Source: Alphaproteobacteria bacterium (GTDB lineage Bacteria; Pseudomonadota; Alphaproteobacteria; UBA828). From it: DNA of 64,000 nucleotides. The position numbers were made by a program, and so were the translations under genes. The stretch covers positions 384,001 to 448,000 of the forward strand of contig CAXXVO010000008.1 of the NCBI GenBank assembly GCA_963422645.2, given 5' to 3'. The notes beneath the pieces were generated by a model. It was not told where the DNA came from. It saw nothing but the letters and a program-made list of their open reading frames with translations, and ran no database searches. Each line of letters begins with the position of its first letter. The stretch's first letter is position 1. This document shows, one piece after another, positions 1 to 64,000 of the stretch.

Positions 1-2
1 CG

Positions 3-461
3 TCGCTTGGGGAGGGATACGCGACGCTGCTTGAGGCATTCTCCGTACTTCGCGGTTCCGAGCACCGTGCGCTGCGTCGAATATTTCATGAGTGGTTCAG
101 CTTGCTTGTCGGACAAGGCGCCGGCGGCGCCTTGATCGAGGGGTTCGAGGAGATGGAGCGACTTGAGGAAGCGGGCGAGTTGCGGACGCCGGTCCAGGAC
201 CGGGTGCGCGCATGGCAGGAGGCGGAACGCGAGCAGGGCCGCGCGGAGGGCGTCGAGCAGGGCCGCGCGGAAGGTGTCGAGCAGGAGCGCGCGCTGCTGC
301 TGCGCCAGACCGAACGGAAGTTCGGCGCGGACACTGCCGGCCGCGCTGCGCCCCTGCTGGCCGGGATCGGCGAGCCGGAGCGGCTGGCGGACGTCGGCGA
401 CTGGATCATCGACTGCGCCACAGGCGACGTGCTGATCGCGCGGCTGGAGGGCGCAGCCTAG
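3..461 (+). CDS. Rpn/YhgA-like recombination-promoting nuclease (putative transposase), C-terminal part; 5' end lies outside the window
   Basis: Frame is open from base 3. EQGRAEGV repeats are followed by the typical 'LLLRQTERKFG...L..I..PERLADVGDWIIDC' tail (DUF4351-like). Confidence 0.75.
   Translation, partial: SLGEGYATLLEAFSVLRGSEHRALRRIFHEWFSLLVGQGAGGALIEGFEEMERLEEAGELRTPVQDRVRAWQEAEREQGRAEGVEQGRAEGVEQERALLLRQTERKFGADTAGRAAPLLAGIGEPERLADVGDWIIDCATGDVLIARLEGAA
231..285 (+). repeat. 24-bp tandem repeat (about 2.3 units) encoding EQGRAEGV
   Basis: gagcagggccgcgcggagggcgtc / gagcagggccgcgcggaaggtgtc / gagcagg. Confidence 0.9.
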
Positions 462-512
462 CCGGGGCGTGCCGCGCGCCCTTCGCAGATTAGCGCGAGG
501 GGCCGCGACGCT

Positions 513-2366
513 TCAGCCCGTCCGCAGACCGAAGCCGAGATCGCGAACGGCCTTGCGGAACGCCGCCTCGGACCTCGTCCGAACCGCCAGATGCCGTTTC
601 CCCGCGCGCAGGCAGAGCCTGGCCGTGCGCTCGTCGCCTGCGATCCTGGCGGCGACATCCTCGTCGGCGCATTCGATCAACAGCGCCGCCCCTTGCGCCC
701 TGAGCGCGCCCGCCCCACGCTCCACGTTGCGCAGGAAGCCCTCGACCGTCTCGGGCAGAGGCTGGTCGTCCCGTGCCGCCAGGAATGCGCGCAACTCGTC
801 GGCATCGTGCCCGCTCTCGAAGGCCGCCAGGGTCCTGTCGCGCGCCAGCCGCCAGACGCCCTCCGCCTCGGCCTCCGCAAACGTCTCCAGCATCAGCCTC
901 TCGTCCGCCGACAAGGCCTCGCCGGTACACACTCGCAGGTCGGGAAAGACGGTCAGCGAGGTGCGCTCCGCCGGCGCGCCCGGCTCGTAAGTGTCGGCGA
1001 GTCCCAGGCAGTACGCGCCGAGCGGGTTCAGCCGGAAGAATTGCAGCCCGTCGTAGCGGCTGAGCCAGGCCAGCTCGTCACTCCCCGGCAGCCCCGTGAA
1101 ATCGAGCCGCGCTCCCTTCGGATGGATATAGGCGACATCGATCAGGCCCAACGTCGCGGCGTACTCGAACAGCACACACAGAAGGTAACGGTCCTGCAGG
1201 ATGCTCCAGCCGTGACAGCCGGCATAGCCCAGGCTGTCGTAGTGCGGATCGAAGAGGTAGAGCTTCCACGGGTCGCGCGTGATGCCGAACGCGAAGGACG
1301 CCGCCTGCATGAAGCGCGAGAACTCGTCGAAGCGCACCCAGCGGCCCAAAGGACAGTGCTCCAGCGCCTCGGCGATCACCGGGCGGCGCGCCGACACCGC
1401 AATCATCGCGCGCCTGCCCTTGCCGCGTTGCTGGCCCTTGATGGCGTCGATGCGGCTGAACTCGTCGAGCAGGCCGTTCCCGATCCAGCGTTGCCAGAGA
1501 TGGCGCAGCGTCTCCGCTGCGGGCGCGCCCAGGGCCGCATGACCCGTCTTCGTCAGCGCCAGCTTCGAGCCCCGGGGCTCGGCCAGCTTGCCGGCCTGCA
1601 CCAGCAACGGCCAGGCGAACGCCCTGACGGGGCCGATCGCCTGCTCCCCGCGCTGCCGCTTCTCCGCGAGCTCGAAGAAATCGCCCGCGTCCAGCTCCCC
1701 GGCGATGGCCGCCGCCGCAGCCACCGAAGCCCGCCGCGTCTTCGCGCTCACCGCGACCCGGCCCAGGTCGATCAGGCGCAGCACGGCGACGAGGTCCCTC
1801 TGCGCCGCGCGCTCCATGTCGCGGCGAACCAGCTGGACGCGGTCGAACGCCGGCTCCTCGCCCTCGGGCACGTAGCCGCGCCGCCGCCGGTCGACCGCCT
1901 CCGGCAGCTCGTCCTCAGCGGCGAGCGCCGCCTCGGGCGGCGCGGGCACGAACGCATGCAGACGCTGCGCCAGGTCCGGCGGAATGAACGGCCTCTCGCC
2001 CACGCCCACGTGGCTGCCGCTGAAATGGAGGAAGAAGCGCAGGGGCAACGCGTCGGGAGCCCCGCGCCGGTCGAAGCCTTCGGGCAGCGCGCCGTACCTG
2101 GCCTCGAACCGCTCGGGCTCGAAGCCCTCCGCATCGTGCAGCGCCTCGTCTACCGCCAGTCGTTGAAGCTCGTCGAGACCGTCCCACAGGCGGCGGAGCG
2201 AGGCGCCGGCGAGACGGCCCTCGATGGCCGCGACCATGTCGGCCTTGCGGGTGGGCTGCGGCTTCGGCACCGAGAGCCAGTTCACCATGACCCGGAGGTC
2301 GTGGTTGCTCAGCGCGGCGAGAGCCTTCGCCAGGGTAGGGGTCCAGTCATCGGCGACACGGGCCAT
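513..2366 (-). CDS. Helicase-associated domain protein (XPB/Ssl2 N-terminal-like, Helicase_C_3-type C-terminus)
   Basis: 617-aa ORF. The C-terminal 'VWRLARDRTLAAFESG..ADELRAFLAAR...PLPETVEGFL' resembles the helicase-associated domain. No Walker motifs are visible. Confidence 0.65.
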   Translation of the reverse strand: MARVADDWTPTLAKALAALSNHDLRVMVNWLSVPKPQPTRKADMVAAIEGRLAGASLRRLWDGLDELQRLAVDEALHDAEGFEPERFEARYGALPEGFDRRGAPDALPLRFFLHFSGSHVGVGERPFIPPDLAQRLHAFVPAPPEAALAAEDELPEAVDRRRRGYVPEGEEPAFDRVQLVRRDMERAAQRDLVAVLRLIDLGRVAVSAKTRRASVAAAAAIAGELDAGDFFELAEKRQRGEQAIGPVRAFAWPLLVQAGKLAEPRGSKLALTKTGHAALGAPAAETLRHLWQRWIGNGLLDEFSRIDAIKGQQRGKGRRAMIAVSARRPVIAEALEHCPLGRWVRFDEFSRFMQAASFAFGITRDPWKLYLFDPHYDSLGYAGCHGWSILQDRYLLCVLFEYAATLGLIDVAYIHPKGARLDFTGLPGSDELAWLSRYDGLQFFRLNPLGAYCLGLADTYEPGAPAERTSLTVFPDLRVCTGEALSADERLMLETFAEAEAEGVWRLARDRTLAAFESGHDADELRAFLAARDDQPLPETVEGFLRNVERGAGALRAQGAALLIECADEDVAARIAGDERTARLCLRAGKRHLAVRTRSEAAFRKAVRDLGFGLRTG

Positions 2367-2511
2367 CGTTCAATCCCCTCCCGCGTGCGGATACGGTCGT
2401 GACGGCATGAGAAGTGGGCCAGCCAGGTCCCCGCGTCGCGCACTCCCCGCAGTTGCGCACGGCGCATGGCGGGTGCCGCCGACAGGTCGAGCACAGGAAG
2501 CGCCCGGGCTG

Positions 2512-2937
2512 CTAGCGCTCACCGACGGCCCTGTCGTCGCCATCCGAGCCCATGACGCGCGTAATCAGGTCATCGGTGACGTCCTCGAAGTAGCTCTCCA
2601 GCTCGGAGTGAAGCCGCTCGAACTCCGGCCACACCACGCCGTCGAAGTCGCGCTCGCGGGCGCGCACCATGACCGTCGTCCGCCGTTGCCGCGCATAGCG
2701 GTAGGGCTTGATCCCGTGCTTGCGGCAGACCGCGGCGAGCAGGCTGACCGACCACACGTCGGGCAGCGTCAGCTTCAGCTCCACCTCCGGTTCGCGCTTC
2801 CCGTCCCGGCTGCCCAGCCGGGCGCGCAGCCGGTCCATCGCCGCCCCTGCGGCCGCCCGCTCCCCCGGACCGCCGGCACGCCGGAAGAGCGCCTCCACCT
2901 TGGCGAGTTTCGCCCTGAGCGCTTCCTCGCCGGCCAT
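2512..2937 (-). CDS. Conserved hypothetical protein (DUF2786-like N-terminal helix)
   Basis: 141-aa ORF beginning 'LRAKLAKVEALFRRAG.PGERAAA.AAMDRL', a start typical of mobile-element hypotheticals. Confidence 0.55.
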   Translation of the reverse strand: MAGEEALRAKLAKVEALFRRAGGPGERAAAGAAMDRLRARLGSRDGKREPEVELKLTLPDVWSVSLLAAVCRKHGIKPYRYARQRRTTVMVRARERDFDGVVWPEFERLHSELESYFEDVTDDLITRVMGSDGDDRAVGER

Positions 2938-3330
2938 CGCAAGACCCCTTGACGAACTGCATCCCCGACACGGCGATCGCCCCCGCGTCTCGCCGTCTAT
3001 GCCAGCAACGCGGCGAGCCCGGCAAGCACCTCGTCAACGATCGCCGCCGAAACGGAGTCCAGGCGTCTGCCGTTCCGGGCAGCAAGGTCGAGGACGCGGG
3101 GCCGATCGCAGCGGATTGCCCCGGTGGTCCGGGCGCTTCCTCGTCGGCCGACAGGGTCTCGCCGGTACACACCCGCCGGTCGGGTCTGCCGTGTGTCCTC
3201 TGTCCTCAGGCCGTTCCCGGCGGGATAAGCGTGCCCCCCGTCCTCTCCTCCGCGCCTGCAATCATGAGACGCGCCACGGATGTCTTCTCCGTTTTCGAGC
3301 GCGGCGCGGGACACGACGCCAAGGCCACGC

Positions 3331-4494
3331 TTACGGCATGATGTCGGCGGCGATGCTGTCCGCCACAAGGGCCGCAGCCTCTTTCACCGAGTCCCGAGCC
3401 AGGTGGGCGTACCGCGCTGTCGTCTGCAATTTCCGGTGGCCGAGTAGCTTTCCGATCATCGTGAGATCCTCGCCCAGCGCCAAAGCCCGCGAGGCAAAGC
3501 TGTGGCGAAGGTCGTGAAGCCGCACGTCTTCCAGCCCGGCGCGCTCCCTGACCGGGTACCAGTAGTAGGCGAGGTGCGTCAGCCGCTCGCCCGGCTCACG
3601 GCCCGCGATCACCCAGGGATTGCCGGCAAGACGCGGCACGTTCGCCAATACCCGCGCCGCCGCCGGCGACAGCGGAACCACGCGCGGGCCGGTCTTGCTC
3701 TCGCGCAACCGAACCTCGTTCCGCTCCAGCGCAACGTCCTCCCACCGAAGCCCCACCACTTCGCCCGAGCGGCACCCGGTCAGCATCAGAAGCCGGATCG
3801 CCGCCGCCGCGTGAGCCGGTAGCCAGCCCTCGGCCTCCATGTCGTCCAGAGCCCGGCCCAGGCGCCCGAACTCCTCCTCCGTCAGGAAGCGTTCCGGGCG
3901 CCGCGTCCGGTAGCGCGTCACGAAGCGGCAGGGGTTGCTGCCCGCCGGAACCAGTCCCCACGCCTCCGCCCGGTTCAGCATCCGCGACAGCGCCCCCACC
4001 GCCTCGTTCGCCGCCACCGGCGTCTTGCGCAGGCGGTAGTGAAGCTCGGCCACGTGCTCGCGGCCCAGCGCCGACAGCGGCACCTTGCCCAGCGGCGGCA
4101 GGACATGCTTGCCGATCACCAGACGGTAGCCGGCGATCGTGCTCGCCCTGCAGCGAACCTCCACGTGCTCGCGCATGTACCGCTCGGCCAGATCGGCCAC
4201 CGTCGGCCCGCTCCCCTCGCCCGCCCCCGGCTCTTCACCGGCCTTGATGCGGGCCAGGAGCGAAGTTCCCTGACTGCGCGCCTCGTCCGCAGAGATGGTG
4301 CCGTGACGGCCCACCGCGATCCGCTTCGACCCTCTGGGGCCGCGGCCCTGCACGAGGTACGTCTTCACGCCGTTGGGGTAGACCCGCACCCCGAAGCCGC
4401 GCAGGTCCCGGTCCCAGTAGATCACCTCCTTGTCGCGGGCCCGCAGGCCGTCCACCACCCGGTTCGACAGCGACTTCCGTTCAAGTCTCGCCAT
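3331..4494 (-). CDS. Tyrosine recombinase/integrase with N-terminal arm-binding (DUF4102-like) domain
   Basis: 'WDRDLRGFGVRV' arm domain; catalytic LTGCR, HDLRH, LGH, TARYAH. ATG at 4494 lies 10 bp after the upstream integrase stop. Confidence 0.93.
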   Translation of the reverse strand: MARLERKSLSNRVVDGLRARDKEVIYWDRDLRGFGVRVYPNGVKTYLVQGRGPRGSKRIAVGRHGTISADEARSQGTSLLARIKAGEEPGAGEGSGPTVADLAERYMREHVEVRCRASTIAGYRLVIGKHVLPPLGKVPLSALGREHVAELHYRLRKTPVAANEAVGALSRMLNRAEAWGLVPAGSNPCRFVTRYRTRRPERFLTEEEFGRLGRALDDMEAEGWLPAHAAAAIRLLMLTGCRSGEVVGLRWEDVALERNEVRLRESKTGPRVVPLSPAAARVLANVPRLAGNPWVIAGREPGERLTHLAYYWYPVRERAGLEDVRLHDLRHSFASRALALGEDLTMIGKLLGHRKLQTTARYAHLARDSVKEAAALVADSIAADIMP

Positions 4495-4504
4495 GTCTCG
4501 ACCC

Positions 4505-5743
4505 CTACCGTCCCTGAGCCGGCGCGCCCGGCGACGATCCGTGTCCGCGGGCATGGGCCGCGGCGGCCTCGGCGCGCACAACGTCGTCCTCGATGCTGCC
4601 TCCCACCCGCGCCGCCGCGATCTTCTCCGCGTCCCGCGACAGGTGCGCGTAGCGCGCCGTGCTGCCGATGTCCGTGTGGCCCAGAAGACGGCCGATCATC
4701 GGAAGCGCAAGACCTACAGCCAGAGCCCGCGACGCAAAGCTGTGCCGCAGGTCGTGGATCCTCACATCCTCGACTTCCGCCTGCTCCCGAACCCGATGCC
4801 AGTACTTGGTCAGAGTCGACAGGTGGCGATCCGGCTTGCGCGCCGGGAACACCCACGGGCTCCGCCGCACACGCTTGATCCCGGCCAGCACCTCCAGCGC
4901 TGGCGGCGGCAGCGGCACCATCCGCGCACCCGTCTTCGCGTCGCGAAGCCGGAGCTCGCCTGCCTTGCGGTCGACGTCGCTCCACCGCAGCGTCAGTACC
5001 TCCCCCGCGCGGCAACCCGTCAGCATGATCAGCCGCAACGCCGCAGCGGCCCGCGCCTGCAGCGGGCCGCCGGCCTCCAGCTCCCGCAGTGCAAGACCCA
5101 GCCTGCGGTACTCGTCTTCCGTGAGAAAGCGCTCCCGCCGGCCCTCCTTGTAGCGCAGCACGTGCCGGCACGGGTTGCCCCCGGGCGGCGCCAGTCCCCA
5201 CGCCTCCGCCAATTTGAACATCTTCGAGAGCACCATCAGCGCCCGGTTCGCCGCACGCGGCGTCTCGCGCATCCCGTAGTGCAGCGCCGCCACTTCCTCC
5301 CGGCCCACGGAAGTAACCTCCTTCGCGCCCAGCGCCGGCAGGATGTGGTTCCTCAGCGAGCCCGCGTAGATCCACTGGGTGTGCGCGTTGCAGTGCACCT
5401 TGACGTGGCCCTCCATGTAGCGCTCGGCCAGGGCGGCGACGGTGAACGTGCTCATGCCTTCAGACGGTCTCGGCTCCGGGTCCTCGCCCTGCTTGATGCG
5501 GGCGATTGCGGCGGCGGCCTTCTTGCGCGCCTCCTCGGCGGTGGTCTCGCCGTGCCGGCCGAGCGAGACCCGCCTGATGCCGGCCGGCCCCCGGCTCTGG
5601 GCCACGTAGATCTTGCTGCCGGAGGGGTAGACCCTGACGCCGAAGCCGGGCAGTTCCCGGTCCCAGAAGACGGCTTCCCCGTTCTCGACGGAGAGCCCGT
5701 CGACGGTGCGCTTTGAAATGGTGAGCTCGCCTCGTCTTGGCAT
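4505..5743 (-). CDS. Tyrosine recombinase/integrase with arm-binding domain (paralog of the adjacent gene)
   Basis: 'WDRELPGFGVRV', LTGCR, HDLRHSFAS, LLGH, TARYAH. Confidence 0.93.
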   Translation of the reverse strand: MPRRGELTISKRTVDGLSVENGEAVFWDRELPGFGVRVYPSGSKIYVAQSRGPAGIRRVSLGRHGETTAEEARKKAAAAIARIKQGEDPEPRPSEGMSTFTVAALAERYMEGHVKVHCNAHTQWIYAGSLRNHILPALGAKEVTSVGREEVAALHYGMRETPRAANRALMVLSKMFKLAEAWGLAPPGGNPCRHVLRYKEGRRERFLTEDEYRRLGLALRELEAGGPLQARAAAALRLIMLTGCRAGEVLTLRWSDVDRKAGELRLRDAKTGARMVPLPPPALEVLAGIKRVRRSPWVFPARKPDRHLSTLTKYWHRVREQAEVEDVRIHDLRHSFASRALAVGLALPMIGRLLGHTDIGSTARYAHLSRDAEKIAAARVGGSIEDDVVRAEAAAAHARGHGSSPGAPAQGR

Positions 5744-5775
5744 CGGGATTCCTCGAGTCGCGGCGGGTCTGGATC

Positions 5776-5910
5776 GCCGTAACAGCCGTAATCACTTCGT
5801 AAGCCGGTGAAATCAAACTCCAGCGTATTGGAGCGTAGGATTGACACAACGTCAAGCGGCATGTGGAGGTATGAGAATGAAACGAAGTAACTGTTATAAT
5901 GCCGTTAATC
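5776..5910. promoter_or_regulatory. Divergent control region: (g/t)cgtaa direct repeats, TTGAC-N5-GTCAA palindrome, extended -10 (TGtTATAAT) for the lipoprotein gene
   Basis: gccgtaa 5776, gccgtaa 5785, tcgtaa 5797, gccgttaa 5901; palindrome 5841-5855; TGTTATAAT 5892-5900. Confidence 0.45.
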
Positions 5911-6007
5911 GTACTCCAGCGTGCCGCAGCGTACCAGAGCGTAGCTCGGCGTAGACATTTTCACGATTCGCCAAACTCCGGATATTAAAAAGGAGAGCCT
6001 CGGAGCC

Positions 6008-7894
6008 ATGAAAAAGACGAAGCTGACTCGCAGTTTGATGGCGGCGTGCTCGATCGTCGCCCTCACCGCCGTCATGTACGGCTGTGTCCACAGTGGTGGG
6101 GACGGCGCAAGTACGGGCGGCGACACGGCCATGGAAGACATGATGCAGACGCCGGCCGAGCAACTGGCGGCCGCCCAGACGGCGGTTTCGGATGCAGAAG
6201 CGGCAGTGGCGGCTGCGACCAACGCAACTGAGCGTGCGGCCGCCTATGGCCAACTGGCGGCAGCGGAGCAGATGCTCGCGGATGCCGAGGCCATTCCTGA
6301 GAATGTGCTCGCGGCTTTGCGGCAGAGGCTCGCCGACGCGGAAGACGACCTTGACGACGCCGAAGCTCTCAGGACTGCCATTGATGCCGTGAACGCGGCC
6401 GAGATGGCAGCGGGCGCCTTGGACGCCGATTCGGACCAGGCTGCCATAACCGCGGCTATGGCTCTCGTGACGGCGGCCCAGACGGCGGTTGACGCCCTGG
6501 GTGCGGATGACCAGGCCCGGCTTCAGGGTCAGGTCGACGGCGCCGACTACATGGTCATGGCGGCTCAGACCAGGTTGAACAACGCGGTGCAGGTCGCGGC
6601 GGATACCAAGGCGGCCGGCACCAAGGCGGAGGCCATCGCCGCGGAGGCTGAGGTGGCAGCGGGGGACGATGAGGGTCTCGGTGGCACTGGTGAGCCCACG
6701 GATTCGCAGGTGGCCGGTGAATACAACTTGGCCATCGAGTACGGCGAGACCTCCATCACAGTCGAAGGCACGACCGAAGACGACGACGAGGAGTTCATGC
6801 TGGCCATGGACCTCGGCGGCGGCCGCACCATGCATACCCGCACGATGGACGCGGATGACGACGGCAACGTGGTGACGGAAGTCGCGATCGTCGCCACCGA
6901 CATCGAGGCGCCGACGGCGACGGCGTTCGGGATGGTTCATACGTTGGACATCAGGGTGGATGGAGAGGATGCGACCGAGGCGATGCCGGATGACGCCCTG
7001 AACGTGGTGGCCGATAATCTTGCTCATGTGAAAGCGGACGCATTCAAAGCGCCCGCCGGAACAGTCGGAACCACCGATCTTTCCTTCCAGCAAGCGGTGG
7101 AAGACAACGATCAGACGGACGAAGATGAGTCCATGGATGCCGCCGAAATTATGGGCACATACCAAGGCGCCATGGGCACTTTCAAGTGCAACGCGACCGC
7201 CGCGTGCACAGTCACGGTCGACACCATGGGCGTGGTGAGCGCCGTTTCGAATGCCGATGACTGGATTTTCATCCCCGCTTCGGGCGCCACGGTCGACGTG
7301 GATGACACCGACTACCTGCACTACGGCTTCTGGCTGCAGAAGACGACGGACAAGGACGGCGTGGTTACCTACGACGAGGTCCAGACCTTCGCCGATTCGT
7401 CCGTTGATGCCACCGGTAGCGTTGCTCAGGTTACAGGCAGCGCGACCTACGACGGCGGTGCCACGGGCGTGTATGTGCATAGCGTGACCAACTCGGATGG
7501 CACTGAAGCATCGGCCACCTCCGGCCAGTTCTCGGCCGACGCAAGCCTGACGGCGACGTTCGGCCAGGTGAACAACGACGCCACTCCGCCTGAGGGCACC
7601 ATCGCGCCTGCCTTGCTGAACACCGTCAGCGGGACAATCGACAACTTCGTCCTGGAAAATGACGAGCAGCAGGCTTGGGCGGTGAACTTGCAAGGCGACA
7701 TCACCGAGAACGATGGCACCGCGGCCGGCACTGCCAATGGCGGTGGCGCTGCAGGCACGTTCAACGCCACCTTCCATGGTCCGAACGTGGATGCTGACAA
7801 CGATCCAATCCAGCCCCATAGCGTGGTTGGCGAGTTCGACGCCAACTTCAGCAACGGCTCTGTGGCCGGCGCCTTCGGGGCGAGGAAGGACTAG
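6008..7894 (+). CDS. Surface lipoprotein with TbpB-like C-terminal beta-barrel (probable Slam substrate)
   Basis: RBS aggag; signal peptide with lipobox MYGC; Ala-rich coiled region; acidic body; C-terminus 'VVGEFDANFSNGSVAGAFGARK' is typical of TbpB-like barrels; adjacent to a Slam gene. Confidence 0.8.
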   Translation: MKKTKLTRSLMAACSIVALTAVMYGCVHSGGDGASTGGDTAMEDMMQTPAEQLAAAQTAVSDAEAAVAAATNATERAAAYGQLAAAEQMLADAEAIPENVLAALRQRLADAEDDLDDAEALRTAIDAVNAAEMAAGALDADSDQAAITAAMALVTAAQTAVDALGADDQARLQGQVDGADYMVMAAQTRLNNAVQVAADTKAAGTKAEAIAAEAEVAAGDDEGLGGTGEPTDSQVAGEYNLAIEYGETSITVEGTTEDDDEEFMLAMDLGGGRTMHTRTMDADDDGNVVTEVAIVATDIEAPTATAFGMVHTLDIRVDGEDATEAMPDDALNVVADNLAHVKADAFKAPAGTVGTTDLSFQQAVEDNDQTDEDESMDAAEIMGTYQGAMGTFKCNATAACTVTVDTMGVVSAVSNADDWIFIPASGATVDVDDTDYLHYGFWLQKTTDKDGVVTYDEVQTFADSSVDATGSVAQVTGSATYDGGATGVYVHSVTNSDGTEASATSGQFSADASLTATFGQVNNDATPPEGTIAPALLNTVSGTIDNFVLENDEQQAWAVNLQGDITENDGTAAGTANGGGAAGTFNATFHGPNVDADNDPIQPHSVVGEFDANFSNGSVAGAFGARKD

Positions 7895-7957
7895 TACACG
7901 CCAGCAGCTTCGGGGTTCTTCGACAAGAACCTGACTTTTTGGCACAGACTACAGTAT

Positions 7958-7986
7958 GGGGGTGGCAGATTTGCCACCCCCTTTTT
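7958..7986 (+). terminator. Rho-independent terminator after the lipoprotein gene (a second hairpin lies at about 7913-7940)
   Basis: gggggtggcag-att-tgccaccccc followed by ttttt; upstream ggttctt-cgac-aagaacc..ttttt. Confidence 0.75.
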
Positions 7987-8051
7987 CTGTCCACCGAACA
8001 CCGATCCGAGTATCGCACTTGACCATCAGCCCTCTTCTCCGCGCGCCGGCA

Positions 8052-9722
8052 GTGACGACCCGGCTTCTCCTCCGCACGCTTGCCATCGCCGCCTGCCTCG
8101 CGCTCGCCGCGCCGGCCTGGGGCGCGGCGGACGAGGAGCCCGTGCCGTTGCCGCCCACCGCCCCCACCGCCGAGGCGCCTGCCGCGGCCGGCGAGGCCGG
8201 CGAGGCCGAGGCGAAGGCGCTGATCGATGCCGGCCGCTTCGCCGACGCGCTGGCCATTCTGCGGCCGCTGCTCGGCGAGGAGGCGGTCGAGGCCAACGCG
8301 CTCTTCCTCTACGGCCTTGCGGCGGTCGGTGCCTCGCGGCATCCCGACGTTGACGAGGACACCCGCGAGGCGCTGCTGAACGAGGCCATCGGCGCCTTCC
8401 ACGCCATGCTGGTCGAGGCGCCGGGGCTGGTGCGGGTGCGGCTGGAACTGGCGCGGGCGTTCTATCTCAAAGGCGAGGACGACCTCGCGCGGCGCCATTT
8501 CGAGGCGGTGCTGGCCGGCGGCGTGCCGCAGCAGGTGGCCGCCAATGTCCGCGACTTCCTCACCGCGATGCGGGCCCGCGATCGCTGGAGCTTCAGCGTC
8601 GGCGCGGCGCTGGCGCCGGACACCAACATCGGCGCGGCTTCCGAAGAGCGCACCATCTATATCCATGTCTTCGGCGAGCCCCTGCCCTTCGAGCGGAATG
8701 CGGACGAGCTGACGACCTCGGGCATCGGCGTCTCGGTCTGGGGCGGCGCGGAGTACCAGGTGCCGCTGGCGGAGCGCTGGCGGCTGCGCGCAGGCGGCGA
8801 GGCGGCGCGGCGGGAGTACTCGGGCTCGAAGTACGATCAGCTCTTCCTCGCCACCCACCTCGGCCCGCGCTGGCTGGTGGACCGCGACACGGCGGCGAGC
8901 CTGCTGGCGAGCGCGCGGCAGCGCTGGGTCGGCACGGTGCCGGACAACCGCGCGTTCGGCGCGCGGCTCGAGGTGGGGCGCCGGCTGAGCCCGCGAGTCA
9001 CGGTCTCGGGTCGTGCCTCCTGGCACGACCGGCGCTACCGGACGGAGAGTTTTCGGGACGGCCCCATCATGGATGCGTCGCTCAGGGGCTCCTGGGTGGT
9101 GACGCCGACAGTGCGGGCGGAGCTTTCCGCCGGCTACGCGCAGGAGCGGCCCGAGAGCGTGGCCTATCGCAACAGCAGCCGGTGGCTGGGCGCGGGGGTC
9201 TCGGTGATCCTGCCGCTGGGCTTCACCGTGGGTGGCGGTGCCGAGATGCGCTGGACCGACTTCGAGGACGAATGGCCCCCGTACACGCCGCCCGGCGAGG
9301 ACCGGGCGGACCGGACGCGGAGCCTGCGGCTCTCGGTCCACAACCGGGCGCTCACGCTGTTCGCCCTGAAGCTGGTCGCCGGCATCGCCGGCGCGGTGAC
9401 GCTGATGTCCATGCTGTCGTGCGCGGTGGACCGCATCGGCTCCCGCGCGGCGGCCGAGGCGGAGCTCGCGATGACCCGCGCGGCGGCGGCCGAGGAGCGG
9501 CGCGTCGCCGGGATTGCCGACCGGGCGAGGATCGAGGCCGAGGCCGCGCACCGCGATGCGCTCGTGCAACGGGAGCGCGACAGGACGGCGTCCGGGGCGG
9601 CGCTTGCGGCTGTCCGCGCCGCCGTCGATATCCCGCGCGCGCCCGGCGAGTGCCCGGCGCGCTGCCGCCTGCCCGAGGCGCTGATCGAGGCTCTGGAGAC
9701 GCAGGCGGAGACGGATCGATGA
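8052..9722 (+). pseudogene. Slam-family (DUF560) outer-membrane lipoprotein exporter, C-terminally truncated at about 9362 and fused in frame to an i-spanin-like sequence
   Basis: Signal peptide, TPR ('RVRLELARAFYL..EDDLARRHFE.VL'), 'APDTNI' barrel start and beta-strand pattern up to HNRALTLF. The sequence then switches to a hydrophobic stretch plus Ala/Arg/Glu coiled coil with CPARC, and has no terminal aromatic beta-signal. Confidence 0.7.
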
Positions 9723-10081
9723 GGCGCATCGTGTGCGCGTGCGCGTGGACGCGCCGCATCGTGCGCCCGCGCGCGTGGACGCGCGACGCCGGGGCCATGC
9801 TCATCGCCTATATCGGGCTCGCACTCGCCGGCTGCGGCTGGACCGGCGATCCCGGCCCGCCGCCCGCGCCGGTGTCCGTGACGCGCATCGTGCCCTGCCC
9901 GGAGCCTGTGCCGCCTCCCATCTGCACAGGCCCGCCGGAAGCGGCGGCCGGGACCCTCGAGGCACTGGTCGAGAGCGCGATAGCGACCCGGGCCTGGGGC
10001 AAGGGCTGCCGCACGGAAGCGCAGGCGTGGCGCGAGGGCGCCGCCGCCTGCCGCGCGGCGCTCGCCGGGGGCGCGCCATGA
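9719..10081 (+). CDS. Small Pro/Cys-rich lipoprotein, Rz1/o-spanin-like
   Basis: ATGA overlap with the upstream stop; lipobox LAGC; Pro-rich linker 'PPPAPVSVTRIVPCPEPVPPPIC'; amphipathic helix with further Cys. Confidence 0.55.
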   Translation: MRRIVCACAWTRRIVRPRAWTRDAGAMLIAYIGLALAGCGWTGDPGPPPAPVSVTRIVPCPEPVPPPICTGPPEAAAGTLEALVESAIATRAWGKGCRTEAQAWREGAAACRAALAGGAP

Positions 10082-10265
10082 CGGGACCGGAATCGAGAGG
10101 AACCCGGGAGGCCGCCGTCGAGGCGGACGCGGGCGATGTATGAGCTGATCAGACCTCGGGCGCGACACCCAGCGAAAAACCGCCTGAAACAACCGAAATG
10201 TATCAGAATTCAAGGAGTTCCCGGCACGCTGCCCAGAACAGCCAGCATCACGAGGTCAGGAAGTC

Positions 10266-11890
10266 TGAGCTTACGCGCACTTGACGGTGGCGATGAGCCG
10301 ATCCGATGGGCTGGTCAGGGCTTCGATGATATTCCAGCCCTGCTTTCTGGCGGTGGTGATGACGCTGCGCAGGATGGCGAAGTTCTCGGCCCCCTGCGCG
10401 GACCGGAAGCCCCCGGAGATCTTCTGGCGCAGCTTCATCATCCGAAGGTCGCGCTCGGCCTCGTTGTTCGTGAACCCGACCTCGAGGTCGATCAGGAACC
10501 GGAGCACCGCGCATTTGTGGTCGCGCAGCCTCAAGGCCAGATTGTGACCGATCCTTCGCTTCCGGCGCTTCTTCCTCTTGCCAGGCGAGAACGGTGGTTG
10601 GCTCTCGTGAAAGGCCAGCGCATCGGCGATGATCTCGTCGTATCGGCGCTCGATCAGCGCCACAAGCCTCGCCGGAACGGCGATATCCTTGTCCAGCGCG
10701 ATGCGGGCGGCGCGATTGGCTCGGCGCAGGAGCTGCTGCATCCGCCGGGCCCAAGCCTCCCCTTCGATGTCCACCAGCGCCTGCAACTCCCGCAGGTGAT
10801 GGGCGTTGCACAGGCCGTGCTCCACCCCTTCCATCGCGAAGTACGGCTTCCAGTGATCGTGCACGACGATGCCGGAGACACCCGAGAGCAGGGCGCCGCG
10901 CTTGCCGCTGACCCGGTACGCCGCCAGCAGCGGCGTGCAGATCACATGAAGCCACTGCGTCTGACCGCCGATCCGCAAGCCGGTCTCGTCCATGTGTTTC
11001 ACCCGCGCCGTGCCCGCCGCCAGGTCCTGTATGTGCAAGGCCGCGTCCCGCAGCCGCTCGGCCGCCCTCTCGCTCATCGTCGCCAACGTCGCAGCCGTCA
11101 CCGGCGCGCCGAAGAGCTCGGCCATCACCTGCGACAGCCGATCCTCCGGCAGGAAGTGAGCGTGCTGAAGGTAGACCGCCACCCCGGCAATGCGCGGGCC
11201 GTACTGCACCGGCGCCGACACCCCGTCGGGGAACGCCGCCCGGGTCACCGTCCCGCAATGCCCGCAGCACTTGGCATGCGCCCGGTGCTCGGTCACCTCC
11301 AGGGGGCTCGGCTCGGGCAGATCGAACACCTGGCGGGCGACGGGCGTTCCCGCCCTGGCCGCGTCCGAAAGCGGCGAACCGCATCCCTTGCAGGAAGCCG
11401 GGACGTGATCCTTCACCCGATCCGGGTGATCGGCGCGGCGCAGCGTCTTGCCCTTGTGGCCGGGCTGGCCACCGGGCTTGCGGCCCGATTTGCCGCGCAG
11501 GCTTCGGGTTCGCCGCTTCGAATTCGGCTTCCTCAGCCCATCGCTCGAAGGCGGCTTGCCGCTGTTGCCGCTGTTGAGGCCGAGACGGCGCTCCAACTCC
11601 TCGATGCGCTCGACGAGACGCGCGACTTGCTCTTCCAGCCGCGCGTTCTGCTGCCGAAGCCAGGCATTTTCCTCCCGAAGCCGGGCGTTCTCCTCCTCCA
11701 GGCGGGCGATCTTCTGCGCGGGCGTTTCGGGCGCTGCTCCCGTCGAAGGGCCGCGCGGCGACTCGGGATTGCTCATGTCGTTGTTGAGTCATTTCCCGAA
11801 ATTCCCGTCAAGCCCTTTCCACCAACTCCGAACGAGAAACGCCTCAATCCACTGGCCCAAAATGACAAATCAGACGACCTGGGCAGTTAC
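10266..11890 (-). mobile_element. IS66-family (single-ORF, ISBst12-like) element, copy 1; right end missing
   Basis: Left TIR acctgggcagttac ends at 11890. Identity to the other copies stops 5 bp after the transposase stop (10266). No right TIR or matching TSD was found. Confidence 0.9.
10271..11776 (-). CDS. IS66-family transposase
   Basis: Leucine zipper, 'NSGNSGKPPSSD', 'PGGQPGHKG', Zn finger CxxC..CxxC, DDE motifs HMDETG / VHDHW / TNNEAERDLR. Confidence 0.95.
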   Translation of the reverse strand: MSNPESPRGPSTGAAPETPAQKIARLEEENARLREENAWLRQQNARLEEQVARLVERIEELERRLGLNSGNSGKPPSSDGLRKPNSKRRTRSLRGKSGRKPGGQPGHKGKTLRRADHPDRVKDHVPASCKGCGSPLSDAARAGTPVARQVFDLPEPSPLEVTEHRAHAKCCGHCGTVTRAAFPDGVSAPVQYGPRIAGVAVYLQHAHFLPEDRLSQVMAELFGAPVTAATLATMSERAAERLRDAALHIQDLAAGTARVKHMDETGLRIGGQTQWLHVICTPLLAAYRVSGKRGALLSGVSGIVVHDHWKPYFAMEGVEHGLCNAHHLRELQALVDIEGEAWARRMQQLLRRANRAARIALDKDIAVPARLVALIERRYDEIIADALAFHESQPPFSPGKRKKRRKRRIGHNLALRLRDHKCAVLRFLIDLEVGFTNNEAERDLRMMKLRQKISGGFRSAQGAENFAILRSVITTARKQGWNIIEALTSPSDRLIATVKCA

Positions 11891-12371
11891 CCTTACTGTT
11901 TGCTGGAATCCGTCATGAGGTTGATTTTGCTTATGTAGATAGTGTACATGCATGTTTAATATATCGTAATTGATATGTCAAGTCGCCTCTCGGCATTTCA
12001 ATCGGTGAGAGACGCATGTTTTCAAGGGGATAGCGGGGAGGGAGAGTTCCTCTCTGCAGTGGGCGGATGGGAGAGGGAGTTAGGGCTTGGCGTTATCCGT
12101 CAGCACGAGGGCTGAGAACCGACTGCCCGCCGTCTGCGCCACGGCTGGGCCGTCCAGGCTGACCGCAAGCACGCGAGGCTCGCCGGTTCATCACATCCTG
12201 TCGACGGGCGCCGCGCCGCGCTGCAGGGGAAGCGTTCCAGGCGGCGCTCGCGCAGGCCCCGCCGTCTTATGTCCAGGACGAGGACAAGAGTTGGACATGG
12301 CCGGTTGAAGCGGCTAATCTCCCGGCCCGTCGGCTTCCGACGATCCGTTTGAATCCACGCCCGCGGGCGCA

Positions 12372-12935
12372 ATGAACACCTACGAGCTGAACAAGATCTT
12401 CGGCGCGGTCCTCTTCGCGGGCCTGACCGCGATGACCGCGTGGCTCATCTCGCTCGCGGCCTTCGGCAATCTGGAGCATGGCCACCACGAGCGGGTGATC
12501 CACTACCAGGTCGCCGGCCTGGAGCAGGATGACGCCATGCACGAAGAGGCGGCCGAAGAGCCCGCGATGCCCGCGATGTCCACGGCGGAGCTGCTGGCCG
12601 ATGCCGACCCTGCCAAGGGCCAGAAGACGTTCAAGAAATGCGCCGCCTGCCACACCGTCGACGACGGCGGCAAGAACAAGGTCGGCCCCAATCTCTGGAA
12701 CATCGTCAACCGGCCGATCGCGAGCCACGAAGGCTTCAGCTACTCCGACGCCATGGCGGAGTTGGAGGGCGCTTGGGACTTCGAGCGCCTGAGCGCATTC
12801 ATCGCCGCCCCCAAGGGCAACGTGCCGGGCACGAAGATGGCCTTCAAGGGGGTCTCCAAGGAGGGCGATCGCGGCAATGTGCTCGCCTATCTCCGATCGC
12901 TCAGCGCCGAACCGGCAGAGCTGCCGACCGAATAA
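12372..12935 (+). CDS. Membrane-anchored class I cytochrome c (CycM/c2-like)
   Basis: N-terminal TM '[15 protein letters not shown]', heme motif CAACH, GPNL, PGTKMAF. Confidence 0.92.
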
Positions 12936-12972
12936 GCTGCACTGCGCGGCCCCCTGCCCCGCAGCCGACCCT

Positions 12973-13755
12973 TCACGCGGTCTGAATCAGGCGGTAGCGG
13001 TCCGCCTCCAGCACGAGGCAGGTCAGCACGTTCGTCGTGAACGCGCCCGTGTCGATGCCGATGCGGTTGGGGCAGACTTGCGCCTCGTTCGCGATCGTGT
13101 GGCCGTGCACCACGACACGGCCGTGCTCCGAGGTCGAGAGCAGGAAGGCGTCGCGAATCCAGTAGAAGTCATCGGTCGATTGCTCGCCGAGCGGAATGCC
13201 CGGTCGGATGCCGGCATGGACGAAGAGATAGCCGCCGATCTCGCGATAGGGTTCGAGGCCGCGCAGAAAGGCGCGGTGCGCCGCGGGCAGTGCCGCCGCG
13301 AGGTCCGCCTGCAGCACGCGCAGCCGCATCGGGTCGTCCTCGCCAAGCGCCGCGCGCACGCCGTAGCTCGCGAGCGTCTGCACCCCGCCGCAGTAGAGCC
13401 AGCTCGGCCCGACCGCGATATCGCCGCCCAGAAAGTCCTCGAACCATTGCTCGTGGTTGCCGCGCAGATGCACGCGCTCGAAATCGGGCAACGGCCGCTG
13501 GCAGAGCCAGTCGATCACGCCGAACGAGTCCGGGCCCCGGTCCACGTAGTCGCCGACGAACACGATGGTCGGGCGCGCGGGCGGCAGCAGGCGCTGCTCC
13601 TCCTCGACCGCCGCGGCCAGCAACTGCAGCAGGTCGAGCCGGCCATGGATGTCGCCGATGGCGTAGATGCGCGCGCCCTCGGGCACCCGCGCCGGCGCAG
13701 CGGACCATTCCGAGCGCCGGATGGCCGGCTCCCGCTGCCTCATGAAGAGGCGCAT
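12973..13755 (-). CDS. Ser/Thr protein phosphatase-like metallophosphoesterase
   Basis: GDIHG, GDYVDRG, GNHE, HAG, HGHT, IDTG motifs. Confidence 0.92.
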   Translation of the reverse strand: MRLFMRQREPAIRRSEWSAAPARVPEGARIYAIGDIHGRLDLLQLLAAAVEEEQRLLPPARPTIVFVGDYVDRGPDSFGVIDWLCQRPLPDFERVHLRGNHEQWFEDFLGGDIAVGPSWLYCGGVQTLASYGVRAALGEDDPMRLRVLQADLAAALPAAHRAFLRGLEPYREIGGYLFVHAGIRPGIPLGEQSTDDFYWIRDAFLLSTSEHGRVVVHGHTIANEAQVCPNRIGIDTGAFTTNVLTCLVLEADRYRLIQTA

Positions 13756-13789
13756 GGGTCCTCCGCTCCAATGCGTGCCATGACAACGC

Positions 13790-14356
13790 TCATTGCGCCT
13801 CGAGCCATCCCCGCTCCCGATAGTAGCGCGCGGCGCCTACGTGAAGAGGTGCCGAGAGGCCCTGCAGCATTGCGGCGGCATCGAGGCCGCGTAGCGCCGG
13901 GTGGGTCTCCCTCAGCGCATCGAGAGTCTCGAAGACGGCCGTCGTCAAATCGTAGACGAGAGCCTCGGCGACGTCGGCGCTGGAGACCATCTCCGCCCTC
14001 TCCGGTCCAAGGCTGAAGACGCTCCGCAGCCTCGCCGCCGGGCTGCCCTCCCAGGCGCCTGATCCGCTGACGGCCTCTCGCGCCGGGTCGGATTGTGCCA
14101 GGCCGAACTCCATCAGGCCGATTTCGACCGCCCGGATGTTGAAGGCGGAGCCCGGCGCCGAGCGGGCGATGCAGCCGTATTCATCGCCGGCACGCTCCTC
14201 CACCGATATACAGATTTGGCGCGCCGCCTGCATGTGAACGCTGCCCTCCACGCCGCCGCCGATCAGGACGATCTGCGTCGCCTTGGCGCATGACGGCGTG
14301 CTCGCCAGCAGCACCGCCGCAGTCGCCGCACCGAGCATCGCACGGCGCGTCAGCAC
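13790..14356 (-). CDS. TAXI-family TRAP solute-binding protein, short form lacking the second lobe
   Basis: Twin-Arg-like signal; 'GSAFNI..V..G..EFGLAQSD', 'LRSVFSL.PE', 'VYDLTTAVFE', 'PLHVGAARYYRERG'; only 188 aa. Confidence 0.75.
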   Translation of the reverse strand: MLTRRAMLGAATAAVLLASTPSCAKATQIVLIGGGVEGSVHMQAARQICISVEERAGDEYGCIARSAPGSAFNIRAVEIGLMEFGLAQSDPAREAVSGSGAWEGSPAARLRSVFSLGPERAEMVSSADVAEALVYDLTTAVFETLDALRETHPALRGLDAAAMLQGLSAPLHVGAARYYRERGWLEAQ

Positions 14357-14398
14357 CCTCCCCTCCCCGCCCCTGCGCCCTCGGCGCTCTCGCGCGGC

Positions 14399-14974
14399 CT
14401 ACTTGATGAGGCGAGAGACAGCCTTGAACTCCGCCGTGCCGGCGGCCTCCAGCCACTCGAAGAGCGCCATCTCGGTGGTCACCCGCGAGATCCCCAGCGC
14501 CCCGAAGCGCGCCAGCGCGGCATCCTTGCTGGCAGGCGCGCGCGAGCCGCAGGCGTCGACGACGATGTGAAGGGTATGGCCCTGCGCGTCGAGATCGGCG
14601 GCTGTCTGCATGACGCAGACATGGCTCTCCACGCCGCAGACCACGATGTGATCGCGCCCCCCGGCCTTGAAAGCGTCGATCCGCGAGGCGAAGTCGTGAT
14701 TGCGCGCGGCGCTGAAGGTCATCTTCTCGACCACCGCCGCGTCATTGGGGAGCCGGCTGGCGATGGCGTCGACAGTGTGGCCGAGACCCTTGGGGTATTG
14801 CTCGGTGACCGCCACCGGCACCTCTAGGTGCCGCGCCGCCTCGATCAGGATGCCGGCCGCGTGGGTCACCGCGTCGCCCTCTGCGATCGCGGGCATCAGC
14901 CGCTCCTGCATGTCGATGACGACCAGGGCCGAACGATCCCGCCGCAGCAGGGCAGGGCTGAATTGTCGTGCCAT
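14399..14974 (-). CDS. Isochorismatase-family hydrolase
   Basis: IDMQERL, TEQYPKGLGHT, EKMTFS, GVESHVCV motifs. Confidence 0.9.
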   Translation of the reverse strand: MARQFSPALLRRDRSALVVIDMQERLMPAIAEGDAVTHAAGILIEAARHLEVPVAVTEQYPKGLGHTVDAIASRLPNDAAVVEKMTFSAARNHDFASRIDAFKAGGRDHIVVCGVESHVCVMQTAADLDAQGHTLHIVVDACGSRAPASKDAALARFGALGISRVTTEMALFEWLEAAGTAEFKAVSRLIK

Positions 14975-15115
14975 GTCGAACCGTCCCGTCGCTTTATCGA
15001 CGCCCGGCACGGTGGCCCAAGCGAACGCCGGTCGCAACCCCGCGCGCTTTGTGGGGTGCTGGCGTGTCGCCCGTTCGCGGTGATAGGGTCCGCGCACCGG
15101 TGAGGAACGAAGACG

Positions 15116-16282
15116 ATGCCGAAGAAGCACGGGATAGCAGCGCGAAGCAGAGGCGCCGGCTGGGTGTTGCTCGCGATCCTGACGCTTCTCTTCGGTGCGG
15201 CTGGCCAGCTCGCGGCGGCCGAGCGGCTGGGCACGTACGCGACAGACAAGCAACGCTTCCATCTGGTCAAGGTGACGGAGGGGCTCGAGCACCCCTGGGG
15301 CCTCGCCTTCCTGCCCGACGGGCGGATGCTGGTGACCGAGCGCCCTGGCAGGCTCCGCATCGTTGCCGACGGCTGGCTCGTGCCGGAGCCGGTCGCTGGC
15401 GTGCCCGAGGTGTGGGACGACGGCCAGGGCGGGCTGCTCGACGTGGCCTTGCATCCTGGGTTCGCCGAGAACGGCCTGGTCTATCTCTCCTACTCAAGCC
15501 CGGACGACGACGATGACGCCGCCACCGCGGTCGCCCGCGGCCGGCTCGTCGGCGGCCGCCTGAAAGATGTGGAGGAGATCTACGTCGCCCTGCCGCGCGA
15601 TGACAACGGCCGCCACTTCGGCTCGCGCCTGGTCTTCGCCGACGGTTACCTTTTCGTCACCGCCGGCGATCGGGGCGATTCCGACCGCGCCCAGGAGCTG
15701 GACGACCCGGCGGGCAGCATTGTCCGCCTGCACGACGACGGGCGCGTGCCTGAGGACAACCCCTTCGTCGGGACCGCCGGCGCGCGGCCCGAGCTCTACT
15801 CCGTCGGCCACCGCAATCCCCAGGGCATGACTCTGGAGACGGCAACAGGGCGGATCTACGCCATCGAGCACGGGCCCAAGGGCGGCGACGAGCTGAACCT
15901 GATCGAGCCGGGGGTGAACTACGGCTGGCCGGTGATCACCCACGGCAAGAGCTACATGGGCCTCAAGATCGGCGAAGGCACCCGCAAGGAGGGCATGGCC
16001 CAGCCGGTGCATTACTGGGTGCCGTCCATCTCGCCGTCGGGGCTCATGATCTACGATGCAGACCGCTTCCCCGCTTGGCAGGGGAGCTTCTTCGCCGGCG
16101 CGCTCTCGGGCGAGCTCCTGGTGCGCCTGGAAGTCGCGCGCGGCAAGGTCGTGGTCGAGGAGCGCATGCTCGAGGACCTTGAAGAGCGCTTCCGCGACGT
16201 GCGCCAGGGGCCGGACGGCCTCATCTACCTGCTCACCGACCACCCGGAGGGGATGCTGCTCAGGCTGGAGCCGGCGGACTAG
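15116..16282 (+). CDS. PQQ-dependent soluble aldose/sugar dehydrogenase (YliI-like)
   Basis: Signal peptide, 'GLEHPWGLAFLPDG', 'GQGGLLDV', 'GHRNPQG', 'EHGPKGGDELN', 'NYGWP'. Confidence 0.92.
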   Translation: MPKKHGIAARSRGAGWVLLAILTLLFGAAGQLAAAERLGTYATDKQRFHLVKVTEGLEHPWGLAFLPDGRMLVTERPGRLRIVADGWLVPEPVAGVPEVWDDGQGGLLDVALHPGFAENGLVYLSYSSPDDDDDAATAVARGRLVGGRLKDVEEIYVALPRDDNGRHFGSRLVFADGYLFVTAGDRGDSDRAQELDDPAGSIVRLHDDGRVPEDNPFVGTAGARPELYSVGHRNPQGMTLETATGRIYAIEHGPKGGDELNLIEPGVNYGWPVITHGKSYMGLKIGEGTRKEGMAQPVHYWVPSISPSGLMIYDADRFPAWQGSFFAGALSGELLVRLEVARGKVVVEERMLEDLEERFRDVRQGPDGLIYLLTDHPEGMLLRLEPAD

Positions 16283-16290
16283 GCCCCAGG

Positions 16291-17466
16291 ATGTCTCAAC
16301 CCATGAAGATCACCGCAGTCAGGCCGGTCTCGATCGGCCAGTTCCTCTTCGTACGTGTCGAGACCGACGCCGGCATCGCCGGGCTCGGGGAATCGGGCAC
16401 CTGGGGGCATCTCGTGGCCTCGCGCGCCGCCATCGAAACCTTCGCCGAGCATCTGGTGGGCGAGGACCCGGGGCCGATCGAGCGCCACTGGAACCTGATG
16501 CACCGCTTCAGCCACTTCCAGGGTGCGGCCATTAACGGCGCTATCGCGGCGATCGACATCGCGCTCTGGGACATCAAGGGCAAGGCGCTGGGCGTGCCCG
16601 TCCACTTCCTTCTCGGCGGGCCGTGCCGAACCCATGCCAGGGTTTACGGTCACGCCTACGGCAAGACCACCGACGAGCTGGTGGAGAACTGCGTCGCCCT
16701 CAAGGAGGCGGGCTTCAACGCGGTGGGCCATATCAATCCCTTCCTCGACGAGCGCGAGGACGAGCCCTTCTTCGCGTCCCACGTGGCCCACATGAGCCGC
16801 GCGGTCGAGACCGTGCGCCGGGTGCGCGAGGCGCTCGGCGGCGAGGTCGACATGCTGCTGGAGTTGCACCGGCGGCTCACGCCGGCCGAGGCGATCGATT
16901 TCATCCCGCGCATCGAGCCCTATCTTCCCTACTGGTGCGAGGACCCGATCCGGCCGGAGAACCCCGACGCCATGGCCGAGGTCGCGCGCCGCGTGCATGC
17001 GCCCATTGCAACCGGAGAGCGCTACGCCTCGCTCCACGATTTCCGCGCCCTCTTCGCACGAGACGGCGCGGGCTTCGCGCGGGTCGATGTCGCGCTCTGC
17101 GGCGGCATCACCGGCGCGCGCAAGGTGGCTGCGATGGCCGAGGCCCATCATGTGCTGGTGGCGCCCCACAACCCGCTCTCGCCCCTTGGCCTCGCCGCCT
17201 GCCTCCATCTCGCCGCGGCGATCCCCAACTTCGCGATCCAGGAATACACGACCGGTTTCGAGGCGCTGAAGATGGAGACCAGCCTGAAACTTCTCGGGTC
17301 GGACGTGGTCATTGGCGTGCCGCCGATGGAGGACGGCTTCGTCGCCATTCCGAACGAGCCCGGCCTCGGCGTGTCGATCGCGCCCGGCGCGGCGGAGGGC
17401 CGCCCGCCGATCCAACGCCCGGTCACCATGCGTCCGCACCGCGACGGCTTTGTCGTCGACCAATAG
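16291..17466 (+). CDS. Mandelate racemase/enolase-superfamily acid-sugar dehydratase (DgoD-like)
   Basis: 'AAIDIALWDIKGKALGVPV', 'ELH', 'EDP', 'ATGER', 'GGITG.RKVAAMAEA', 'PHNP'. Confidence 0.88.
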   Translation: MSQPMKITAVRPVSIGQFLFVRVETDAGIAGLGESGTWGHLVASRAAIETFAEHLVGEDPGPIERHWNLMHRFSHFQGAAINGAIAAIDIALWDIKGKALGVPVHFLLGGPCRTHARVYGHAYGKTTDELVENCVALKEAGFNAVGHINPFLDEREDEPFFASHVAHMSRAVETVRRVREALGGEVDMLLELHRRLTPAEAIDFIPRIEPYLPYWCEDPIRPENPDAMAEVARRVHAPIATGERYASLHDFRALFARDGAGFARVDVALCGGITGARKVAAMAEAHHVLVAPHNPLSPLGLAACLHLAAAIPNFAIQEYTTGFEALKMETSLKLLGSDVVIGVPPMEDGFVAIPNEPGLGVSIAPGAAEGRPPIQRPVTMRPHRDGFVVDQ

Positions 17467-18763
17467 CCCGCCGAGCAACGCGCGCGCAGTCGCAGCCCAT
17501 GCCTTGGGCGCGATCCTGCGCCGGGGCCGCACCCTGGACCAGGCGCTCGCTGCCGCGCCGGGGCTGGACTCGCTTGCCTCGCGCGACGCAGCCTTTGCGC
17601 GGCTGCTGCTGCTCACCACGCTCCGCCGGCACGGCCAGATCGACGCCTTTCTGGCGGGGCTCATGGACCGCCCCTTGCCGGCGCGGCGAGGGGCGGTGCA
17701 GGACCTGCTGCGCCTCGGGGTCTGCCAGCTGGCCTTCCTGGAAACGCCTGCCCATGCGGCAGTGGCGAGCACCGTCGCGCTCGCGCAAGGATCGCGTCTC
17801 TCGCCCTATCGCGGGCTCGTCAATGCGGTGCTTCGCCGCGCCAGCCGCGAGCACGGCACCATCGCAGCGCTTGACGCACCCCGCCTCAACACCCCGGACT
17901 GGCTCTGGAATAGCTGGACCGAAGCCTACGGCGAGGCAACCTGCCGGGCCATCGCGGAGGCCCATCCGGGTGAGCCGCCGCTCGACCTCTCGCCGGTCTC
18001 CGACGCGGAGGACCGTATCGAGGCGTTGCGCGCCACGCTTGGTGCGCAACGTCTGCCCGGAGGCACGCTCCGGCTGCGCGGCGCCGGCGAGGTGACGCGC
18101 CTTGCGGGCTACGACGCGGGTGAGTGGTGGGTGCAGGATGCGGCCGCAGCGCTGCCGGCCCGCCTGCTCGGCACTGTCGCGGGCAAACGCGTGCTGGAGA
18201 TCGGCGCCGCCCCCGGTGGAAAAAGCGCGCAGCTCGCTGCGGCCGGCGCGCGGGTCGTCGCCCTCGACCGCTCCGGCTCTCGCCTCGGCCGGCTCAGGGA
18301 GAACCTCGCCAGGCTCCGCCTCGAGGCCGAGATCGTCGAAGCCGATGCCCTGGAATGGAGCCCACCGGCGCAGGCCGACACGGTGCTTCTCGATGCGCCC
18401 TGCACCGCGACGGGAACGATTCGGCGCCATCCCGATATTCCGCACCTCCGCGGCCCCGCCGACGTGAGCCGCCTCGCCGCACTACAGGGCCGGCTGCTTG
18501 CCCGCACCGCCGCCATGGTGGCGCCGGGGGGCCTTCTGGTCTACGTGAGCTGCTCGCTCCAGCCCGAAGAATGCGAGCGCCGGGTAGACGCATTTCTCGC
18601 GGCCTCGCCCAACTTCGCGCGCATTCCAGTGCTGGCGGACGAGCTTCCGGGTCTCCACGAGGCCGTCACGGCGGTCGGCGATCTGCGCACCTTGCCGTGC
18701 CATTGGGCGGAGCATGGCGGAATGGACGGCTTCTATGCCGCACGCTTGCAGCACCACCCCTAA
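17450..18763 (+). CDS. rsmB: RsmB/Sun 16S rRNA m5C methyltransferase (NusB-like N-terminal domain); start approximate
   Basis: 'VNAVLRR', 'WWVQD.AA', 'AAPGGK', 'LLDAPCTATGTIRRHPD', 'CSLQPEE', 'DGFYAARL'. Confidence 0.88.
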   Translation: MSSTNSPPSNARAVAAHALGAILRRGRTLDQALAAAPGLDSLASRDAAFARLLLLTTLRRHGQIDAFLAGLMDRPLPARRGAVQDLLRLGVCQLAFLETPAHAAVASTVALAQGSRLSPYRGLVNAVLRRASREHGTIAALDAPRLNTPDWLWNSWTEAYGEATCRAIAEAHPGEPPLDLSPVSDAEDRIEALRATLGAQRLPGGTLRLRGAGEVTRLAGYDAGEWWVQDAAAALPARLLGTVAGKRVLEIGAAPGGKSAQLAAAGARVVALDRSGSRLGRLRENLARLRLEAEIVEADALEWSPPAQADTVLLDAPCTATGTIRRHPDIPHLRGPADVSRLAALQGRLLARTAAMVAPGGLLVYVSCSLQPEECERRVDAFLAASPNFARIPVLADELPGLHEAVTAVGDLRTLPCHWAEHGGMDGFYAARLQHHP

Positions 18764-18782
18764 GCTGGTACCAGACCTCGCC

Positions 18783-19514
18783 ATGCAGCAGGGGCTTCGG
18801 ATCGCAGCGTCCGTTCTGGCGGCGGACTTTTCGCGCCTCGGCGAGGAGGTGCGGGCGGTCTCGGACGCGGGTGCGGACTGGCTGCACGTCGATGTGATGG
18901 ATGGCCACTTCGTGCCCAACCTGACCATCGGCGCGAGTGTCGTGGCAGCCCTCCGGCCCCACAGCACACGGCCCTTCGACGTGCATCTGATGGTCTCGCC
19001 GGTCGACCCCTATATCGAGTCTTTCGCCGAGGCCGGTGCCGACGCCATAACCGTCCACGTCGAAGCAGGCGCGCACCTGCACCGCACTCTCCAGCGCATC
19101 AAGAGCACGGGCAAGCGGGCGGGGGTCGCGCTCAACCCGGCGACGCCGATCCACGCCGTCGAACCGGTCTTGGGCGACATCGATCTGGTACTGGTGATGA
19201 GCGTCAACCCGGGATTCGGCGGCCAGCGCTTCATCCCGAGCCAGTTCGGCAAGATCGAGGCGCTTAGGGGGCTGATCGACGCCAGCGGGCGCACCGTCGA
19301 TCTCTCCGTCGATGGCGGGATCGACGAGCACACGGCCGGCCTTGCCACGAGCGCGGGCGCCGATGTCTTGGTGGCAGGCTCGGCGAGCTTCGCCGGGGGA
19401 CAGGCCGAGTATTCCGCTAACATCGCGCGACTGAGGGCAGCCGGGGAGGCGGGGCGCACGGCTCCGCACGGCGCCCGAACGCGGCCGCGCGCGATTGGCG
19501 CGTCGGCCTCCTAA
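18783..19514 (+). CDS. rpe: Ribulose-phosphate 3-epimerase
   Basis: 'HVDVMDGHFVPN', 'DVHLM', 'MSVNPGFGGQ', 'VDGG', 'VAGS'. Confidence 0.97.
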   Translation: MQQGLRIAASVLAADFSRLGEEVRAVSDAGADWLHVDVMDGHFVPNLTIGASVVAALRPHSTRPFDVHLMVSPVDPYIESFAEAGADAITVHVEAGAHLHRTLQRIKSTGKRAGVALNPATPIHAVEPVLGDIDLVLVMSVNPGFGGQRFIPSQFGKIEALRGLIDASGRTVDLSVDGGIDEHTAGLATSAGADVLVAGSASFAGGQAEYSANIARLRAAGEAGRTAPHGARTRPRAIGASAS

Positions 19515-19531
19515 CTCCTAACTCCGACCCC

Positions 19532-21196
19532 ATGGGCTCGCGGGACGAGCAGGCCTCGGAGGGCTTTCTCGGCGCCCTGCGACGGTTCCGCAGCCGCGCC
19601 TCAGGGCGAGGGGCGCAGGAGGAAGCGCCGGAACTTCTACACCTGCCGGTCGATCTCGTGCCGGGGGTGGCCGGGCGTGGCGAAGCGCTGGTCGGCGGGC
19701 ACTATGAGTTCGGCGGCCAAACGCTCCGCGCCGGCGAGGTCGGCGAGCGCGGCGAAGCGCCCTGGCGTCACCAGGGTGCCGGCGAATACTGGCTCGGCGA
19801 GCTCCACAGCTTCGCCTGGCTGCGCGACCTGCGCGCGGTGGGCACCGCCTCGGCAGCGGAGCGCGCCCGCTCGCTGGTGCTCGACTGGCTACAGCAGCAT
19901 CGCACGATCGCAAACGCGGTACCGGCGTGGAGGCCAGAGCCCCTCGCGCGGCGCCTCTCCGCCTGGCTCGCCCACAGCGAGTTCCTGTTGCAGGGCGCCG
20001 ACGACGAGTTCTCCCAGCGCTTTCATCGGGCGCTTGAGCTCCAGGCCAACCACCTGGCGCGCATGGCGCGCAATGGGACCGAGGGGCTGACGCAACTGAT
20101 CGCTTGCAGGGGATTGATCGAGACCGGGCTTTGCCTTTCCGACGGCGAGCGCCGCGTCACCCAGGGCTTCAAGCTCCTCGAAGCGGCGCTGGTTCAGCAG
20201 GTGCTGGGCGACGGTTGCTATGTCCAGAGAAACCCGGCGGCGCAACTCGAGGCACTATGGTGCCTCGCGGGGCTGCACGCGACCCTCGACGGGAGTGAGC
20301 GCCCGGCCGGACAAACCCTCTCGGAAGCGATCGCCCGGCTCGCATCGACGCTGCGCCTGTTCCGCCACGGCGACGGCGGGCTCGCGCTCTTCAACGGCGC
20401 CGTCGAAGAGGAGCGAGGCCTGATCGACCTCGCTCTCAGCCGGGCAGCGGCAAGCGTCGGTGCTACTCCGCTCAATGCGCCCCACACCGGGTTCCGGCGC
20501 ATCGAGGGCAGGCACGCAATTCTGATCGCGGACACCGGCGCGCCGGCGGCCATCGGGAGCTGGGCTCATGCCGGTACGCTGAGCTTCGAGATGAGCGCAG
20601 GGCGAGAGCGCCTGATCGTCAACTGCGGCGGCTGGCGCGGGCCGGACGACGGCTGGCGCGAAGCGCTGCGTGGCACGGCGGCCCACAGCACGCTCGTTGT
20701 GGACGACACCAATTCCACCGCCCTCGGCGCGGACGGCGGCATTTCGGAAGGCCCAAAGTCGGTGAGGGTGGAGCGGCGCGATCAGGACGGCGCGACCTGG
20801 ATCGACACCGACCACGACGGCTACCTCGACACGCTCGGCCTGGTTCACAAGCGCAGACTCTACGCGGGCGCCGAGGGCGGCGATGTGCGCGGCGAGGACA
20901 CGCTCACACACTTGCGGCAACGACGGCGGCGAGGGCGCCAATTCGCCGTGCGCTTCCACCTGCATCCCGACGTGCGCTGCGCGATGACCGAGGACCGGCG
21001 CGCCGCCCTCCTGCGGCTCCAAAGCGGCGCGGTCTGGCAGATGCGCGCCGCCGGCGCGTCGATGAGCATCGACGAGAGCGTTTATGCCGGGGACGGAGCG
21101 ACTCGGCGGCGCACGTCTCAGGTCGCGCTGATCGGCCCGGTCGAGGACACCACCACGGTCAAGTGGGCGCTCAAGCTCCTGCCCAAGGGCAACTGA
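19532..21196 (+). CDS. Heparinase II/III family protein
   Basis: 'LHSFAWLRDL', 'RHGDGGLALFNG', 'AHAGTLSFEMS', 'TAAHST', 'HDGY', 'RFHLHP'; usual neighbour of rsmB/rpe. Confidence 0.88.
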   Translation: MGSRDEQASEGFLGALRRFRSRASGRGAQEEAPELLHLPVDLVPGVAGRGEALVGGHYEFGGQTLRAGEVGERGEAPWRHQGAGEYWLGELHSFAWLRDLRAVGTASAAERARSLVLDWLQQHRTIANAVPAWRPEPLARRLSAWLAHSEFLLQGADDEFSQRFHRALELQANHLARMARNGTEGLTQLIACRGLIETGLCLSDGERRVTQGFKLLEAALVQQVLGDGCYVQRNPAAQLEALWCLAGLHATLDGSERPAGQTLSEAIARLASTLRLFRHGDGGLALFNGAVEEERGLIDLALSRAAASVGATPLNAPHTGFRRIEGRHAILIADTGAPAAIGSWAHAGTLSFEMSAGRERLIVNCGGWRGPDDGWREALRGTAAHSTLVVDDTNSTALGADGGISEGPKSVRVERRDQDGATWIDTDHDGYLDTLGLVHKRRLYAGAEGGDVRGEDTLTHLRQRRRRGRQFAVRFHLHPDVRCAMTEDRRAALLRLQSGAVWQMRAAGASMSIDESVYAGDGATRRRTSQVALIGPVEDTTTVKWALKLLPKGN

Positions 21197-21408
21197 GGGA
21201 GTTCCCGACGCGCCTGGGCAAGACACGAAACCACTTGCAAAGCGAGCCACAATGGACCAACAAGGGTCCGTCGGTAGCACGTGACCTTGATGTATCTTCG
21301 CTGACTGGCTCCAGCCGGGCCAAGCTACTCTAGAGACACGGTGCGCCCTGTACACCCGCGATGCCGCCATGCGCGGCGCGGGCGCTAAACTTTGCGAAAG
21401 GAGTAGTC

Positions 21409-21618
21409 ATGGCAACTGGTACGGTGAAGTGGTTCAACTCGGTCAAAGGCTACGGCTTCATTCAGCCGAGCGACGGGTCCAAGGACGCGTTCGTCCACAT
21501 TTCCGCTGTCGAGCAGGCGGGGCTTACCAACCTGCGCGAAGGCCAGAAGGTCGAGTACGAACTGACGCCCGGGCGGGACGGCAGAGCGTCGGCGGAGAAC
21601 CTGGGCGTTCTGGACTAA
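21409..21618 (+). CDS. cspA: Cold-shock protein
   Basis: MATGTVKWFN..KGYGFI..D.FVHISA; RBS aggag. Confidence 0.96.
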   Translation: MATGTVKWFNSVKGYGFIQPSDGSKDAFVHISAVEQAGLTNLREGQKVEYELTPGRDGRASAENLGVLD

Positions 21619-21640
21619 GTCCCGAGAGACCTTCCCCATC

Positions 21641-21671
21641 AAACGCCGGCGGCAGGCGCCGCCGGCGTTTT
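21641..21671 (+). terminator. Intrinsic terminator after cspA
   Basis: aaacgccggcggc-aggc-gccgccggcgtttt. Confidence 0.8.
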
Positions 21672-21790
21672 GATATCGCCCGCACGTGGGCGACACGGGG
21701 TCGCTCGCGCGGGCGTCGTGACGTAACCGGCGGCACGTCGGCGGGTGGGGCGAGCCCTGCCGGCACCGCTGCCAAGCCAAAAGGAATCGA

Positions 21791-22027
21791 ATGGCACGCA
21801 AGCCCAACTACCGTTTCGCCCGCCTCGAGCGGGAGCGCAACAAGGCCGCGAGAAAGGCCGAGCGCGCCAAGCTGAAGGCCGAGCGCGCAGAACTGAGGCG
21901 GCGGGAGAAAACCGGCGAGCCGGCCGACGGCGAGACGGGCGAAGCCGTCGATGATGCTGCGGACCTGCCCGATGGCGCCTCGGACGAGTCCGCTACCGCC
22001 ACGGCGCAGGATGGGAAGCCCGCCTGA
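21791..22027 (+). CDS. Small basic/acidic hypothetical protein
   Basis: RBS aagga; 'MARKPNYRFARLERERNKAARK' helix followed by an acidic tail. Confidence 0.65.
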   Translation: MARKPNYRFARLERERNKAARKAERAKLKAERAELRRREKTGEPADGETGEAVDDAADLPDGASDESATATAQDGKPA

Positions 22028-22119
22028 TCGAGGCCCAGTTCAGGGAATAGCGTTGGCCGCAGGAACCAAACACCCCTGAACGATTTCCGGATGGGTCGGG
22101 CGTCGAATTCTCGTGCGCA

Positions 22120-22446
22120 TCAACGGACTTCGACCAGGACGTCGCCTTCCTTGAGAGCGGATTCAATGGCCCGCAGATGCGGGGACAGCTTGTTCCGAAG
22201 CGAGGCATTGGCCGTATTGCCGAAGCGCAGCCAGACCACCTGCAATCCTCGAGTGCGCCGTGCTCGCTCAGCAAAGTCGGCATCCTTCGACCAGATCACC
22301 GCCCCCAACTCTCGTGCCTTGGCTTCGATCACGTCATCGGTAGCGGCGCGCAAGCCGAGAGCGTCGATGTGCCGAGACGGATAGCCGTTCTCGGAAAGCC
22401 CCCGTGCCAAGCCGGGGGGCAACTGCGCGTCGATCAAGAATAGCAC
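22120..22446 (-). CDS. DUF5615 PIN-like toxin (VapC45-like)
   Basis: GTG start; 'FLIDAQLPP.LA..L', 'ATDDVI', 'SKDADF', 'VVWLRFGN'. Confidence 0.85.
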   Translation of the reverse strand: MLFLIDAQLPPGLARGLSENGYPSRHIDALGLRAATDDVIEAKARELGAVIWSKDADFAERARRTRGLQVVWLRFGNTANASLRNKLSPHLRAIESALKEGDVLVEVR

Positions 22447-22465
22447 TGTCAGGCGGCGAGAATGA

Positions 22466-24353
22466 GTAACTGCCCAGGTCGTCTGATTTGTCATTTTGGG
22501 CCAGTGGATTGAGGCGTTTCTCGTTCGGAGTTGGTGGAAAGGGCTTGACGGGAATTTCGGGAAATGACTCAACAACGACATGAGCAATCCCGAGTCGCCG
22601 CGCGGCCCTTCGACGGGAGCAGCGCCCGAAACGCCCGCGCAGAAGATCGCCCGCCTGGAGGAGGAGAACGCCCGGCTTCGGGAGGAAAATGCCTGGCTTC
22701 GGCAGCAGAACGCGCGGCTGGAAGAGCAAGTCGCGCGTCTCGTCGAGCGCATCGAGGAGTTGGAGCGCCGTCTCGGCCTCAACAGCGGCAACAGCGGCAA
22801 GCCGCCTTCGAGCGATGGGCTGAGGAAGCCGAATTCGAAGCGGCGAACCCGAAGCCTGCGCGGCAAATCGGGCCGCAAGCCCGGTGGCCAGCCCGGCCAC
22901 AAGGGCAAGACGCTGCGCCGCGCCGATCACCCGGATCGGGTGAAGGATCACGTCCCGGCTTCCTGCAAGGGATGCGGTTCGCCGCTTTCGGACGCGGCCA
23001 GGGCGGGAACGCCCGTCGCCCGCCAGGTGTTCGATCTGCCCGAGCCGAGCCCCCTGGAGGTGACCGAGCACCGGGCGCATGCCAAGTGCTGCGGGCATTG
23101 CGGGACGGTGACCCGGGCGGCGTTCCCCGACGGGGTGTCGGCGCCGGTGCAGTACGGCCCGCGCATTGCCGGGGTGGCGGTCTACCTTCAGCACGCTCAC
23201 TTCCTGCCGGAGGATCGGCTGTCGCAGGTGATGGCCGAGCTCTTCGGCGCGCCGGTGACGGCTGCGACGTTGGCGACGATGAGCGAGAGGGCGGCCGAGC
23301 GGCTGCGGGACGCGGCCTTGCACATACAGGACCTGGCGGCGGGCACGGCGCGGGTGAAACACATGGACGAGACCGGCTTGCGGATCGGCGGTCAGACGCA
23401 GTGGCTTCATGTGATCTGCACGCCGCTGCTGGCGGCGTACCGGGTCAGCGGCAAGCGCGGCGCCCTGCTCTCGGGTGTCTCCGGCATCGTCGTGCACGAT
23501 CACTGGAAGCCGTACTTCGCGATGGAAGGGGTGGAGCACGGCCTGTGCAACGCCCATCACCTGCGGGAGTTGCAGGCGCTGGTGGACATCGAAGGGGAGG
23601 CTTGGGCCCGGCGGATGCAGCAGCTCCTGCGCCGAGCCAATCGCGCCGCCCGCATCGCGCTGGACAAGGATATCGCCGTTCCGGCGAGGCTTGTGGCGCT
23701 GATCGAGCGCCGATACGACGAGATCATCGCCGATGCGCTGGCCTTTCACGAGAGCCAACCACCGTTCTCGCCTGGCAAGAGGAAGAAGCGCCGGAAGCGA
23801 AGGATCGGTCACAATCCGGCCTTGAGGCTGCGCGACCACAAATGCGCGGTGCTCCGGTTCCTGATCGACCTCGAGGTCGGGTTCACGAACAACGAGGCCG
23901 AGCGCGACCTTCGGATGATGAAGCTGCGCCAGAAGATCTCCGGGGGCTTCCGGTCCGCGCAGGGGGCCGAGAACTTCGCCATCCTGCGCAGCGTCATCAC
24001 CACCGCCAGAAAGCAGGGCTGGAATATCATCGAAGCCCTGACCAGCCCATCGGATCGGCTCATCGCCACCGTCAAGTGCGCGTAAGCTCACCTGGCACGG
24101 GTTCTCCAACAGCGGAGCCATTCTCATAAACGATCATGGTCGACGCCGTGCTGGACCACCCCATAGAATGAAAATCGGTGCCCGTCGCGCGGGCGGACTT
24201 CGGGCCACATCGGGGTAGCTTACCGGTCGCAGTCCGCAAGAGGGGCATCGTGAGCTGTGAAACCCGGCGACCACAGAGGAGCACACGGGCGTCGCGTGGG
24301 TAGCGTTGTGCCGAATCCCAGAGAATTTTCACAGCAAGAACCTGGGCAGTTAC
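22466..24353 (+). mobile_element. IS66-family element, copy 2 (1888 bp)
   Basis: TIRs gtaactgcccaggt / acctgggcagttac; TSD gagaatga at 22458-22465 and 24354-24361. Confidence 0.97.
22580..24085 (+). CDS. IS66-family transposase
   Basis: Same protein as copy 1 except L>P in 'GHNPAL'. Confidence 0.95.
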   Translation: MSNPESPRGPSTGAAPETPAQKIARLEEENARLREENAWLRQQNARLEEQVARLVERIEELERRLGLNSGNSGKPPSSDGLRKPNSKRRTRSLRGKSGRKPGGQPGHKGKTLRRADHPDRVKDHVPASCKGCGSPLSDAARAGTPVARQVFDLPEPSPLEVTEHRAHAKCCGHCGTVTRAAFPDGVSAPVQYGPRIAGVAVYLQHAHFLPEDRLSQVMAELFGAPVTAATLATMSERAAERLRDAALHIQDLAAGTARVKHMDETGLRIGGQTQWLHVICTPLLAAYRVSGKRGALLSGVSGIVVHDHWKPYFAMEGVEHGLCNAHHLRELQALVDIEGEAWARRMQQLLRRANRAARIALDKDIAVPARLVALIERRYDEIIADALAFHESQPPFSPGKRKKRRKRRIGHNPALRLRDHKCAVLRFLIDLEVGFTNNEAERDLRMMKLRQKISGGFRSAQGAENFAILRSVITTARKQGWNIIEALTSPSDRLIATVKCA

Positions 24354-24361
24354 GAGAATGA

Positions 24362-26249
24362 GTAACTGCCCAGGTCGTCTGATTTGTCATTTTGGGCCAG
24401 TGGATTGAGGCGTTTCTCGTTCGGAGTTGGTGGAAAGGGCTTGACGGGAATTTCGGGAAATGACTCAACAACGACATGAGCAATCCCGAGTCGCCGCGCG
24501 GCCCTTCGACGGGAGCAGCGCCCGAAACGCCCGCGCAGAAGATCGCCCGCCTGGAGGAGGAGAACGCCCGGCTTCGGGAGGAAAATGCCTGGCTTCGGCA
24601 GCAGAACGCGCGGCTGGAAGAGCAAGTCGCGCGTCTCGTCGAGCGCATCGAGGAGTTGGAGCGCCGTCTCGGCCTCAACAGCGGCAACAGCGGCAAGCCG
24701 CCTTCGAGCGATGGGCTGAGGAAGCCGAATTCGAAGCGGCGAACCCGAAGCCTGCGCGGCAAATCGGGCCGCAAGCCCGGTGGCCAGCCCGGCCACAAGG
24801 GCAAGACGCTGCGCCGCGCCGATCACCCGGATCGGGTGAAGGATCACGTCCCGGCTTCCTGCAAGGGATGCGGTTCGCCGCTTTCGGACGCGGCCAGGGC
24901 GGGAACGCCCGTCGCCCGCCAGGTGTTCGATCTGCCCGAGCCGAGCCCCCTGGAGGTGACCGAGCACCGGGCGCATGCCAAGTGCTGCGGGCATTGCGGG
25001 ACGGTGACCCGGGCGGCGTTCCCCGACGGGGTGTCGGCGCCGGTGCAGTACGGCCCGCGCATTGCCGGGGTGGCGGTCTACCTTCAGCACGCTCACTTCC
25101 TGCCGGAGGATCGGCTGTCGCAGGTGATGGCCGAGCTCTTCGGCGCGCCGGTGACGGCTGCGACGTTGGCGACGATGAGCGAGAGGGCGGCCGAGCGGCT
25201 GCGGGACGCGGCCTTGCACATACAGGACCTGGCGGCGGGCACGGCGCGGGTGAAACACATGGACGAGACCGGCTTGCGGATCGGCGGTCAGACGCAGTGG
25301 CTTCATGTGATCTGCACGCCGCTGCTGGCGGCGTACCGGGTCAGCGGCAAGCGCGGCGCCCTGCTCTCGGGTGTCTCCGGCATCGTCGTGCACGATCACT
25401 GGAAGCCGTACTTCGCGATGGAAGGGGTGGAGCACGGCCTGTGCAACGCCCATCACCTGCGGGAGTTGCAGGCGCTGGTGGACATCGAAGGGGAGGCTTG
25501 GGCCCGGCGGATGCAGCAGCTCCTGCGCCGAGCCAATCGCGCCGCCCGCATCGCGCTGGACAAGGATATCGCCGTTCCGGCGAGGCTTGTGGCGCTGATC
25601 GAGCGCCGATACGACGAGATCATCGCCGATGCGCTGGCCTTTCACGAGAGCCAACCACCGTTCTCGCCTGGCAAGAGGAAGAAGCGCCGGAAGCGAAGGA
25701 TCGGTCACAATCTGGCCTTGAGGCTGCGCGACCACAAATGCGCGGTGCTCCGGTTCCTGATCGACCTCGAGGTCGGGTTCACGAACAACGAGGCCGAGCG
25801 CGACCTTCGGATGATGAAGCTGCGCCAGAAGATCTCCGGGGGCTTCCGGTCCGCGCAGGGGGCCGAGAACTTCGCCATCCTGCGCAGCGTCATCACCACC
25901 GCCAGAAAGCAGGGCTGGAATATCATCGAAGCCCTGACCAGCCCATCGGATCGGCTCATCGCCACCGTCAAGTGCGCGTAAGCTCACCTGGCACGGGTTC
26001 TCCAACAGCGGAGCCATTCTCATAAACGATCATGGTCGACGCCGTGCTGGACCACCCCATAGAATGAAAATCGGTGCCCGTCGCGCGGGCGGACTTCGGG
26101 CCACATCGGGGTAGCTTACCGGTCGCAGTCCGCAAGAGGGGCATCGTGAGCTGTGAAACCCGGCGACCCCAGAGGAGCACACGGGCGTCGCGTGGGTAGC
26201 GTTGTGCCGAATCCCAGAGAATTTTCACAGCAAGAACCTGGGCAGTTAC
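24362..26249 (+). mobile_element. IS66-family element, copy 3 (1888 bp), tandem with copy 2
   Basis: Same TIRs; gagaatga at 24354-24361 and 26250-26257. Confidence 0.97.
24476..25981 (+). CDS. IS66-family transposase
   Basis: 501 aa, same translation as copy 1. Confidence 0.95.
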   Translation: MSNPESPRGPSTGAAPETPAQKIARLEEENARLREENAWLRQQNARLEEQVARLVERIEELERRLGLNSGNSGKPPSSDGLRKPNSKRRTRSLRGKSGRKPGGQPGHKGKTLRRADHPDRVKDHVPASCKGCGSPLSDAARAGTPVARQVFDLPEPSPLEVTEHRAHAKCCGHCGTVTRAAFPDGVSAPVQYGPRIAGVAVYLQHAHFLPEDRLSQVMAELFGAPVTAATLATMSERAAERLRDAALHIQDLAAGTARVKHMDETGLRIGGQTQWLHVICTPLLAAYRVSGKRGALLSGVSGIVVHDHWKPYFAMEGVEHGLCNAHHLRELQALVDIEGEAWARRMQQLLRRANRAARIALDKDIAVPARLVALIERRYDEIIADALAFHESQPPFSPGKRKKRRKRRIGHNLALRLRDHKCAVLRFLIDLEVGFTNNEAERDLRMMKLRQKISGGFRSAQGAENFAILRSVITTARKQGWNIIEALTSPSDRLIATVKCA

Positions 26250-26483
26250 GAGAATGATGCGATGCGCACTTGCAGCCGCGCCAAAGGCCAGGGCCGCCCT
26301 CAGGTCCGCTTCACTGAGGTAGGGATAGTCGGCGAGGATGTCTTCCTGTGACACGCCTTCGGCCAACAGCTCCAGGATGTCAGCCACCCTGACGCGTGTG
26401 CCACGTATATGCGGCCGCCCGCCGCAAATCGAAGCATCGATCTGTATGCGCTCGCGGACCTCCGGGTCGTCTACCGTGGCCAT
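26250..26483 (-). pseudogene. DUF433 antitoxin (VapB45-like), interrupted in its last codons by the IS66 dimer; native end (AA-stop) is at 22449-22457
   Basis: 'RIQIDASICGGRPHIRGTRVRVADILELLAEG...ILADYPYL...D..AAL.F'. Removing the ISs restores HRIILAA*, 2 bp before the toxin GTG. Confidence 0.9.
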
Positions 26484-26599
26484 GCTGGGCTCCTAGAGCA
26501 GGGTCGTAAGGAACCGGCAGAATACTGGACCAAGACGATCGCGTGTAGTTCGCAGTGTTGCATCCGCAACACAGGTTCCTATCTCTCCGCTCCCCCTCG

Positions 26600-27313
26600 T
26601 CAAGCCCCGGCCCGGTGCGCCTTCGAGAGCTTGTCCGCGAGGCGTGTGGGCTCGGGGAGCCGATAGCGCGTGGCACAGCCAAGGGTCAGCGCCACCGCAG
26701 TTCTGAGCGAGACCCGGTGGCCGGCCGAAACATAGACCGGCTTCACCCGCTCACGCGTTCGCAGGACGGCGCCAAGCCGCTCGCCGGGCCGCACGCCCTT
26801 GTCGGCAAGCAGCCACGCGACATCGCCCTTCGCCGGGCCGGGCTCATCGTGGGAGCCCGTGAGCCTCGACTTTGCGACGCCGATGGCGGGTATGTCCAGC
26901 CAGACCCCGAGGTGGCAGGCGAGCCCGAAGCGGCGGGGGTGGGCATAGCCGTGGCCGTCGCAGAGGATCAGGTCGGGCATCGTGGGGAGTTGGCGGAGAG
27001 CCTCCAGCAAGGCCGGCACCTCGCGGAAGGAGAGCAGCCCCGGCACGTAGGGAAACGTCGTCGGGCGCTCGATCAGCGCTGCGCCCGTCTGCACCGGTCC
27101 GGGATAGTCCAGCATCACCGCTGCGGCCCGAATCACCCGCCCGCCATCGGCAAAGGCGGCATCGACCCCAGCCACCCGCTTGACCGCCCGACGCCCGCCG
27201 GGGCCAAAGCGGTCCGAGCGGACCACCGTGCCGGCGAGCGCCTTCTGCAGTGCGATGGCGTCCTTGGGCGACAGGTTCCACGCGTGGAGCGGCGCGGCAG
27301 CCTTTGCCCTCAC
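26600..27313 (-). CDS. nfi: Endonuclease V
   Basis: 'VAGVD', 'FPYVPGLLSFRE', 'DGHGYAHPRRFGLACHLG', 'IGVAKS', 'YRLPEPTRLAD'. Confidence 0.96.
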   Translation of the reverse strand: MRAKAAAPLHAWNLSPKDAIALQKALAGTVVRSDRFGPGGRRAVKRVAGVDAAFADGGRVIRAAAVMLDYPGPVQTGAALIERPTTFPYVPGLLSFREVPALLEALRQLPTMPDLILCDGHGYAHPRRFGLACHLGVWLDIPAIGVAKSRLTGSHDEPGPAKGDVAWLLADKGVRPGERLGAVLRTRERVKPVYVSAGHRVSLRTAVALTLGCATRYRLPEPTRLADKLSKAHRAGA

Positions 27314-30300
27314 TCCGCGCTGGTCCCGCGGGGTGCGGGTTCGTCCAGAGCCGTGCTCAGCCGTTCGCGCTTGCGCTGCTGACGGGTCGCTACAATCGCC
27401 AGCAGCGGCGGGACGATCAGCAGCGTGAGCACGGCGGAGAGTGCCAGACCACCGATGACCACCGAACCGAGGCCGCGGTAGAGCTCGGAGCCCGCGCCGG
27501 GGAACAACACCAGCGGCAGCATGCCGAACACACTGGTGAGCGTCGACATGAAGATCGGTCGAATCCGATTCCTGGTTGCGGAGACGATCGCGTCCGCGAC
27601 CGCCATCTGCTCCTCCCGCATGTGAAACAGGGTCTGGTGAACGAGCAGGATAGCGTTGTTGACGACAATGCCGACCAGGATGACGAAGCCAAGGAGCGTC
27701 AGCATGTCGAGCGGCTGGAAGGTATAGGTGTTGACCGCCGCAAGCCCCAACAGGCCGCCTGCGGCGGCGAGCGGCACCGAGAGCATGATGACGAAGGGGT
27801 AGACGAAGCTCTCAAAGAGCACGGCCATGATCAGGTAGACGATCGCGATAGCGACCAATAGATTGATCGCCATCGCATCCCACGTGGCCTCGAGGTCGTC
27901 GGCGGTGCCGGACAGCCTGATTTTCACCCCCGGCGGCAGCCCGCGCCCCTCCAACGCCTGCACCACGCCCGTCTCCAGCCTTTCCAGCGCGACCTCGAGC
28001 GGTATGTCCCCGGCAGGGCGGACTTCCAGGGTGATGGTGCGCTCGCGTTCGACGTGGCGAATCTTGGTCGGCCCCGCCGTGACGACGATATCGGCGAGCG
28101 AACTGGCCGGCACGATGGAGCCCGCCCTGGTCACCACCGGCAGGCTCTCGATGCCCTGCGTGCGATCGACGTTGGCGTCCGGCCCCGCCAGAATCAGGTC
28201 GAAGCGCTTGGCGTCGATGGTCACCTCATCCACCTTGAGGCCGTCGTTGTAAGCCTCGATCGTAGCGCCGAACTCACGCGTGGAGACTCCGTTGTCAGCG
28301 AGCTTGACGGGGTCGGGCAACAGGCGCACCTCGGGCGCGCCGAGCTCCAGGCCCGGTTTGGGTCGGAACTGGTTGCCTTGATCGAAGGGTAGCGCCTGGG
28401 CCAGGAGGCCGGTCGCCTGCAGCGCGATACCGAGCACGGTCTCCAGGTCGGGACCCGAGATATCCACATCGATCTTGCGTCCGCCGCCGATCCCGCGGCC
28501 GAACAAGGATGCCTGGCTGACGAAGCCGAAGGTGCCTGGCTCGAAGAACACCGGGGTGCGAATCGGGTCGATCAACTCGCCGGCCCGGTCGGCCTCGACC
28601 GCGACCGCGCCCACGAAGGCCTGATCGCGGAATGTCACGAAGAAGAAGCGCTCCATCTTCGGCGGCTGGCCGGGCTGGGCGTCCGGCCCGGTCTCGGATC
28701 GCCAGAGAGGACGCACCGCGTCCTCGACCGAGCGCGCGATGCCCATGGTGGTCTCGAGATTGTAGCCGGGTGGCGGCAGGAGGACGCCGAACACAAGGTT
28801 GCGGTTGCCGGTCGGCAGGTAGTCGAGCCGGGGCAGCAGCAGCCACGAGACGAAGAGCGCGCCGCCGCAGACCACGACCGCCACCGCGGCCGCACGCAAT
28901 CGGCGGCGCACGACCCATCCGGTGAAGGCCAGCACGACGCGGACGAAGAGCGCGGCCAAGTCGTCGATGATGGGCAAACGAAGCCGGTAGGGCGCTTCCT
29001 CCGCAACCGCATGCGACGCGGAGACATCGCGGTCTCTCCTTCGCCTGCGCCCGAGGATCCGGCTCGCGAGCGACGGGATCACGGTGCTCGCCACGATCAG
29101 CGAAAGCACGACCGAGACCGAGATCGCCACGGCGATGTCGCGGAAGAGCTGGCCGGCCTCCAGCTCCATCACCAGAATTGGCACGAAGACGAGCACCGTG
29201 GTCGCAGCCGAGACGAACACCGCGCCCCAGACCTGCCGCGCGCCGTGATAAGCGGCCTGCAGGCGCCCGTAGCCGTTCTGCCTGAGCCGATAAATGTTCT
29301 CCAGCACCACGATTGCGGCGTCCACCACCATGCCGACGGCGAAGGCGAGGCCCGCGAGCGAGATCACGTTGATCGAACGACCGAGAATCGCCATCGCCAC
29401 GAACGAGCCCACGACCGAGACCGGAATTGCGATGGAGACGATCAGGGTCGCGGAGAAGGAGCGCAGGAAGAGCAGCAGGATCAGCGCGGCCAGCGCGCCG
29501 CCGACGAAAATGTTCTGCTGTACGAGATCGATGGCGGAATTGATGTAGACGGTTTCGTCATAGACCTGATCGAAGACGAGCCCGGCCTGCGGAATCGCCG
29601 CGGCGTTGAGCCCCGCCACGGCCTCCTTGATGCGCGCCATGGTCTCGATCACGTTTGCGCCGGTCTCGCGCACCACGTTGACGGCGAGCGCCGGCTGGCC
29701 GAGCTGGCGAATGCGGGCGACGGGATCCTTGTGACGGTAGGCGACCGTCGCGATATCGCCCATGGTGACCCGGCCGAGCCGGCCCGAGAGCGGGTCGCTC
29801 TCTGAGCGCAGCACGACGCTGGCGATCCGTTCCGGCGTGTTGAGCTCACCGTCGGTGCGCACCACGTAGCGGCGCTTGCCCTCCTCGACATCGCCGGCGG
29901 AGATCGAAGCGTTAGACCGCCGCAGCGCGTCTGCGATCTCGGTCACGGTGAGGCCGTAGCGCGCCATCCGGTCGGGATCGGCGGTGATGCGAAGCTCCCG
30001 TTGGGTGCCGCCGAAAACGTTGACGCGCGCCACACCTTGTACACGCTCCAGGCGCTCCTGAATCACGTCCTCGACGAAGTCGCCGTAGGTGTGGATCGGG
30101 CGCTCGTTGCCCGGTTTTCGCGAGAGGATGAACCAGGCAATCGGCTGGTCTTCCGAGCCGGCAGCGTTGATGATCGGCTCGGCGGCATCGTTTGGCTGGT
30201 CGGGCACCCGGTCCAGCCTGTTGGCAACCAGCACGAGCGCCCGGTCCATGTCGGTGCCGACGGCGAACTCCAGTTCGATCTGACCAACGCCATCGTCGGC

Positions 30301-30549
30301 TGAGCCGATCATGCGGTTCAGCCCTTCGAGACCTTTGAACACCTCCTCCTGCTGAGTGACGATCTCGCGCTCGACCTCGGCGGGGGCTGCGCCAGGCCAG
30401 TAAGTCTCGACGTTGAGGACCGGCTTGCGGACATCGGGCGTGAGCTGGATCGGGATCGTCTGCAGCGCGACGAGGCCGAACATGACCACCATCAGAATCG
30501 CCGCGACGACCGCGATCGGACGGTCGATGGCCAGCCTGATCAGGTTCAT
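27310..30549 (-). CDS. RND (AcrB-family) efflux permease
   Basis: 1079 aa, 'GMVVDAAIVVLENI', 'GIVVNNAILLV', 'RIRPIFMSTLT'. Confidence 0.96.
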   Translation of the reverse strand: MNLIRLAIDRPIAVVAAILMVVMFGLVALQTIPIQLTPDVRKPVLNVETYWPGAAPAEVEREIVTQQEEVFKGLEGLNRMIGSADDGVGQIELEFAVGTDMDRALVLVANRLDRVPDQPNDAAEPIINAAGSEDQPIAWFILSRKPGNERPIHTYGDFVEDVIQERLERVQGVARVNVFGGTQRELRITADPDRMARYGLTVTEIADALRRSNASISAGDVEEGKRRYVVRTDGELNTPERIASVVLRSESDPLSGRLGRVTMGDIATVAYRHKDPVARIRQLGQPALAVNVVRETGANVIETMARIKEAVAGLNAAAIPQAGLVFDQVYDETVYINSAIDLVQQNIFVGGALAALILLLFLRSFSATLIVSIAIPVSVVGSFVAMAILGRSINVISLAGLAFAVGMVVDAAIVVLENIYRLRQNGYGRLQAAYHGARQVWGAVFVSAATTVLVFVPILVMELEAGQLFRDIAVAISVSVVLSLIVASTVIPSLASRILGRRRRRDRDVSASHAVAEEAPYRLRLPIIDDLAALFVRVVLAFTGWVVRRRLRAAAVAVVVCGGALFVSWLLLPRLDYLPTGNRNLVFGVLLPPPGYNLETTMGIARSVEDAVRPLWRSETGPDAQPGQPPKMERFFFVTFRDQAFVGAVAVEADRAGELIDPIRTPVFFEPGTFGFVSQASLFGRGIGGGRKIDVDISGPDLETVLGIALQATGLLAQALPFDQGNQFRPKPGLELGAPEVRLLPDPVKLADNGVSTREFGATIEAYNDGLKVDEVTIDAKRFDLILAGPDANVDRTQGIESLPVVTRAGSIVPASSLADIVVTAGPTKIRHVERERTITLEVRPAGDIPLEVALERLETGVVQALEGRGLPPGVKIRLSGTADDLEATWDAMAINLLVAIAIVYLIMAVLFESFVYPFVIMLSVPLAAAGGLLGLAAVNTYTFQPLDMLTLLGFVILVGIVVNNAILLVHQTLFHMREEQMAVADAIVSATRNRIRPIFMSTLTSVFGMLPLVLFPGAGSELYRGLGSVVIGGLALSAVLTLLIVPPLLAIVATRQQRKRERLSTALDEPAPRGTSAE

Positions 30550-30573
30550 CGCTCGGGCACGCCCCTAGCCCGG

Positions 30574-31707
30574 CTAGCCGGCGCCGCCGACGGTGATCGC
30601 CTGACCGGGACGGAGGCGCTCGTTGCCGCGCACCACGACCGGCTCGCCGGGGCCGACACCGCCCATTACCTCGAAGCGGCCGCCGACAGCGACGCCCAGC
30701 TGCACCGGGCGGATTTGTGCCTGCCCGTCCTTGGCGACGTAGACGAAGGCCTGGCCCTGCCTGCGCACGATGGCGTCCTTGTGCACCGTCAGCACGTCGC
30801 GCCCACCCCCGGTCGGCAGCTCCACCGTCGCCGACTGGTTGATCGCGAGCGGCTTGCGCAGCGTCGAGAAGCGCGGCGTGAAGCGAACCTGGCGGGTGCG
30901 CGTGAGAGCGTTCTCCTCGGGCACGACCGTGCGCACGATTGCCGTGTGTTCGGTCCCGTCGTCGAGGACGACCGAGACCTGCGCGCCGGCTTGCAGTGCC
31001 TCAATTCGGCTCGACGGCACATCGGCCTCGACCTCGAGATCCTGGTCATTGACCATGGCCACCACCCGCTCGCCGACACCGAGCCAGGCGCCCACCTCGG
31101 TGTAAACGAGGGTGATGACGCCGGGATAGGGCGCCGTGACCGTGGCCCACTCGAGGTCGATCTCGGCAAGCCTGAGGCTCGCCGACGCGCTGAGCCGAGC
31201 GGCGTCGGCCGTGCCGATCGCGCTCTCGGCGATGATGACCTGCTGCCGAGCGTCCTCGAAGCGGCTCTGACTGAACGCGGCCGATTCCCGCAGCCCCTCG
31301 AAGCGGCGCAACTCCTGTCGGTGCAGCGCCGACTGGGCTGTCAGCCGCTCCACCTGAGCCTGAGCCTCATTGACGATCGCCGCCAGGCGGTTGCGCTCGG
31401 CCCGAAGACGGACCGTGTCGAGTTCGGCGATGGGATCGCCCGTCTCCACGCGATCGCCGACGGCGACGTGGAGCTGGGCCACCGGGCCTGCGGTACGTGC
31501 AGCGACCTCGCCCGCCCGGCGCGCGACCAGGCGCCCGATCACCGGCACGGTCTGAGCCATCGCCTCCATGCGCACCTGGTCGACGGAGACCACGGCCGGC
31601 GGCTGCTGCGCCGCCCCCTCGGGCGCGCCCGCACCGAGCCAGAGCGCCGCGGCGACGGCGGCGGCAGCAAGACCACGAAAGCGGCTCCGTCTCTGGCGCT
31701 CGCTCAC
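30574..31707 (-). CDS. RND membrane-fusion (periplasmic adaptor) protein
   Basis: Signal anchor, lipoyl 'V.VGDRVE.GD', hairpin helix, 'VTAPYPG', 'VVVRGNERLRPG'. Confidence 0.93.
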   Translation of the reverse strand: MSERQRRSRFRGLAAAAVAAALWLGAGAPEGAAQQPPAVVSVDQVRMEAMAQTVPVIGRLVARRAGEVAARTAGPVAQLHVAVGDRVETGDPIAELDTVRLRAERNRLAAIVNEAQAQVERLTAQSALHRQELRRFEGLRESAAFSQSRFEDARQQVIIAESAIGTADAARLSASASLRLAEIDLEWATVTAPYPGVITLVYTEVGAWLGVGERVVAMVNDQDLEVEADVPSSRIEALQAGAQVSVVLDDGTEHTAIVRTVVPEENALTRTRQVRFTPRFSTLRKPLAINQSATVELPTGGGRDVLTVHKDAIVRRQGQAFVYVAKDGQAQIRPVQLGVAVGGRFEVMGGVGPGEPVVVRGNERLRPGQAITVGGAG

Positions 31708-32153
31708 CGAATGTCTCCCCTGCCCGGTCCCCTCTTCCGCGATCGAGCGACCACCCCCGCGCGGTTCAGGGCGATGATCTCCGGCGCCGCCATGCGCCCG
31801 CTCCCGATTGCGTCGTCGGGCTCCATGAAGAGCAGCTCGACCGGCTCATCCGGCGGCGTCACCGGCTCGCCGCCTCCCCGAACCTCGTAGAACATGGGCG
31901 TGTAGAGCCCGTGAATCCAGTGACTGTAAAGGGTTCCCGGCGCATGGAGCAGGCGAATGGGCTCGATCTCGAGGTTCCCCTCCTCCATGAACTCGCGCCT
32001 CAGCGCCTGCTCCGGCGTCTCGCCAGCCTCTACGGCGCCGCCGGGGAGCTTGAGCACATCGCGGCTTCCGACCTGCTCTGCAGCGATCAGCACCCGGCCG
32101 CCGCGCAGCAGCACGCCGTAGACGCGCAAGTTCGCCGGGCCCTGCTGAGTCAC
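31704..32153 (-). CDS. NUDIX hydrolase
   Basis: Nudix box PGGAVEAGETPEQALRREFMEEGN. Confidence 0.9.
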   Translation of the reverse strand: MTQQGPANLRVYGVLLRGGRVLIAAEQVGSRDVLKLPGGAVEAGETPEQALRREFMEEGNLEIEPIRLLHAPGTLYSHWIHGLYTPMFYEVRGGGEPVTPPDEPVELLFMEPDDAIGSGRMAAPEIIALNRAGVVARSRKRGPGRGDIR

Positions 32154-32324
32154 GGTTCATCCCTCATGGTCATGCGCTGCGCGACCCGCCCTTTCTGGCA
32201 TCGTGCCAGCCGTTTCTACACGAAGCGGATGCGCGGGTCACAATGAAGGCTGCACGCCCGCGATGGGGCGAGAGACGCATGGCGCCACGCCGCCGGCCGG
32301 GCTATAAGCCCACGCGGAGGCACA

Positions 32325-33380
32325 ATGGCAAGAAAACCCCTGAGCGGCTCGGCGGTCGGCATCATCGCCAACCCCGCCGCCGGCCGCGATATCAGGCGCC
32401 TGGTCGCCCAGGCATCGGTGTTTCCGATTGCCGAGAAGCGCAACATGATCACGCGCATCTTCTCGGCGCTCGGCGCAGTCGGTGTGAGCACCTGCTACAT
32501 GATTCCGGACGAGAGCGGCATCGCCGACCGGGTGAAGCGGGCGATCGGCGTTGGCCCGCCCCAAGGCCAGGTCTGGCCCGAGGTGGAGTTCCTCGACATG
32601 CCGATCGAGGGAACGCCCGCCGACACGCTCGAAGCCACCGTGCGCATGGTCGAGCGTGGGGTGGGCGGCATCGTCGTGCTCGGCGGCGACGGCACCAATC
32701 GGCTGGTCGCACAGGCCTGCGACGGCGTGCCGCTGACCTCGCTCTCCACCGGGACCAACAACGTCTTCCCGATGATGCGCGAAGCGACCATCGCTGGCCT
32801 CGCGGCCGGAATGGTGGCAACCGGCGCGCTATCCAGGGAGGAGGCGGCGCGACGCAACAAGGTGCTGCGCGTGACGATCGGCGGCACGCCGCGGGACATC
32901 GCGCTCGTCGATGTCTGCGTCTGCGGCGAGACCTGGACCGGGGCAAAGGCGCTCTGGCGGGCAGACGCGCTCGACCAGCTCTTCGTGACCTTCGCCGAGG
33001 CCGACGCCATCGGCCTCTCCTCCATCGCTGGTCTCGTGCGCCCGGTCTCGCGCGACGATCCGACCGGCGTGGCCGTCGATCTGGCCGCAGCGCCGGGCGC
33101 GGCACGGACAGTCTCGGCGCCGCTCGCGCCCGGGTTGATGGCCGAGATCGGGGTCGAGCGGGTGGCCGACATGGAGGCTGGTGTAGCGCATCCCATTCGG
33201 CTGGAGCGCGGTGTCGTGGCGCTCGACGGCGAGCGCGAAATCGCCTTCGGCCCCAATGACCGGGTGGCGGTGGTGCTGCAGCCCGACGGCCCCTTCACCG
33301 TCGAGATTGCCCGGGCGATGGCGCTGGCGGCTCAGAGTGGGTTGCTCGAACAGTCGGCAGCTGCGGACCCGTCCGCGTGA
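32325..33380 (+). CDS. AcoX-like ATP-NAD kinase-fold protein
   Basis: 'GIIANPAAGRDIRRLVA', 'LGGDGT', 'STGTNNVFP', 'ALDGERE'. Confidence 0.85.
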   Translation: MARKPLSGSAVGIIANPAAGRDIRRLVAQASVFPIAEKRNMITRIFSALGAVGVSTCYMIPDESGIADRVKRAIGVGPPQGQVWPEVEFLDMPIEGTPADTLEATVRMVERGVGGIVVLGGDGTNRLVAQACDGVPLTSLSTGTNNVFPMMREATIAGLAAGMVATGALSREEAARRNKVLRVTIGGTPRDIALVDVCVCGETWTGAKALWRADALDQLFVTFAEADAIGLSSIAGLVRPVSRDDPTGVAVDLAAAPGAARTVSAPLAPGLMAEIGVERVADMEAGVAHPIRLERGVVALDGEREIAFGPNDRVAVVLQPDGPFTVEIARAMALAAQSGLLEQSAAADPSA

Positions 33381-33523
33381 CGACCCTTCGGCCGGCCCGA
33401 AAGCGTCGCCGCGTCGGCGTACGCGCTGGAACTATCGCGCAAGCACGTCTCCGCGCACACGAAGGGCTTGCCCAGCGGCCGGCTTCGGCTAACATGCGCG
33501 GCGACAACTGACGGGGAAGGGCC

Positions 33524-33802
33524 GTGGCTATCTTGGACGAGCATCGAACGCGTCGACTGCGCCAGCTCTGGCGCTCCGGCGAAGGGCCTTCGCTCTTGGC
33601 CGCGCTGATCTTCTGCGTCGTCACTGCCTACCTGATGGCGAGTGCGGACCTTCTTCCTGCGGAAGACGGATACGGCATGGCCGGGGTCCTCTTCATTTAC
33701 GTCACGATCTTCGTGTTGGTGGGCGGAATCTGCAAGATGCTGCTGAAGCCGGCGATGCGGTTGTGGGCCAAGACCCGCGCCGGGAGCGGCGACGCGGCCT
33801 GA
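33524..33802 (+). CDS. Small two-TM membrane protein
   Basis: 92 aa with two hydrophobic segments and a purine-rich RBS. Confidence 0.55.
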   Translation: MAILDEHRTRRLRQLWRSGEGPSLLAALIFCVVTAYLMASADLLPAEDGYGMAGVLFIYVTIFVLVGGICKMLLKPAMRLWAKTRAGSGDAA

Positions 33803-33840
33803 GGCCCCTGGCGCCGCCTGCCGCCGCGCCCGTATCCCTT

Positions 33841-34836
33841 TTGTCCCTTCAGGACTCTGAGCCATCTGACGATCCGAGCGCCCTACGCCGCGCCCGCGCC
33901 CGTCGCTGGGCCGCGCGCCCGGCGGGCTTCTGGCTCGCGGTCGGGCTGCTCTTCCTCACTGGCGTCCTCTACGGGCTGAGCTATTCGCTCACCGGCGTCG
34001 GAGTCGCCAATGGCATTCCCTTCACCAGCTATGTCCTTCTCATGGGCATGCTCGGAGCCGCGGTCGCGCTGCTCCTCTCCCTCGGCCAGGGGCGCTTGCC
34101 GCCGCTCTCGTGGCGCCATGTGCGCTCGTACGCGATCGCGGGTGTCTCCGGCTACGGAATCCCCTTCCTCACCGTGGGCTACGTCAGCGGCGAGGGCGTG
34201 CCGGCCGGCATCGTCAGCATGCTCGTGGTGCTCTCACCCATCCTCACATACATGGGCGCTGTCGCCTTGCGGCTCGAGCCGATCTGGTGGCCCCGGCTGC
34301 TGGGCTTCGCCGCCGGCATCGTCGGGGTCGCCCTGCTGGTGGTGCCTGAGACCAGCCTGCCCTCGCGCGACCTGGTGCCGTGGATTCTGCTCGCCCTGCT
34401 GTTGCCGGTGGGCTACACGACCACCAGCCTCGCCACGGCGCTGCTGCGCCCGCCGGCGACCGACTCGCTCCACTTCGCGTTCGGCTTCTTCTTCTTCGGC
34501 TCGCTGCCGATCCTCGTGGCGGTGGCCGCGACCGATGGCTGGTGGTGGTTCGAGGGTCCGATGGACCCCGGCGACTGGTCCCTGATCACCAACGTATTCG
34601 TCCAGGGGCTGGGAATTTACCTCTTCGTCGAGCTGACCCGCTTCCTGGGGCCGGTCTTCTTCTCGACCGTGAACTTCATCGTCGCCTTGTCCGGGATCGG
34701 CTGGGGTATCCTCTTCTTCGGCGAGAGCCACAGCCACTGGGTCTGGCTCGCCCTGCTCTGCCTCATGCTGGGCGTCTTCTTCGTCGTCCTGCGTCGCCGC
34801 GAGCGGCCGACGCCGAGGAAAGCCGAGCCGGGCTAG
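33841..34836 (+). CDS. DMT/EamA-family transporter; start approximate
   Basis: About 10 TM helices; 'SPILT...A..L.LE', 'G....FGE' signatures. Confidence 0.85.
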   Translation: MSLQDSEPSDDPSALRRARARRWAARPAGFWLAVGLLFLTGVLYGLSYSLTGVGVANGIPFTSYVLLMGMLGAAVALLLSLGQGRLPPLSWRHVRSYAIAGVSGYGIPFLTVGYVSGEGVPAGIVSMLVVLSPILTYMGAVALRLEPIWWPRLLGFAAGIVGVALLVVPETSLPSRDLVPWILLALLLPVGYTTTSLATALLRPPATDSLHFAFGFFFFGSLPILVAVAATDGWWWFEGPMDPGDWSLITNVFVQGLGIYLFVELTRFLGPVFFSTVNFIVALSGIGWGILFFGESHSHWVWLALLCLMLGVFFVVLRRRERPTPRKAEPG

Positions 34837-34898
34837 ACGCGCTCGAGCCCCCTGCCCGCTCCCGGGGCCGGTGGCGCTGCACTTGCTCCGGATTTGCC

Positions 34899-35774
34899 AT
34901 GTCGATCGCCCACATCGCGCTCGCTCTCGCCGTGACCGTCCTCTGGGGCTTCACCTTCGTGGTCATGCGAGAGCTGCTCGACGCCCTGCCGCCGCTCATG
35001 GTGGCCGGGCTCCGCGTCGCCACCGCGGCGCTGCCCGTCCTGATCCTCTTTCGCCCGCCGGCGATCCCCTGGTACTGGACCCTGGGAATCGGCCTGACCC
35101 AGGGCACGATCCAGATGTCGCTGCTGCTCTTCGGCATGGAATTCGGCATGCCGGCGGGCCTCAGCTCGCTCCTGCTCCAGTCCCAGGTCTTCTTCACCAC
35201 GATCTTCGCCTTCGCGATCCTGGGCGAGAGGCCGGGGCGCGCCCAGTATACGGGCATCGCCGTCTCCGGCGCGGGCATCGCGATCATCGGCCTCACGCTG
35301 CCGGGCGGGCCGACCCTCGCCGGCCTCGGCTTCGTCATCGTAGCCGCGCTGAGCTGGGCCTGTTCCAACATGATCATCAAGCTCGCCGGCACCGACGACC
35401 TGCTCCGCCTGATCGCCTGGGCGCACCTGATCGGCGTGCTGCCCCTGCTCGGGCTCTCCTATATCTTCGAGGGAGGCCCGGCGGCCTTCACCGCGCTCGC
35501 CGACATCACCTGGATCACCATCGGCGAGCTCTTCTTCCTCGGGCTGATCGCCACCTGCTTCGGCTTCATGCTGTGGAGCTACCTGCTGCGCCGCTATCCG
35601 GCCTATCTGGTGACGCCCTTCTCGCTGGTTATCCCCATCTCGGGCCTGATCAGCACCGCGCTGCTGCTGGACGAGAGCCTGGGCCCCCAACGGCTCGCAG
35701 GCGTGGGGCTGGTCTTCGTCGGCCTCGTCCTGGCAACGCTCCGCCTCCGCGCCGGCCGTGCCGTGCGTCTATAG
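34899..35774 (+). CDS. EamA-family exporter
   Basis: 'LWGFTFVV', 'GMPAGLSSLLLQSQVFFT', 'LGER', 'PFSLVIPISG'. Confidence 0.9.
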   Translation: MSIAHIALALAVTVLWGFTFVVMRELLDALPPLMVAGLRVATAALPVLILFRPPAIPWYWTLGIGLTQGTIQMSLLLFGMEFGMPAGLSSLLLQSQVFFTTIFAFAILGERPGRAQYTGIAVSGAGIAIIGLTLPGGPTLAGLGFVIVAALSWACSNMIIKLAGTDDLLRLIAWAHLIGVLPLLGLSYIFEGGPAAFTALADITWITIGELFFLGLIATCFGFMLWSYLLRRYPAYLVTPFSLVIPISGLISTALLLDESLGPQRLAGVGLVFVGLVLATLRLRAGRAVRL

Positions 35775-35822
35775 CGGGGAGGCTGGCAACCGAGGCAGCG
35801 CGCGGGTACTCTCCGTCCCGTC

Positions 35823-36687
35823 ATGCAGAAATCCAGCACGCTCCTCGCCCGCACCCTCCTCGCAACCGGCCTCGCGCTTGGCCTCGCCCTCGCCGCCGCC
35901 GGGCCTGCTCAGGCAGAGGTCGTCTGCGATCCCGAAGCAATAGAGGAGGGCCGCTGCGATCCCGCCGCTCCCGCCAAGACCATGGGCGACGGAGACGCCG
36001 CGTCGCTCGGCGATCTGCCGGTGGAGGCAATCCGGCAGATCATCCGCGACTATCTCCTCGAGCAGCCTGAGCTGCTGATCGAGGTCCAGCAGGCGCTGCA
36101 GGCCAAGCGGGATGCGGAGGCCGCCGCCTTGGCCGAGCAGGCCATTCAGAGCCATCGCGACGAGATCTATTCGGATCCGGAGGCACCGGTCGCCGGCAAT
36201 CCCGAGGGCGCCATCGTGCTGGTCGAATTCTTCGACTATCGCTGCGGCTACTGCCGGCGCGTCGGGCCCACGCTGGAGACCCTGCTCGCGGAGAACGACG
36301 ATCTGCGCATCGCCTTCAAGGAGTTCCCGATCCTGGGGCCGGGAATCCACGCTGGCCTCGCGCGCGGCACTCGCGTCGCGGGCGCAAGGCCTCTACGAGC
36401 CCTTCCACTGGGCGTTGATGGGTACCGACGGCCCCTTCGACCTCGACCATATTCTCGGGGTCGCGCGCTCGGTCGGCCTCGATGACGAGCGGCTCGCGCG
36501 CGACATGGAGGATCCGGCCATCGATACGCTGATCGACCGGAACGCCGTGCTCGCCAATATCCTGGGGATCCGGGGCACGCCGGCCTTCGTCGTCGGCGAC
36601 CGCATGATTCGCGGCGCCCTGCCCATCGCGCAGTTCCGCACCGCCATCGCGGACGCACGCCAGGCCCTGGCAAAGAGCACCCAATAA
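35823..36687 (+). pseudogene. DsbA/Com1-family thiol oxidoreductase with a +1 frameshift near 36340 (possible sequencing error)
   Basis: 'EFFDYRCGYC' and 'KEFPILG' in the first frame; 'ES.LASRAALA', 'GIRGTPAFVVG' continue in the 36112..36687 frame. Confidence 0.85.
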
Positions 36688-36798
36688 CCCGGAGTTCCCG
36701 CCGCCGTCGCGCGCGAACGCGCGACGCGGAGGCACCGGCCGGTCGCGCCGGCAGGCGCGCAGAATCGAAGGGTTAGCGGCTGCTGCGAGCGATAAAAT

Positions 36799-36835
36799 GT
36801 CAGAGCGTTTCCGTGTGAAGCGGAAACGCTCTGAC
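36799..36835. repeat. Perfect 15-bp inverted repeat (REP-like palindrome)
   Basis: gtcagagcgtttccg-tgtgaag-cggaaacgctctgac. Confidence 0.85.
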
Positions 36836-36840
36836 CGAAT

Positions 36841-36869
36841 GAAAAGGGCGGGCCCGAAGGCCCGCCCAG
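36841..36869 (-). terminator. Intrinsic terminator of the amt operon
   Basis: gggcgggcc-cgaa-ggcccgccc with aaaa on its left (TTTT on the minus strand). Confidence 0.8.
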
Positions 36870-36893
36870 TATCGTAACGACGGTGGTGCGAGG

Positions 36894-37148
36894 TCAGTTC
36901 TGGATCTTGACCTCGTCCTCCGTCGCGATCGCGCCGGTCGCATGGTGCATGGCTCGCTCCATGCCGACCTCGCGGTAGAGCTTGACCGCTTCGCGGTACT
37001 CACTCTCCTCCTGGTGGATCTGGAAGATGTGCCAGCCCACCCAGAGGGCCACGAGGATACCGACCATCGCCGTTTCGGCGCCCACGCCAGGGTACATGGC
37101 GCCGATTTCGGCGGGATTGGTAAAGGAGTCCAAGCCGGTCGAAGCCAT
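36894..37148 (-). CDS. Small single-TM protein co-transcribed with amt
   Basis: 84 aa, RBS ggagg, starts 9 bp after the amt stop, one TM helix. Confidence 0.75.
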   Translation of the reverse strand: MASTGLDSFTNPAEIGAMYPGVGAETAMVGILVALWVGWHIFQIHQEESEYREAVKLYREVGMERAMHHATGAIATEDEVKIQN

Positions 37149-37157
37149 CTGCGCCTC

Positions 37158-38564
37158 CTATTCCTTGGCGTAGGTGCGTTCGATCTTCTCGAACGCTGTC
37201 TCCTGGTGTGCATGGTAGGGATACGCATCGCCAAGCTGATGCGTATCCAGACCTGCCAGCTCGACCTCGCGCGGCACCCGCAGCATGTTGAAGTACTGCA
37301 GGACCCGGGCCAGGACGTAGCAGGGCAGGAAGCCCAGCACCCAGAACATGATGATCGCCCCCAGAATCTGGCCGATCGGATTGATCTGCGGCAAGCCTTC
37401 TGGAGTCGTGAACCAGGCGATCGAGGCCTCGCGGGCGGAGTAGTCGCCGAACATCGGCGCCGCGGCGGGGTAACCCCACAGCACGAAGCCACACACGATG
37501 ACGCCGAAGAACCCGGCGTAACCGTGCACGGCGACCGCGCCGACCGCGTCGTCGATCTTGAACCGCCGCTCGACCCAGCGGTGCATGTAGATCATGAACA
37601 CCACGCCTGCCCCGCCGATAAAGAGCGCCTGCAAGGGATGATAGAGATCGTTGCCTGCAGACGCCGCAATGATGCCGCCGAGGCCGCCCGAATAGGTCCA
37701 GAAGGGATCGCCCTTGGTGACGAGGTAAGCCGCCATCAGGCCGCCCGAGAAGGACATCAGGAAGTTGTAGACGATGGCGGACAACGTCGTCGGCATCCCG
37801 TAGATGTTGGTCGCCGAGAAGAAGGCCCCCGCCTCGCCGCCGATGTCGATGATCGGCACGTTGCAGGCCGCGTAGAAGCCCCAGAAGCCGGTAAAGATCA
37901 GGAAGAGCCCGACCGTGACCAGCCATGGATTGTGCGGCCTGATTTCGTTTACTTCCCCGTTCGGCCCGAACTTGCCGATGCGCGGCCCCAGCACGAAGAG
38001 GATCGCGAGTGCCGAGCCGCCGGCGATGGCGTGCACCACGCCGGATGCATAGGCATCGTGATAGCCGAGGATCTGAACCATCCAGCCGCCCGGGTGCCAG
38101 CCCCAGGCCGCGTCGAGGATCCAGGTGAAGGAGCCGATCAGGACCGCAAAGATGAGGAACGCGCTGGTCTTGATACGCTCGATCACCGCGCCCGAGACAA
38201 TCGAGGCGGTGGTCCATGAGAAGAGCAGGAACGCCGCCCAGAACACGCCAAGGATGCGGTCCTGCATGTGAGCGCCCATGAACTCGTTCCACGGCTCCGC
38301 GAACGACGCATCGGAGAATCCGCCGGATGCGAACGGAACATTGGGAAAAGCGAAATAGACGTACCACCCGAAGAAGAAGAACGTGACGGTGACCAACGGG
38401 ATCAGCATCGTGTTCTTCATCAAAGTGTGGAGAACATTCTTGCGCCGGGACGCCCCAACCTCGTAGGTGCAGAACCCGGCGTGAATGAGGAACATCATGA
38501 CCACCGTAATCCAGTAGTAGGATTCGGTGAAAATTGTTGTCAAGGCATCGACAGGATCACCCAT
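37158..38564 (-). CDS. Amt/Mep-family ammonium (or methylamine-type) transporter
   Basis: 'IVSGAVIER', 'GVVH..AG', 'LGPRIG', 'IDDAVGAVAVHG', 'E..GLD'. Confidence 0.92.
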   Translation of the reverse strand: MGDPVDALTTIFTESYYWITVVMMFLIHAGFCTYEVGASRRKNVLHTLMKNTMLIPLVTVTFFFFGWYVYFAFPNVPFASGGFSDASFAEPWNEFMGAHMQDRILGVFWAAFLLFSWTTASIVSGAVIERIKTSAFLIFAVLIGSFTWILDAAWGWHPGGWMVQILGYHDAYASGVVHAIAGGSALAILFVLGPRIGKFGPNGEVNEIRPHNPWLVTVGLFLIFTGFWGFYAACNVPIIDIGGEAGAFFSATNIYGMPTTLSAIVYNFLMSFSGGLMAAYLVTKGDPFWTYSGGLGGIIAASAGNDLYHPLQALFIGGAGVVFMIYMHRWVERRFKIDDAVGAVAVHGYAGFFGVIVCGFVLWGYPAAAPMFGDYSAREASIAWFTTPEGLPQINPIGQILGAIIMFWVLGFLPCYVLARVLQYFNMLRVPREVELAGLDTHQLGDAYPYHAHQETAFEKIERTYAKE

Positions 38565-38905
38565 AGCGCCCCTCATACCTTGTGGATGCCGCGCGCCGCC
38601 TTAGTGCGTTTCTCGGCGCTGCAGCCCGAGTCGCAGTCGTTTATCTTGAGCAGCCCGCGGTTACATGTCCAGCATCGTCCTGCCCCAATGCAGAGCCGAT
38701 GAAAAAAGCGCCCTATTTTCAAAAGGATAGAGAAACCCGCACGAATTGAGGCAGCAGGCGCCCCGGATCAAGCCGTTGACATACTCTTGAAACCGTCGAG
38801 TCGCAGAAACGACTCAGGACCCACTGCCAGGGACGTCAGCGGGCTCTTCACCTCACAGTGAAAGCGCCAATTCTCGCCCGAAGAAACACGGGCGCGCCGC
38901 ACCCT

Positions 38906-39763
38906 CTAGGGGGCGGCCGTCATCACGAAATCGTGGTCGAGGCGCAGGCCGTCGTCGGTCTTATCGTAGTGGACAATCAGGGAGTCCTTGACGCCGAACA
39001 CCGCATCGGACCCGAGATAGGGATCGTCGTCGGTGAAGAGCTGCGTCACCAGTGTCTCGTAACCTGCCGCCGACAGCATGAAATGGATGTGGGCGGGGCG
39101 CCAGTTGTGGCGGCCGGCGGCCTCCAGCATGGCGCCGACCGGGCCGTCACCGGGGACCGTGTAGCTCACCGGCTTGCGTGTGCGGAACGAGTAGCGTCCG
39201 TCGCCCTCTGTGGTGAGGCGGCCGCACAGGTTGAACGATATCCCCGACGAATCCTGCGCCGCGTACTCGGCGTTGGGCGCGGTCTGCCAGATATCGAGCA
39301 CCGCGCCCGCGATCGGCGCGCCGCCGAGGTCGGTCACCTTGCCGGAGACGAGCACCCCTTCGCCGTCGGTCTCTTCTTCCGCCAGGTCCGCGCCGCTTTC
39401 ATAGTCGGGAGCGCCCTCGCGATAGAAGGGCCCGAGCACGCTGCTCTCGGTGGCACCGCTGGGTTTGCGGTTGTTGATGGCGTCGACCAGCATGGTGGCG
39501 CCGAGCGTGTCCGACAAGAGGATGAACTCCTGCCGCTGATCGTCACACTTCTGGCCGGTTGCGGTGAGGAACTTGATCGCCGCCAGCCATTCTTCCTCAG
39601 TCGGCTCGATCTCACGGATGAAGCCGTGGAGATGGCGGGTGAGGCTGGTCATGATGTCCCGCATCCGCCCTTCGGCGCCCATTTCCAGACGCTCGATGGC
39701 CTCCTGCGTGATCTCGTCTTCGATACTTAGGGGCTGCGCTTCAGTGCGTGCGGTCTTCGACAT
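38906..39763 (-). CDS. Intradiol ring-cleavage dioxygenase (hydroxyquinol/catechol 1,2-dioxygenase-like)
   Basis: 'QEFILLSDTLG', 'LGPFY', 'WQT..N..Y', 'WRPAHIHF', 'DAVFGVK'. Confidence 0.92.
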   Translation of the reverse strand: MSKTARTEAQPLSIEDEITQEAIERLEMGAEGRMRDIMTSLTRHLHGFIREIEPTEEEWLAAIKFLTATGQKCDDQRQEFILLSDTLGATMLVDAINNRKPSGATESSVLGPFYREGAPDYESGADLAEEETDGEGVLVSGKVTDLGGAPIAGAVLDIWQTAPNAEYAAQDSSGISFNLCGRLTTEGDGRYSFRTRKPVSYTVPGDGPVGAMLEAAGRHNWRPAHIHFMLSAAGYETLVTQLFTDDDPYLGSDAVFGVKDSLIVHYDKTDDGLRLDHDFVMTAAP

Positions 39764-39864
39764 CGCGGGTCACTCCCTCGTCTGCGGCCCATGCAATGTG
39801 AGCCGTCGCTGCCGGCGACGGCCCCGTGCCGGAGACAGGAGTAACTGACGCGCTACCGAGCCGG

Positions 39865-40962
39865 CTAGTTGCCGACGCGGCGTCCCGAGACCGGATCGAA
39901 GAAGAGCAGGGTCTCGGTATCGAGATGCACCTCGACCCGGTCGCCGTCGTTGAACTCCTGCACGCCGGCCACGGTCAGCGCCAGGTTGATCCCTGCCAGA
40001 CCGATGCCGACCGTCGTGTGCATGCCGAGCGGCTCGAGATCGTTGACGACCCCGGTCCGGTGCGTTTCGGTCGCGGTCGAGGGCACGATCCGGACATGTT
40101 CGGGGCGAAGGCCGACCTCGACCTCGCTCAGATTTGCGGGCAGGCCGTGCTCCATGCGTGCCGGCAAGGGTAGTTCCATCGAGCCGATGGAGAGTCTGGC
40201 CGTGCCGTTCTCGCGCGCGAGCCGGCCGGGGACGATATTGATCTTGGGGTTGCCGACGAAGCGGGCCACGTCGCGATCGGCCGGCTCGTCATAGAGCTCC
40301 TGCGCCTTGGCGATCTGGCGAACCTCGCCTTCCAACAGGACGCAGACAGTATCCGCCAACGCCAGCGCTTCGGTGTAATCCGGCGTCGCGAAGATGAACG
40401 TACGCCCGAGCTCGCGCTGCAGGCGCTTCAACTCGGTCCTGAGCTCGATGCGGAGCATGAAGTCGAGGCTCGAGAGCGGCTCGTCCAGCAGATAGAAGCG
40501 CGGCTCACGCACCATGGCGCGGCCGAGGGCTACACGCTGGCGCTCGCCGCCGCTGAAGGTGGCCGGCAGACGGTCGAGGATGTGCCCGATCTTGAGCAGA
40601 CCCGCGATTTCGTCGACCCGCCTGGTAATCTCGGCCTTCGGCATCCTGGCGAGCTTGAGCGGCGACGCGACGTTCTCGTACCCCGTCTTGTTGGGATAGA
40701 GCGCGAGATTGTCGAAGATCATCGCGATATCGCGCCGGTTGGGCTGCAACTTGGTGAAATTCTGGCCCTCGACCCAGACCTCGCCCGACGTCGGCGCTTC
40801 GAGGCCGGCGACAATTCTCAGCGTGGTCGTCTTGCCGGCACCCGCAGGGCCCAGAAGAACGATCAGCGAGCCGCGCGAGACCTCCAGGCTCAGGTTTCTG
40901 AGTGCCTGAATCGAACCGAAGTTCTTGGAGATGGAGCGAAGCTCCAGGAGGGATTCGACCAT
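39865..40962 (-). CDS. ABC transporter ATP-binding protein (MalK-like)
   Basis: GPAGAGKTT, FSGGERQ, LLDEPLS; His switch replaced ('ATPDY'). Confidence 0.93.
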   Translation of the reverse strand: MVESLLELRSISKNFGSIQALRNLSLEVSRGSLIVLLGPAGAGKTTTLRIVAGLEAPTSGEVWVEGQNFTKLQPNRRDIAMIFDNLALYPNKTGYENVASPLKLARMPKAEITRRVDEIAGLLKIGHILDRLPATFSGGERQRVALGRAMVREPRFYLLDEPLSSLDFMLRIELRTELKRLQRELGRTFIFATPDYTEALALADTVCVLLEGEVRQIAKAQELYDEPADRDVARFVGNPKINIVPGRLARENGTARLSIGSMELPLPARMEHGLPANLSEVEVGLRPEHVRIVPSTATETHRTGVVNDLEPLGMHTTVGIGLAGINLALTVAGVQEFNDGDRVEVHLDTETLLFFDPVSGRRVGN

Positions 40963-40968
40963 GTTCTG

Positions 40969-42060
40969 CTACGCCTTGAGGCGGACGCCCGATACGGCGT
41001 CGAAGAGGGCCAGCAACTCGGCATCCGGCCGGATGGTGATCTCGCTACCTTCCTGGGCCTGCGTGCCGGTCTCAACGATCAGCTTCAGGTTGGTGTGGCC
41101 GACCCGTGCCGTCAGAACCGTCTCCGGCCCCTGCGGCTCGACTGCGATAACCGAGGCTGTGAAGGCTTCGGGGTCGCCCGCTTCCGCCACCAACATGGAC
41201 TCTGGCCGCATGCCGACGATCACGTCGGCGCCGTCGCTCAATCCCCCGGCGCTGGCGGGCGGCACGGGAATGATCGAGCCGTTCTGCGCCACGACCGGCC
41301 GGTTGCCGTCATGACCGAACTGCCCGCGCACAAAGTTCATCGGCGGGTTACCGAGAAAGCTGCCGACGAAGGTATTGTCGGGGTAGTGGTACACGTTGTG
41401 CGCCGTGTCGTCCTGCTTGAGCTGGCCGAAATCCATGACCGCGATGCGGTGTGCCAGTGAGAGCGCCTCGATCTGGTCATGGGTGACATAGATGATGGTC
41501 TGTCCGGTCTCGGCCTGGATGCGCCGGAGCTCGCGGCGCATCTGGTTGCGCATCTCGGCTTCCAGATTGCTGAGCGGCTCATCGAGCAGGAGGATTTCGG
41601 GGTTGGTCACGAGCGTCCGCCCGATTGCGACCCGTTGCAGCTCGCTCGCGCCGAGCTCCAGCGGCTTGATGTCGAGCTGATGCTCGAGATGGAGAAACGC
41701 GGAGACCTTCGCCACCTCGCGGTCGATGTCGGCCCGGTCCATGCCGCGCACGCGAAGCCCGTATTCCAGATTGCGCCTGACGTTCATGTGGGTGAAGACG
41801 GCGTAGTCCTGGAACACCAGGCCGACATTGCGCTGTCCAGGGGGGACCTGGAGCACGGACTGCCCGTCGATGAGGATGTCGCCCGAGGTGGGCTGCTCCA
41901 GACCGACGATCATGTTCAGCGTGGTCGATTTGCCGCAGCCTGAAGGCCCCAGCAGCGCCATGGTCTCGCCTTCCTCGCAGGCGAGGGACATGTCGTCGAC
42001 GGCGATGAGATCGCCGAACTCCTTGCGGAGATCCACCAGCTCCAGCTTGATGTTTGCCAT
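40969..42060 (-). CDS. ABC transporter ATP-binding protein (MalK-like)
   Basis: GPSGCGKST, degenerate signature LGASELQ, LLDEPLS, VTHD. Confidence 0.93.
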   Translation of the reverse strand: MANIKLELVDLRKEFGDLIAVDDMSLACEEGETMALLGPSGCGKSTTLNMIVGLEQPTSGDILIDGQSVLQVPPGQRNVGLVFQDYAVFTHMNVRRNLEYGLRVRGMDRADIDREVAKVSAFLHLEHQLDIKPLELGASELQRVAIGRTLVTNPEILLLDEPLSNLEAEMRNQMRRELRRIQAETGQTIIYVTHDQIEALSLAHRIAVMDFGQLKQDDTAHNVYHYPDNTFVGSFLGNPPMNFVRGQFGHDGNRPVVAQNGSIIPVPPASAGGLSDGADVIVGMRPESMLVAEAGDPEAFTASVIAVEPQGPETVLTARVGHTNLKLIVETGTQAQEGSEITIRPDAELLALFDAVSGVRLKA

Positions 42061-42069
42061 CGTGCCGCG

Positions 42070-43017
42070 CTAACGCTTGATCGCGCCGAGGGTGAGGCCG
42101 CGCACCAGGTGCCGCTGGATGAAGAATCCGACGATCACCAGCGGTACGATGGAGACGCACGCGAGCGCCGCCTGAATGCCGTACTGCTGCCCCGACGTGG
42201 CGCTGAAGTACTTGGAGAGCTTGACCGGGATCGTCTCGACGTTGGTGTAGGTCAGCACCAGCGCGAAGAGGAACTCACTCCAGTTGAGGATGAAAATGAA
42301 GAGCCCGGTCGCGATCAACCCACCCTTGATGAGCGGCACAGTGACCTTGAGGTGCGCCTCCCATCGCGACATGCCATCCATCATCGCCGCTTCCTCGATC
42401 TCCTGAGGCAGCTCGTCGATGAAGCTCTTCAGCATCCAGGTGGAGAAGGGCACGGTGACCGCGGCATAGGCCAGGATCAGGCCCCAATAGGAGTCGGTCG
42501 CCTCGATTCCCGGCGCGCTGAACATCACGACGAAGGGGATGGCGATCGCAATGGGCGGGAACATTCGCCCCGATAATATGAAGAAGGGCGTGACGTTGCC
42601 GCCGAATCGGTATCGAGCGATGGCGACCGCAGCCATGAAGCCGACCACAATGGACAGTATGGTCGAGAGCACCGAAATGATGACCGAGCCCCGGATCGAC
42701 TGCCATGCCGATTTGGTCAGGAAGTCGGCGACCGCGCCGCTCACCGCGTTGGATTGGGTCGCGCGCTGAGAGGTGACCTCGCCCTCCTCGGTGTACTGGC
42801 CGAGACCTCCCCGCTGCTCGAGCAGGACGGACGGCCAGAGAATCACGAGATAGTTCGTGACGGTGCCGTTCTCCGACACCCACACCGGCGGCGTCGTGAC
42901 CCACTCGTTCGACGGCTTGAAGGAGGTGGACACCATCCAGAAGAGCGGGAACACCGCGAAGAGCAGCCCCAAGGCGAGCCCGATCGCGCTGCCGGGGCCG
43001 AATTTCCTCGCGCCCAT
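42070..43017 (-). CDS. Carbohydrate-type ABC permease
   Basis: EAA loop 'EIEEAAMMDG', 'FILNWSEFLFAL', 'QRHLVRGLTLGAIK'. Confidence 0.93.
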   Translation of the reverse strand: MGARKFGPGSAIGLALGLLFAVFPLFWMVSTSFKPSNEWVTTPPVWVSENGTVTNYLVILWPSVLLEQRGGLGQYTEEGEVTSQRATQSNAVSGAVADFLTKSAWQSIRGSVIISVLSTILSIVVGFMAAVAIARYRFGGNVTPFFILSGRMFPPIAIAIPFVVMFSAPGIEATDSYWGLILAYAAVTVPFSTWMLKSFIDELPQEIEEAAMMDGMSRWEAHLKVTVPLIKGGLIATGLFIFILNWSEFLFALVLTYTNVETIPVKLSKYFSATSGQQYGIQAALACVSIVPLVIVGFFIQRHLVRGLTLGAIKR

Positions 43018-44004
43018 CTAACGCCTCTCCAGCAACTGATAGCGGATCGGCCGCAGCATCATGTTGATCATCACGACCGTGATCACCAGCACGATGAAGC
43101 CCGCCGACCCCGCGTATGCGAGGCGGAAGTCCTGGAAGCCGAGCTTATAGAGATAGAGGCTCATGGTCTCGGTCGCCGTGCCGGGACCGCCGCGCGTCAG
43201 GATGTAAATCTCGTCGAAGAGCTTGATGACCTCCATGCCGCGGATCACGAAGGCGATGATGATGACGCCCCGCATATTGGGCATGATGACGGTCCAGAAA
43301 ATCCGCCAGTTGCTGGCACCGAGCACGGTGGCAGCCCGCACAGGGTTCTCCGGCACCGCGTTGAGGCCCGAGAGCAGGATCAGGAAGAAGAGCGGCGACC
43401 AGTGCCAGACTTCGGTGATAACCACAGCAAAGAAGGCCAGCACGCCGTGGTTGAGCCACTGCATATCGGCCCCGGCGGTGGTGCCGCCGAGCCAGCCCAG
43501 CACCTGATTGACCGGCCCGGAGTACTGGAAGAGCATGAACCAGGTGTAGCCGACGACGACCGGCATGATCATCATCGGGGTCAGCAGCGCGGTGAACCAG
43601 ATGCGCTTGCCCCAGAAGGTCTTCAGGAAGATCGTCGCCAGCCCGAGCCCGATCAGGAATTCGAGGCAGAGGCTCAACACCGAGATGGCGAGCGTCCGGC
43701 CCAGCGCCTCCAGGAAGCGCGGCTCGTCCGTCACCAGATAATAGTAGTTGAGGCCGAGCTCGGTATCGCCGGAGAACACTGTCGACACGGCCTGCCAGAT
43801 GGAGGTCCCGTGAGTCGGCTGCCATTCGGTCAGCGCGACGAAGAACTCCAGGCCGAAGGGGAAAATCAGCATCATGATTAACAGAAGCTGAACCGGCGTG
43901 ATGAAGAGCGCGCCGATATAGCGCTTGTCGTTGGGGTCGAACAGGCGTGCCCGCGCCTTCAATGCACGCGCGGGCACGCCACCGTTCGCGGTCTTCGTAA
44001 CCAC
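43018..44004 (-). CDS. Carbohydrate-type ABC permease
   Basis: 'VWHWSPLFFLILLSGL', 'AA.VLGAS', 'LTRGGPG.ATET'. Confidence 0.93.
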   Translation of the reverse strand: MVTKTANGGVPARALKARARLFDPNDKRYIGALFITPVQLLLIMMLIFPFGLEFFVALTEWQPTHGTSIWQAVSTVFSGDTELGLNYYYLVTDEPRFLEALGRTLAISVLSLCLEFLIGLGLATIFLKTFWGKRIWFTALLTPMMIMPVVVGYTWFMLFQYSGPVNQVLGWLGGTTAGADMQWLNHGVLAFFAVVITEVWHWSPLFFLILLSGLNAVPENPVRAATVLGASNWRIFWTVIMPNMRGVIIIAFVIRGMEVIKLFDEIYILTRGGPGTATETMSLYLYKLGFQDFRLAYAGSAGFIVLVITVVMINMMLRPIRYQLLERR

Positions 44005-44047
44005 GTTACCAGCAGTCCAGTCGTGTTGTTACGTCTTTAGGTCTGGA

Positions 44048-45661
44048 CTACAGAACCCACTTGTCGACGCCGACGAGCTTCTGCAGCGGCTCCGGATACA
44101 TTTTGGCCAGGCCGTGCCAGCCCTCCTTCTGCTCCGCCTTGCCCAGACGCCGCGTGATGCGGTTCTGCTCCTTGGCGGCGTCTTCCATGGCCTCTTCCGG
44201 CGACTTGTTGCCGTTGTAGGCCGCGGTCAGATTGACGTCGAGCGCGTTGAGGTACTCGGCCGCGCCGCGCAGCTGAATCTCCGGCACCGCATCCACGATC
44301 GCCTCGGCGTGGGTCGCCAGGAAATCGCCCGGATAGGAGGCGAAGAACTCCGCCGACGGGGCGAAGAAGTGGTTGTCGCGCCACGGGTCGAAATAGCCGC
44401 CCTCGTTCGGGATCGAGCGCATCGACATGGTCGGCCCCGTGATCCACTGCGAGAAGCAATAAGCGGCTTCCTGGATCGGCGAGTAGTTGCTCACCACGAA
44501 GTCCCAGGCGAAGGCATGGATGCACGAGCGAATGAGCTCGCCGTTGTGCATGGTGCCGGGCACCTTGGAGACGGCGGTCTGCGAAGGCTCGCCGTCCTCG
44601 CCCTTGCCGGCGATGACCGACTGCGAGCCCGCCGCGTCGTTGCTGTAGCGCCAGAGCGACGGCCAGCCGAACTCGCAGAAACCACGGCCCTGCGCGTAGT
44701 ACTGCGCGTAGTTCTCGGTGAAGCCGTAGGTGAACTGCTCGGCCGGCATGATGTCCTGCAGCGCGATCAGCTCCTTGAGCGTTTCGATGCCCTGCGGCGT
44801 GTCGGCCAGCGAGTTCATGTCCTCGTCGAAATAGAAGTGCCCCTTCGACTGAACCCGGGTCATCCAGTGGAACTTGTTCCAGAACGGCGAGCGATACTCG
44901 AGAGCGCCGTAGAAGTTGTTGTCCGGGTCGTGCATCGTGGCGCAGAGTTCGTCGTACTCGGTCCAGGTATGGACCATTTCCCTCTGCGACTTCGGCGCCA
45001 GGCCCTTCTCGGCGAGCTTGTCCTTGCGGTAGCTGAGGTGCCACCAGTCGCCGTCGCAATAGAGGCCGTAGGTCTTGCCCTTGTACTTCTGCCCGAAGTC
45101 GGACACCGGGAACTGAAGCTGGTTGGGCCCCGAGTAGACCTCGGGATCGTACTTGTCCATGTAGTCGTCGAGCGGCCGCGCCACACCGGATTCGGCGAGG
45201 TCAGCGAGGCTCAGCGGTGCAGGGATCATGATGTCGTAGCGGCCCGTCTTGGCCACCGCTTCCTGCATCGCCTTCTGGTGAGTCTCGGTCACCGGCACCT
45301 CGATCAGCTCGAGATCGAAGCCGGTGAGCCCCTTCCACTCCTCGACGAAGGGCGAGAGGTTACCGCCGGAGCCCGACGGATACATGATGCTGATGGTCTT
45401 CTTCTCGGCACTGTCGAAGAGCGCCTTCGCGCCGTTGATGGCACGCTCCTCAGGCGTGGCACCCTCGGCCGCCCAGGCCTGGCGCACGCTGAAGGGCGCC
45501 TGGTTCATCAACATCTTGATCGCGCCTGCACCGAGCCCGAGCCCGGCCATGCCCTTGATCAGGTCGCGCCGCGAGACCTTGTAGTTCTTCCGGTCCGCGT
45601 GCATCGACCAGAGCCGATACAGCTCCTTCGTAAACTGCTCTTTCTTGTCGGTATGCGACAT
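44048..45661 (-). CDS. Tat-exported ABC solute-binding protein (family 1)
   Basis: RBS gggagg; twin-arginine 'SRRDLIKG'; SBP-like body; first gene of the ABC operon. Confidence 0.85.
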   Translation of the reverse strand: MSHTDKKEQFTKELYRLWSMHADRKNYKVSRRDLIKGMAGLGLGAGAIKMLMNQAPFSVRQAWAAEGATPEERAINGAKALFDSAEKKTISIMYPSGSGGNLSPFVEEWKGLTGFDLELIEVPVTETHQKAMQEAVAKTGRYDIMIPAPLSLADLAESGVARPLDDYMDKYDPEVYSGPNQLQFPVSDFGQKYKGKTYGLYCDGDWWHLSYRKDKLAEKGLAPKSQREMVHTWTEYDELCATMHDPDNNFYGALEYRSPFWNKFHWMTRVQSKGHFYFDEDMNSLADTPQGIETLKELIALQDIMPAEQFTYGFTENYAQYYAQGRGFCEFGWPSLWRYSNDAAGSQSVIAGKGEDGEPSQTAVSKVPGTMHNGELIRSCIHAFAWDFVVSNYSPIQEAAYCFSQWITGPTMSMRSIPNEGGYFDPWRDNHFFAPSAEFFASYPGDFLATHAEAIVDAVPEIQLRGAAEYLNALDVNLTAAYNGNKSPEEAMEDAAKEQNRITRRLGKAEQKEGWHGLAKMYPEPLQKLVGVDKWVL

Positions 45662-45870
45662 GCGCACCCTCCCTTCGGCACCGGGGGGAGATCTCCGGCC
45701 CGGTTGCCATCGTTTGTCCAAGGTTGAGCACCGCACGGGCGCGGCGCGTATCGACACTCCCTTTGCGCGGCGCACAATAACCATGGCGTGCCCGCCATGC
45801 AAATGGAATTAGAATGCTCCCACGCGCCCGTGCCGGCGCCCAGCATCACCCGTGGAGGCAGCACCAAGCC

Positions 45871-46443
45871 ATGCGCTGGATCAAGGAATACACCATCGAA
45901 AAGCCCGCGCTCTGCGACGAGCTGATCAAGGGTTTCAAGCGGACGCGCCGGCTCGGCCTCACTCGGCCGGGGACCAGCGCCAAGGGCGTCGACAAGGCCT
46001 GGAAGGATTCCGAGGACGCGAGCCTCACCTGCTTCCCCTACGAGGTCTACGCCAAGAGCGTGCGCGCCTATCGCGGTCACGTGATGACCTGCCTCGGCGA
46101 CTACCTGCGGGAGTTTCCGGTGCTGGGCGAGGCCTCCGACAAGCTCGGCTTCCTGGAGCCGCCGCAGATGCAGTACTACCAGCCGGGCGGCGCCTTCCAC
46201 GGCGCCCACTACGAGTCGAGCGGCCTCGACCTCGGCCACCGGGTGCTCGCCTTCCAGACCTTCCTCAACGACATCAAGGAGGGCGGCGGCACCTACTTCA
46301 CCTACCAGGATCACCTGGTCACGCCGGCGAGGGGCAAAACCCTGATCTGGCCGGCGGGCTTCACCCACACGCACAAGGGCGAGGTCGCGCCGCGCGAGGA
46401 GAAGTACATCATCACTGGCTGGATCAGCTTCATGGGCGTTTAG
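45871..46443 (+). CDS. 2OG-Fe(II) oxygenase (prolyl-hydroxylase-like)
   Basis: 'QYYQPGG.F...HYE', 'FLND...GG.T.F', 'WPAGFTH.HKG', 'KYIITGW'. Confidence 0.88.
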   Translation: MRWIKEYTIEKPALCDELIKGFKRTRRLGLTRPGTSAKGVDKAWKDSEDASLTCFPYEVYAKSVRAYRGHVMTCLGDYLREFPVLGEASDKLGFLEPPQMQYYQPGGAFHGAHYESSGLDLGHRVLAFQTFLNDIKEGGGTYFTYQDHLVTPARGKTLIWPAGFTHTHKGEVAPREEKYIITGWISFMGV

Positions 46444-46458
46444 CCCGCATTTCTCACC
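46443..46458 (+). repeat. Solo copy of the MITE terminal repeat
   Basis: gcccgcatttctcacc, same as 56260-56275; overlaps the TAG stop of the oxygenase. Confidence 0.75.
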
Positions 46459-46621
46459 GCGGGCGGTCGCGTCATGCGGCCCTACCTCATCCCTGTCCGC
46501 CCGCGCCGCCTTGGTGCGCCTGCTGCGCCCGGCCGACCTGGGATTCGCGCGCCGGGCCGCTATGATGCGCGGCCGGCCGCGCCGGGAGCGGCCCCAACCG
46601 CCAGTCAGGAGAGACGCCGCC

Positions 46622-47011
46622 ATGCCCAACGAGATGTACGAGAAAGGTTTGCAAATCCGGCGCGAGGTGCTGGGCTCGGAGTATGTGGACCGCGCCATCG
46701 GCAGCGCCGACGACTTCAACCAGGAATTCCAAGAGATTCTGACCGAGTACTGCTGGGGCGCGGTGTGGGGCCGGCCGGGGCTGAGCCGCAAGCAGCGCAG
46801 CCTCAACAACATTTGCATGCTCTCCGCACTCGGCCGCAATCATGAGCTGGAGCTGCATCTCAAGGGGGCGCTGACCAACGGAGTCACCGTCGACGAGATC
46901 AAGGAGACGCTGATCCAGGTCGCCGTCTATTGCGGCGCGCCGGCTGCGGTCGAAGGCTTCCGCATCGCGCGCCGCGTGGTCGACGAGCACCGCAAGACGG
47001 AGGCCGGCTGA
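46622..47011 (+). CDS. Carboxymuconolactone decarboxylase family protein
   Basis: 'GLQIRREVLG.EYVD', 'EYCWG.VW.RPGL', 'VYCGAPA'. Confidence 0.92.
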   Translation: MPNEMYEKGLQIRREVLGSEYVDRAIGSADDFNQEFQEILTEYCWGAVWGRPGLSRKQRSLNNICMLSALGRNHELELHLKGALTNGVTVDEIKETLIQVAVYCGAPAAVEGFRIARRVVDEHRKTEAG

Positions 47012-47871
47012 TGCCGACTTTGGGTTTCATCGGCCTCGGCAACATGGGCGGGCCCATGGCGTACAATCTGGCGGTCGCCGGCCACGAGGTGGTGTGCTTC
47101 GATGCGGCAGGTACCGAGGCGCTGGCACCGCCCGGCGCGCCCACGGCCGGCTCTGCAGCGGAGGTGGCGCAGAGGGCTCGCATCGTCTTCCTCTGCCTGC
47201 CCGACGGGGCGGTTGTGCTGCACGTGGCGCGCGAGATCGCCCAATGCCCCGACCGCGCGGCCGGGATCGTGGTGGACAGCACCACTGCCGGCATGCCGGA
47301 CGCCCGCGCGGCCCACGACGTGCTGGCCGAGGCCGGCATCCGCTACGCCGATGCGCCGGTGAGCGGCGGCACGAAGGGCTCGAAGGCCGGCACCCTCGCC
47401 ATGATGGTCGCGGCACCCGACGACCTCTTCGCCGAAATTGAGCCCTATATTCGCCCGATGGCGGCAAACGCCCGCCATGTCGGCACCGAGCCCGGCCAGG
47501 GCATGGCGATGAAGCTGCTCAACAACTTCCTCTCGGCGACCGCGATGGCGGCGACCAGCGAGGCGGTGGCCTTCGGCGTCTCCCAGGGTCTCGACATGAT
47601 GACGATCCTGGAGACGGTCAATCTCTCCACCGGGCGCAACACCGCGACCGAGGACAAGTTCCCCAACCGCATCGCGACCGGCGCGTACGACGCAGGCTTT
47701 GCCACCAAGCTGATGGCCAAGGACCTCCGGCTCTACGAGGCAAGCGTCGCGGCCGCCGCTGCACCGCGCCGGCTCGCCGGGCAGCTTCGGGAAATCTGGG
47801 ACGGTCTGGAAGCCGTCCGCCCTGACTCCGACTTCACCGAGATCTACCAGCACCTACGCGACGGTGGGTAA
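47011..47871 (+). CDS. 3-hydroxyisobutyrate dehydrogenase-family NAD(P) oxidoreductase
   Basis: GFIGLGNMGGPMA, DAPVSGG, MKLLNN, KDL. Confidence 0.92.
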   Translation: MPTLGFIGLGNMGGPMAYNLAVAGHEVVCFDAAGTEALAPPGAPTAGSAAEVAQRARIVFLCLPDGAVVLHVAREIAQCPDRAAGIVVDSTTAGMPDARAAHDVLAEAGIRYADAPVSGGTKGSKAGTLAMMVAAPDDLFAEIEPYIRPMAANARHVGTEPGQGMAMKLLNNFLSATAMAATSEAVAFGVSQGLDMMTILETVNLSTGRNTATEDKFPNRIATGAYDAGFATKLMAKDLRLYEASVAAAAAPRRLAGQLREIWDGLEAVRPDSDFTEIYQHLRDGG

Positions 47872-47894
47872 GAGCGCGCGCGCCTATGGCGCCT

Positions 47895-48683
47895 CTATCG
47901 CGCAGTCGTGCCGCCGTCGATGGGGAGCAGCGTGCCGGTGACGAAGCCGGCGGCGTCGGAGGCCAAAAACATCACCGCGTGGGCGATATCGAGCGGCTGG
48001 CCCACCTTGCCGAGCGGGATGTGGTCCTTGAGCTTCTCGCGGATCTCCTCCGACGAGAGGTCGAGGTGCGCCCAGCCCAGGTCGGTCATGGGCGTGTCGA
48101 TATCGCCGGGGCAGACCGCGTTGACGCGAATGCCGTCGCGTGCGTGATCCATCGCCATGCACTTGGTCAACATGACGATGGCGCCCTTGGTCGCGCTGTA
48201 GGCGGGCAGCCGTTCGTAAGCGATCAGCCCGCATTCCGACGACATATTGATAATTGCGCCGCCATCGCCCTGCGCCTTCATCTGGCGCACGGCGGCCCGC
48301 GCCATATAGAAGCTGCCACTGACATTGATGCCGATCAGGTGGTCCCAGTCGTCGTCCGAGGTCTCGTCCACCGGCCCGTGCAGACAGATGCCGGCATTGT
48401 TGAAGAGCACGTCGAGCCGGCCGAAGCGGTCCACCGTCTCGTCCACCAGCCGGTTGCAGTAGGCGGAGTTCGCCACACCGCCGAGACTGAGGGCAGCGCT
48501 GCCGCCGCTGCTCACGATGGCGTCCAGCACCGCACCGCCGCGCGCCGCATCGCGCCCGTTGATCATGACGTTGGCGCCGTGGGCGGCGAAGGCCTCGGCA
48601 GTGCCTTCGCCGATGCCGGAGCTGGCACCGGTGACCAGCACCGTCTTCCCGGCGAATGCGTCGTTGGCGAAGACTGAGGTCAT
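47895..48683 (-). CDS. Short-chain dehydrogenase/reductase
   Basis: TGASSGIG, NNAG, YSATK, VCPG.IDT. Confidence 0.93.
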   Translation of the reverse strand: MTSVFANDAFAGKTVLVTGASSGIGEGTAEAFAAHGANVMINGRDAARGGAVLDAIVSSGGSAALSLGGVANSAYCNRLVDETVDRFGRLDVLFNNAGICLHGPVDETSDDDWDHLIGINVSGSFYMARAAVRQMKAQGDGGAIINMSSECGLIAYERLPAYSATKGAIVMLTKCMAMDHARDGIRVNAVCPGDIDTPMTDLGWAHLDLSSEEIREKLKDHIPLGKVGQPLDIAHAVMFLASDAAGFVTGTLLPIDGGTTAR

Positions 48684-48724
48684 GGGAGCCTCCCTTTGGG
48701 CCGGTTGCGCCTTGCAACCTTGGT

Positions 48725-50170
48725 TTAGCTTGCGAGGACCGGCGGCCGCCGGTCCTTCCAGGGCTTCGCCGCCTCCAGCTGGCCAGCGAGGCGGAAGAGC
48801 GTGCTCTCGTCGCGTTCGCGGCCCACGAGCTGCACGCCGACCGGTAATCCGTCCGCCGTCATGTGCAGCGGCAGCGACATGCCGGGCAGGCCGCAAGCGT
48901 TGAAGGGCGCCGTAAACACGGCATCCGGACCCATCAGCTCGGTGTTGTAGCGGTCGATGTCGCCCATGGTCATCGGGTAATGGCCGTGGCGGCGGGCGGG
49001 ATGGCCGATCACCGGCATCAGGTGAACGTCGCAGTCCGCGAGGCTCGCGACCAGATCGCGGCTGATCTGGCGCAGCTCGTTCACGTCGCGGTAGTGCTGC
49101 GGGCCGTCGATGGTCTTGCCCCTCTGGATGATTGCCCAGATCAGCGGCGCGACATCGTCTTCGGTCGCGGGACGGCCGATGAGCGCCTCGGAATCCTCGA
49201 AGCCCGACGCGGTCTGGGCGGCGGTCATCTGCGTATACGCGGACCAGAAGGGTTCCCAGTCCAGGGCGAGCTCCCGTTCTTCCACTTGATGACCGAGGCT
49301 TTCGCAGAGCGCCGCGGCATCGCGCACGGCCTGCACCACCTCGGCGTGGATGGGGAGCCCGGCCGGCGACGCCGTGGTGACGCCGATACGGAGCGTGCCG
49401 GGGTCGCGCCCCACCTCGTCCAGGTAGGGCGTTGCCGGCATATCGGTGTAGTAGACGTCGCCGGTCACCCGCCCGCCGACCGCGTCCAGATAGGCGGCGG
49501 TCTCGCGCACCGTGTGGGTCACGGTGAGGAAGGAGGCCCCGCCGTACCAGTAGTCGGGGTAGGGATTGAGCGTCACCCGGCCGCGCGAGGGCTTGAGCCC
49601 GACCAGCCCGCAGTGGGAGGCCGGCACCCGCGTCGAGCCGGCGCCGTCGCTCGCATCGACGAAGGGCACCATGCGGGACGCCAGCGCCGCCGCCGCGCCG
49701 CCGCTGGAGCCGCCCGGCGTCCGCTCCAGGTTCCAGGGGTTGTTGGCGCGGCCGAAAAGCGCGGGCTCGGTCGCGAGGCACCAGCCGAACTCCGGCGCGT
49801 TGCTGCGGCCGAGCAGCACGAACCCCGCCTCCTTGATCCGCCGCGTGTAGGTCATGTCGGCGGGACAGACGAAGTCCTTGAAATAGGAGCAGCTGTTGAC
49901 CAGCGGGATGCCCTCCCAGAGCGTGCCGAGATCCTTGAGCAGGAAGGGCACCCCCTTGAAGGGGCCATCGGGCAGCGCCGGGTCTGCGGCGGCCTTCCGC
50001 CCATAGTCGAAGAGCGGGATGGAGACCGCGTTCAGCACAGGGTTCAGCGCCTTGATGCGGCGGATCGCCGCCTCGGCGAGCTCGCTGGGCGTGACCTCGC
50101 CCGCCTTCACCAGCCGGGCGATCTCGAGCGAATCCCTCTGGTCGAACAGGGCTCCGATATCGGCGCTCAT
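48725..50170 (-). CDS. Amidase signature family protein
   Basis: 'GVPFLLKD', 'GGSSGG', 'SDGAGSTRVPASHCG', 'GLPVGVQL'. Confidence 0.95.
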   Translation of the reverse strand: MSADIGALFDQRDSLEIARLVKAGEVTPSELAEAAIRRIKALNPVLNAVSIPLFDYGRKAAADPALPDGPFKGVPFLLKDLGTLWEGIPLVNSCSYFKDFVCPADMTYTRRIKEAGFVLLGRSNAPEFGWCLATEPALFGRANNPWNLERTPGGSSGGAAAALASRMVPFVDASDGAGSTRVPASHCGLVGLKPSRGRVTLNPYPDYWYGGASFLTVTHTVRETAAYLDAVGGRVTGDVYYTDMPATPYLDEVGRDPGTLRIGVTTASPAGLPIHAEVVQAVRDAAALCESLGHQVEERELALDWEPFWSAYTQMTAAQTASGFEDSEALIGRPATEDDVAPLIWAIIQRGKTIDGPQHYRDVNELRQISRDLVASLADCDVHLMPVIGHPARRHGHYPMTMGDIDRYNTELMGPDAVFTAPFNACGLPGMSLPLHMTADGLPVGVQLVGRERDESTLFRLAGQLEAAKPWKDRRPPVLAS

Positions 50171-50246
50171 GGGGCCTCCCCGGCTGACTGTACTCCCCGC
50201 CGCCCGGGCGTGGCGCGGCCGGCGCGTTGCACATATCCCGTGGCTC

Positions 50247-50291
50247 CGGCCTCTGCAAACGAAAAGGAGCGGGCCCTTAGGACCGCCCCGA
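50247..50291 (+). repeat. Imperfect direct-repeat copy of the groEL terminator region (left boundary of the fic islet)
   Basis: cggcctctgcaaacgaaaaggagcgggcccttaggaccgccccga versus 53201-53246 (2 mismatches, 1 indel). Confidence 0.85.
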
Positions 50292-50487
50292 TTCGAACGT
50301 CCAGCTCCCGACGCTGCCCGGTCATATACTGGACTGTTGTTCTTGGAGCAGCTCGAACAGGAGTCGAGTCATGGGAGACAAGAAGTCGTGCATATCGCCG
50401 TTCCATTCGGTTGTATCCGCGTGGCGAAGCGCTTGCACGTACCGGTCCCTGTTCTCGGGCCTGCGAAGAAGCTCGGGGAGAATGATC

Positions 50488-52375
50488 GTAACTGCCCAGG
50501 TCGTCTGATTTGTCATTTTGGGCCAGTGGATTGAGGCGTTTCTCGTTCGGAGTTGGTGGAAAGGGCTTGACGGGAATTTCGGGAAATGACTCAACAACGA
50601 CATGAGCAATCCCGAGTCGCCGCGCGGCCCTTCGACGGGAGCAGCGCCCGAAACGCCCGCGCAGAAGATCGCCCGCCTGGAGGAGGAGAACGCCCGGCTT
50701 CGGGAGGAAAATGCCTGGCTTCGGCAGCAGAACGCGCGGCTGGAAGAGCAAGTCGCGCGTCTCGTCGAGCGCATCGAGGAGTTGGAGCGCCGTCTCGGCC
50801 TCAACAGCGGCAACAGCGTCAAGCCGCCTTCGAGCGATGGGCTGAGGAAGCCGAATTCGAAGCGGCGAACCCGAAGCCTGCGCGGCAAATCGGGCCGCAA
50901 GCCCGGTGGCCAGCCCGGCCACAAGGGCAAGACGCTGCGCCGCGCCGATCACCCGGATCGGGTGAAGGATCACGTCCCGGCTTCCTGCAAGGGATGCGGT
51001 TCGCCGCTTTCGGACGCGGCCAGGGCGGGAACGCCCGTCGCCCGCCAGGTGTTCGATCTGCCCGAGCCGAGCCCCCTGGAGGTGACCGAGCACCGGGCGC
51101 ATGCCAAGTGCTGCGGGCATTGCGGGACGGTGACCCGGGCGGCGTTCCCCGACGGGGTGTCGGCGCCGGTGCAGTACGGCCCGCGCATTGCCGGGGTGGC
51201 GGTCTACCTTCAGCACGCTCACTTCCTGCCGGAGGATCGGCTGTCGCAGGTGATGGCCGAGCTCTTCGGCGCGCCGGTGACGGCTGCGACGTTGGCGACG
51301 ATGAGCGAGAGGGCGGCCGAGCGGCTGCGGGACGCGGCCTTGCACATACAGGACCTGGCGGCGGGCACGGCGCGGGTGAAACACATGGACGAGACCGGCT
51401 TGCGGATCGGCGGTCAGACGCAGTGGCTTCATGTGATCTGCACGCCGCTGCTGGCGGCGTACCGGGTCAGCGGCAAGCGCGGCGCCCTGCTCTCGGGTGT
51501 CTCCGGCATCGTCGTGCACGATCACTGGAAGCCGTACTTCGCGATGGAAGGGGTGGAGCACGGCCTGTGCAACGCCCATCACCTGCGGGAGTTGCAGGCG
51601 CTGGTGGACATCGAAGGGGAGGCTTGGGCCCGGCGGATGCAGCAGCTCCTGCGCCGAGCCAATCGCGCCGCCCGCATCGCGCTGGACAAGGATATCGCCG
51701 TTCCGGCGAGGCTTGTGGCGCTGATCGAGCGCCGATACGACGAGATCATCGCCGATGCGCTGGCCTTTCACGAGAGCCAACCACCGTTCTCGCCTGGCAA
51801 GAGGAAGAAGCGCCGGAAGCGAAGGATCGGTCACAATCTGGCCTTGAGGCTGCGCGACCACAAATGCGCGGTGCTCCGGTTCCTGATCGACCTCGAGGTC
51901 GGGTTCACGAACAACGAGGCCGAGCGCGACCTTCGGATGATGAAGCTGCGCCAGAAGATCTCCGGGGGCTTCCGGTCCGCGCAGGGGGCCGAGAACTTCG
52001 CCATCCTGCGCAGCGTCATCACCACCGCCAGAAAGCAGGGCTGGAATATCATCGAAGCCCTGACCAGCCCATCGGATCGGCTCATCGCCACCGTCAAGTG
52101 CGCGTAAGCTCACCTGGCACGGGTTCTCCAACAGCGGAGCCATTCTCATAAACGATCATGGTCGACGCCGTGCTGGACCACCCCATAGAATGAAAATCGG
52201 TGCCCGTCGCGCGGGCGGACTTCGGGCCACATCGGGGTAGCTTACCGGTCGCAGTCCGCAAGAGGGGCATCGTGAGCTGTGAAACCCGGCGACCACAGAG
52301 GAGCACACGGGCGTCGCGTGGGTAGCGTTGTGCCGAATCCCAGAGAATTTTCACAGCAAGAACCTGGGCAGTTAC
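50488..52375 (+). mobile_element. IS66-family element, copy 4 (1888 bp)
   Basis: Same TIRs; TSD gaatgatc at 50480-50487 and 52376-52383. Confidence 0.97.
50602..52107 (+). CDS. IS66-family transposase
   Basis: Same protein except G>V in 'NSVKPP'. Confidence 0.95.
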   Translation: MSNPESPRGPSTGAAPETPAQKIARLEEENARLREENAWLRQQNARLEEQVARLVERIEELERRLGLNSGNSVKPPSSDGLRKPNSKRRTRSLRGKSGRKPGGQPGHKGKTLRRADHPDRVKDHVPASCKGCGSPLSDAARAGTPVARQVFDLPEPSPLEVTEHRAHAKCCGHCGTVTRAAFPDGVSAPVQYGPRIAGVAVYLQHAHFLPEDRLSQVMAELFGAPVTAATLATMSERAAERLRDAALHIQDLAAGTARVKHMDETGLRIGGQTQWLHVICTPLLAAYRVSGKRGALLSGVSGIVVHDHWKPYFAMEGVEHGLCNAHHLRELQALVDIEGEAWARRMQQLLRRANRAARIALDKDIAVPARLVALIERRYDEIIADALAFHESQPPFSPGKRKKRRKRRIGHNLALRLRDHKCAVLRFLIDLEVGFTNNEAERDLRMMKLRQKISGGFRSAQGAENFAILRSVITTARKQGWNIIEALTSPSDRLIATVKCA

Positions 52376-52845
52376 GAATGATCGTCCCGGGGAGCCACCC
52401 ACCCAGCTTGACACACAGCACGAAATAGCAGGCCGCACGCGCCGTTCTGCCGTTGCCGTTGATAAACGGATGAATCCAGTTCAGCCGCCAGAGCACGTAA
52501 GCGGCCAAGGAGACCTCATCCCAATCGTTCCAGTACCGATTCACTTCGTTGACGAAATCGTCCATCAACGCATTGACGCGATAGTGATCGGGCGGATCGT
52601 GGTCGCCGACAGTCACGGCACAAGGTCGGTATTCCCCTGCATAGGGGTGCAAGCATGCGATCGCGTGGTAGTTGATCGCCTTGACGACGGTCTGCGACAA
52701 GAAAGGCTTTCCGACTGCCACTGCAGTCTCCACGACGGATTGGAGAAAATCGTAGTGCCGACCGCCGTTTGCAACTTCGAGAGCGCGGTATGCAGGGTGA
52801 TCTTCGTTTCCCCTGACTAACTCGGAAAGTATCATGGCTCTACGA

Positions 52846-53043
52846 TCACACGGCTCGTCTTTTTATAAGTTTTTTCACCTCCTCGCGCGTAATCGTGCTT
52901 TCCCTGCTCATCGTACCCATGATGAATGACACCCTCTGCTTGTGCCTTTCTTCCGGCGTCATCGACCGGCCCGCTGCGTCCCGCAACGCCTTCAAGACCT
53001 GTGGGTCCTTCCGGTGCATTGTCATGGTCGCAGATTTCGCCAT
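52846..53043 (-). CDS. Small helical protein upstream of fic, putative antitoxin
   Basis: 65 aa, RBS ggagg, 10 bp before the fic start; 'MTPEERHKQRVSFIMG...TITREEV'. Confidence 0.6.
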   Translation of the reverse strand: MAKSATMTMHRKDPQVLKALRDAAGRSMTPEERHKQRVSFIMGTMSRESTITREEVKKLIKRRAV

Positions 53044-53200
53044 TTCCGTCCCTCCCCATCGTTGCTCAGCGCCGACAAACCGGCATGAGGTCGCACACAC
53101 AGAATGGGCACACTGGGTCTCCTTTGCAATACCGCAGCAGAATCTCGGCCGAGTAAACGATTGCAATTACGCCGCTTTTCGCGCGTTTCGGCACCAAGCG

Positions 53201-53246
53201 CGGCCACTGCAAACGAAAAGGGGCGGGCCCTTAGGACCCGCCCCGA
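53201..53246 (-). terminator. groEL intrinsic terminator (also right boundary repeat of the fic islet)
   Basis: Minus strand: ggggcgggtcc-taa-gggcccgcccc-ttttcgttt. Confidence 0.85.
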
Positions 53247-53268
53247 AACGAGAGCCTGGAAGGCTGGG

Positions 53269-54945
<1,677 letters not shown>

Positions 54946-55260
54946 CTACGCGGCCTTTTTCGACTTCTTGCCGGTCTCGACGATGGCCATGATGTCGGAC
55001 TCCTTCATGAAGAGGAGGTCGTCACCGTCGAGGGTTACTTCGTTGCCGGACCACTTGCCGAAGAGCACGCGGTCGCCAGGCTTCACGTCCAGCGGATGCA
55101 GCGTCCCGTCATCGCCTCGGGTTCCGGGGCCCACGGCCACAATCTCGCCTTCCTGCGGCTTCTCCTGAGCGGTATCGGGGATGATGATGCCGCCGGCGGT
55201 CTTGGCCTCCTCGCCAATCCGGCGCACCACGACCCTGTCATGCAACGGTCGAAAGCTCAT
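54946..55260 (-). CDS. groES: Co-chaperonin GroES
   Basis: [32 protein letters not shown]. Confidence 0.99.
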
Positions 55261-55303
55261 TGATTCCTCCACTTTCGTCTGTCCATTCTCTCGATAGCAG
55301 GTG

Positions 55304-55330
55304 TTAGCACTCGATAGAAACGAGTGCTAA
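55304..55330. promoter_or_regulatory. CIRCE element (HrcA operator)
   Basis: Perfect TTAGCACTC-N9-GAGTGCTAA upstream of groES. Confidence 0.97.
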
Positions 55331-55465
55331 CACCTCTGGCGCCTCAAATCAAGCGTCCGTTGCACCCGAAACGCGGTGTCGCGGTGGATTTCCGAGGTGT
55401 CCTCCGGCCTTGCATGCGCCGGCGGGCGGGCGGCAGGATGGCGCCGCAGCAGGGGATATGGAGTC

Positions 55466-56245
55466 ATGGATCTCGGTATCAAGGGGCGGCGGGCAATCGT
55501 TTGCGCGGCAAGCCGCGGCCTCGGCCGCGCCTCCGCGTTCTCACTGGCGCGAAACGGCGCCGATCTCGTCGTCAACGGGCGCGATGCGCAGGTGCTGGAG
55601 GAGACGGCGCAGGCGATCCGGGAGGAGACCGGCGTCGCCGTCGAGACCGTGGCCGGCGACATCAGCGACCCGGCGGTCCAGGCCGCGATGATCGAGGCCA
55701 GCCCCGAGCCCGATATTCTGGTCAACAACAACGGCGGCCCGCCCCGCCGCGATTTCCGGGAGATCGACCGCGACGCCTTCCTCCAGGGCGTGGTGATGAA
55801 CATGGCGACGCCTGTGGAGATGATCGGGCGCGTAGTGGACGGCATGGCCGAGCGCGGCTTCGGGCGCATCGTCAACATCACCTCGATCTCGGTGAAGATG
55901 CCGGTCCCTGGCCTCGACCTCTCCAGCGGCGCGCGCGCAGGGCTCACCGCCTTCGTCGCCGGCATCGCGTCCGGCGTCGCCCCCTGCAACGTGACGATCA
56001 ACAATCTCCTGCCCGGCTATTTCGATACCGCGCGGCTGCGCAGCAACATTGCGGCCGGCGCCAGGGCGACGGGAGCCGACCTCACCCAGTTCACGGAGCA
56101 GCAGATGGCTTTGGTTCCGGCCAAGCGCTTCGGCGACCCTGACGAGTTCGGCGAGGCCTGCGCCTTCCTCTGCAGCGCACAGGCCGGCTACATCACCGGC
56201 CAGAACCTGGTGATCGACGGCGGCCGCTACAGCAGCGTCTGGTAG
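55466..56245 (+). CDS. SDR-family oxidoreductase
   Basis: MDLGIKGRRAIVCAASRGLG, NNNGGPP, 'LSSGAR' (atypical catalytic site), ITGQNL.IDGG. Confidence 0.92.
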   Translation: MDLGIKGRRAIVCAASRGLGRASAFSLARNGADLVVNGRDAQVLEETAQAIREETGVAVETVAGDISDPAVQAAMIEASPEPDILVNNNGGPPRRDFREIDRDAFLQGVVMNMATPVEMIGRVVDGMAERGFGRIVNITSISVKMPVPGLDLSSGARAGLTAFVAGIASGVAPCNVTINNLLPGYFDTARLRSNIAAGARATGADLTQFTEQQMALVPAKRFGDPDEFGEACAFLCSAQAGYITGQNLVIDGGRYSSVW

Positions 56246-56259
56246 CGGGAGAAGCCCGA

Positions 56260-56525
56260 GCCCGCATTTCTCACCACGGTCACGGCCTGCGTCGCACCCA
56301 GGCGTTCGATCCGCCAGGAGCGGGCCGAAAAGCGTATCGGGGAATACGGTTGAGGCCCGCGACGCCGCGGGCGGGCGCCTGGGCGCGACCCGAAGGGCGG
56401 CGCTCTCCGGCCGACAGTGTGCGTCACGGCGCTTGCCCGATGTCCCCGCATCGCGCTGCGCGCCGTTCCTACCCTGTCGGCCGGAGAGCACCGCGCAGAC
56501 CATGACCGTGGTGAGAAATGCGGGC
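56260..56525. mobile_element. MITE-like non-autonomous element, 266 bp
   Basis: Perfect 23-bp TIR gcccgcatttctcaccacggtca / tgaccgtggtgagaaatgcgggc, extendable to about 32 bp with 2 mismatches. It lies between convergent genes. Confidence 0.85.
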
Positions 56526-56529
56526 CAAC

Positions 56530-57751
56530 CTACGCTTTTACCTGAAGTTCGCGAGGCCAATTCGCGAGGGTTTCCGCGCCGCTCTCGGTGATGCGAATGC
56601 TCTCGGTGATCTCGAGGCCCCAGTCCTCGAACCAGAGCGCGGGCATGAAGTGAATGGTCATATTGGGCTCAAGCACGGTGCGGTCCCCCGGTCGCAGGCT
56701 GATGGTGCGCTCGCCCCAGTCCGGCGGATAGCTGAGCCCGATGGAGTAGCCGCAGCGGCTCTCCTTGGTCAGGCCGTGCCGCGCGAGCGAGGCCGTGAAC
56801 GCGCGGTGGATGTCTTCGCAGAGGTTCCCCGGCCTCGCGGCATCCAGCCCCGCCTCGATTGCTTCCAGCAGAGCGCCTTCCGCATTGCGCTCGCGCGCCG
56901 CCGGCTTTCCGAGAAACACCGTGCGGCAGAGCGGGCAGTGGTAGCGCCTGTAGACGCCCGCGATCTCGAAAAATGTCGCCTCGCCCGCGCGCATCGGCTT
57001 GTCGTCCCAGGTGAGATGCGCCGCAGACGCATCGATGCCGGTCGGCACCATCGGCACGATGGCCGGGTAGTCGCCCCCCCGCGCCTTCGACGCCGGTGAT
57101 CGCCGCGTGGAAGATCTCCGCCACCAGGTCGTTCTTGCGCATGCCGGGCTCGACCACTTCCAGGATGCGTGCGTGCATTTTTTCCACGATACGCGCCGCA
57201 TTCTTCATGAAGGCGATCTCGGCCTCCGACTTCACGATCCGTTGCCAGTTCACGAAGCCCGTCGCGTCGAGCAGCGTCGCATCGCCCAAGTGCGTCTCCA
57301 GCGAGCGGTAGGCGGCGGCGCTGAAGTAGTAGTTGTCCATCTCGACGCCGATCCGCGCGCCGCCCCAACCACGCCCCACGATGACCTCGCTCAGGTAGTC
57401 CATCGGGTGGCGCTCGGTGGACATCACGTAGTGGTCCCCGTAGGCCACGATATCGTCGTGCGCCATGAACACGGTGCGCTTCGCCCCGTTGGCATCCATG
57501 CCGCGCCCGAACCAGACCGGATCGCCTTCGAGCGAGAGCAGCACGCACTGGTGCACGTAGAAGGACCAGCCGTCATAGCCGGTCAGCCACGCCATGTTCG
57601 AGGGGTCGGAGACGACGAGCAGGTCGAGCCCTCTCTCGTCCATCGCCCGCCGGGTCTTCGCGATCCGGGCCGCGTACTCGTCGCGCGAGAAGGGGAGATC
57701 GACCGGCGGTGGCGCGCCGCTTTCACCGGCCGTGGGCGATGTGCTCTTCAA
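56530..57751 (-). pseudogene. doeA: Ectoine hydrolase DoeA-like M24 peptidase-fold protein with a frameshift in the C-run at about 57073-57081 (possible sequencing error)
   Basis: 'DPSNMAWLTGYDGWSFYVHQ', 'GVEMDNYYFSA', then in the other frame 'GGDYPAIVP', 'GYSIGLSYPPDWGERT', 'GLEITES'. Confidence 0.85.
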
Positions 57752-57779
57752 GGCTGAACCCTCCCAGGGTGTCGTGCGG

Positions 57780-59492
57780 TCATCCGATGAACCCGAGGCT
57801 CTCGAGCTTGACGAAGACCCGGTGGGCCGCGAGATCGGGTCGAATGACAGCGGTGTCGATTTCGATGTCGGGCTCTTCGGGTGGCTCGTAAGGGTCGTCG
57901 ATGCCGGTGAATCCTTCGATGAGTCCGGCCCTCGCCCTCGCATAGAGACCCTTTCGGTCACGCGCCTCGCAGGTCTCGAGCGGCGTCGAGACGTAGACCT
58001 CGACGAACCCCCCGACCGCTTCGATGGTCTCTCGCAGCTCGCGCCGGGTGGCCGCGTAGGGTGCGATGGGCGCGCAAATCGCGATACCGCCGTTTCGTGC
58101 GATCTCGGTCGCGACGAACCCGATGCGGCGCAGGTTGATCTCCCGGTGCTCGCGGGAGAAGCCGAGCTCGCTCGAGAGGTTCTTGCGCACGATGTCCCCG
58201 TCGAGGAGCGTGACCTGCCGCTCGCCGTTCTCGCGCAACATGGCGACGAGCGCATGCGCGAGCGTGGACTTGCCGGCGCCCGAAAGCCCGGTGAACAGGA
58301 CCACGAAGCCCTGCCGGTCGCGCGGCGGGTATGCGCGGCGCAGCTCGGCCGAGACCTCCGGGTCGGTGAACCAGTCCGGGATATCGAGCCCGAGCGCGAG
58401 GCGGCGGCGAAGCTCGGTCCCGCTCAGCCTGAGCACCCGGTCCTCGTTCGAGACCCGGTCGGCCTCAAGATACTTGGCCCGGTTCTCGACGTAGACCACC
58501 TCCTGAAGCGGCACCATGGCGATGTCGAGCTCGCTTTCGTGCTCGGCCATCAGCGCCTGCGCGTCGTAGGGGCCATAGAAGGGCCGGCCGTTGCGGCCCA
58601 CGTCCGGGGCCGCGTGGTCGGGTCCAACAACGAAGTGCGTGCACCCGTGGTTCTTGTTGATGATCGCGTGCCAGATCGCCTCGCGCGGGCCCGCCATGCG
58701 CAGAGCGAGATTGAGCAGGCTCAGCGTCGTGGTCTGGTCGGGAAACTGCGGGAGAACCCGCTCGTAGCAGCGGACCCGGGTGTAGTGGTCGACATCCCCC
58801 GGCGCGGTCTCGCCCACCACGGCATGGAGCAGAAGGTTCGCTTCGCAGGCGCGCGCGGCCTGCATCGAGAGCGCGACCTGGGCGCGGTGCAGCGGCTTGC
58901 GGGTCTGGAAGGCGACCACACGCCGCCACCCGAGCTTGCGGAAGCGCTCCCGCAGCTCAGCGGGAGAGTTTCGCAGCGCCCGGTGATCGTAGTGCAGGAT
59001 CGGCTCGAGCCCGAATACACGACCGCTCACGCAGACCGGATGCGTCCGATGAAGCAGGCGGGACACCCCGGGGTGAGCGTCATCGGCGGTGCCGTAGACG
59101 GCGCGCGCCTCCTCGTCCTTCTCGGGGCGCCATGTCTCGCCCACCTCCATGAGCGCGGCAAGCAGGCCTTCGCCGTCGCGGAGCGCGATCGTCTCCCCAA
59201 GCTCGAGACTCGCCGCGAAGTCCTCGCTCACGTCGAGCGTGACCGGGACCGGCCAGAGCACGCCCGAAGGGAGCCGCATGCCGCGAAGCACTCCCTCGTA
59301 TTCGAAGGGGCTCATGAATCCCTCGAGGGGAGAGAAGGCGCCGTTCAGCAACAACTCGACATCGCAGAGCTGGCGCGCGCTGAGGTCCCAGCTCTTCGCG
59401 TCCCTGGATCGGCGAAGCGCGTCGTCGCGCGCGGACCCGTCGAGGTATCCGCTCCTGAGCTTGCCGCCGTGCGGCGTCTTGAACGCGCCCAC
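57780..59492 (-). CDS. Bifunctional sulfate adenylyltransferase-like / adenylylsulfate kinase (Sat-CysC); start approximate
   Basis: 'PHGGKL', 'CDVELLLNGAFSPLEGFM', 'MAGPREA.WHAI', C-terminal 'FTGLSGAGKST', 'LLDGDIVR', 'FTGIDDPYE.P'. Confidence 0.92.
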   Translation of the reverse strand: MGAFKTPHGGKLRSGYLDGSARDDALRRSRDAKSWDLSARQLCDVELLLNGAFSPLEGFMSPFEYEGVLRGMRLPSGVLWPVPVTLDVSEDFAASLELGETIALRDGEGLLAALMEVGETWRPEKDEEARAVYGTADDAHPGVSRLLHRTHPVCVSGRVFGLEPILHYDHRALRNSPAELRERFRKLGWRRVVAFQTRKPLHRAQVALSMQAARACEANLLLHAVVGETAPGDVDHYTRVRCYERVLPQFPDQTTTLSLLNLALRMAGPREAIWHAIINKNHGCTHFVVGPDHAAPDVGRNGRPFYGPYDAQALMAEHESELDIAMVPLQEVVYVENRAKYLEADRVSNEDRVLRLSGTELRRRLALGLDIPDWFTDPEVSAELRRAYPPRDRQGFVVLFTGLSGAGKSTLAHALVAMLRENGERQVTLLDGDIVRKNLSSELGFSREHREINLRRIGFVATEIARNGGIAICAPIAPYAATRRELRETIEAVGGFVEVYVSTPLETCEARDRKGLYARARAGLIEGFTGIDDPYEPPEEPDIEIDTAVIRPDLAAHRVFVKLESLGFIG

Positions 59493-59654
59493 CCTCGTAT
59501 CCTGCCTCGGATCTTGCGGCACGTGCCGTCTGCGCCCCGGGACGCGGATTCTAGTGCGCACTGGTGTCTCGTAAAGTCGCGCCCGTCCTTCTTTATCCGT
59601 GCGGCCGCCTCGGACGCCAACCCGGCGGCGTTCGCCTTGACAGCGGGCGCTCGG

Positions 59655-62127
59655 CAATGGCATTCATTTGGCGCGAAGATTGTTCCGGGGTTTTTTGGTG
59701 GTGTCGTAACGAGTTGATTTCTTGTGTGGATTGTCGGTCTCGGCGTTTCCCGCACGAGGGGGATTGACCGGCGGCGTGTGCTTTGGCACACTGTGGCTGT
59801 CCCCCTGTCAGTGGAGCCGGCCCATGGACCCCCGCATCACCGCGCTGAAGTCGACGACCTTTTTCGGCAGACGTCTGACCCGCCGGCAGATTGCCGACAT
59901 CCAGGAGACGGTGGCGCTGTTTCCGGCGATCAGCCGCAACGAGCTCGGGCACACGATCTGCGAGCATTTGAACTGGCGCGCGCCGAGCGGGCGGAACCGT
60001 GTCGCGGTCTGCCTGCGGATGCTGGAGGAGTTGGAGCGGCTGGGCATCCTGACCCTGCCGGCGCGGGACGAGGCGCAGGTGCGGGGGCCGCAGGAGGCGA
60101 TGGCCCGGAGCGAGCGGACGGCGCCGGCCGCGGCGATCGCGGAGGACCTGGCCGCGCTGATGCCGCTGCGCCTGTCGATTGCGGCGGGCAAGGAGGAGGG
60201 CGGGCTGTGGAACGAGTTCGTCGCGCGCCACCACTATCTCGGGCTGCATCGTCTGGTCGGCGCGCATCTGCGCTATTTTCTCCTGGACCGCCACGGGCGG
60301 CCTCTGGGCTGCCTTCTGTTTGCCCGGGCGTCGCGCACGCTGCCCTGCCGCGACGAGTGGATCGGGTGGCCGGCGGAAGGCTTCCGCAAGCACCTCGATC
60401 TGGTCGTGGGTCACACGCGTTTCCTGATCTTTCCCTGGGTCCGGGTCGACAACCTGGCGTCGAAAGCGCTGTCGATGGCGCTGCGCCAGCTGCCCGGCGA
60501 CTGGGAGGCGCGCTTCGGAGCGCGCCCGGTTCTGGTGGAGACCTTCGTGGACCCCAGCCTCTTCGACGGCGCCTGCTACCGCGCGGCCAACTGGCGCTGT
60601 CTCGGCGAGACCGGGGGCGGCAAGGGCAAGACCCGCAAAAGCGTCTACGTCTACCCGCTGACGCCGGACTTCCGCTCGATCCTGCTCGAAGGCCCGCGGC
60701 CGGCGCGGCGCGGGAACAGGACACGGCCGGCAGCGCTGGCGCCGGACGATCCCTTCGTGGCGCTGTGGCAGGACCTGATCGGCGCACTGGCGGCGGTGGC
60801 CGCCGATCACGACCGGGTGTGGCAGAGCCGCCGGCGGGTCCTCGACACCCTTCTCGTCATGCTCTTCATCTTCCGGCTGGCGTTCTCGAACGGCCGCGCG
60901 GGCTACGCCACGACGCTGGCCGGGCTGTGGGAGCAGTGCCGGGTCCTGGGCGTCGCACTGCCGCAGCCGGCGCCGGTCTCGGCCTCGGCGATGTGCATGG
61001 CGCGGGCCAAGGTCGACGAGGCGGTGTTCAAGACGCTGCACGCCGAGATCCTCAAGCGCGCCGACGGCCCGGCCTGGAAGGGCCACCGCGTGTTCGCGGT
61101 CGACGGCTCCAAGCTCAACCTGCCGCGGCCGCTGCTCAAGGCCGGCTACCGCACGCCCTCCGAGGCGGCCCACTACCCGCAGGGCCTGCTGAGTTGCCTC
61201 TACCGGCTGCACGCGAACATCCCGGTGGACTTCGACCTGGTCGCGCACGGCGACGAAAGAAGGGCCGCCCTCGCCCACCTCAAGGCGCTCTCGGCCAACG
61301 ACATCGTGGTCTATGACCGCGGCTACTACTCTTGGGAGATGCTGCACGCCCATGTCGCCCGCGGCCTGCACCCCGTGTTCCGGATCAAGAAGAAGGCAGG
61401 CGCCGCCCTCGACGCCTTCATCGCCGACGGCCGCACGGACGCGCCGATCACCGTCGCTCCCGGAAAGGACACCCTGAGAAAGCTGCGCCGCAAGACGCCG
61501 CACGTCGACGCCACCCCGCTGCGCCTGCGACTGGTCCGCTACCGCACCGGCAGCACGGTCTTCATCCTCGCCACCACCCTCCTCGACCCCAAGGCCTGGA
61601 GCGTCGCGGAACTGGCCGAGCTCTATCACGCGCGCTGGGGAATCGAGGAACTCTACAAGACCTCGAAACAGGCCATGGCCGTCGAGGCCTTCCACAGCCA
61701 GACCGAGCGCGGCGTCCGCCAGGAGCTCTTCGCCCACTTCAACCTCATCGCCATGACCCGGCTCTTCACCAACCGCAGCAACGCAAGCCTCGACGCCGAG
61801 CGCCCTGCCGACGGCAAGCCGGCGATGAAAGCCAACTTCAGCAACGGCCTCGCCACCGTCGCGCGCAACCTCGAAGCGCTGCTGCTGCGCCATACGGCGA
61901 TGGTCGCCGAAACCCTCAGCCATGTCCTCTCCTGCATCAACCAGGCGCGTCAGCGCCCGCGCCCCGGCCGGTCCTGCGAACGCAGGTCGCGCAAACCCCG
62001 CGGCAAGTGGGCACGCGCAAAGCGGGCCGTCGCCTGAACACCTGAACGACAGAAACGCACGCAACCGACAGCGCAAGAACACGACTCCTTAAGTGAACAG
62101 TCGAAAACCGCTAAGTGAATGCCATTG
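59655..62127 (+). mobile_element. IS4-family element (2473 bp) encoding a DUF4338-transposase fusion
   Basis: TIRs caatggcattcatttggcg / cgctaagtgaatgccattg (17/19); 10-bp TSD gggcgctcgg at 59645-59654 and 62128-62137. Confidence 0.95.
59824..62037 (+). CDS. DUF4338 (Druantia DruA-like) domain fused to an IS4 DDE transposase
   Basis: N-half 'WNEFVARHHYLG', 'RDEWIGW', 'RFLIFPWVRV.NLAS', 'LVETFVD...G.CYRAANW..LGET.G'. C-half AVDGS, VYDRGY, and YREK motif 'YHARWGIEELYK'. Confidence 0.9.
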   Translation: MDPRITALKSTTFFGRRLTRRQIADIQETVALFPAISRNELGHTICEHLNWRAPSGRNRVAVCLRMLEELERLGILTLPARDEAQVRGPQEAMARSERTAPAAAIAEDLAALMPLRLSIAAGKEEGGLWNEFVARHHYLGLHRLVGAHLRYFLLDRHGRPLGCLLFARASRTLPCRDEWIGWPAEGFRKHLDLVVGHTRFLIFPWVRVDNLASKALSMALRQLPGDWEARFGARPVLVETFVDPSLFDGACYRAANWRCLGETGGGKGKTRKSVYVYPLTPDFRSILLEGPRPARRGNRTRPAALAPDDPFVALWQDLIGALAAVAADHDRVWQSRRRVLDTLLVMLFIFRLAFSNGRAGYATTLAGLWEQCRVLGVALPQPAPVSASAMCMARAKVDEAVFKTLHAEILKRADGPAWKGHRVFAVDGSKLNLPRPLLKAGYRTPSEAAHYPQGLLSCLYRLHANIPVDFDLVAHGDERRAALAHLKALSANDIVVYDRGYYSWEMLHAHVARGLHPVFRIKKKAGAALDAFIADGRTDAPITVAPGKDTLRKLRRKTPHVDATPLRLRLVRYRTGSTVFILATTLLDPKAWSVAELAELYHARWGIEELYKTSKQAMAVEAFHSQTERGVRQELFAHFNLIAMTRLFTNRSNASLDAERPADGKPAMKANFSNGLATVARNLEALLLRHTAMVAETLSHVLSCINQARQRPRPGRSCERRSRKPRGKWARAKRAVA

Positions 62128-62167
62128 GGGCGCTCGGGGGTGCGAGCGCCGCGACGGCAGGAGAGAT

Positions 62168-63072
62168 ATGCCGTCCCGATTGACTGACAGGGAGTCGCGA
62201 CGGAGGCAGGGGACACCAAGGGCTGTCGGACTCGGCGGAGTGCCGATCGGCAGTCAGACCCTCGCTGCATGCGAAAGCAAGGGTTTCGACCTCCCCCCCC
62301 GGGTCCGGATCGAAAAGGCCAAGGCGGAGGAAAGCCTGGCCTCCTTCGCACGCGAGAACCCCGGAGCCGACATTCCCGAGCCCGAATGGGTTCGCCGCGC
62401 GCCGCACATAGCGAAGGCGGAAGCCGCGCTCATGAAGGCGCAGGCCAAAATGAAGCAGGCGCAACTCTGGCTCGACCGAACGGAGATCTCCCTTCCTTAC
62501 GACGTCCGGGTAACGGCGTCGGATATCGATGTCGGCCAGTTCGTCGGTCCCGCCGATCTCGTCGGTCGAGCCTCGACCTTGGGCTCCGTGTATCGGACCG
62601 ACGCGCTCCAGGTCAGAGTGCCCATCGAAGAGGACAGCCTCGCCTATCTCGCGCCGGCCATCGGTCGTTCCGCCACAATTCGAACCGCGTCGGGAAGCTA
62701 CAACGCTGTAGTGGAGCGCACGTCTGCGATCGTCGGTCCCAAGTCTCGTCTCGCGGCAGTCTTCCTGAAATTCGCGGAGGATCACCCGGCGGAGACGCTG
62801 CCGCTCCCCGGCTCGTTCGTGGAGGTTTCGATCGCGGGGCCCGTGCACGACAACGTGTTCCTCCTTCGGAATCGGCGATGCAGGACCGGGGCAGCGTCTG
62901 GGTCGTCGAAGGCGGTGCGCTGAAGGCCGTGATGCCGCGCACACTGGGACACGCCGACGGCGGAGTGGTGGTGGAGGCGTTCGACGCGGGCGAGGGCATC
63001 GTCGTCGGCTCCTTGCCGGGAGCGCGAGAGGGATTGGCCGTCGAGGTCAGCGCCGCGCAGGCGTCGGAATAG
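62168..63072 (+). pseudogene. RND membrane-fusion protein, N-terminally truncated/chimeric, frameshift near 62865
   Basis: Hairpin helix plus 'LDRTEISLPYD', 'VGQFV', 'PGSFVEVSIAG', then in another frame 'ESAMQ..GSVWVV'. The N-terminal TM and first lipoyl half are absent. Confidence 0.75.
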
Positions 63073-63084
63073 CGGAGCCGGGCC

Positions 63085-64000
63085 ATGAGCATGACCGACG
63101 CCGGCAGCACCAACGCCGGGCCCGCGGCGCAGCCGAGCCCGACCGGACTGAAGTCGGGGCTGATCGCCTACTTCGCCGGCAATCGCGTTGCCGCCAACCT
63201 GCTGATGGTTCTTCTGATCGTCGGTGGTGTGCTTTCGGGGCTCCAACTCATCGTCCAGTACTATCCGGATATCGAAGCGCGGCGGGCCGCCGTTTCGGTG
63301 CTCTATCCGGGCGCCTCGCCCCAGGAGGTCGAGGAGGACATCAACCGCCGCATCGAGGAGGCCGTCGTCGGGTTGCCGGGCGTCGAGCGCGTGGTATCGA
63401 CCGCGAGCCAGGGCATCGGCAAGGTCACGGCAGAGATGGCGACCTTCGCGGATGTCGACGCCGTCTTCAACGATATTCAGAGTGCGATCGACAGCATCGA
63501 GAACTTCCCGCCGGTCAGGGCGGAACAGCCGGACGTCGAACTTCTCAAGGTCTCCCACGAAGTCATGACGCTGGCGGTCGTGTCCTCCAGTCTGTCCGAG
63601 GACGGACTGCGCCTCGCGGCGGAAGGCCTGCGCGACAGGGTATTGGCGCTGCCCTCCGTCTCCCAGGTAGGGCTGAAAGGCACCCGGGACCGCGAGATCG
63701 CGATAGAGCTCAGCGAAGAGGAGCTGCGCCGCCACGGCCTTTCCATCGGCGAAGTGTCCAGAAAGGTGAGGCGAGCGTCCCTCAACCTCACCATGGGCGA
63801 GATACGGACGGACACCGGCAGCGTGATCCTGCAAACCGTCGCCAAGAGGAGCGTCGGCCAGGATTTCGAGGACATTCCGCTCATCACTCAGACCGACGGC
63901 ACGATCGTGAAGCTCGGCGAGGTCGCCACGATTCGCGACGGCTTTGTCGACGAGGACGTGGTCACCGAGGTTAACGGCCATCCGGCGGTGCTCGTTCGCG
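63085..64000 (+). CDS. RND (AcrB-family) permease, runs off the window
   Basis: 'IAYFAGNRVAANLLM', 'YPGASPQEVEE.I..RIEEAV', 'REIAIELSE..LR.HGLSI' read directly from ATG 63085 (not in the ORF track). Confidence 0.9.
   Translation, partial: MSMTDAGSTNAGPAAQPSPTGLKSGLIAYFAGNRVAANLLMVLLIVGGVLSGLQLIVQYYPDIEARRAAVSVLYPGASPQEVEEDINRRIEEAVVGLPGVERVVSTASQGIGKVTAEMATFADVDAVFNDIQSAIDSIENFPPVRAEQPDVELLKVSHEVMTLAVVSSSLSEDGLRLAAEGLRDRVLALPSVSQVGLKGTRDREIAIELSEEELRRHGLSIGEVSRKVRRASLNLTMGEIRTDTGSVILQTVAKRSVGQDFEDIPLITQTDGTIVKLGEVATIRDGFVDEDVVTEVNGHPAVLVR

Follow-up and report, generated by a model that had tools for sequence, protein, structure and literature searches.

Elements of the IS66 family have terminal inverted repeats that begin 5'-GTAA (the ISfinder criterion) and are not regarded as target-specific. 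The canonical members, IS66 and IS679, have three ORFs. Members of the ISBst12 group, which includes ISBst12 and ISDge4, have a single ORF with an IS66-type DDE domain, GTAAC ends, 8-bp duplications and a size of less than 2 kb. According to PMC12898284, ISDge4 has the ends GTGACTACTCAGCA and GTAACTGCTCAGCA, its transposase is 449 aa long, and its 8-bp repeat is CCTCGATG; by the same account, active transposition of the ISBst12-type group was reported only in 2026. A further parallel is IS30. It belongs to an unrelated transposase family and makes a 2-bp duplication, as against 8 bp here. PMC9333248 describes for it a degenerate symmetric hot-spot preference, insertion beside its own ends, and dimers in tandem whose spacer matches the duplication in length; the element described below has a preference of this kind, and its abutting ends may reflect similar behaviour.

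The element and its family

The element is 1888 bp long. Its 5' end is GTAACTGCCCAGG and the other end is the reverse complement, CCTGGGCAGTTAC, i.e., the two form terminal inverted repeats. A single transposase ORF is present at element positions 115-1620 and has a translated sequence of 501 aa. This sequence matches Pfam DDE_Tnp_IS66 (1.2e-38, covering 3-283 of 284 profile positions) and, in the zinc-finger region upstream of the catalytic domain, zf-IS66 (7.9e-07; 29.8 bits, with a cut-off of 27.3). The N-terminal region is Pfam DUF6444, and the NCBIfam transpos_IS66 equivalog is matched with 290.9 bits (cut-off 180). Two other long ORFs, of 521 aa on the + strand and 597 aa on the - strand, match no Pfam family.

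An IS66-type DDE domain, the zinc finger, GTAA ends and an 8-bp duplication are all present, together with one transposase ORF. These features place the element in the IS66 family, as a single-ORF member of the ISBst12 type. It has the same transposase family and the same duplication length as IS66 and IS679; however, there is no room beside the ORF for the accessory genes tnpA and tnpB. From the ISBst12 group it differs in its 501-aa transposase, the N-terminal DUF6444 and a copy number of about 100 per genome.

Insertions within the window

The window is the whole 64-kb stretch of DNA that was analysed. Copies of the element, their duplications and the host genes are as follows.

10266..11890, - strand, copy truncated to element positions 1-1625; its outer flank, read in element orientation, is cagtaagg
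22120..22446, - strand, intact DUF5615/PIN-like gene (Pfam DUF5615 1.2e-19, PIN_10 7e-6)
22449-22465, - strand, remainder of the DUF433 gene with its stop codon, from reconstruction across the element
22458..22465, unstranded, left 8-bp target duplication, GAGAATGA
22466..24353, + strand, tandem copy 1, 1888 bp, identical to the blastn reference copy
22580..24085, + strand, transposase ORF, 501 aa (Pfam, NCBIfam), also at 24476-25981 and 50602-52107
24354..24361, unstranded, 8-bp spacer GAGAATGA, linking copy 1 (right end) to copy 2 (left end)
24362..26249, + strand, tandem copy 2, differing from copy 1 at 2 positions, both polymorphic among the copies of the genome
26250..26257, unstranded, right duplication, GAGAATGA
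26258..26483, - strand, DUF433 gene, all but the last few codons (Pfam DUF433 3.9e-25), intact in congeners
50322..50487, - strand, C-terminal remainder of the Fic-domain gene, frame continuous across the rebuilt site, matching no Pfam family alone
50480..50487, unstranded, left target duplication, GAATGATC
50488..52375, + strand, third full copy, flanked by GAATGATC duplications
52376..52383, unstranded, right target duplication, GAATGATC
52384..52835, - strand, N-terminal 150 codons of the Fic-domain gene (Pfam Fic 9.8e-17)

A first-pass annotation had placed the element at two targets with 8-bp duplications, the first occupied twice, and had noted the flank cagtaagg of the truncated copy; all of these statements are confirmed. 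The rebuilt empty site 1 reads ..ggcggcGAGAATGAtgcg.. and the rebuilt empty site 2 reads ..cggggaGAATGATCgtcc... GAGAATGAT is present in both, and the duplicated 8 bp are offset by 2 nt from one site to the other; because the GAGAATGA and GAATGATC duplications both start with GA, the shared word lies in two registers 2 nt apart. At both sites the element is on the + strand and the host gene on the - strand, and the host frames encode Ile-Ile-Leu at GAGAATGAT. The shared motif, common orientation, shift and reading frame described earlier are therefore real features of the two sites.

At alignment column 332 the copy in the fic gene has T, an allele found in a minority of the copies (10 of 66). 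A descent of one window insertion from the other, with daughter sites resembling the flank of the donor, was considered. However, the allele is absent from both tandem copies, and thus nothing indicates that one of the window sites gave rise to the other.

The rebuilt DUF433 gene encodes 80 aa, and the DUF5615/PIN_10 gene (108 aa), now parted from it by two copies of the element, begins within a few bases after it. The uninterrupted locus is found in seven congeners, each with one copy of the site 1 8-mer, which is exact in five, GCGAATGA in one and GAGGATGA in one. Two small genes lie side by side on one strand, and one of them has a nuclease-type fold, which fits the layout of a type II toxin-antitoxin (TA) system; the DUF433/DUF5615 pairing is a predicted TA system.

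A search of 12 congeners found no fic gene. The fic gene of the window scores 20.4 bits against NCBIfam Doc, below the cut-off of 38.65, and is also below the cut-off for NCBIfam "mobile mystery protein B". No antitoxin partner is recognisable, and the upstream ORFs match no Pfam family; thus a toxin with an adjacent antitoxin gene, as in Fic/Doc systems, is not seen at this locus. It should be noted that the Fic piece is AT-richer and is lost when a GC3 filter is applied to the flank ORF pieces. Of the earlier claim that both targets lie inside TA loci, the part on DUF433/DUF5615 fits the gene layout, and the part on fic is not supported by a recognisable partner gene.

Target site preference

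Copies were located by blastn with a reference copy identical to tandem copy 1 and were aligned with MAFFT. The genome (5.9 Mb, 67% G+C, 33% A/T) has 108 left and 98 right ends of the element, i.e., about a hundred copies. A perfect 8-bp duplication links 64 left ends to a right end at the same locus, a further 8 are paired across loci, and the distinct rebuilt sites number 70. Perfect 8-bp repeats flank 48 of 65 single-HSP full copies.

The logo of the 70 sites shows A/T at 63-87% at positions 2-7 of the duplication, compared with 33% in the genome. G/C is favoured at positions 1 and 8, with T at position 1 in 3/70 and A at position 8 in 8/70. A/T returns immediately outside, at 71% at position -1 and 68% at +1, and further out amounts to 23-61% (mean 41%). 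Each column mirrors its partner column, so that the logo is two-fold symmetric, roughly a/GA-W4-TC/t with slashes at the borders of the duplication, and contains about 4-5 bits (about 3.9 over the 8 bp). GA at positions 1-2 and TC at positions 7-8 are each found in 17/70 sites, compared with 6.9% and 6.8% in the genome, respectively, and at least 5 A/T are present in 53/70 duplications but in only 7.3% of random genomic 8-mers. The duplications thus display a register-locked signal beyond regional AT-richness. All 70 sites are insertions that survived in one genome, and selection therefore contributes to the picture, but a register-locked pattern is hard to produce by selection alone.

A logo with orientation over the copies of the genome had been proposed as a check on target recognition; what it shows is a degenerate, palindromic preference with no orientation signal. 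The logo reads the same as its reverse complement, so the target does not dictate the orientation of the element. The earlier inference of real target recognition holds in that a non-random signal exists, but recognition of GAGAATGAT is not supported, as 68 of the 70 sites lack the 9-mer.

Specific recognition of GAGAATGAT, or of GAGAATGA, by the transposase is highly improbable. In its favour are a 9-mer common to two sites 26 kb apart in the same orientation, the presence of two copies at one of these sites, and the rank of GAGAAT among the top site 6-mers (7/70). However, GAGAATGAT is in none of the 68 other rebuilt sites, although the genome holds 15 copies of it, and with 2/70 there is no one sequence with fixed register and orientation at most insertions. 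The cut register differs by 2 nt even between the two window sites, and GAGAATGA ranks only 57 of 70 against the consensus. GAGAAT/ATTCTC is among the three commonest site 6-mers (7/70, with 1.3 expected), but relative to the element it lies in either orientation and in two registers; purine-rich words such as GAGAAT, GGAAAT or GAAGAA are frequent on either strand. Related elements (86-94% identity) in two congeners carry other duplications: eight of nine have 8-bp duplications, none with GAGAAT.

Chance sharing of long words among the sites was also counted. Site pairs that share at least a 9-mer in the same orientation are 6/2415 (0.25%), the window pair included, and 12/2415 in either orientation. 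A match of this length is rare for any one pair, yet such pairs are expected among this many sites. The six pairs exceed the mean of 1.5 from a position-independent null model, a number reached by 0/400 shuffles, and the excess is equally strong in the opposite orientation. The sites share more long words than this model allows, and therefore the preference is stronger than the simple logo suggests. That the two landing sites have nine letters in common is largely a coincidence.

Taken as a whole, the most satisfactory explanation, and a very probable one, is a degenerate two-fold symmetric preference with no defined sequence, on which the GAGAATGAT match is a coincidence, and from which the tandem is a separate phenomenon. 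In this genome of 5.9 Mb and 67% G+C the element has spread to about a hundred copies, and its DDE transposase would make cuts staggered by 8 bp. Targets would be chosen through an A/T core (positions 2-7) that is bordered by G/C (positions 1 and 8), with A/T again directly outside, possibly because a symmetric transpososome senses the shape or bendability of the target. GAGAATGA and GAATGATC would then be two ordinary instances of this preference, and the 9-mer that they share, their like orientation and the Ile-Ile-Leu frame at both would be coincidence atop the bias. In a GC-rich genome such a bias would steer insertions to intergenic and accessory AT-richer DNA, which includes some TA and defence genes as well as the element's own ends.

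Toxin-antitoxin genes and the insertion sites

The first-pass annotation had also suggested that TA genes are hot spots for the element, or that disabling insertions in them are selectively retained. Two insertions in or at TA-type genes lie within one window, a third is 124 bp from a HicB-like gene, and the DUF433 insertion, which parts the PIN-like gene from its upstream partner, could plausibly be tolerated. Against this, TA families are found at only 3/70 sites in a flank scan of 516/933 ORF pieces, in which small or more distant TA genes may be missed. The scan took in all 150 pieces (at least 40 aa, within 240 nt of the junction) of the first 13 loci, and 366/783 pieces of the remaining loci, those of at least 45 aa within 45 nt of the junction. 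Most other insertion flanks are housekeeping or metabolic genes.

Genome-wide, an end of the element is within 125 bp of 3/42 TA-domain matches, and 0/20 PIN, 0/4 ParE and 0/8 Phd matches are hit. Two matches lie within 100 bp of the element, compared with 0.23 under a uniform expectation (P about 0.02, somewhat enriched), but compared with 0.58 once the target bias is included (P about 0.12), and the six families counted were chosen after the matches had been seen. With the fic gene below the Doc cut-off and without a recognisable partner, TA loci as hot spots or as retained knock-outs are very unlikely.

Tandem copies and abutting ends

Double occupancy of site 1 does not speak for specificity, nor does a favourable target account for it: GAGAATGA is 57th of 70 against the consensus, and the sites with such junctions are poor matches (ranks 57 and 49). 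Four pairs of ends of the same element lie within 100 bp of each other, representing three independent junctions, and all four are exactly 8 bp apart, the duplication length. In contrast, ends paired with other IS66-type elements are 3, 7, 10, 18, 31, 43, 43 and 78 bp apart. Three of the four pairs are head-to-tail, two of them sharing one spacer, and one is right-end to right-end. A second tandem has the spacer CTTAAATG, and the same dimer is found elsewhere between AAAAATCC duplications. These junctions suggest either that a copy inserted beside a cognate end or that dimers formed; the tandem would be tied to the ends of the resident copy and not to the target sequence.

In one reading, the tandem is a second independent insertion into the 8 bp beside the resident cognate end, with the duplication re-used, like the IR-targeting of IS30 and IS911. 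This is a serious possibility, short of probable. The 4/4 spacing, with 3-78 bp for heterologous pairs, and the low ranks of the sites argue for it. IS30 integrates beside its own inverted repeats, according to PMC9333248. The tandem copies differ by 2 substitutions, as a random pair does (mean 1.70; 51% of 2145 pairs differ by at least 2), and both alleles at the differing positions are common to other copies. However, all four allele combinations exist among the copies, so that gene conversion is evident and the haplotypes are not decisive on the origin of the tandem. In addition, there are only three independent junctions, IR-targeting by IS30 yields only left-right junctions (PMC9333248), whereas one junction here is right-right, and the mechanism is inferred from static junctions. 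No such insertion is on record for IS66 in the literature searched, which took in few subscription journals and no supplements.

The tandem could instead have arisen as a by-product when the resident copy transposed: the transposase may have joined ends of sister copies into a dimer, or an excised circle with an 8-bp flank may have recombined back into a copy, as in copy-out-paste-in transposition; this too is possible, if on the doubtful side. The spacer matches the flanking duplication in both length and sequence, and the dimer with the CTTAAATG spacer between AAAAATCC duplications is expected if a circle recombines elsewhere or a dimer moves as a unit. Tandem dimers of IS30 form via end joining, and the ISBst12-type ISDge4 is described as copy-and-paste (PMC9333248 and PMC12898284, respectively). 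But the right-end to right-end junction is left unexplained, copies identical at birth are predicted and two positions differ, and abutted ends, which persist here, are unstable in IS30 (PMC9333248).

It is unlikely that the tandem is an artefact of assembly, or that it was duplicated without transposase through slippage or through unequal exchange at the 8-bp repeats. Direct repeats do flank the copy, repeats of about 100 copies are hard to assemble, and the contamination figure of the genome assembly is 8.48%. However, 2 positions distinguish the copies, unequal exchange would have only a very short repeat of 8 bp to act on, and the same architecture is found at other loci. Contigs of 51 nt from public runs cover 24332-24382 without mismatch in 3/4 runs, weak evidence against an artefact, as they are below the 31+31 bridging rule.

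Whether by insertion abutting a cognate end or by dimers or circles, ISBst12-type elements may, as a tentative proposal, have a second, end-directed mode, with 8-bp junctions as footprints of copy-out-paste-in. Neither a logo from 70 insertion sites nor abutting-end junctions were found for the ISBst12 group in the literature searched, and no IS66 target consensus or IS66 dimers were found there either (few subscription journals, without supplements).

Significance

A strictly sequence-specific or TA-homing IS66 element would have been unusual. The earlier finding is downgraded because the genome-wide catalogue shows neither sequence specificity nor TA homing. The element is an ordinary IS66-family member that offers a lead of mild interest on how it transposes. 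The 70 sites provide a target logo for a single-ORF IS66 element, and cognate ends that abut at the duplication length are a testable hint on how the family moves. If the end-directed mode is true, it would mean a pathway of the copy-out-paste-in type in a family with a poorly characterised mechanism.

The IS66 element in the window

A repeat search and direct inspection of the sequence delimit an element of 1888 bp whose terminal inverted repeats are GTAACTGCCCAGG and CCTGGGCAGTTAC. Its copies in the window, and the transposase gene of the first full copy, are as follows.

10266-11890: truncated copy, inverted
22466-24353: full copy, first of a head-to-tail pair
22580-24085: transposase ORF, 501 aa, with Pfam domains DDE_Tnp_IS66 (1.2e-38), zf-IS66 and DUF6444
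24362-26249: full copy, second of the head-to-tail pair
50488-52375: third full copy, bounded on each side by GAATGATC

The 8-mer GAGAATGA is present three times, i.e., 5′ of, between and 3′ of the two tandem copies. The 501-aa frame scores 290.9 bits against the NCBIfam IS66 transposase equivalog (cut-off 180) and is the sole ORF with a family match, there being none for the element's two further long frames. The single ORF, the GTAA ends and the 8-bp duplications thus place the element among the single-ORF (ISBst12-type) members of the IS66 family, and it conforms to IS66 in every feature that could be tested here. According to PMC12898284, the IS66 member ISDge4, which likewise has one ORF, similar ends and an 8-bp repeat, is the first of this group for which active transposition was observed, and IS66 mechanisms are still insufficiently characterised.

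In 14 of 66 aligned copies the transposase ORF is 9 bp shorter (alignment columns 315-323), an in-frame deletion of three codons; this variant has itself spread. Other polymorphic columns of the alignment display four-gamete violations, which suggests gene conversion among copies. A separate feature of the window is a pair of 300-nt direct repeats (71% identity, 1240 nt apart) at 3734-5273.

Target sites across the genome

The host genome (23 contigs, 5.9 Mb, 67% G+C), in which the window is C9:384001-448000, was searched by BLAST and found to carry 65 full-length copies aligned as a single HSP, of which 48 have perfect 8-bp duplications. With the terminal 40-mers as queries, 108 left ends and 98 right ends were located. 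A perfect 8-bp repeat pairs 64 left ends locally, in some cases across nested insertions of other elements, and 8 further left ends are matched by their duplication to right ends at other loci or contigs. Examples of the latter are CTCCCCTG on contigs C5 and C9, and GAAATTTC on C21 and C7; such split pairs indicate either rearrangement through recombination between copies or assembly joins made via repeats. With tandems merged, 70 distinct sites were rebuilt. The IS load of this genome is massive, with 416 IS66-type ends in total if related elements, whose ends are GTAACTACCCAGG, are counted too, and many copies are split by other elements at recurring positions, e.g., 1202/1206, 1752/1756 and 1619/1625.

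Base composition at the rebuilt sites (70 sites, element orientation, background 33% A/T)
Duplication position 1: T at 3/70; G 27, C 24
Duplication positions 2-7: 63-87% A/T, with maxima at 4 and 5 (81% and 87%)
Duplication position 8: A at 8/70; C 30
Positions -1 and +1, directly outside the duplication: 71% and 68% A/T
Positions beyond -1/+1: mean 41% A/T

The logo built from these 70 sites, as the first-pass annotation had advised, has an A/T core and is palindromic, each column mirroring its partner. GA occupies positions 1-2 at 17/70 sites (6.9% in the genome) and TC positions 7-8 at 17/70 (6.8%). Five or more A/T are found in 53 of 70 duplications, compared with 7.3% of random genomic 8-mers. 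The 8 bp carry about 3.9 bits of information, to which the flanks add about 1.5. Because this signal keeps strictly to the duplication's register, selection for tolerated locations among surviving insertions is insufficient as the sole explanation.

The element also inserts into itself recurrently, at GATTTGTC (positions 20-27; in the window, 22485-22492) and GAATTTTC (positions 1858-1865; in the window, 24323-24330), and the repeated self-insertion fragments 1-27 / 20-1888 and 1-1865 / 1858-1888 are found at several loci. Both self-targets, near the element ends, are consensus-like and are explained by the A/T-core preference. A degenerate, symmetric preference for an A/T core explains the data.

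Status of the shared 9-mer

Direct reading bears out what had been described at the two window sites: the flanks, the common 9-mer GAGAATGAT, which both genes read as Ile-Ile-Leu, the shared orientation, and a 2-nt shift of the duplication. The proposal drawn from this, that the element recognizes its target, holds only in part, and specificity for this sequence is not supported. A favoured purine-rich kind of word and the register-locked logo are present, but GAGAATGAT itself is found at 2/70 sites, both in the window, with 15 copies of the 9-mer in the genome. Words of 9 nt or longer are shared in the same orientation by 6 of 2415 site pairs, the window pair included, and by 12 of 2415 in either orientation. 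This exceeds a position-independent model (for k=9 the null mean is 1.5 pairs, and 0/400 shuffles reach the observed 6), and the excess is equal in the opposite orientation. The top 6-mers are purine-rich (GAGAAT, GGAAAT and GAAGAA, at 7/70 sites each against about 1.3 expected). GAGAAT starts either at duplication position 1 or two bases upstream, and occurs in both orientations with respect to the element; in each register GA falls on positions 1-2. Recognition would fix register and orientation, and thus GAGAATGAT is an example of a real favoured kind of word and not a recognition sequence. When sites are scored with the symmetrised logo, GAATGATC takes rank 26 and GAGAATGA rank 57 of 70, and about 5% of all positions in the genome reach the score of GAGAATGA. 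Of 9 related elements from two congeners (86-94% identity), 8 have 8-bp duplications, and GAGAAT is in none of these.

IS66 elements are not generally regarded as target-specific, as had also been stated in the first-pass annotation. No published IS66 target consensus or dimer junction was found in the part of the literature searched.

Host genes at the insertion sites

At the first site the insertion lies five codons upstream of the stop codon of a DUF433 gene (3.9e-25), directly followed by an intact DUF5615/PIN_10 gene. This locus is uninterrupted in seven congeners, with the 8-mer present once (exact in 5/7, one mismatch in 2/7), and thus the rebuilt empty site is real. In the window (22120-26483) the PIN-like DUF5615 gene is kept intact, now 3.8 kb from DUF433, and the DUF433 frame runs on into the element as a 171-aa ORF (25968-26483). 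At the second site a Fic-domain gene is broken after about 150 of 205 codons. This gene was found in none of the 12 congeners searched, and it is thus accessory DNA. The ORFs upstream of fic have no Pfam family match and fic itself falls short of the Doc cut-off, so that describing this site as a toxin-antitoxin (TA) locus is not justified.

The idea that TA loci are hotspots is not supported by the genome-wide comparison. A Pfam scan of 516 of 933 flank ORF pieces places TA families at 3/70 sites, these being both window sites and one HicB-like gene. Three further sites adjoin defence-type genes: a CAP12/Pycsar TIR effector domain at C9:503637, Druantia DruA at C18:177333 and a ResIII helicase of type III restriction at C19:30774. 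The remaining sites are next to or inside ordinary genes, e.g., AMP-binding, class-III aminotransferase, DAO, peptidase M19 and molybdopterin oxidoreductase. Six TA families have 42 matches in the genome (PIN 20, Phd 8, Fic 5, ParE 4, HicB 3, DUF433 2), and an element end lies within 125 bp of 3/42 of these and of 0/20 PIN genes. Within 100 bp there are 2 TA matches against 0.23 expected uniformly (P ~0.02), or against 0.58 when target preference is included (P ~0.12), for families that were picked post hoc, after insertions near them were known. Enrichment is at most weak, as expected for AT-richer accessory DNA.

The tandem pair and abutting ends

GAGAATGA is a poor match to the consensus, and thus the second insertion there is unexplained by sequence. 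In 3 of the 4 public runs compared, the tandem junction is covered by 51-nt contigs free of mismatches, which lends weak support to the tandem being real. Ends of the same element face each other within 100 bp at four places in the genome, and the spacer is exactly 8 bp in 4/4.

The tandem in the window
A tandem with spacer CTTAAATG; this 8-mer also flanks the tandem at C3:224183-226133
The same dimer at another locus, C8:517728-522540, with internal spacer CTTAAATG and AAAAATCC duplications on both sides
A right-end to right-end pair

Spacers to the ends of other IS66-type elements vary (3, 7, 10, 18, 31, 43, 43 and 78 bp), which ties the exact 8-bp spacing to cognate ends.

Two routes fit these junctions. 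Insertion may be aimed at the 8 bp adjoining a resident cognate end, which also accounts for the inverted, right-right junction. The tandem copies differ by 2 substitutions, which is typical for random pairs (mean 1.70, with at least 2 in 51% of 2145 pairs), and both alleles also occur in other copies. This favours an independent second copy, but frequent gene conversion, with all four allele combinations present, weakens the argument. Alternatively, end joining may give dimers or circles that then recombine, a route that accounts for the dimer inside another duplication; the C8 dimer either moved as a unit or had its junction copied into another copy. From the sequence, the tandem may be taken to reflect an end-linked process, and insertion directed to resident ends would resemble that of IS30, which, according to PMC9333248, inserts adjacent to its own repeats.
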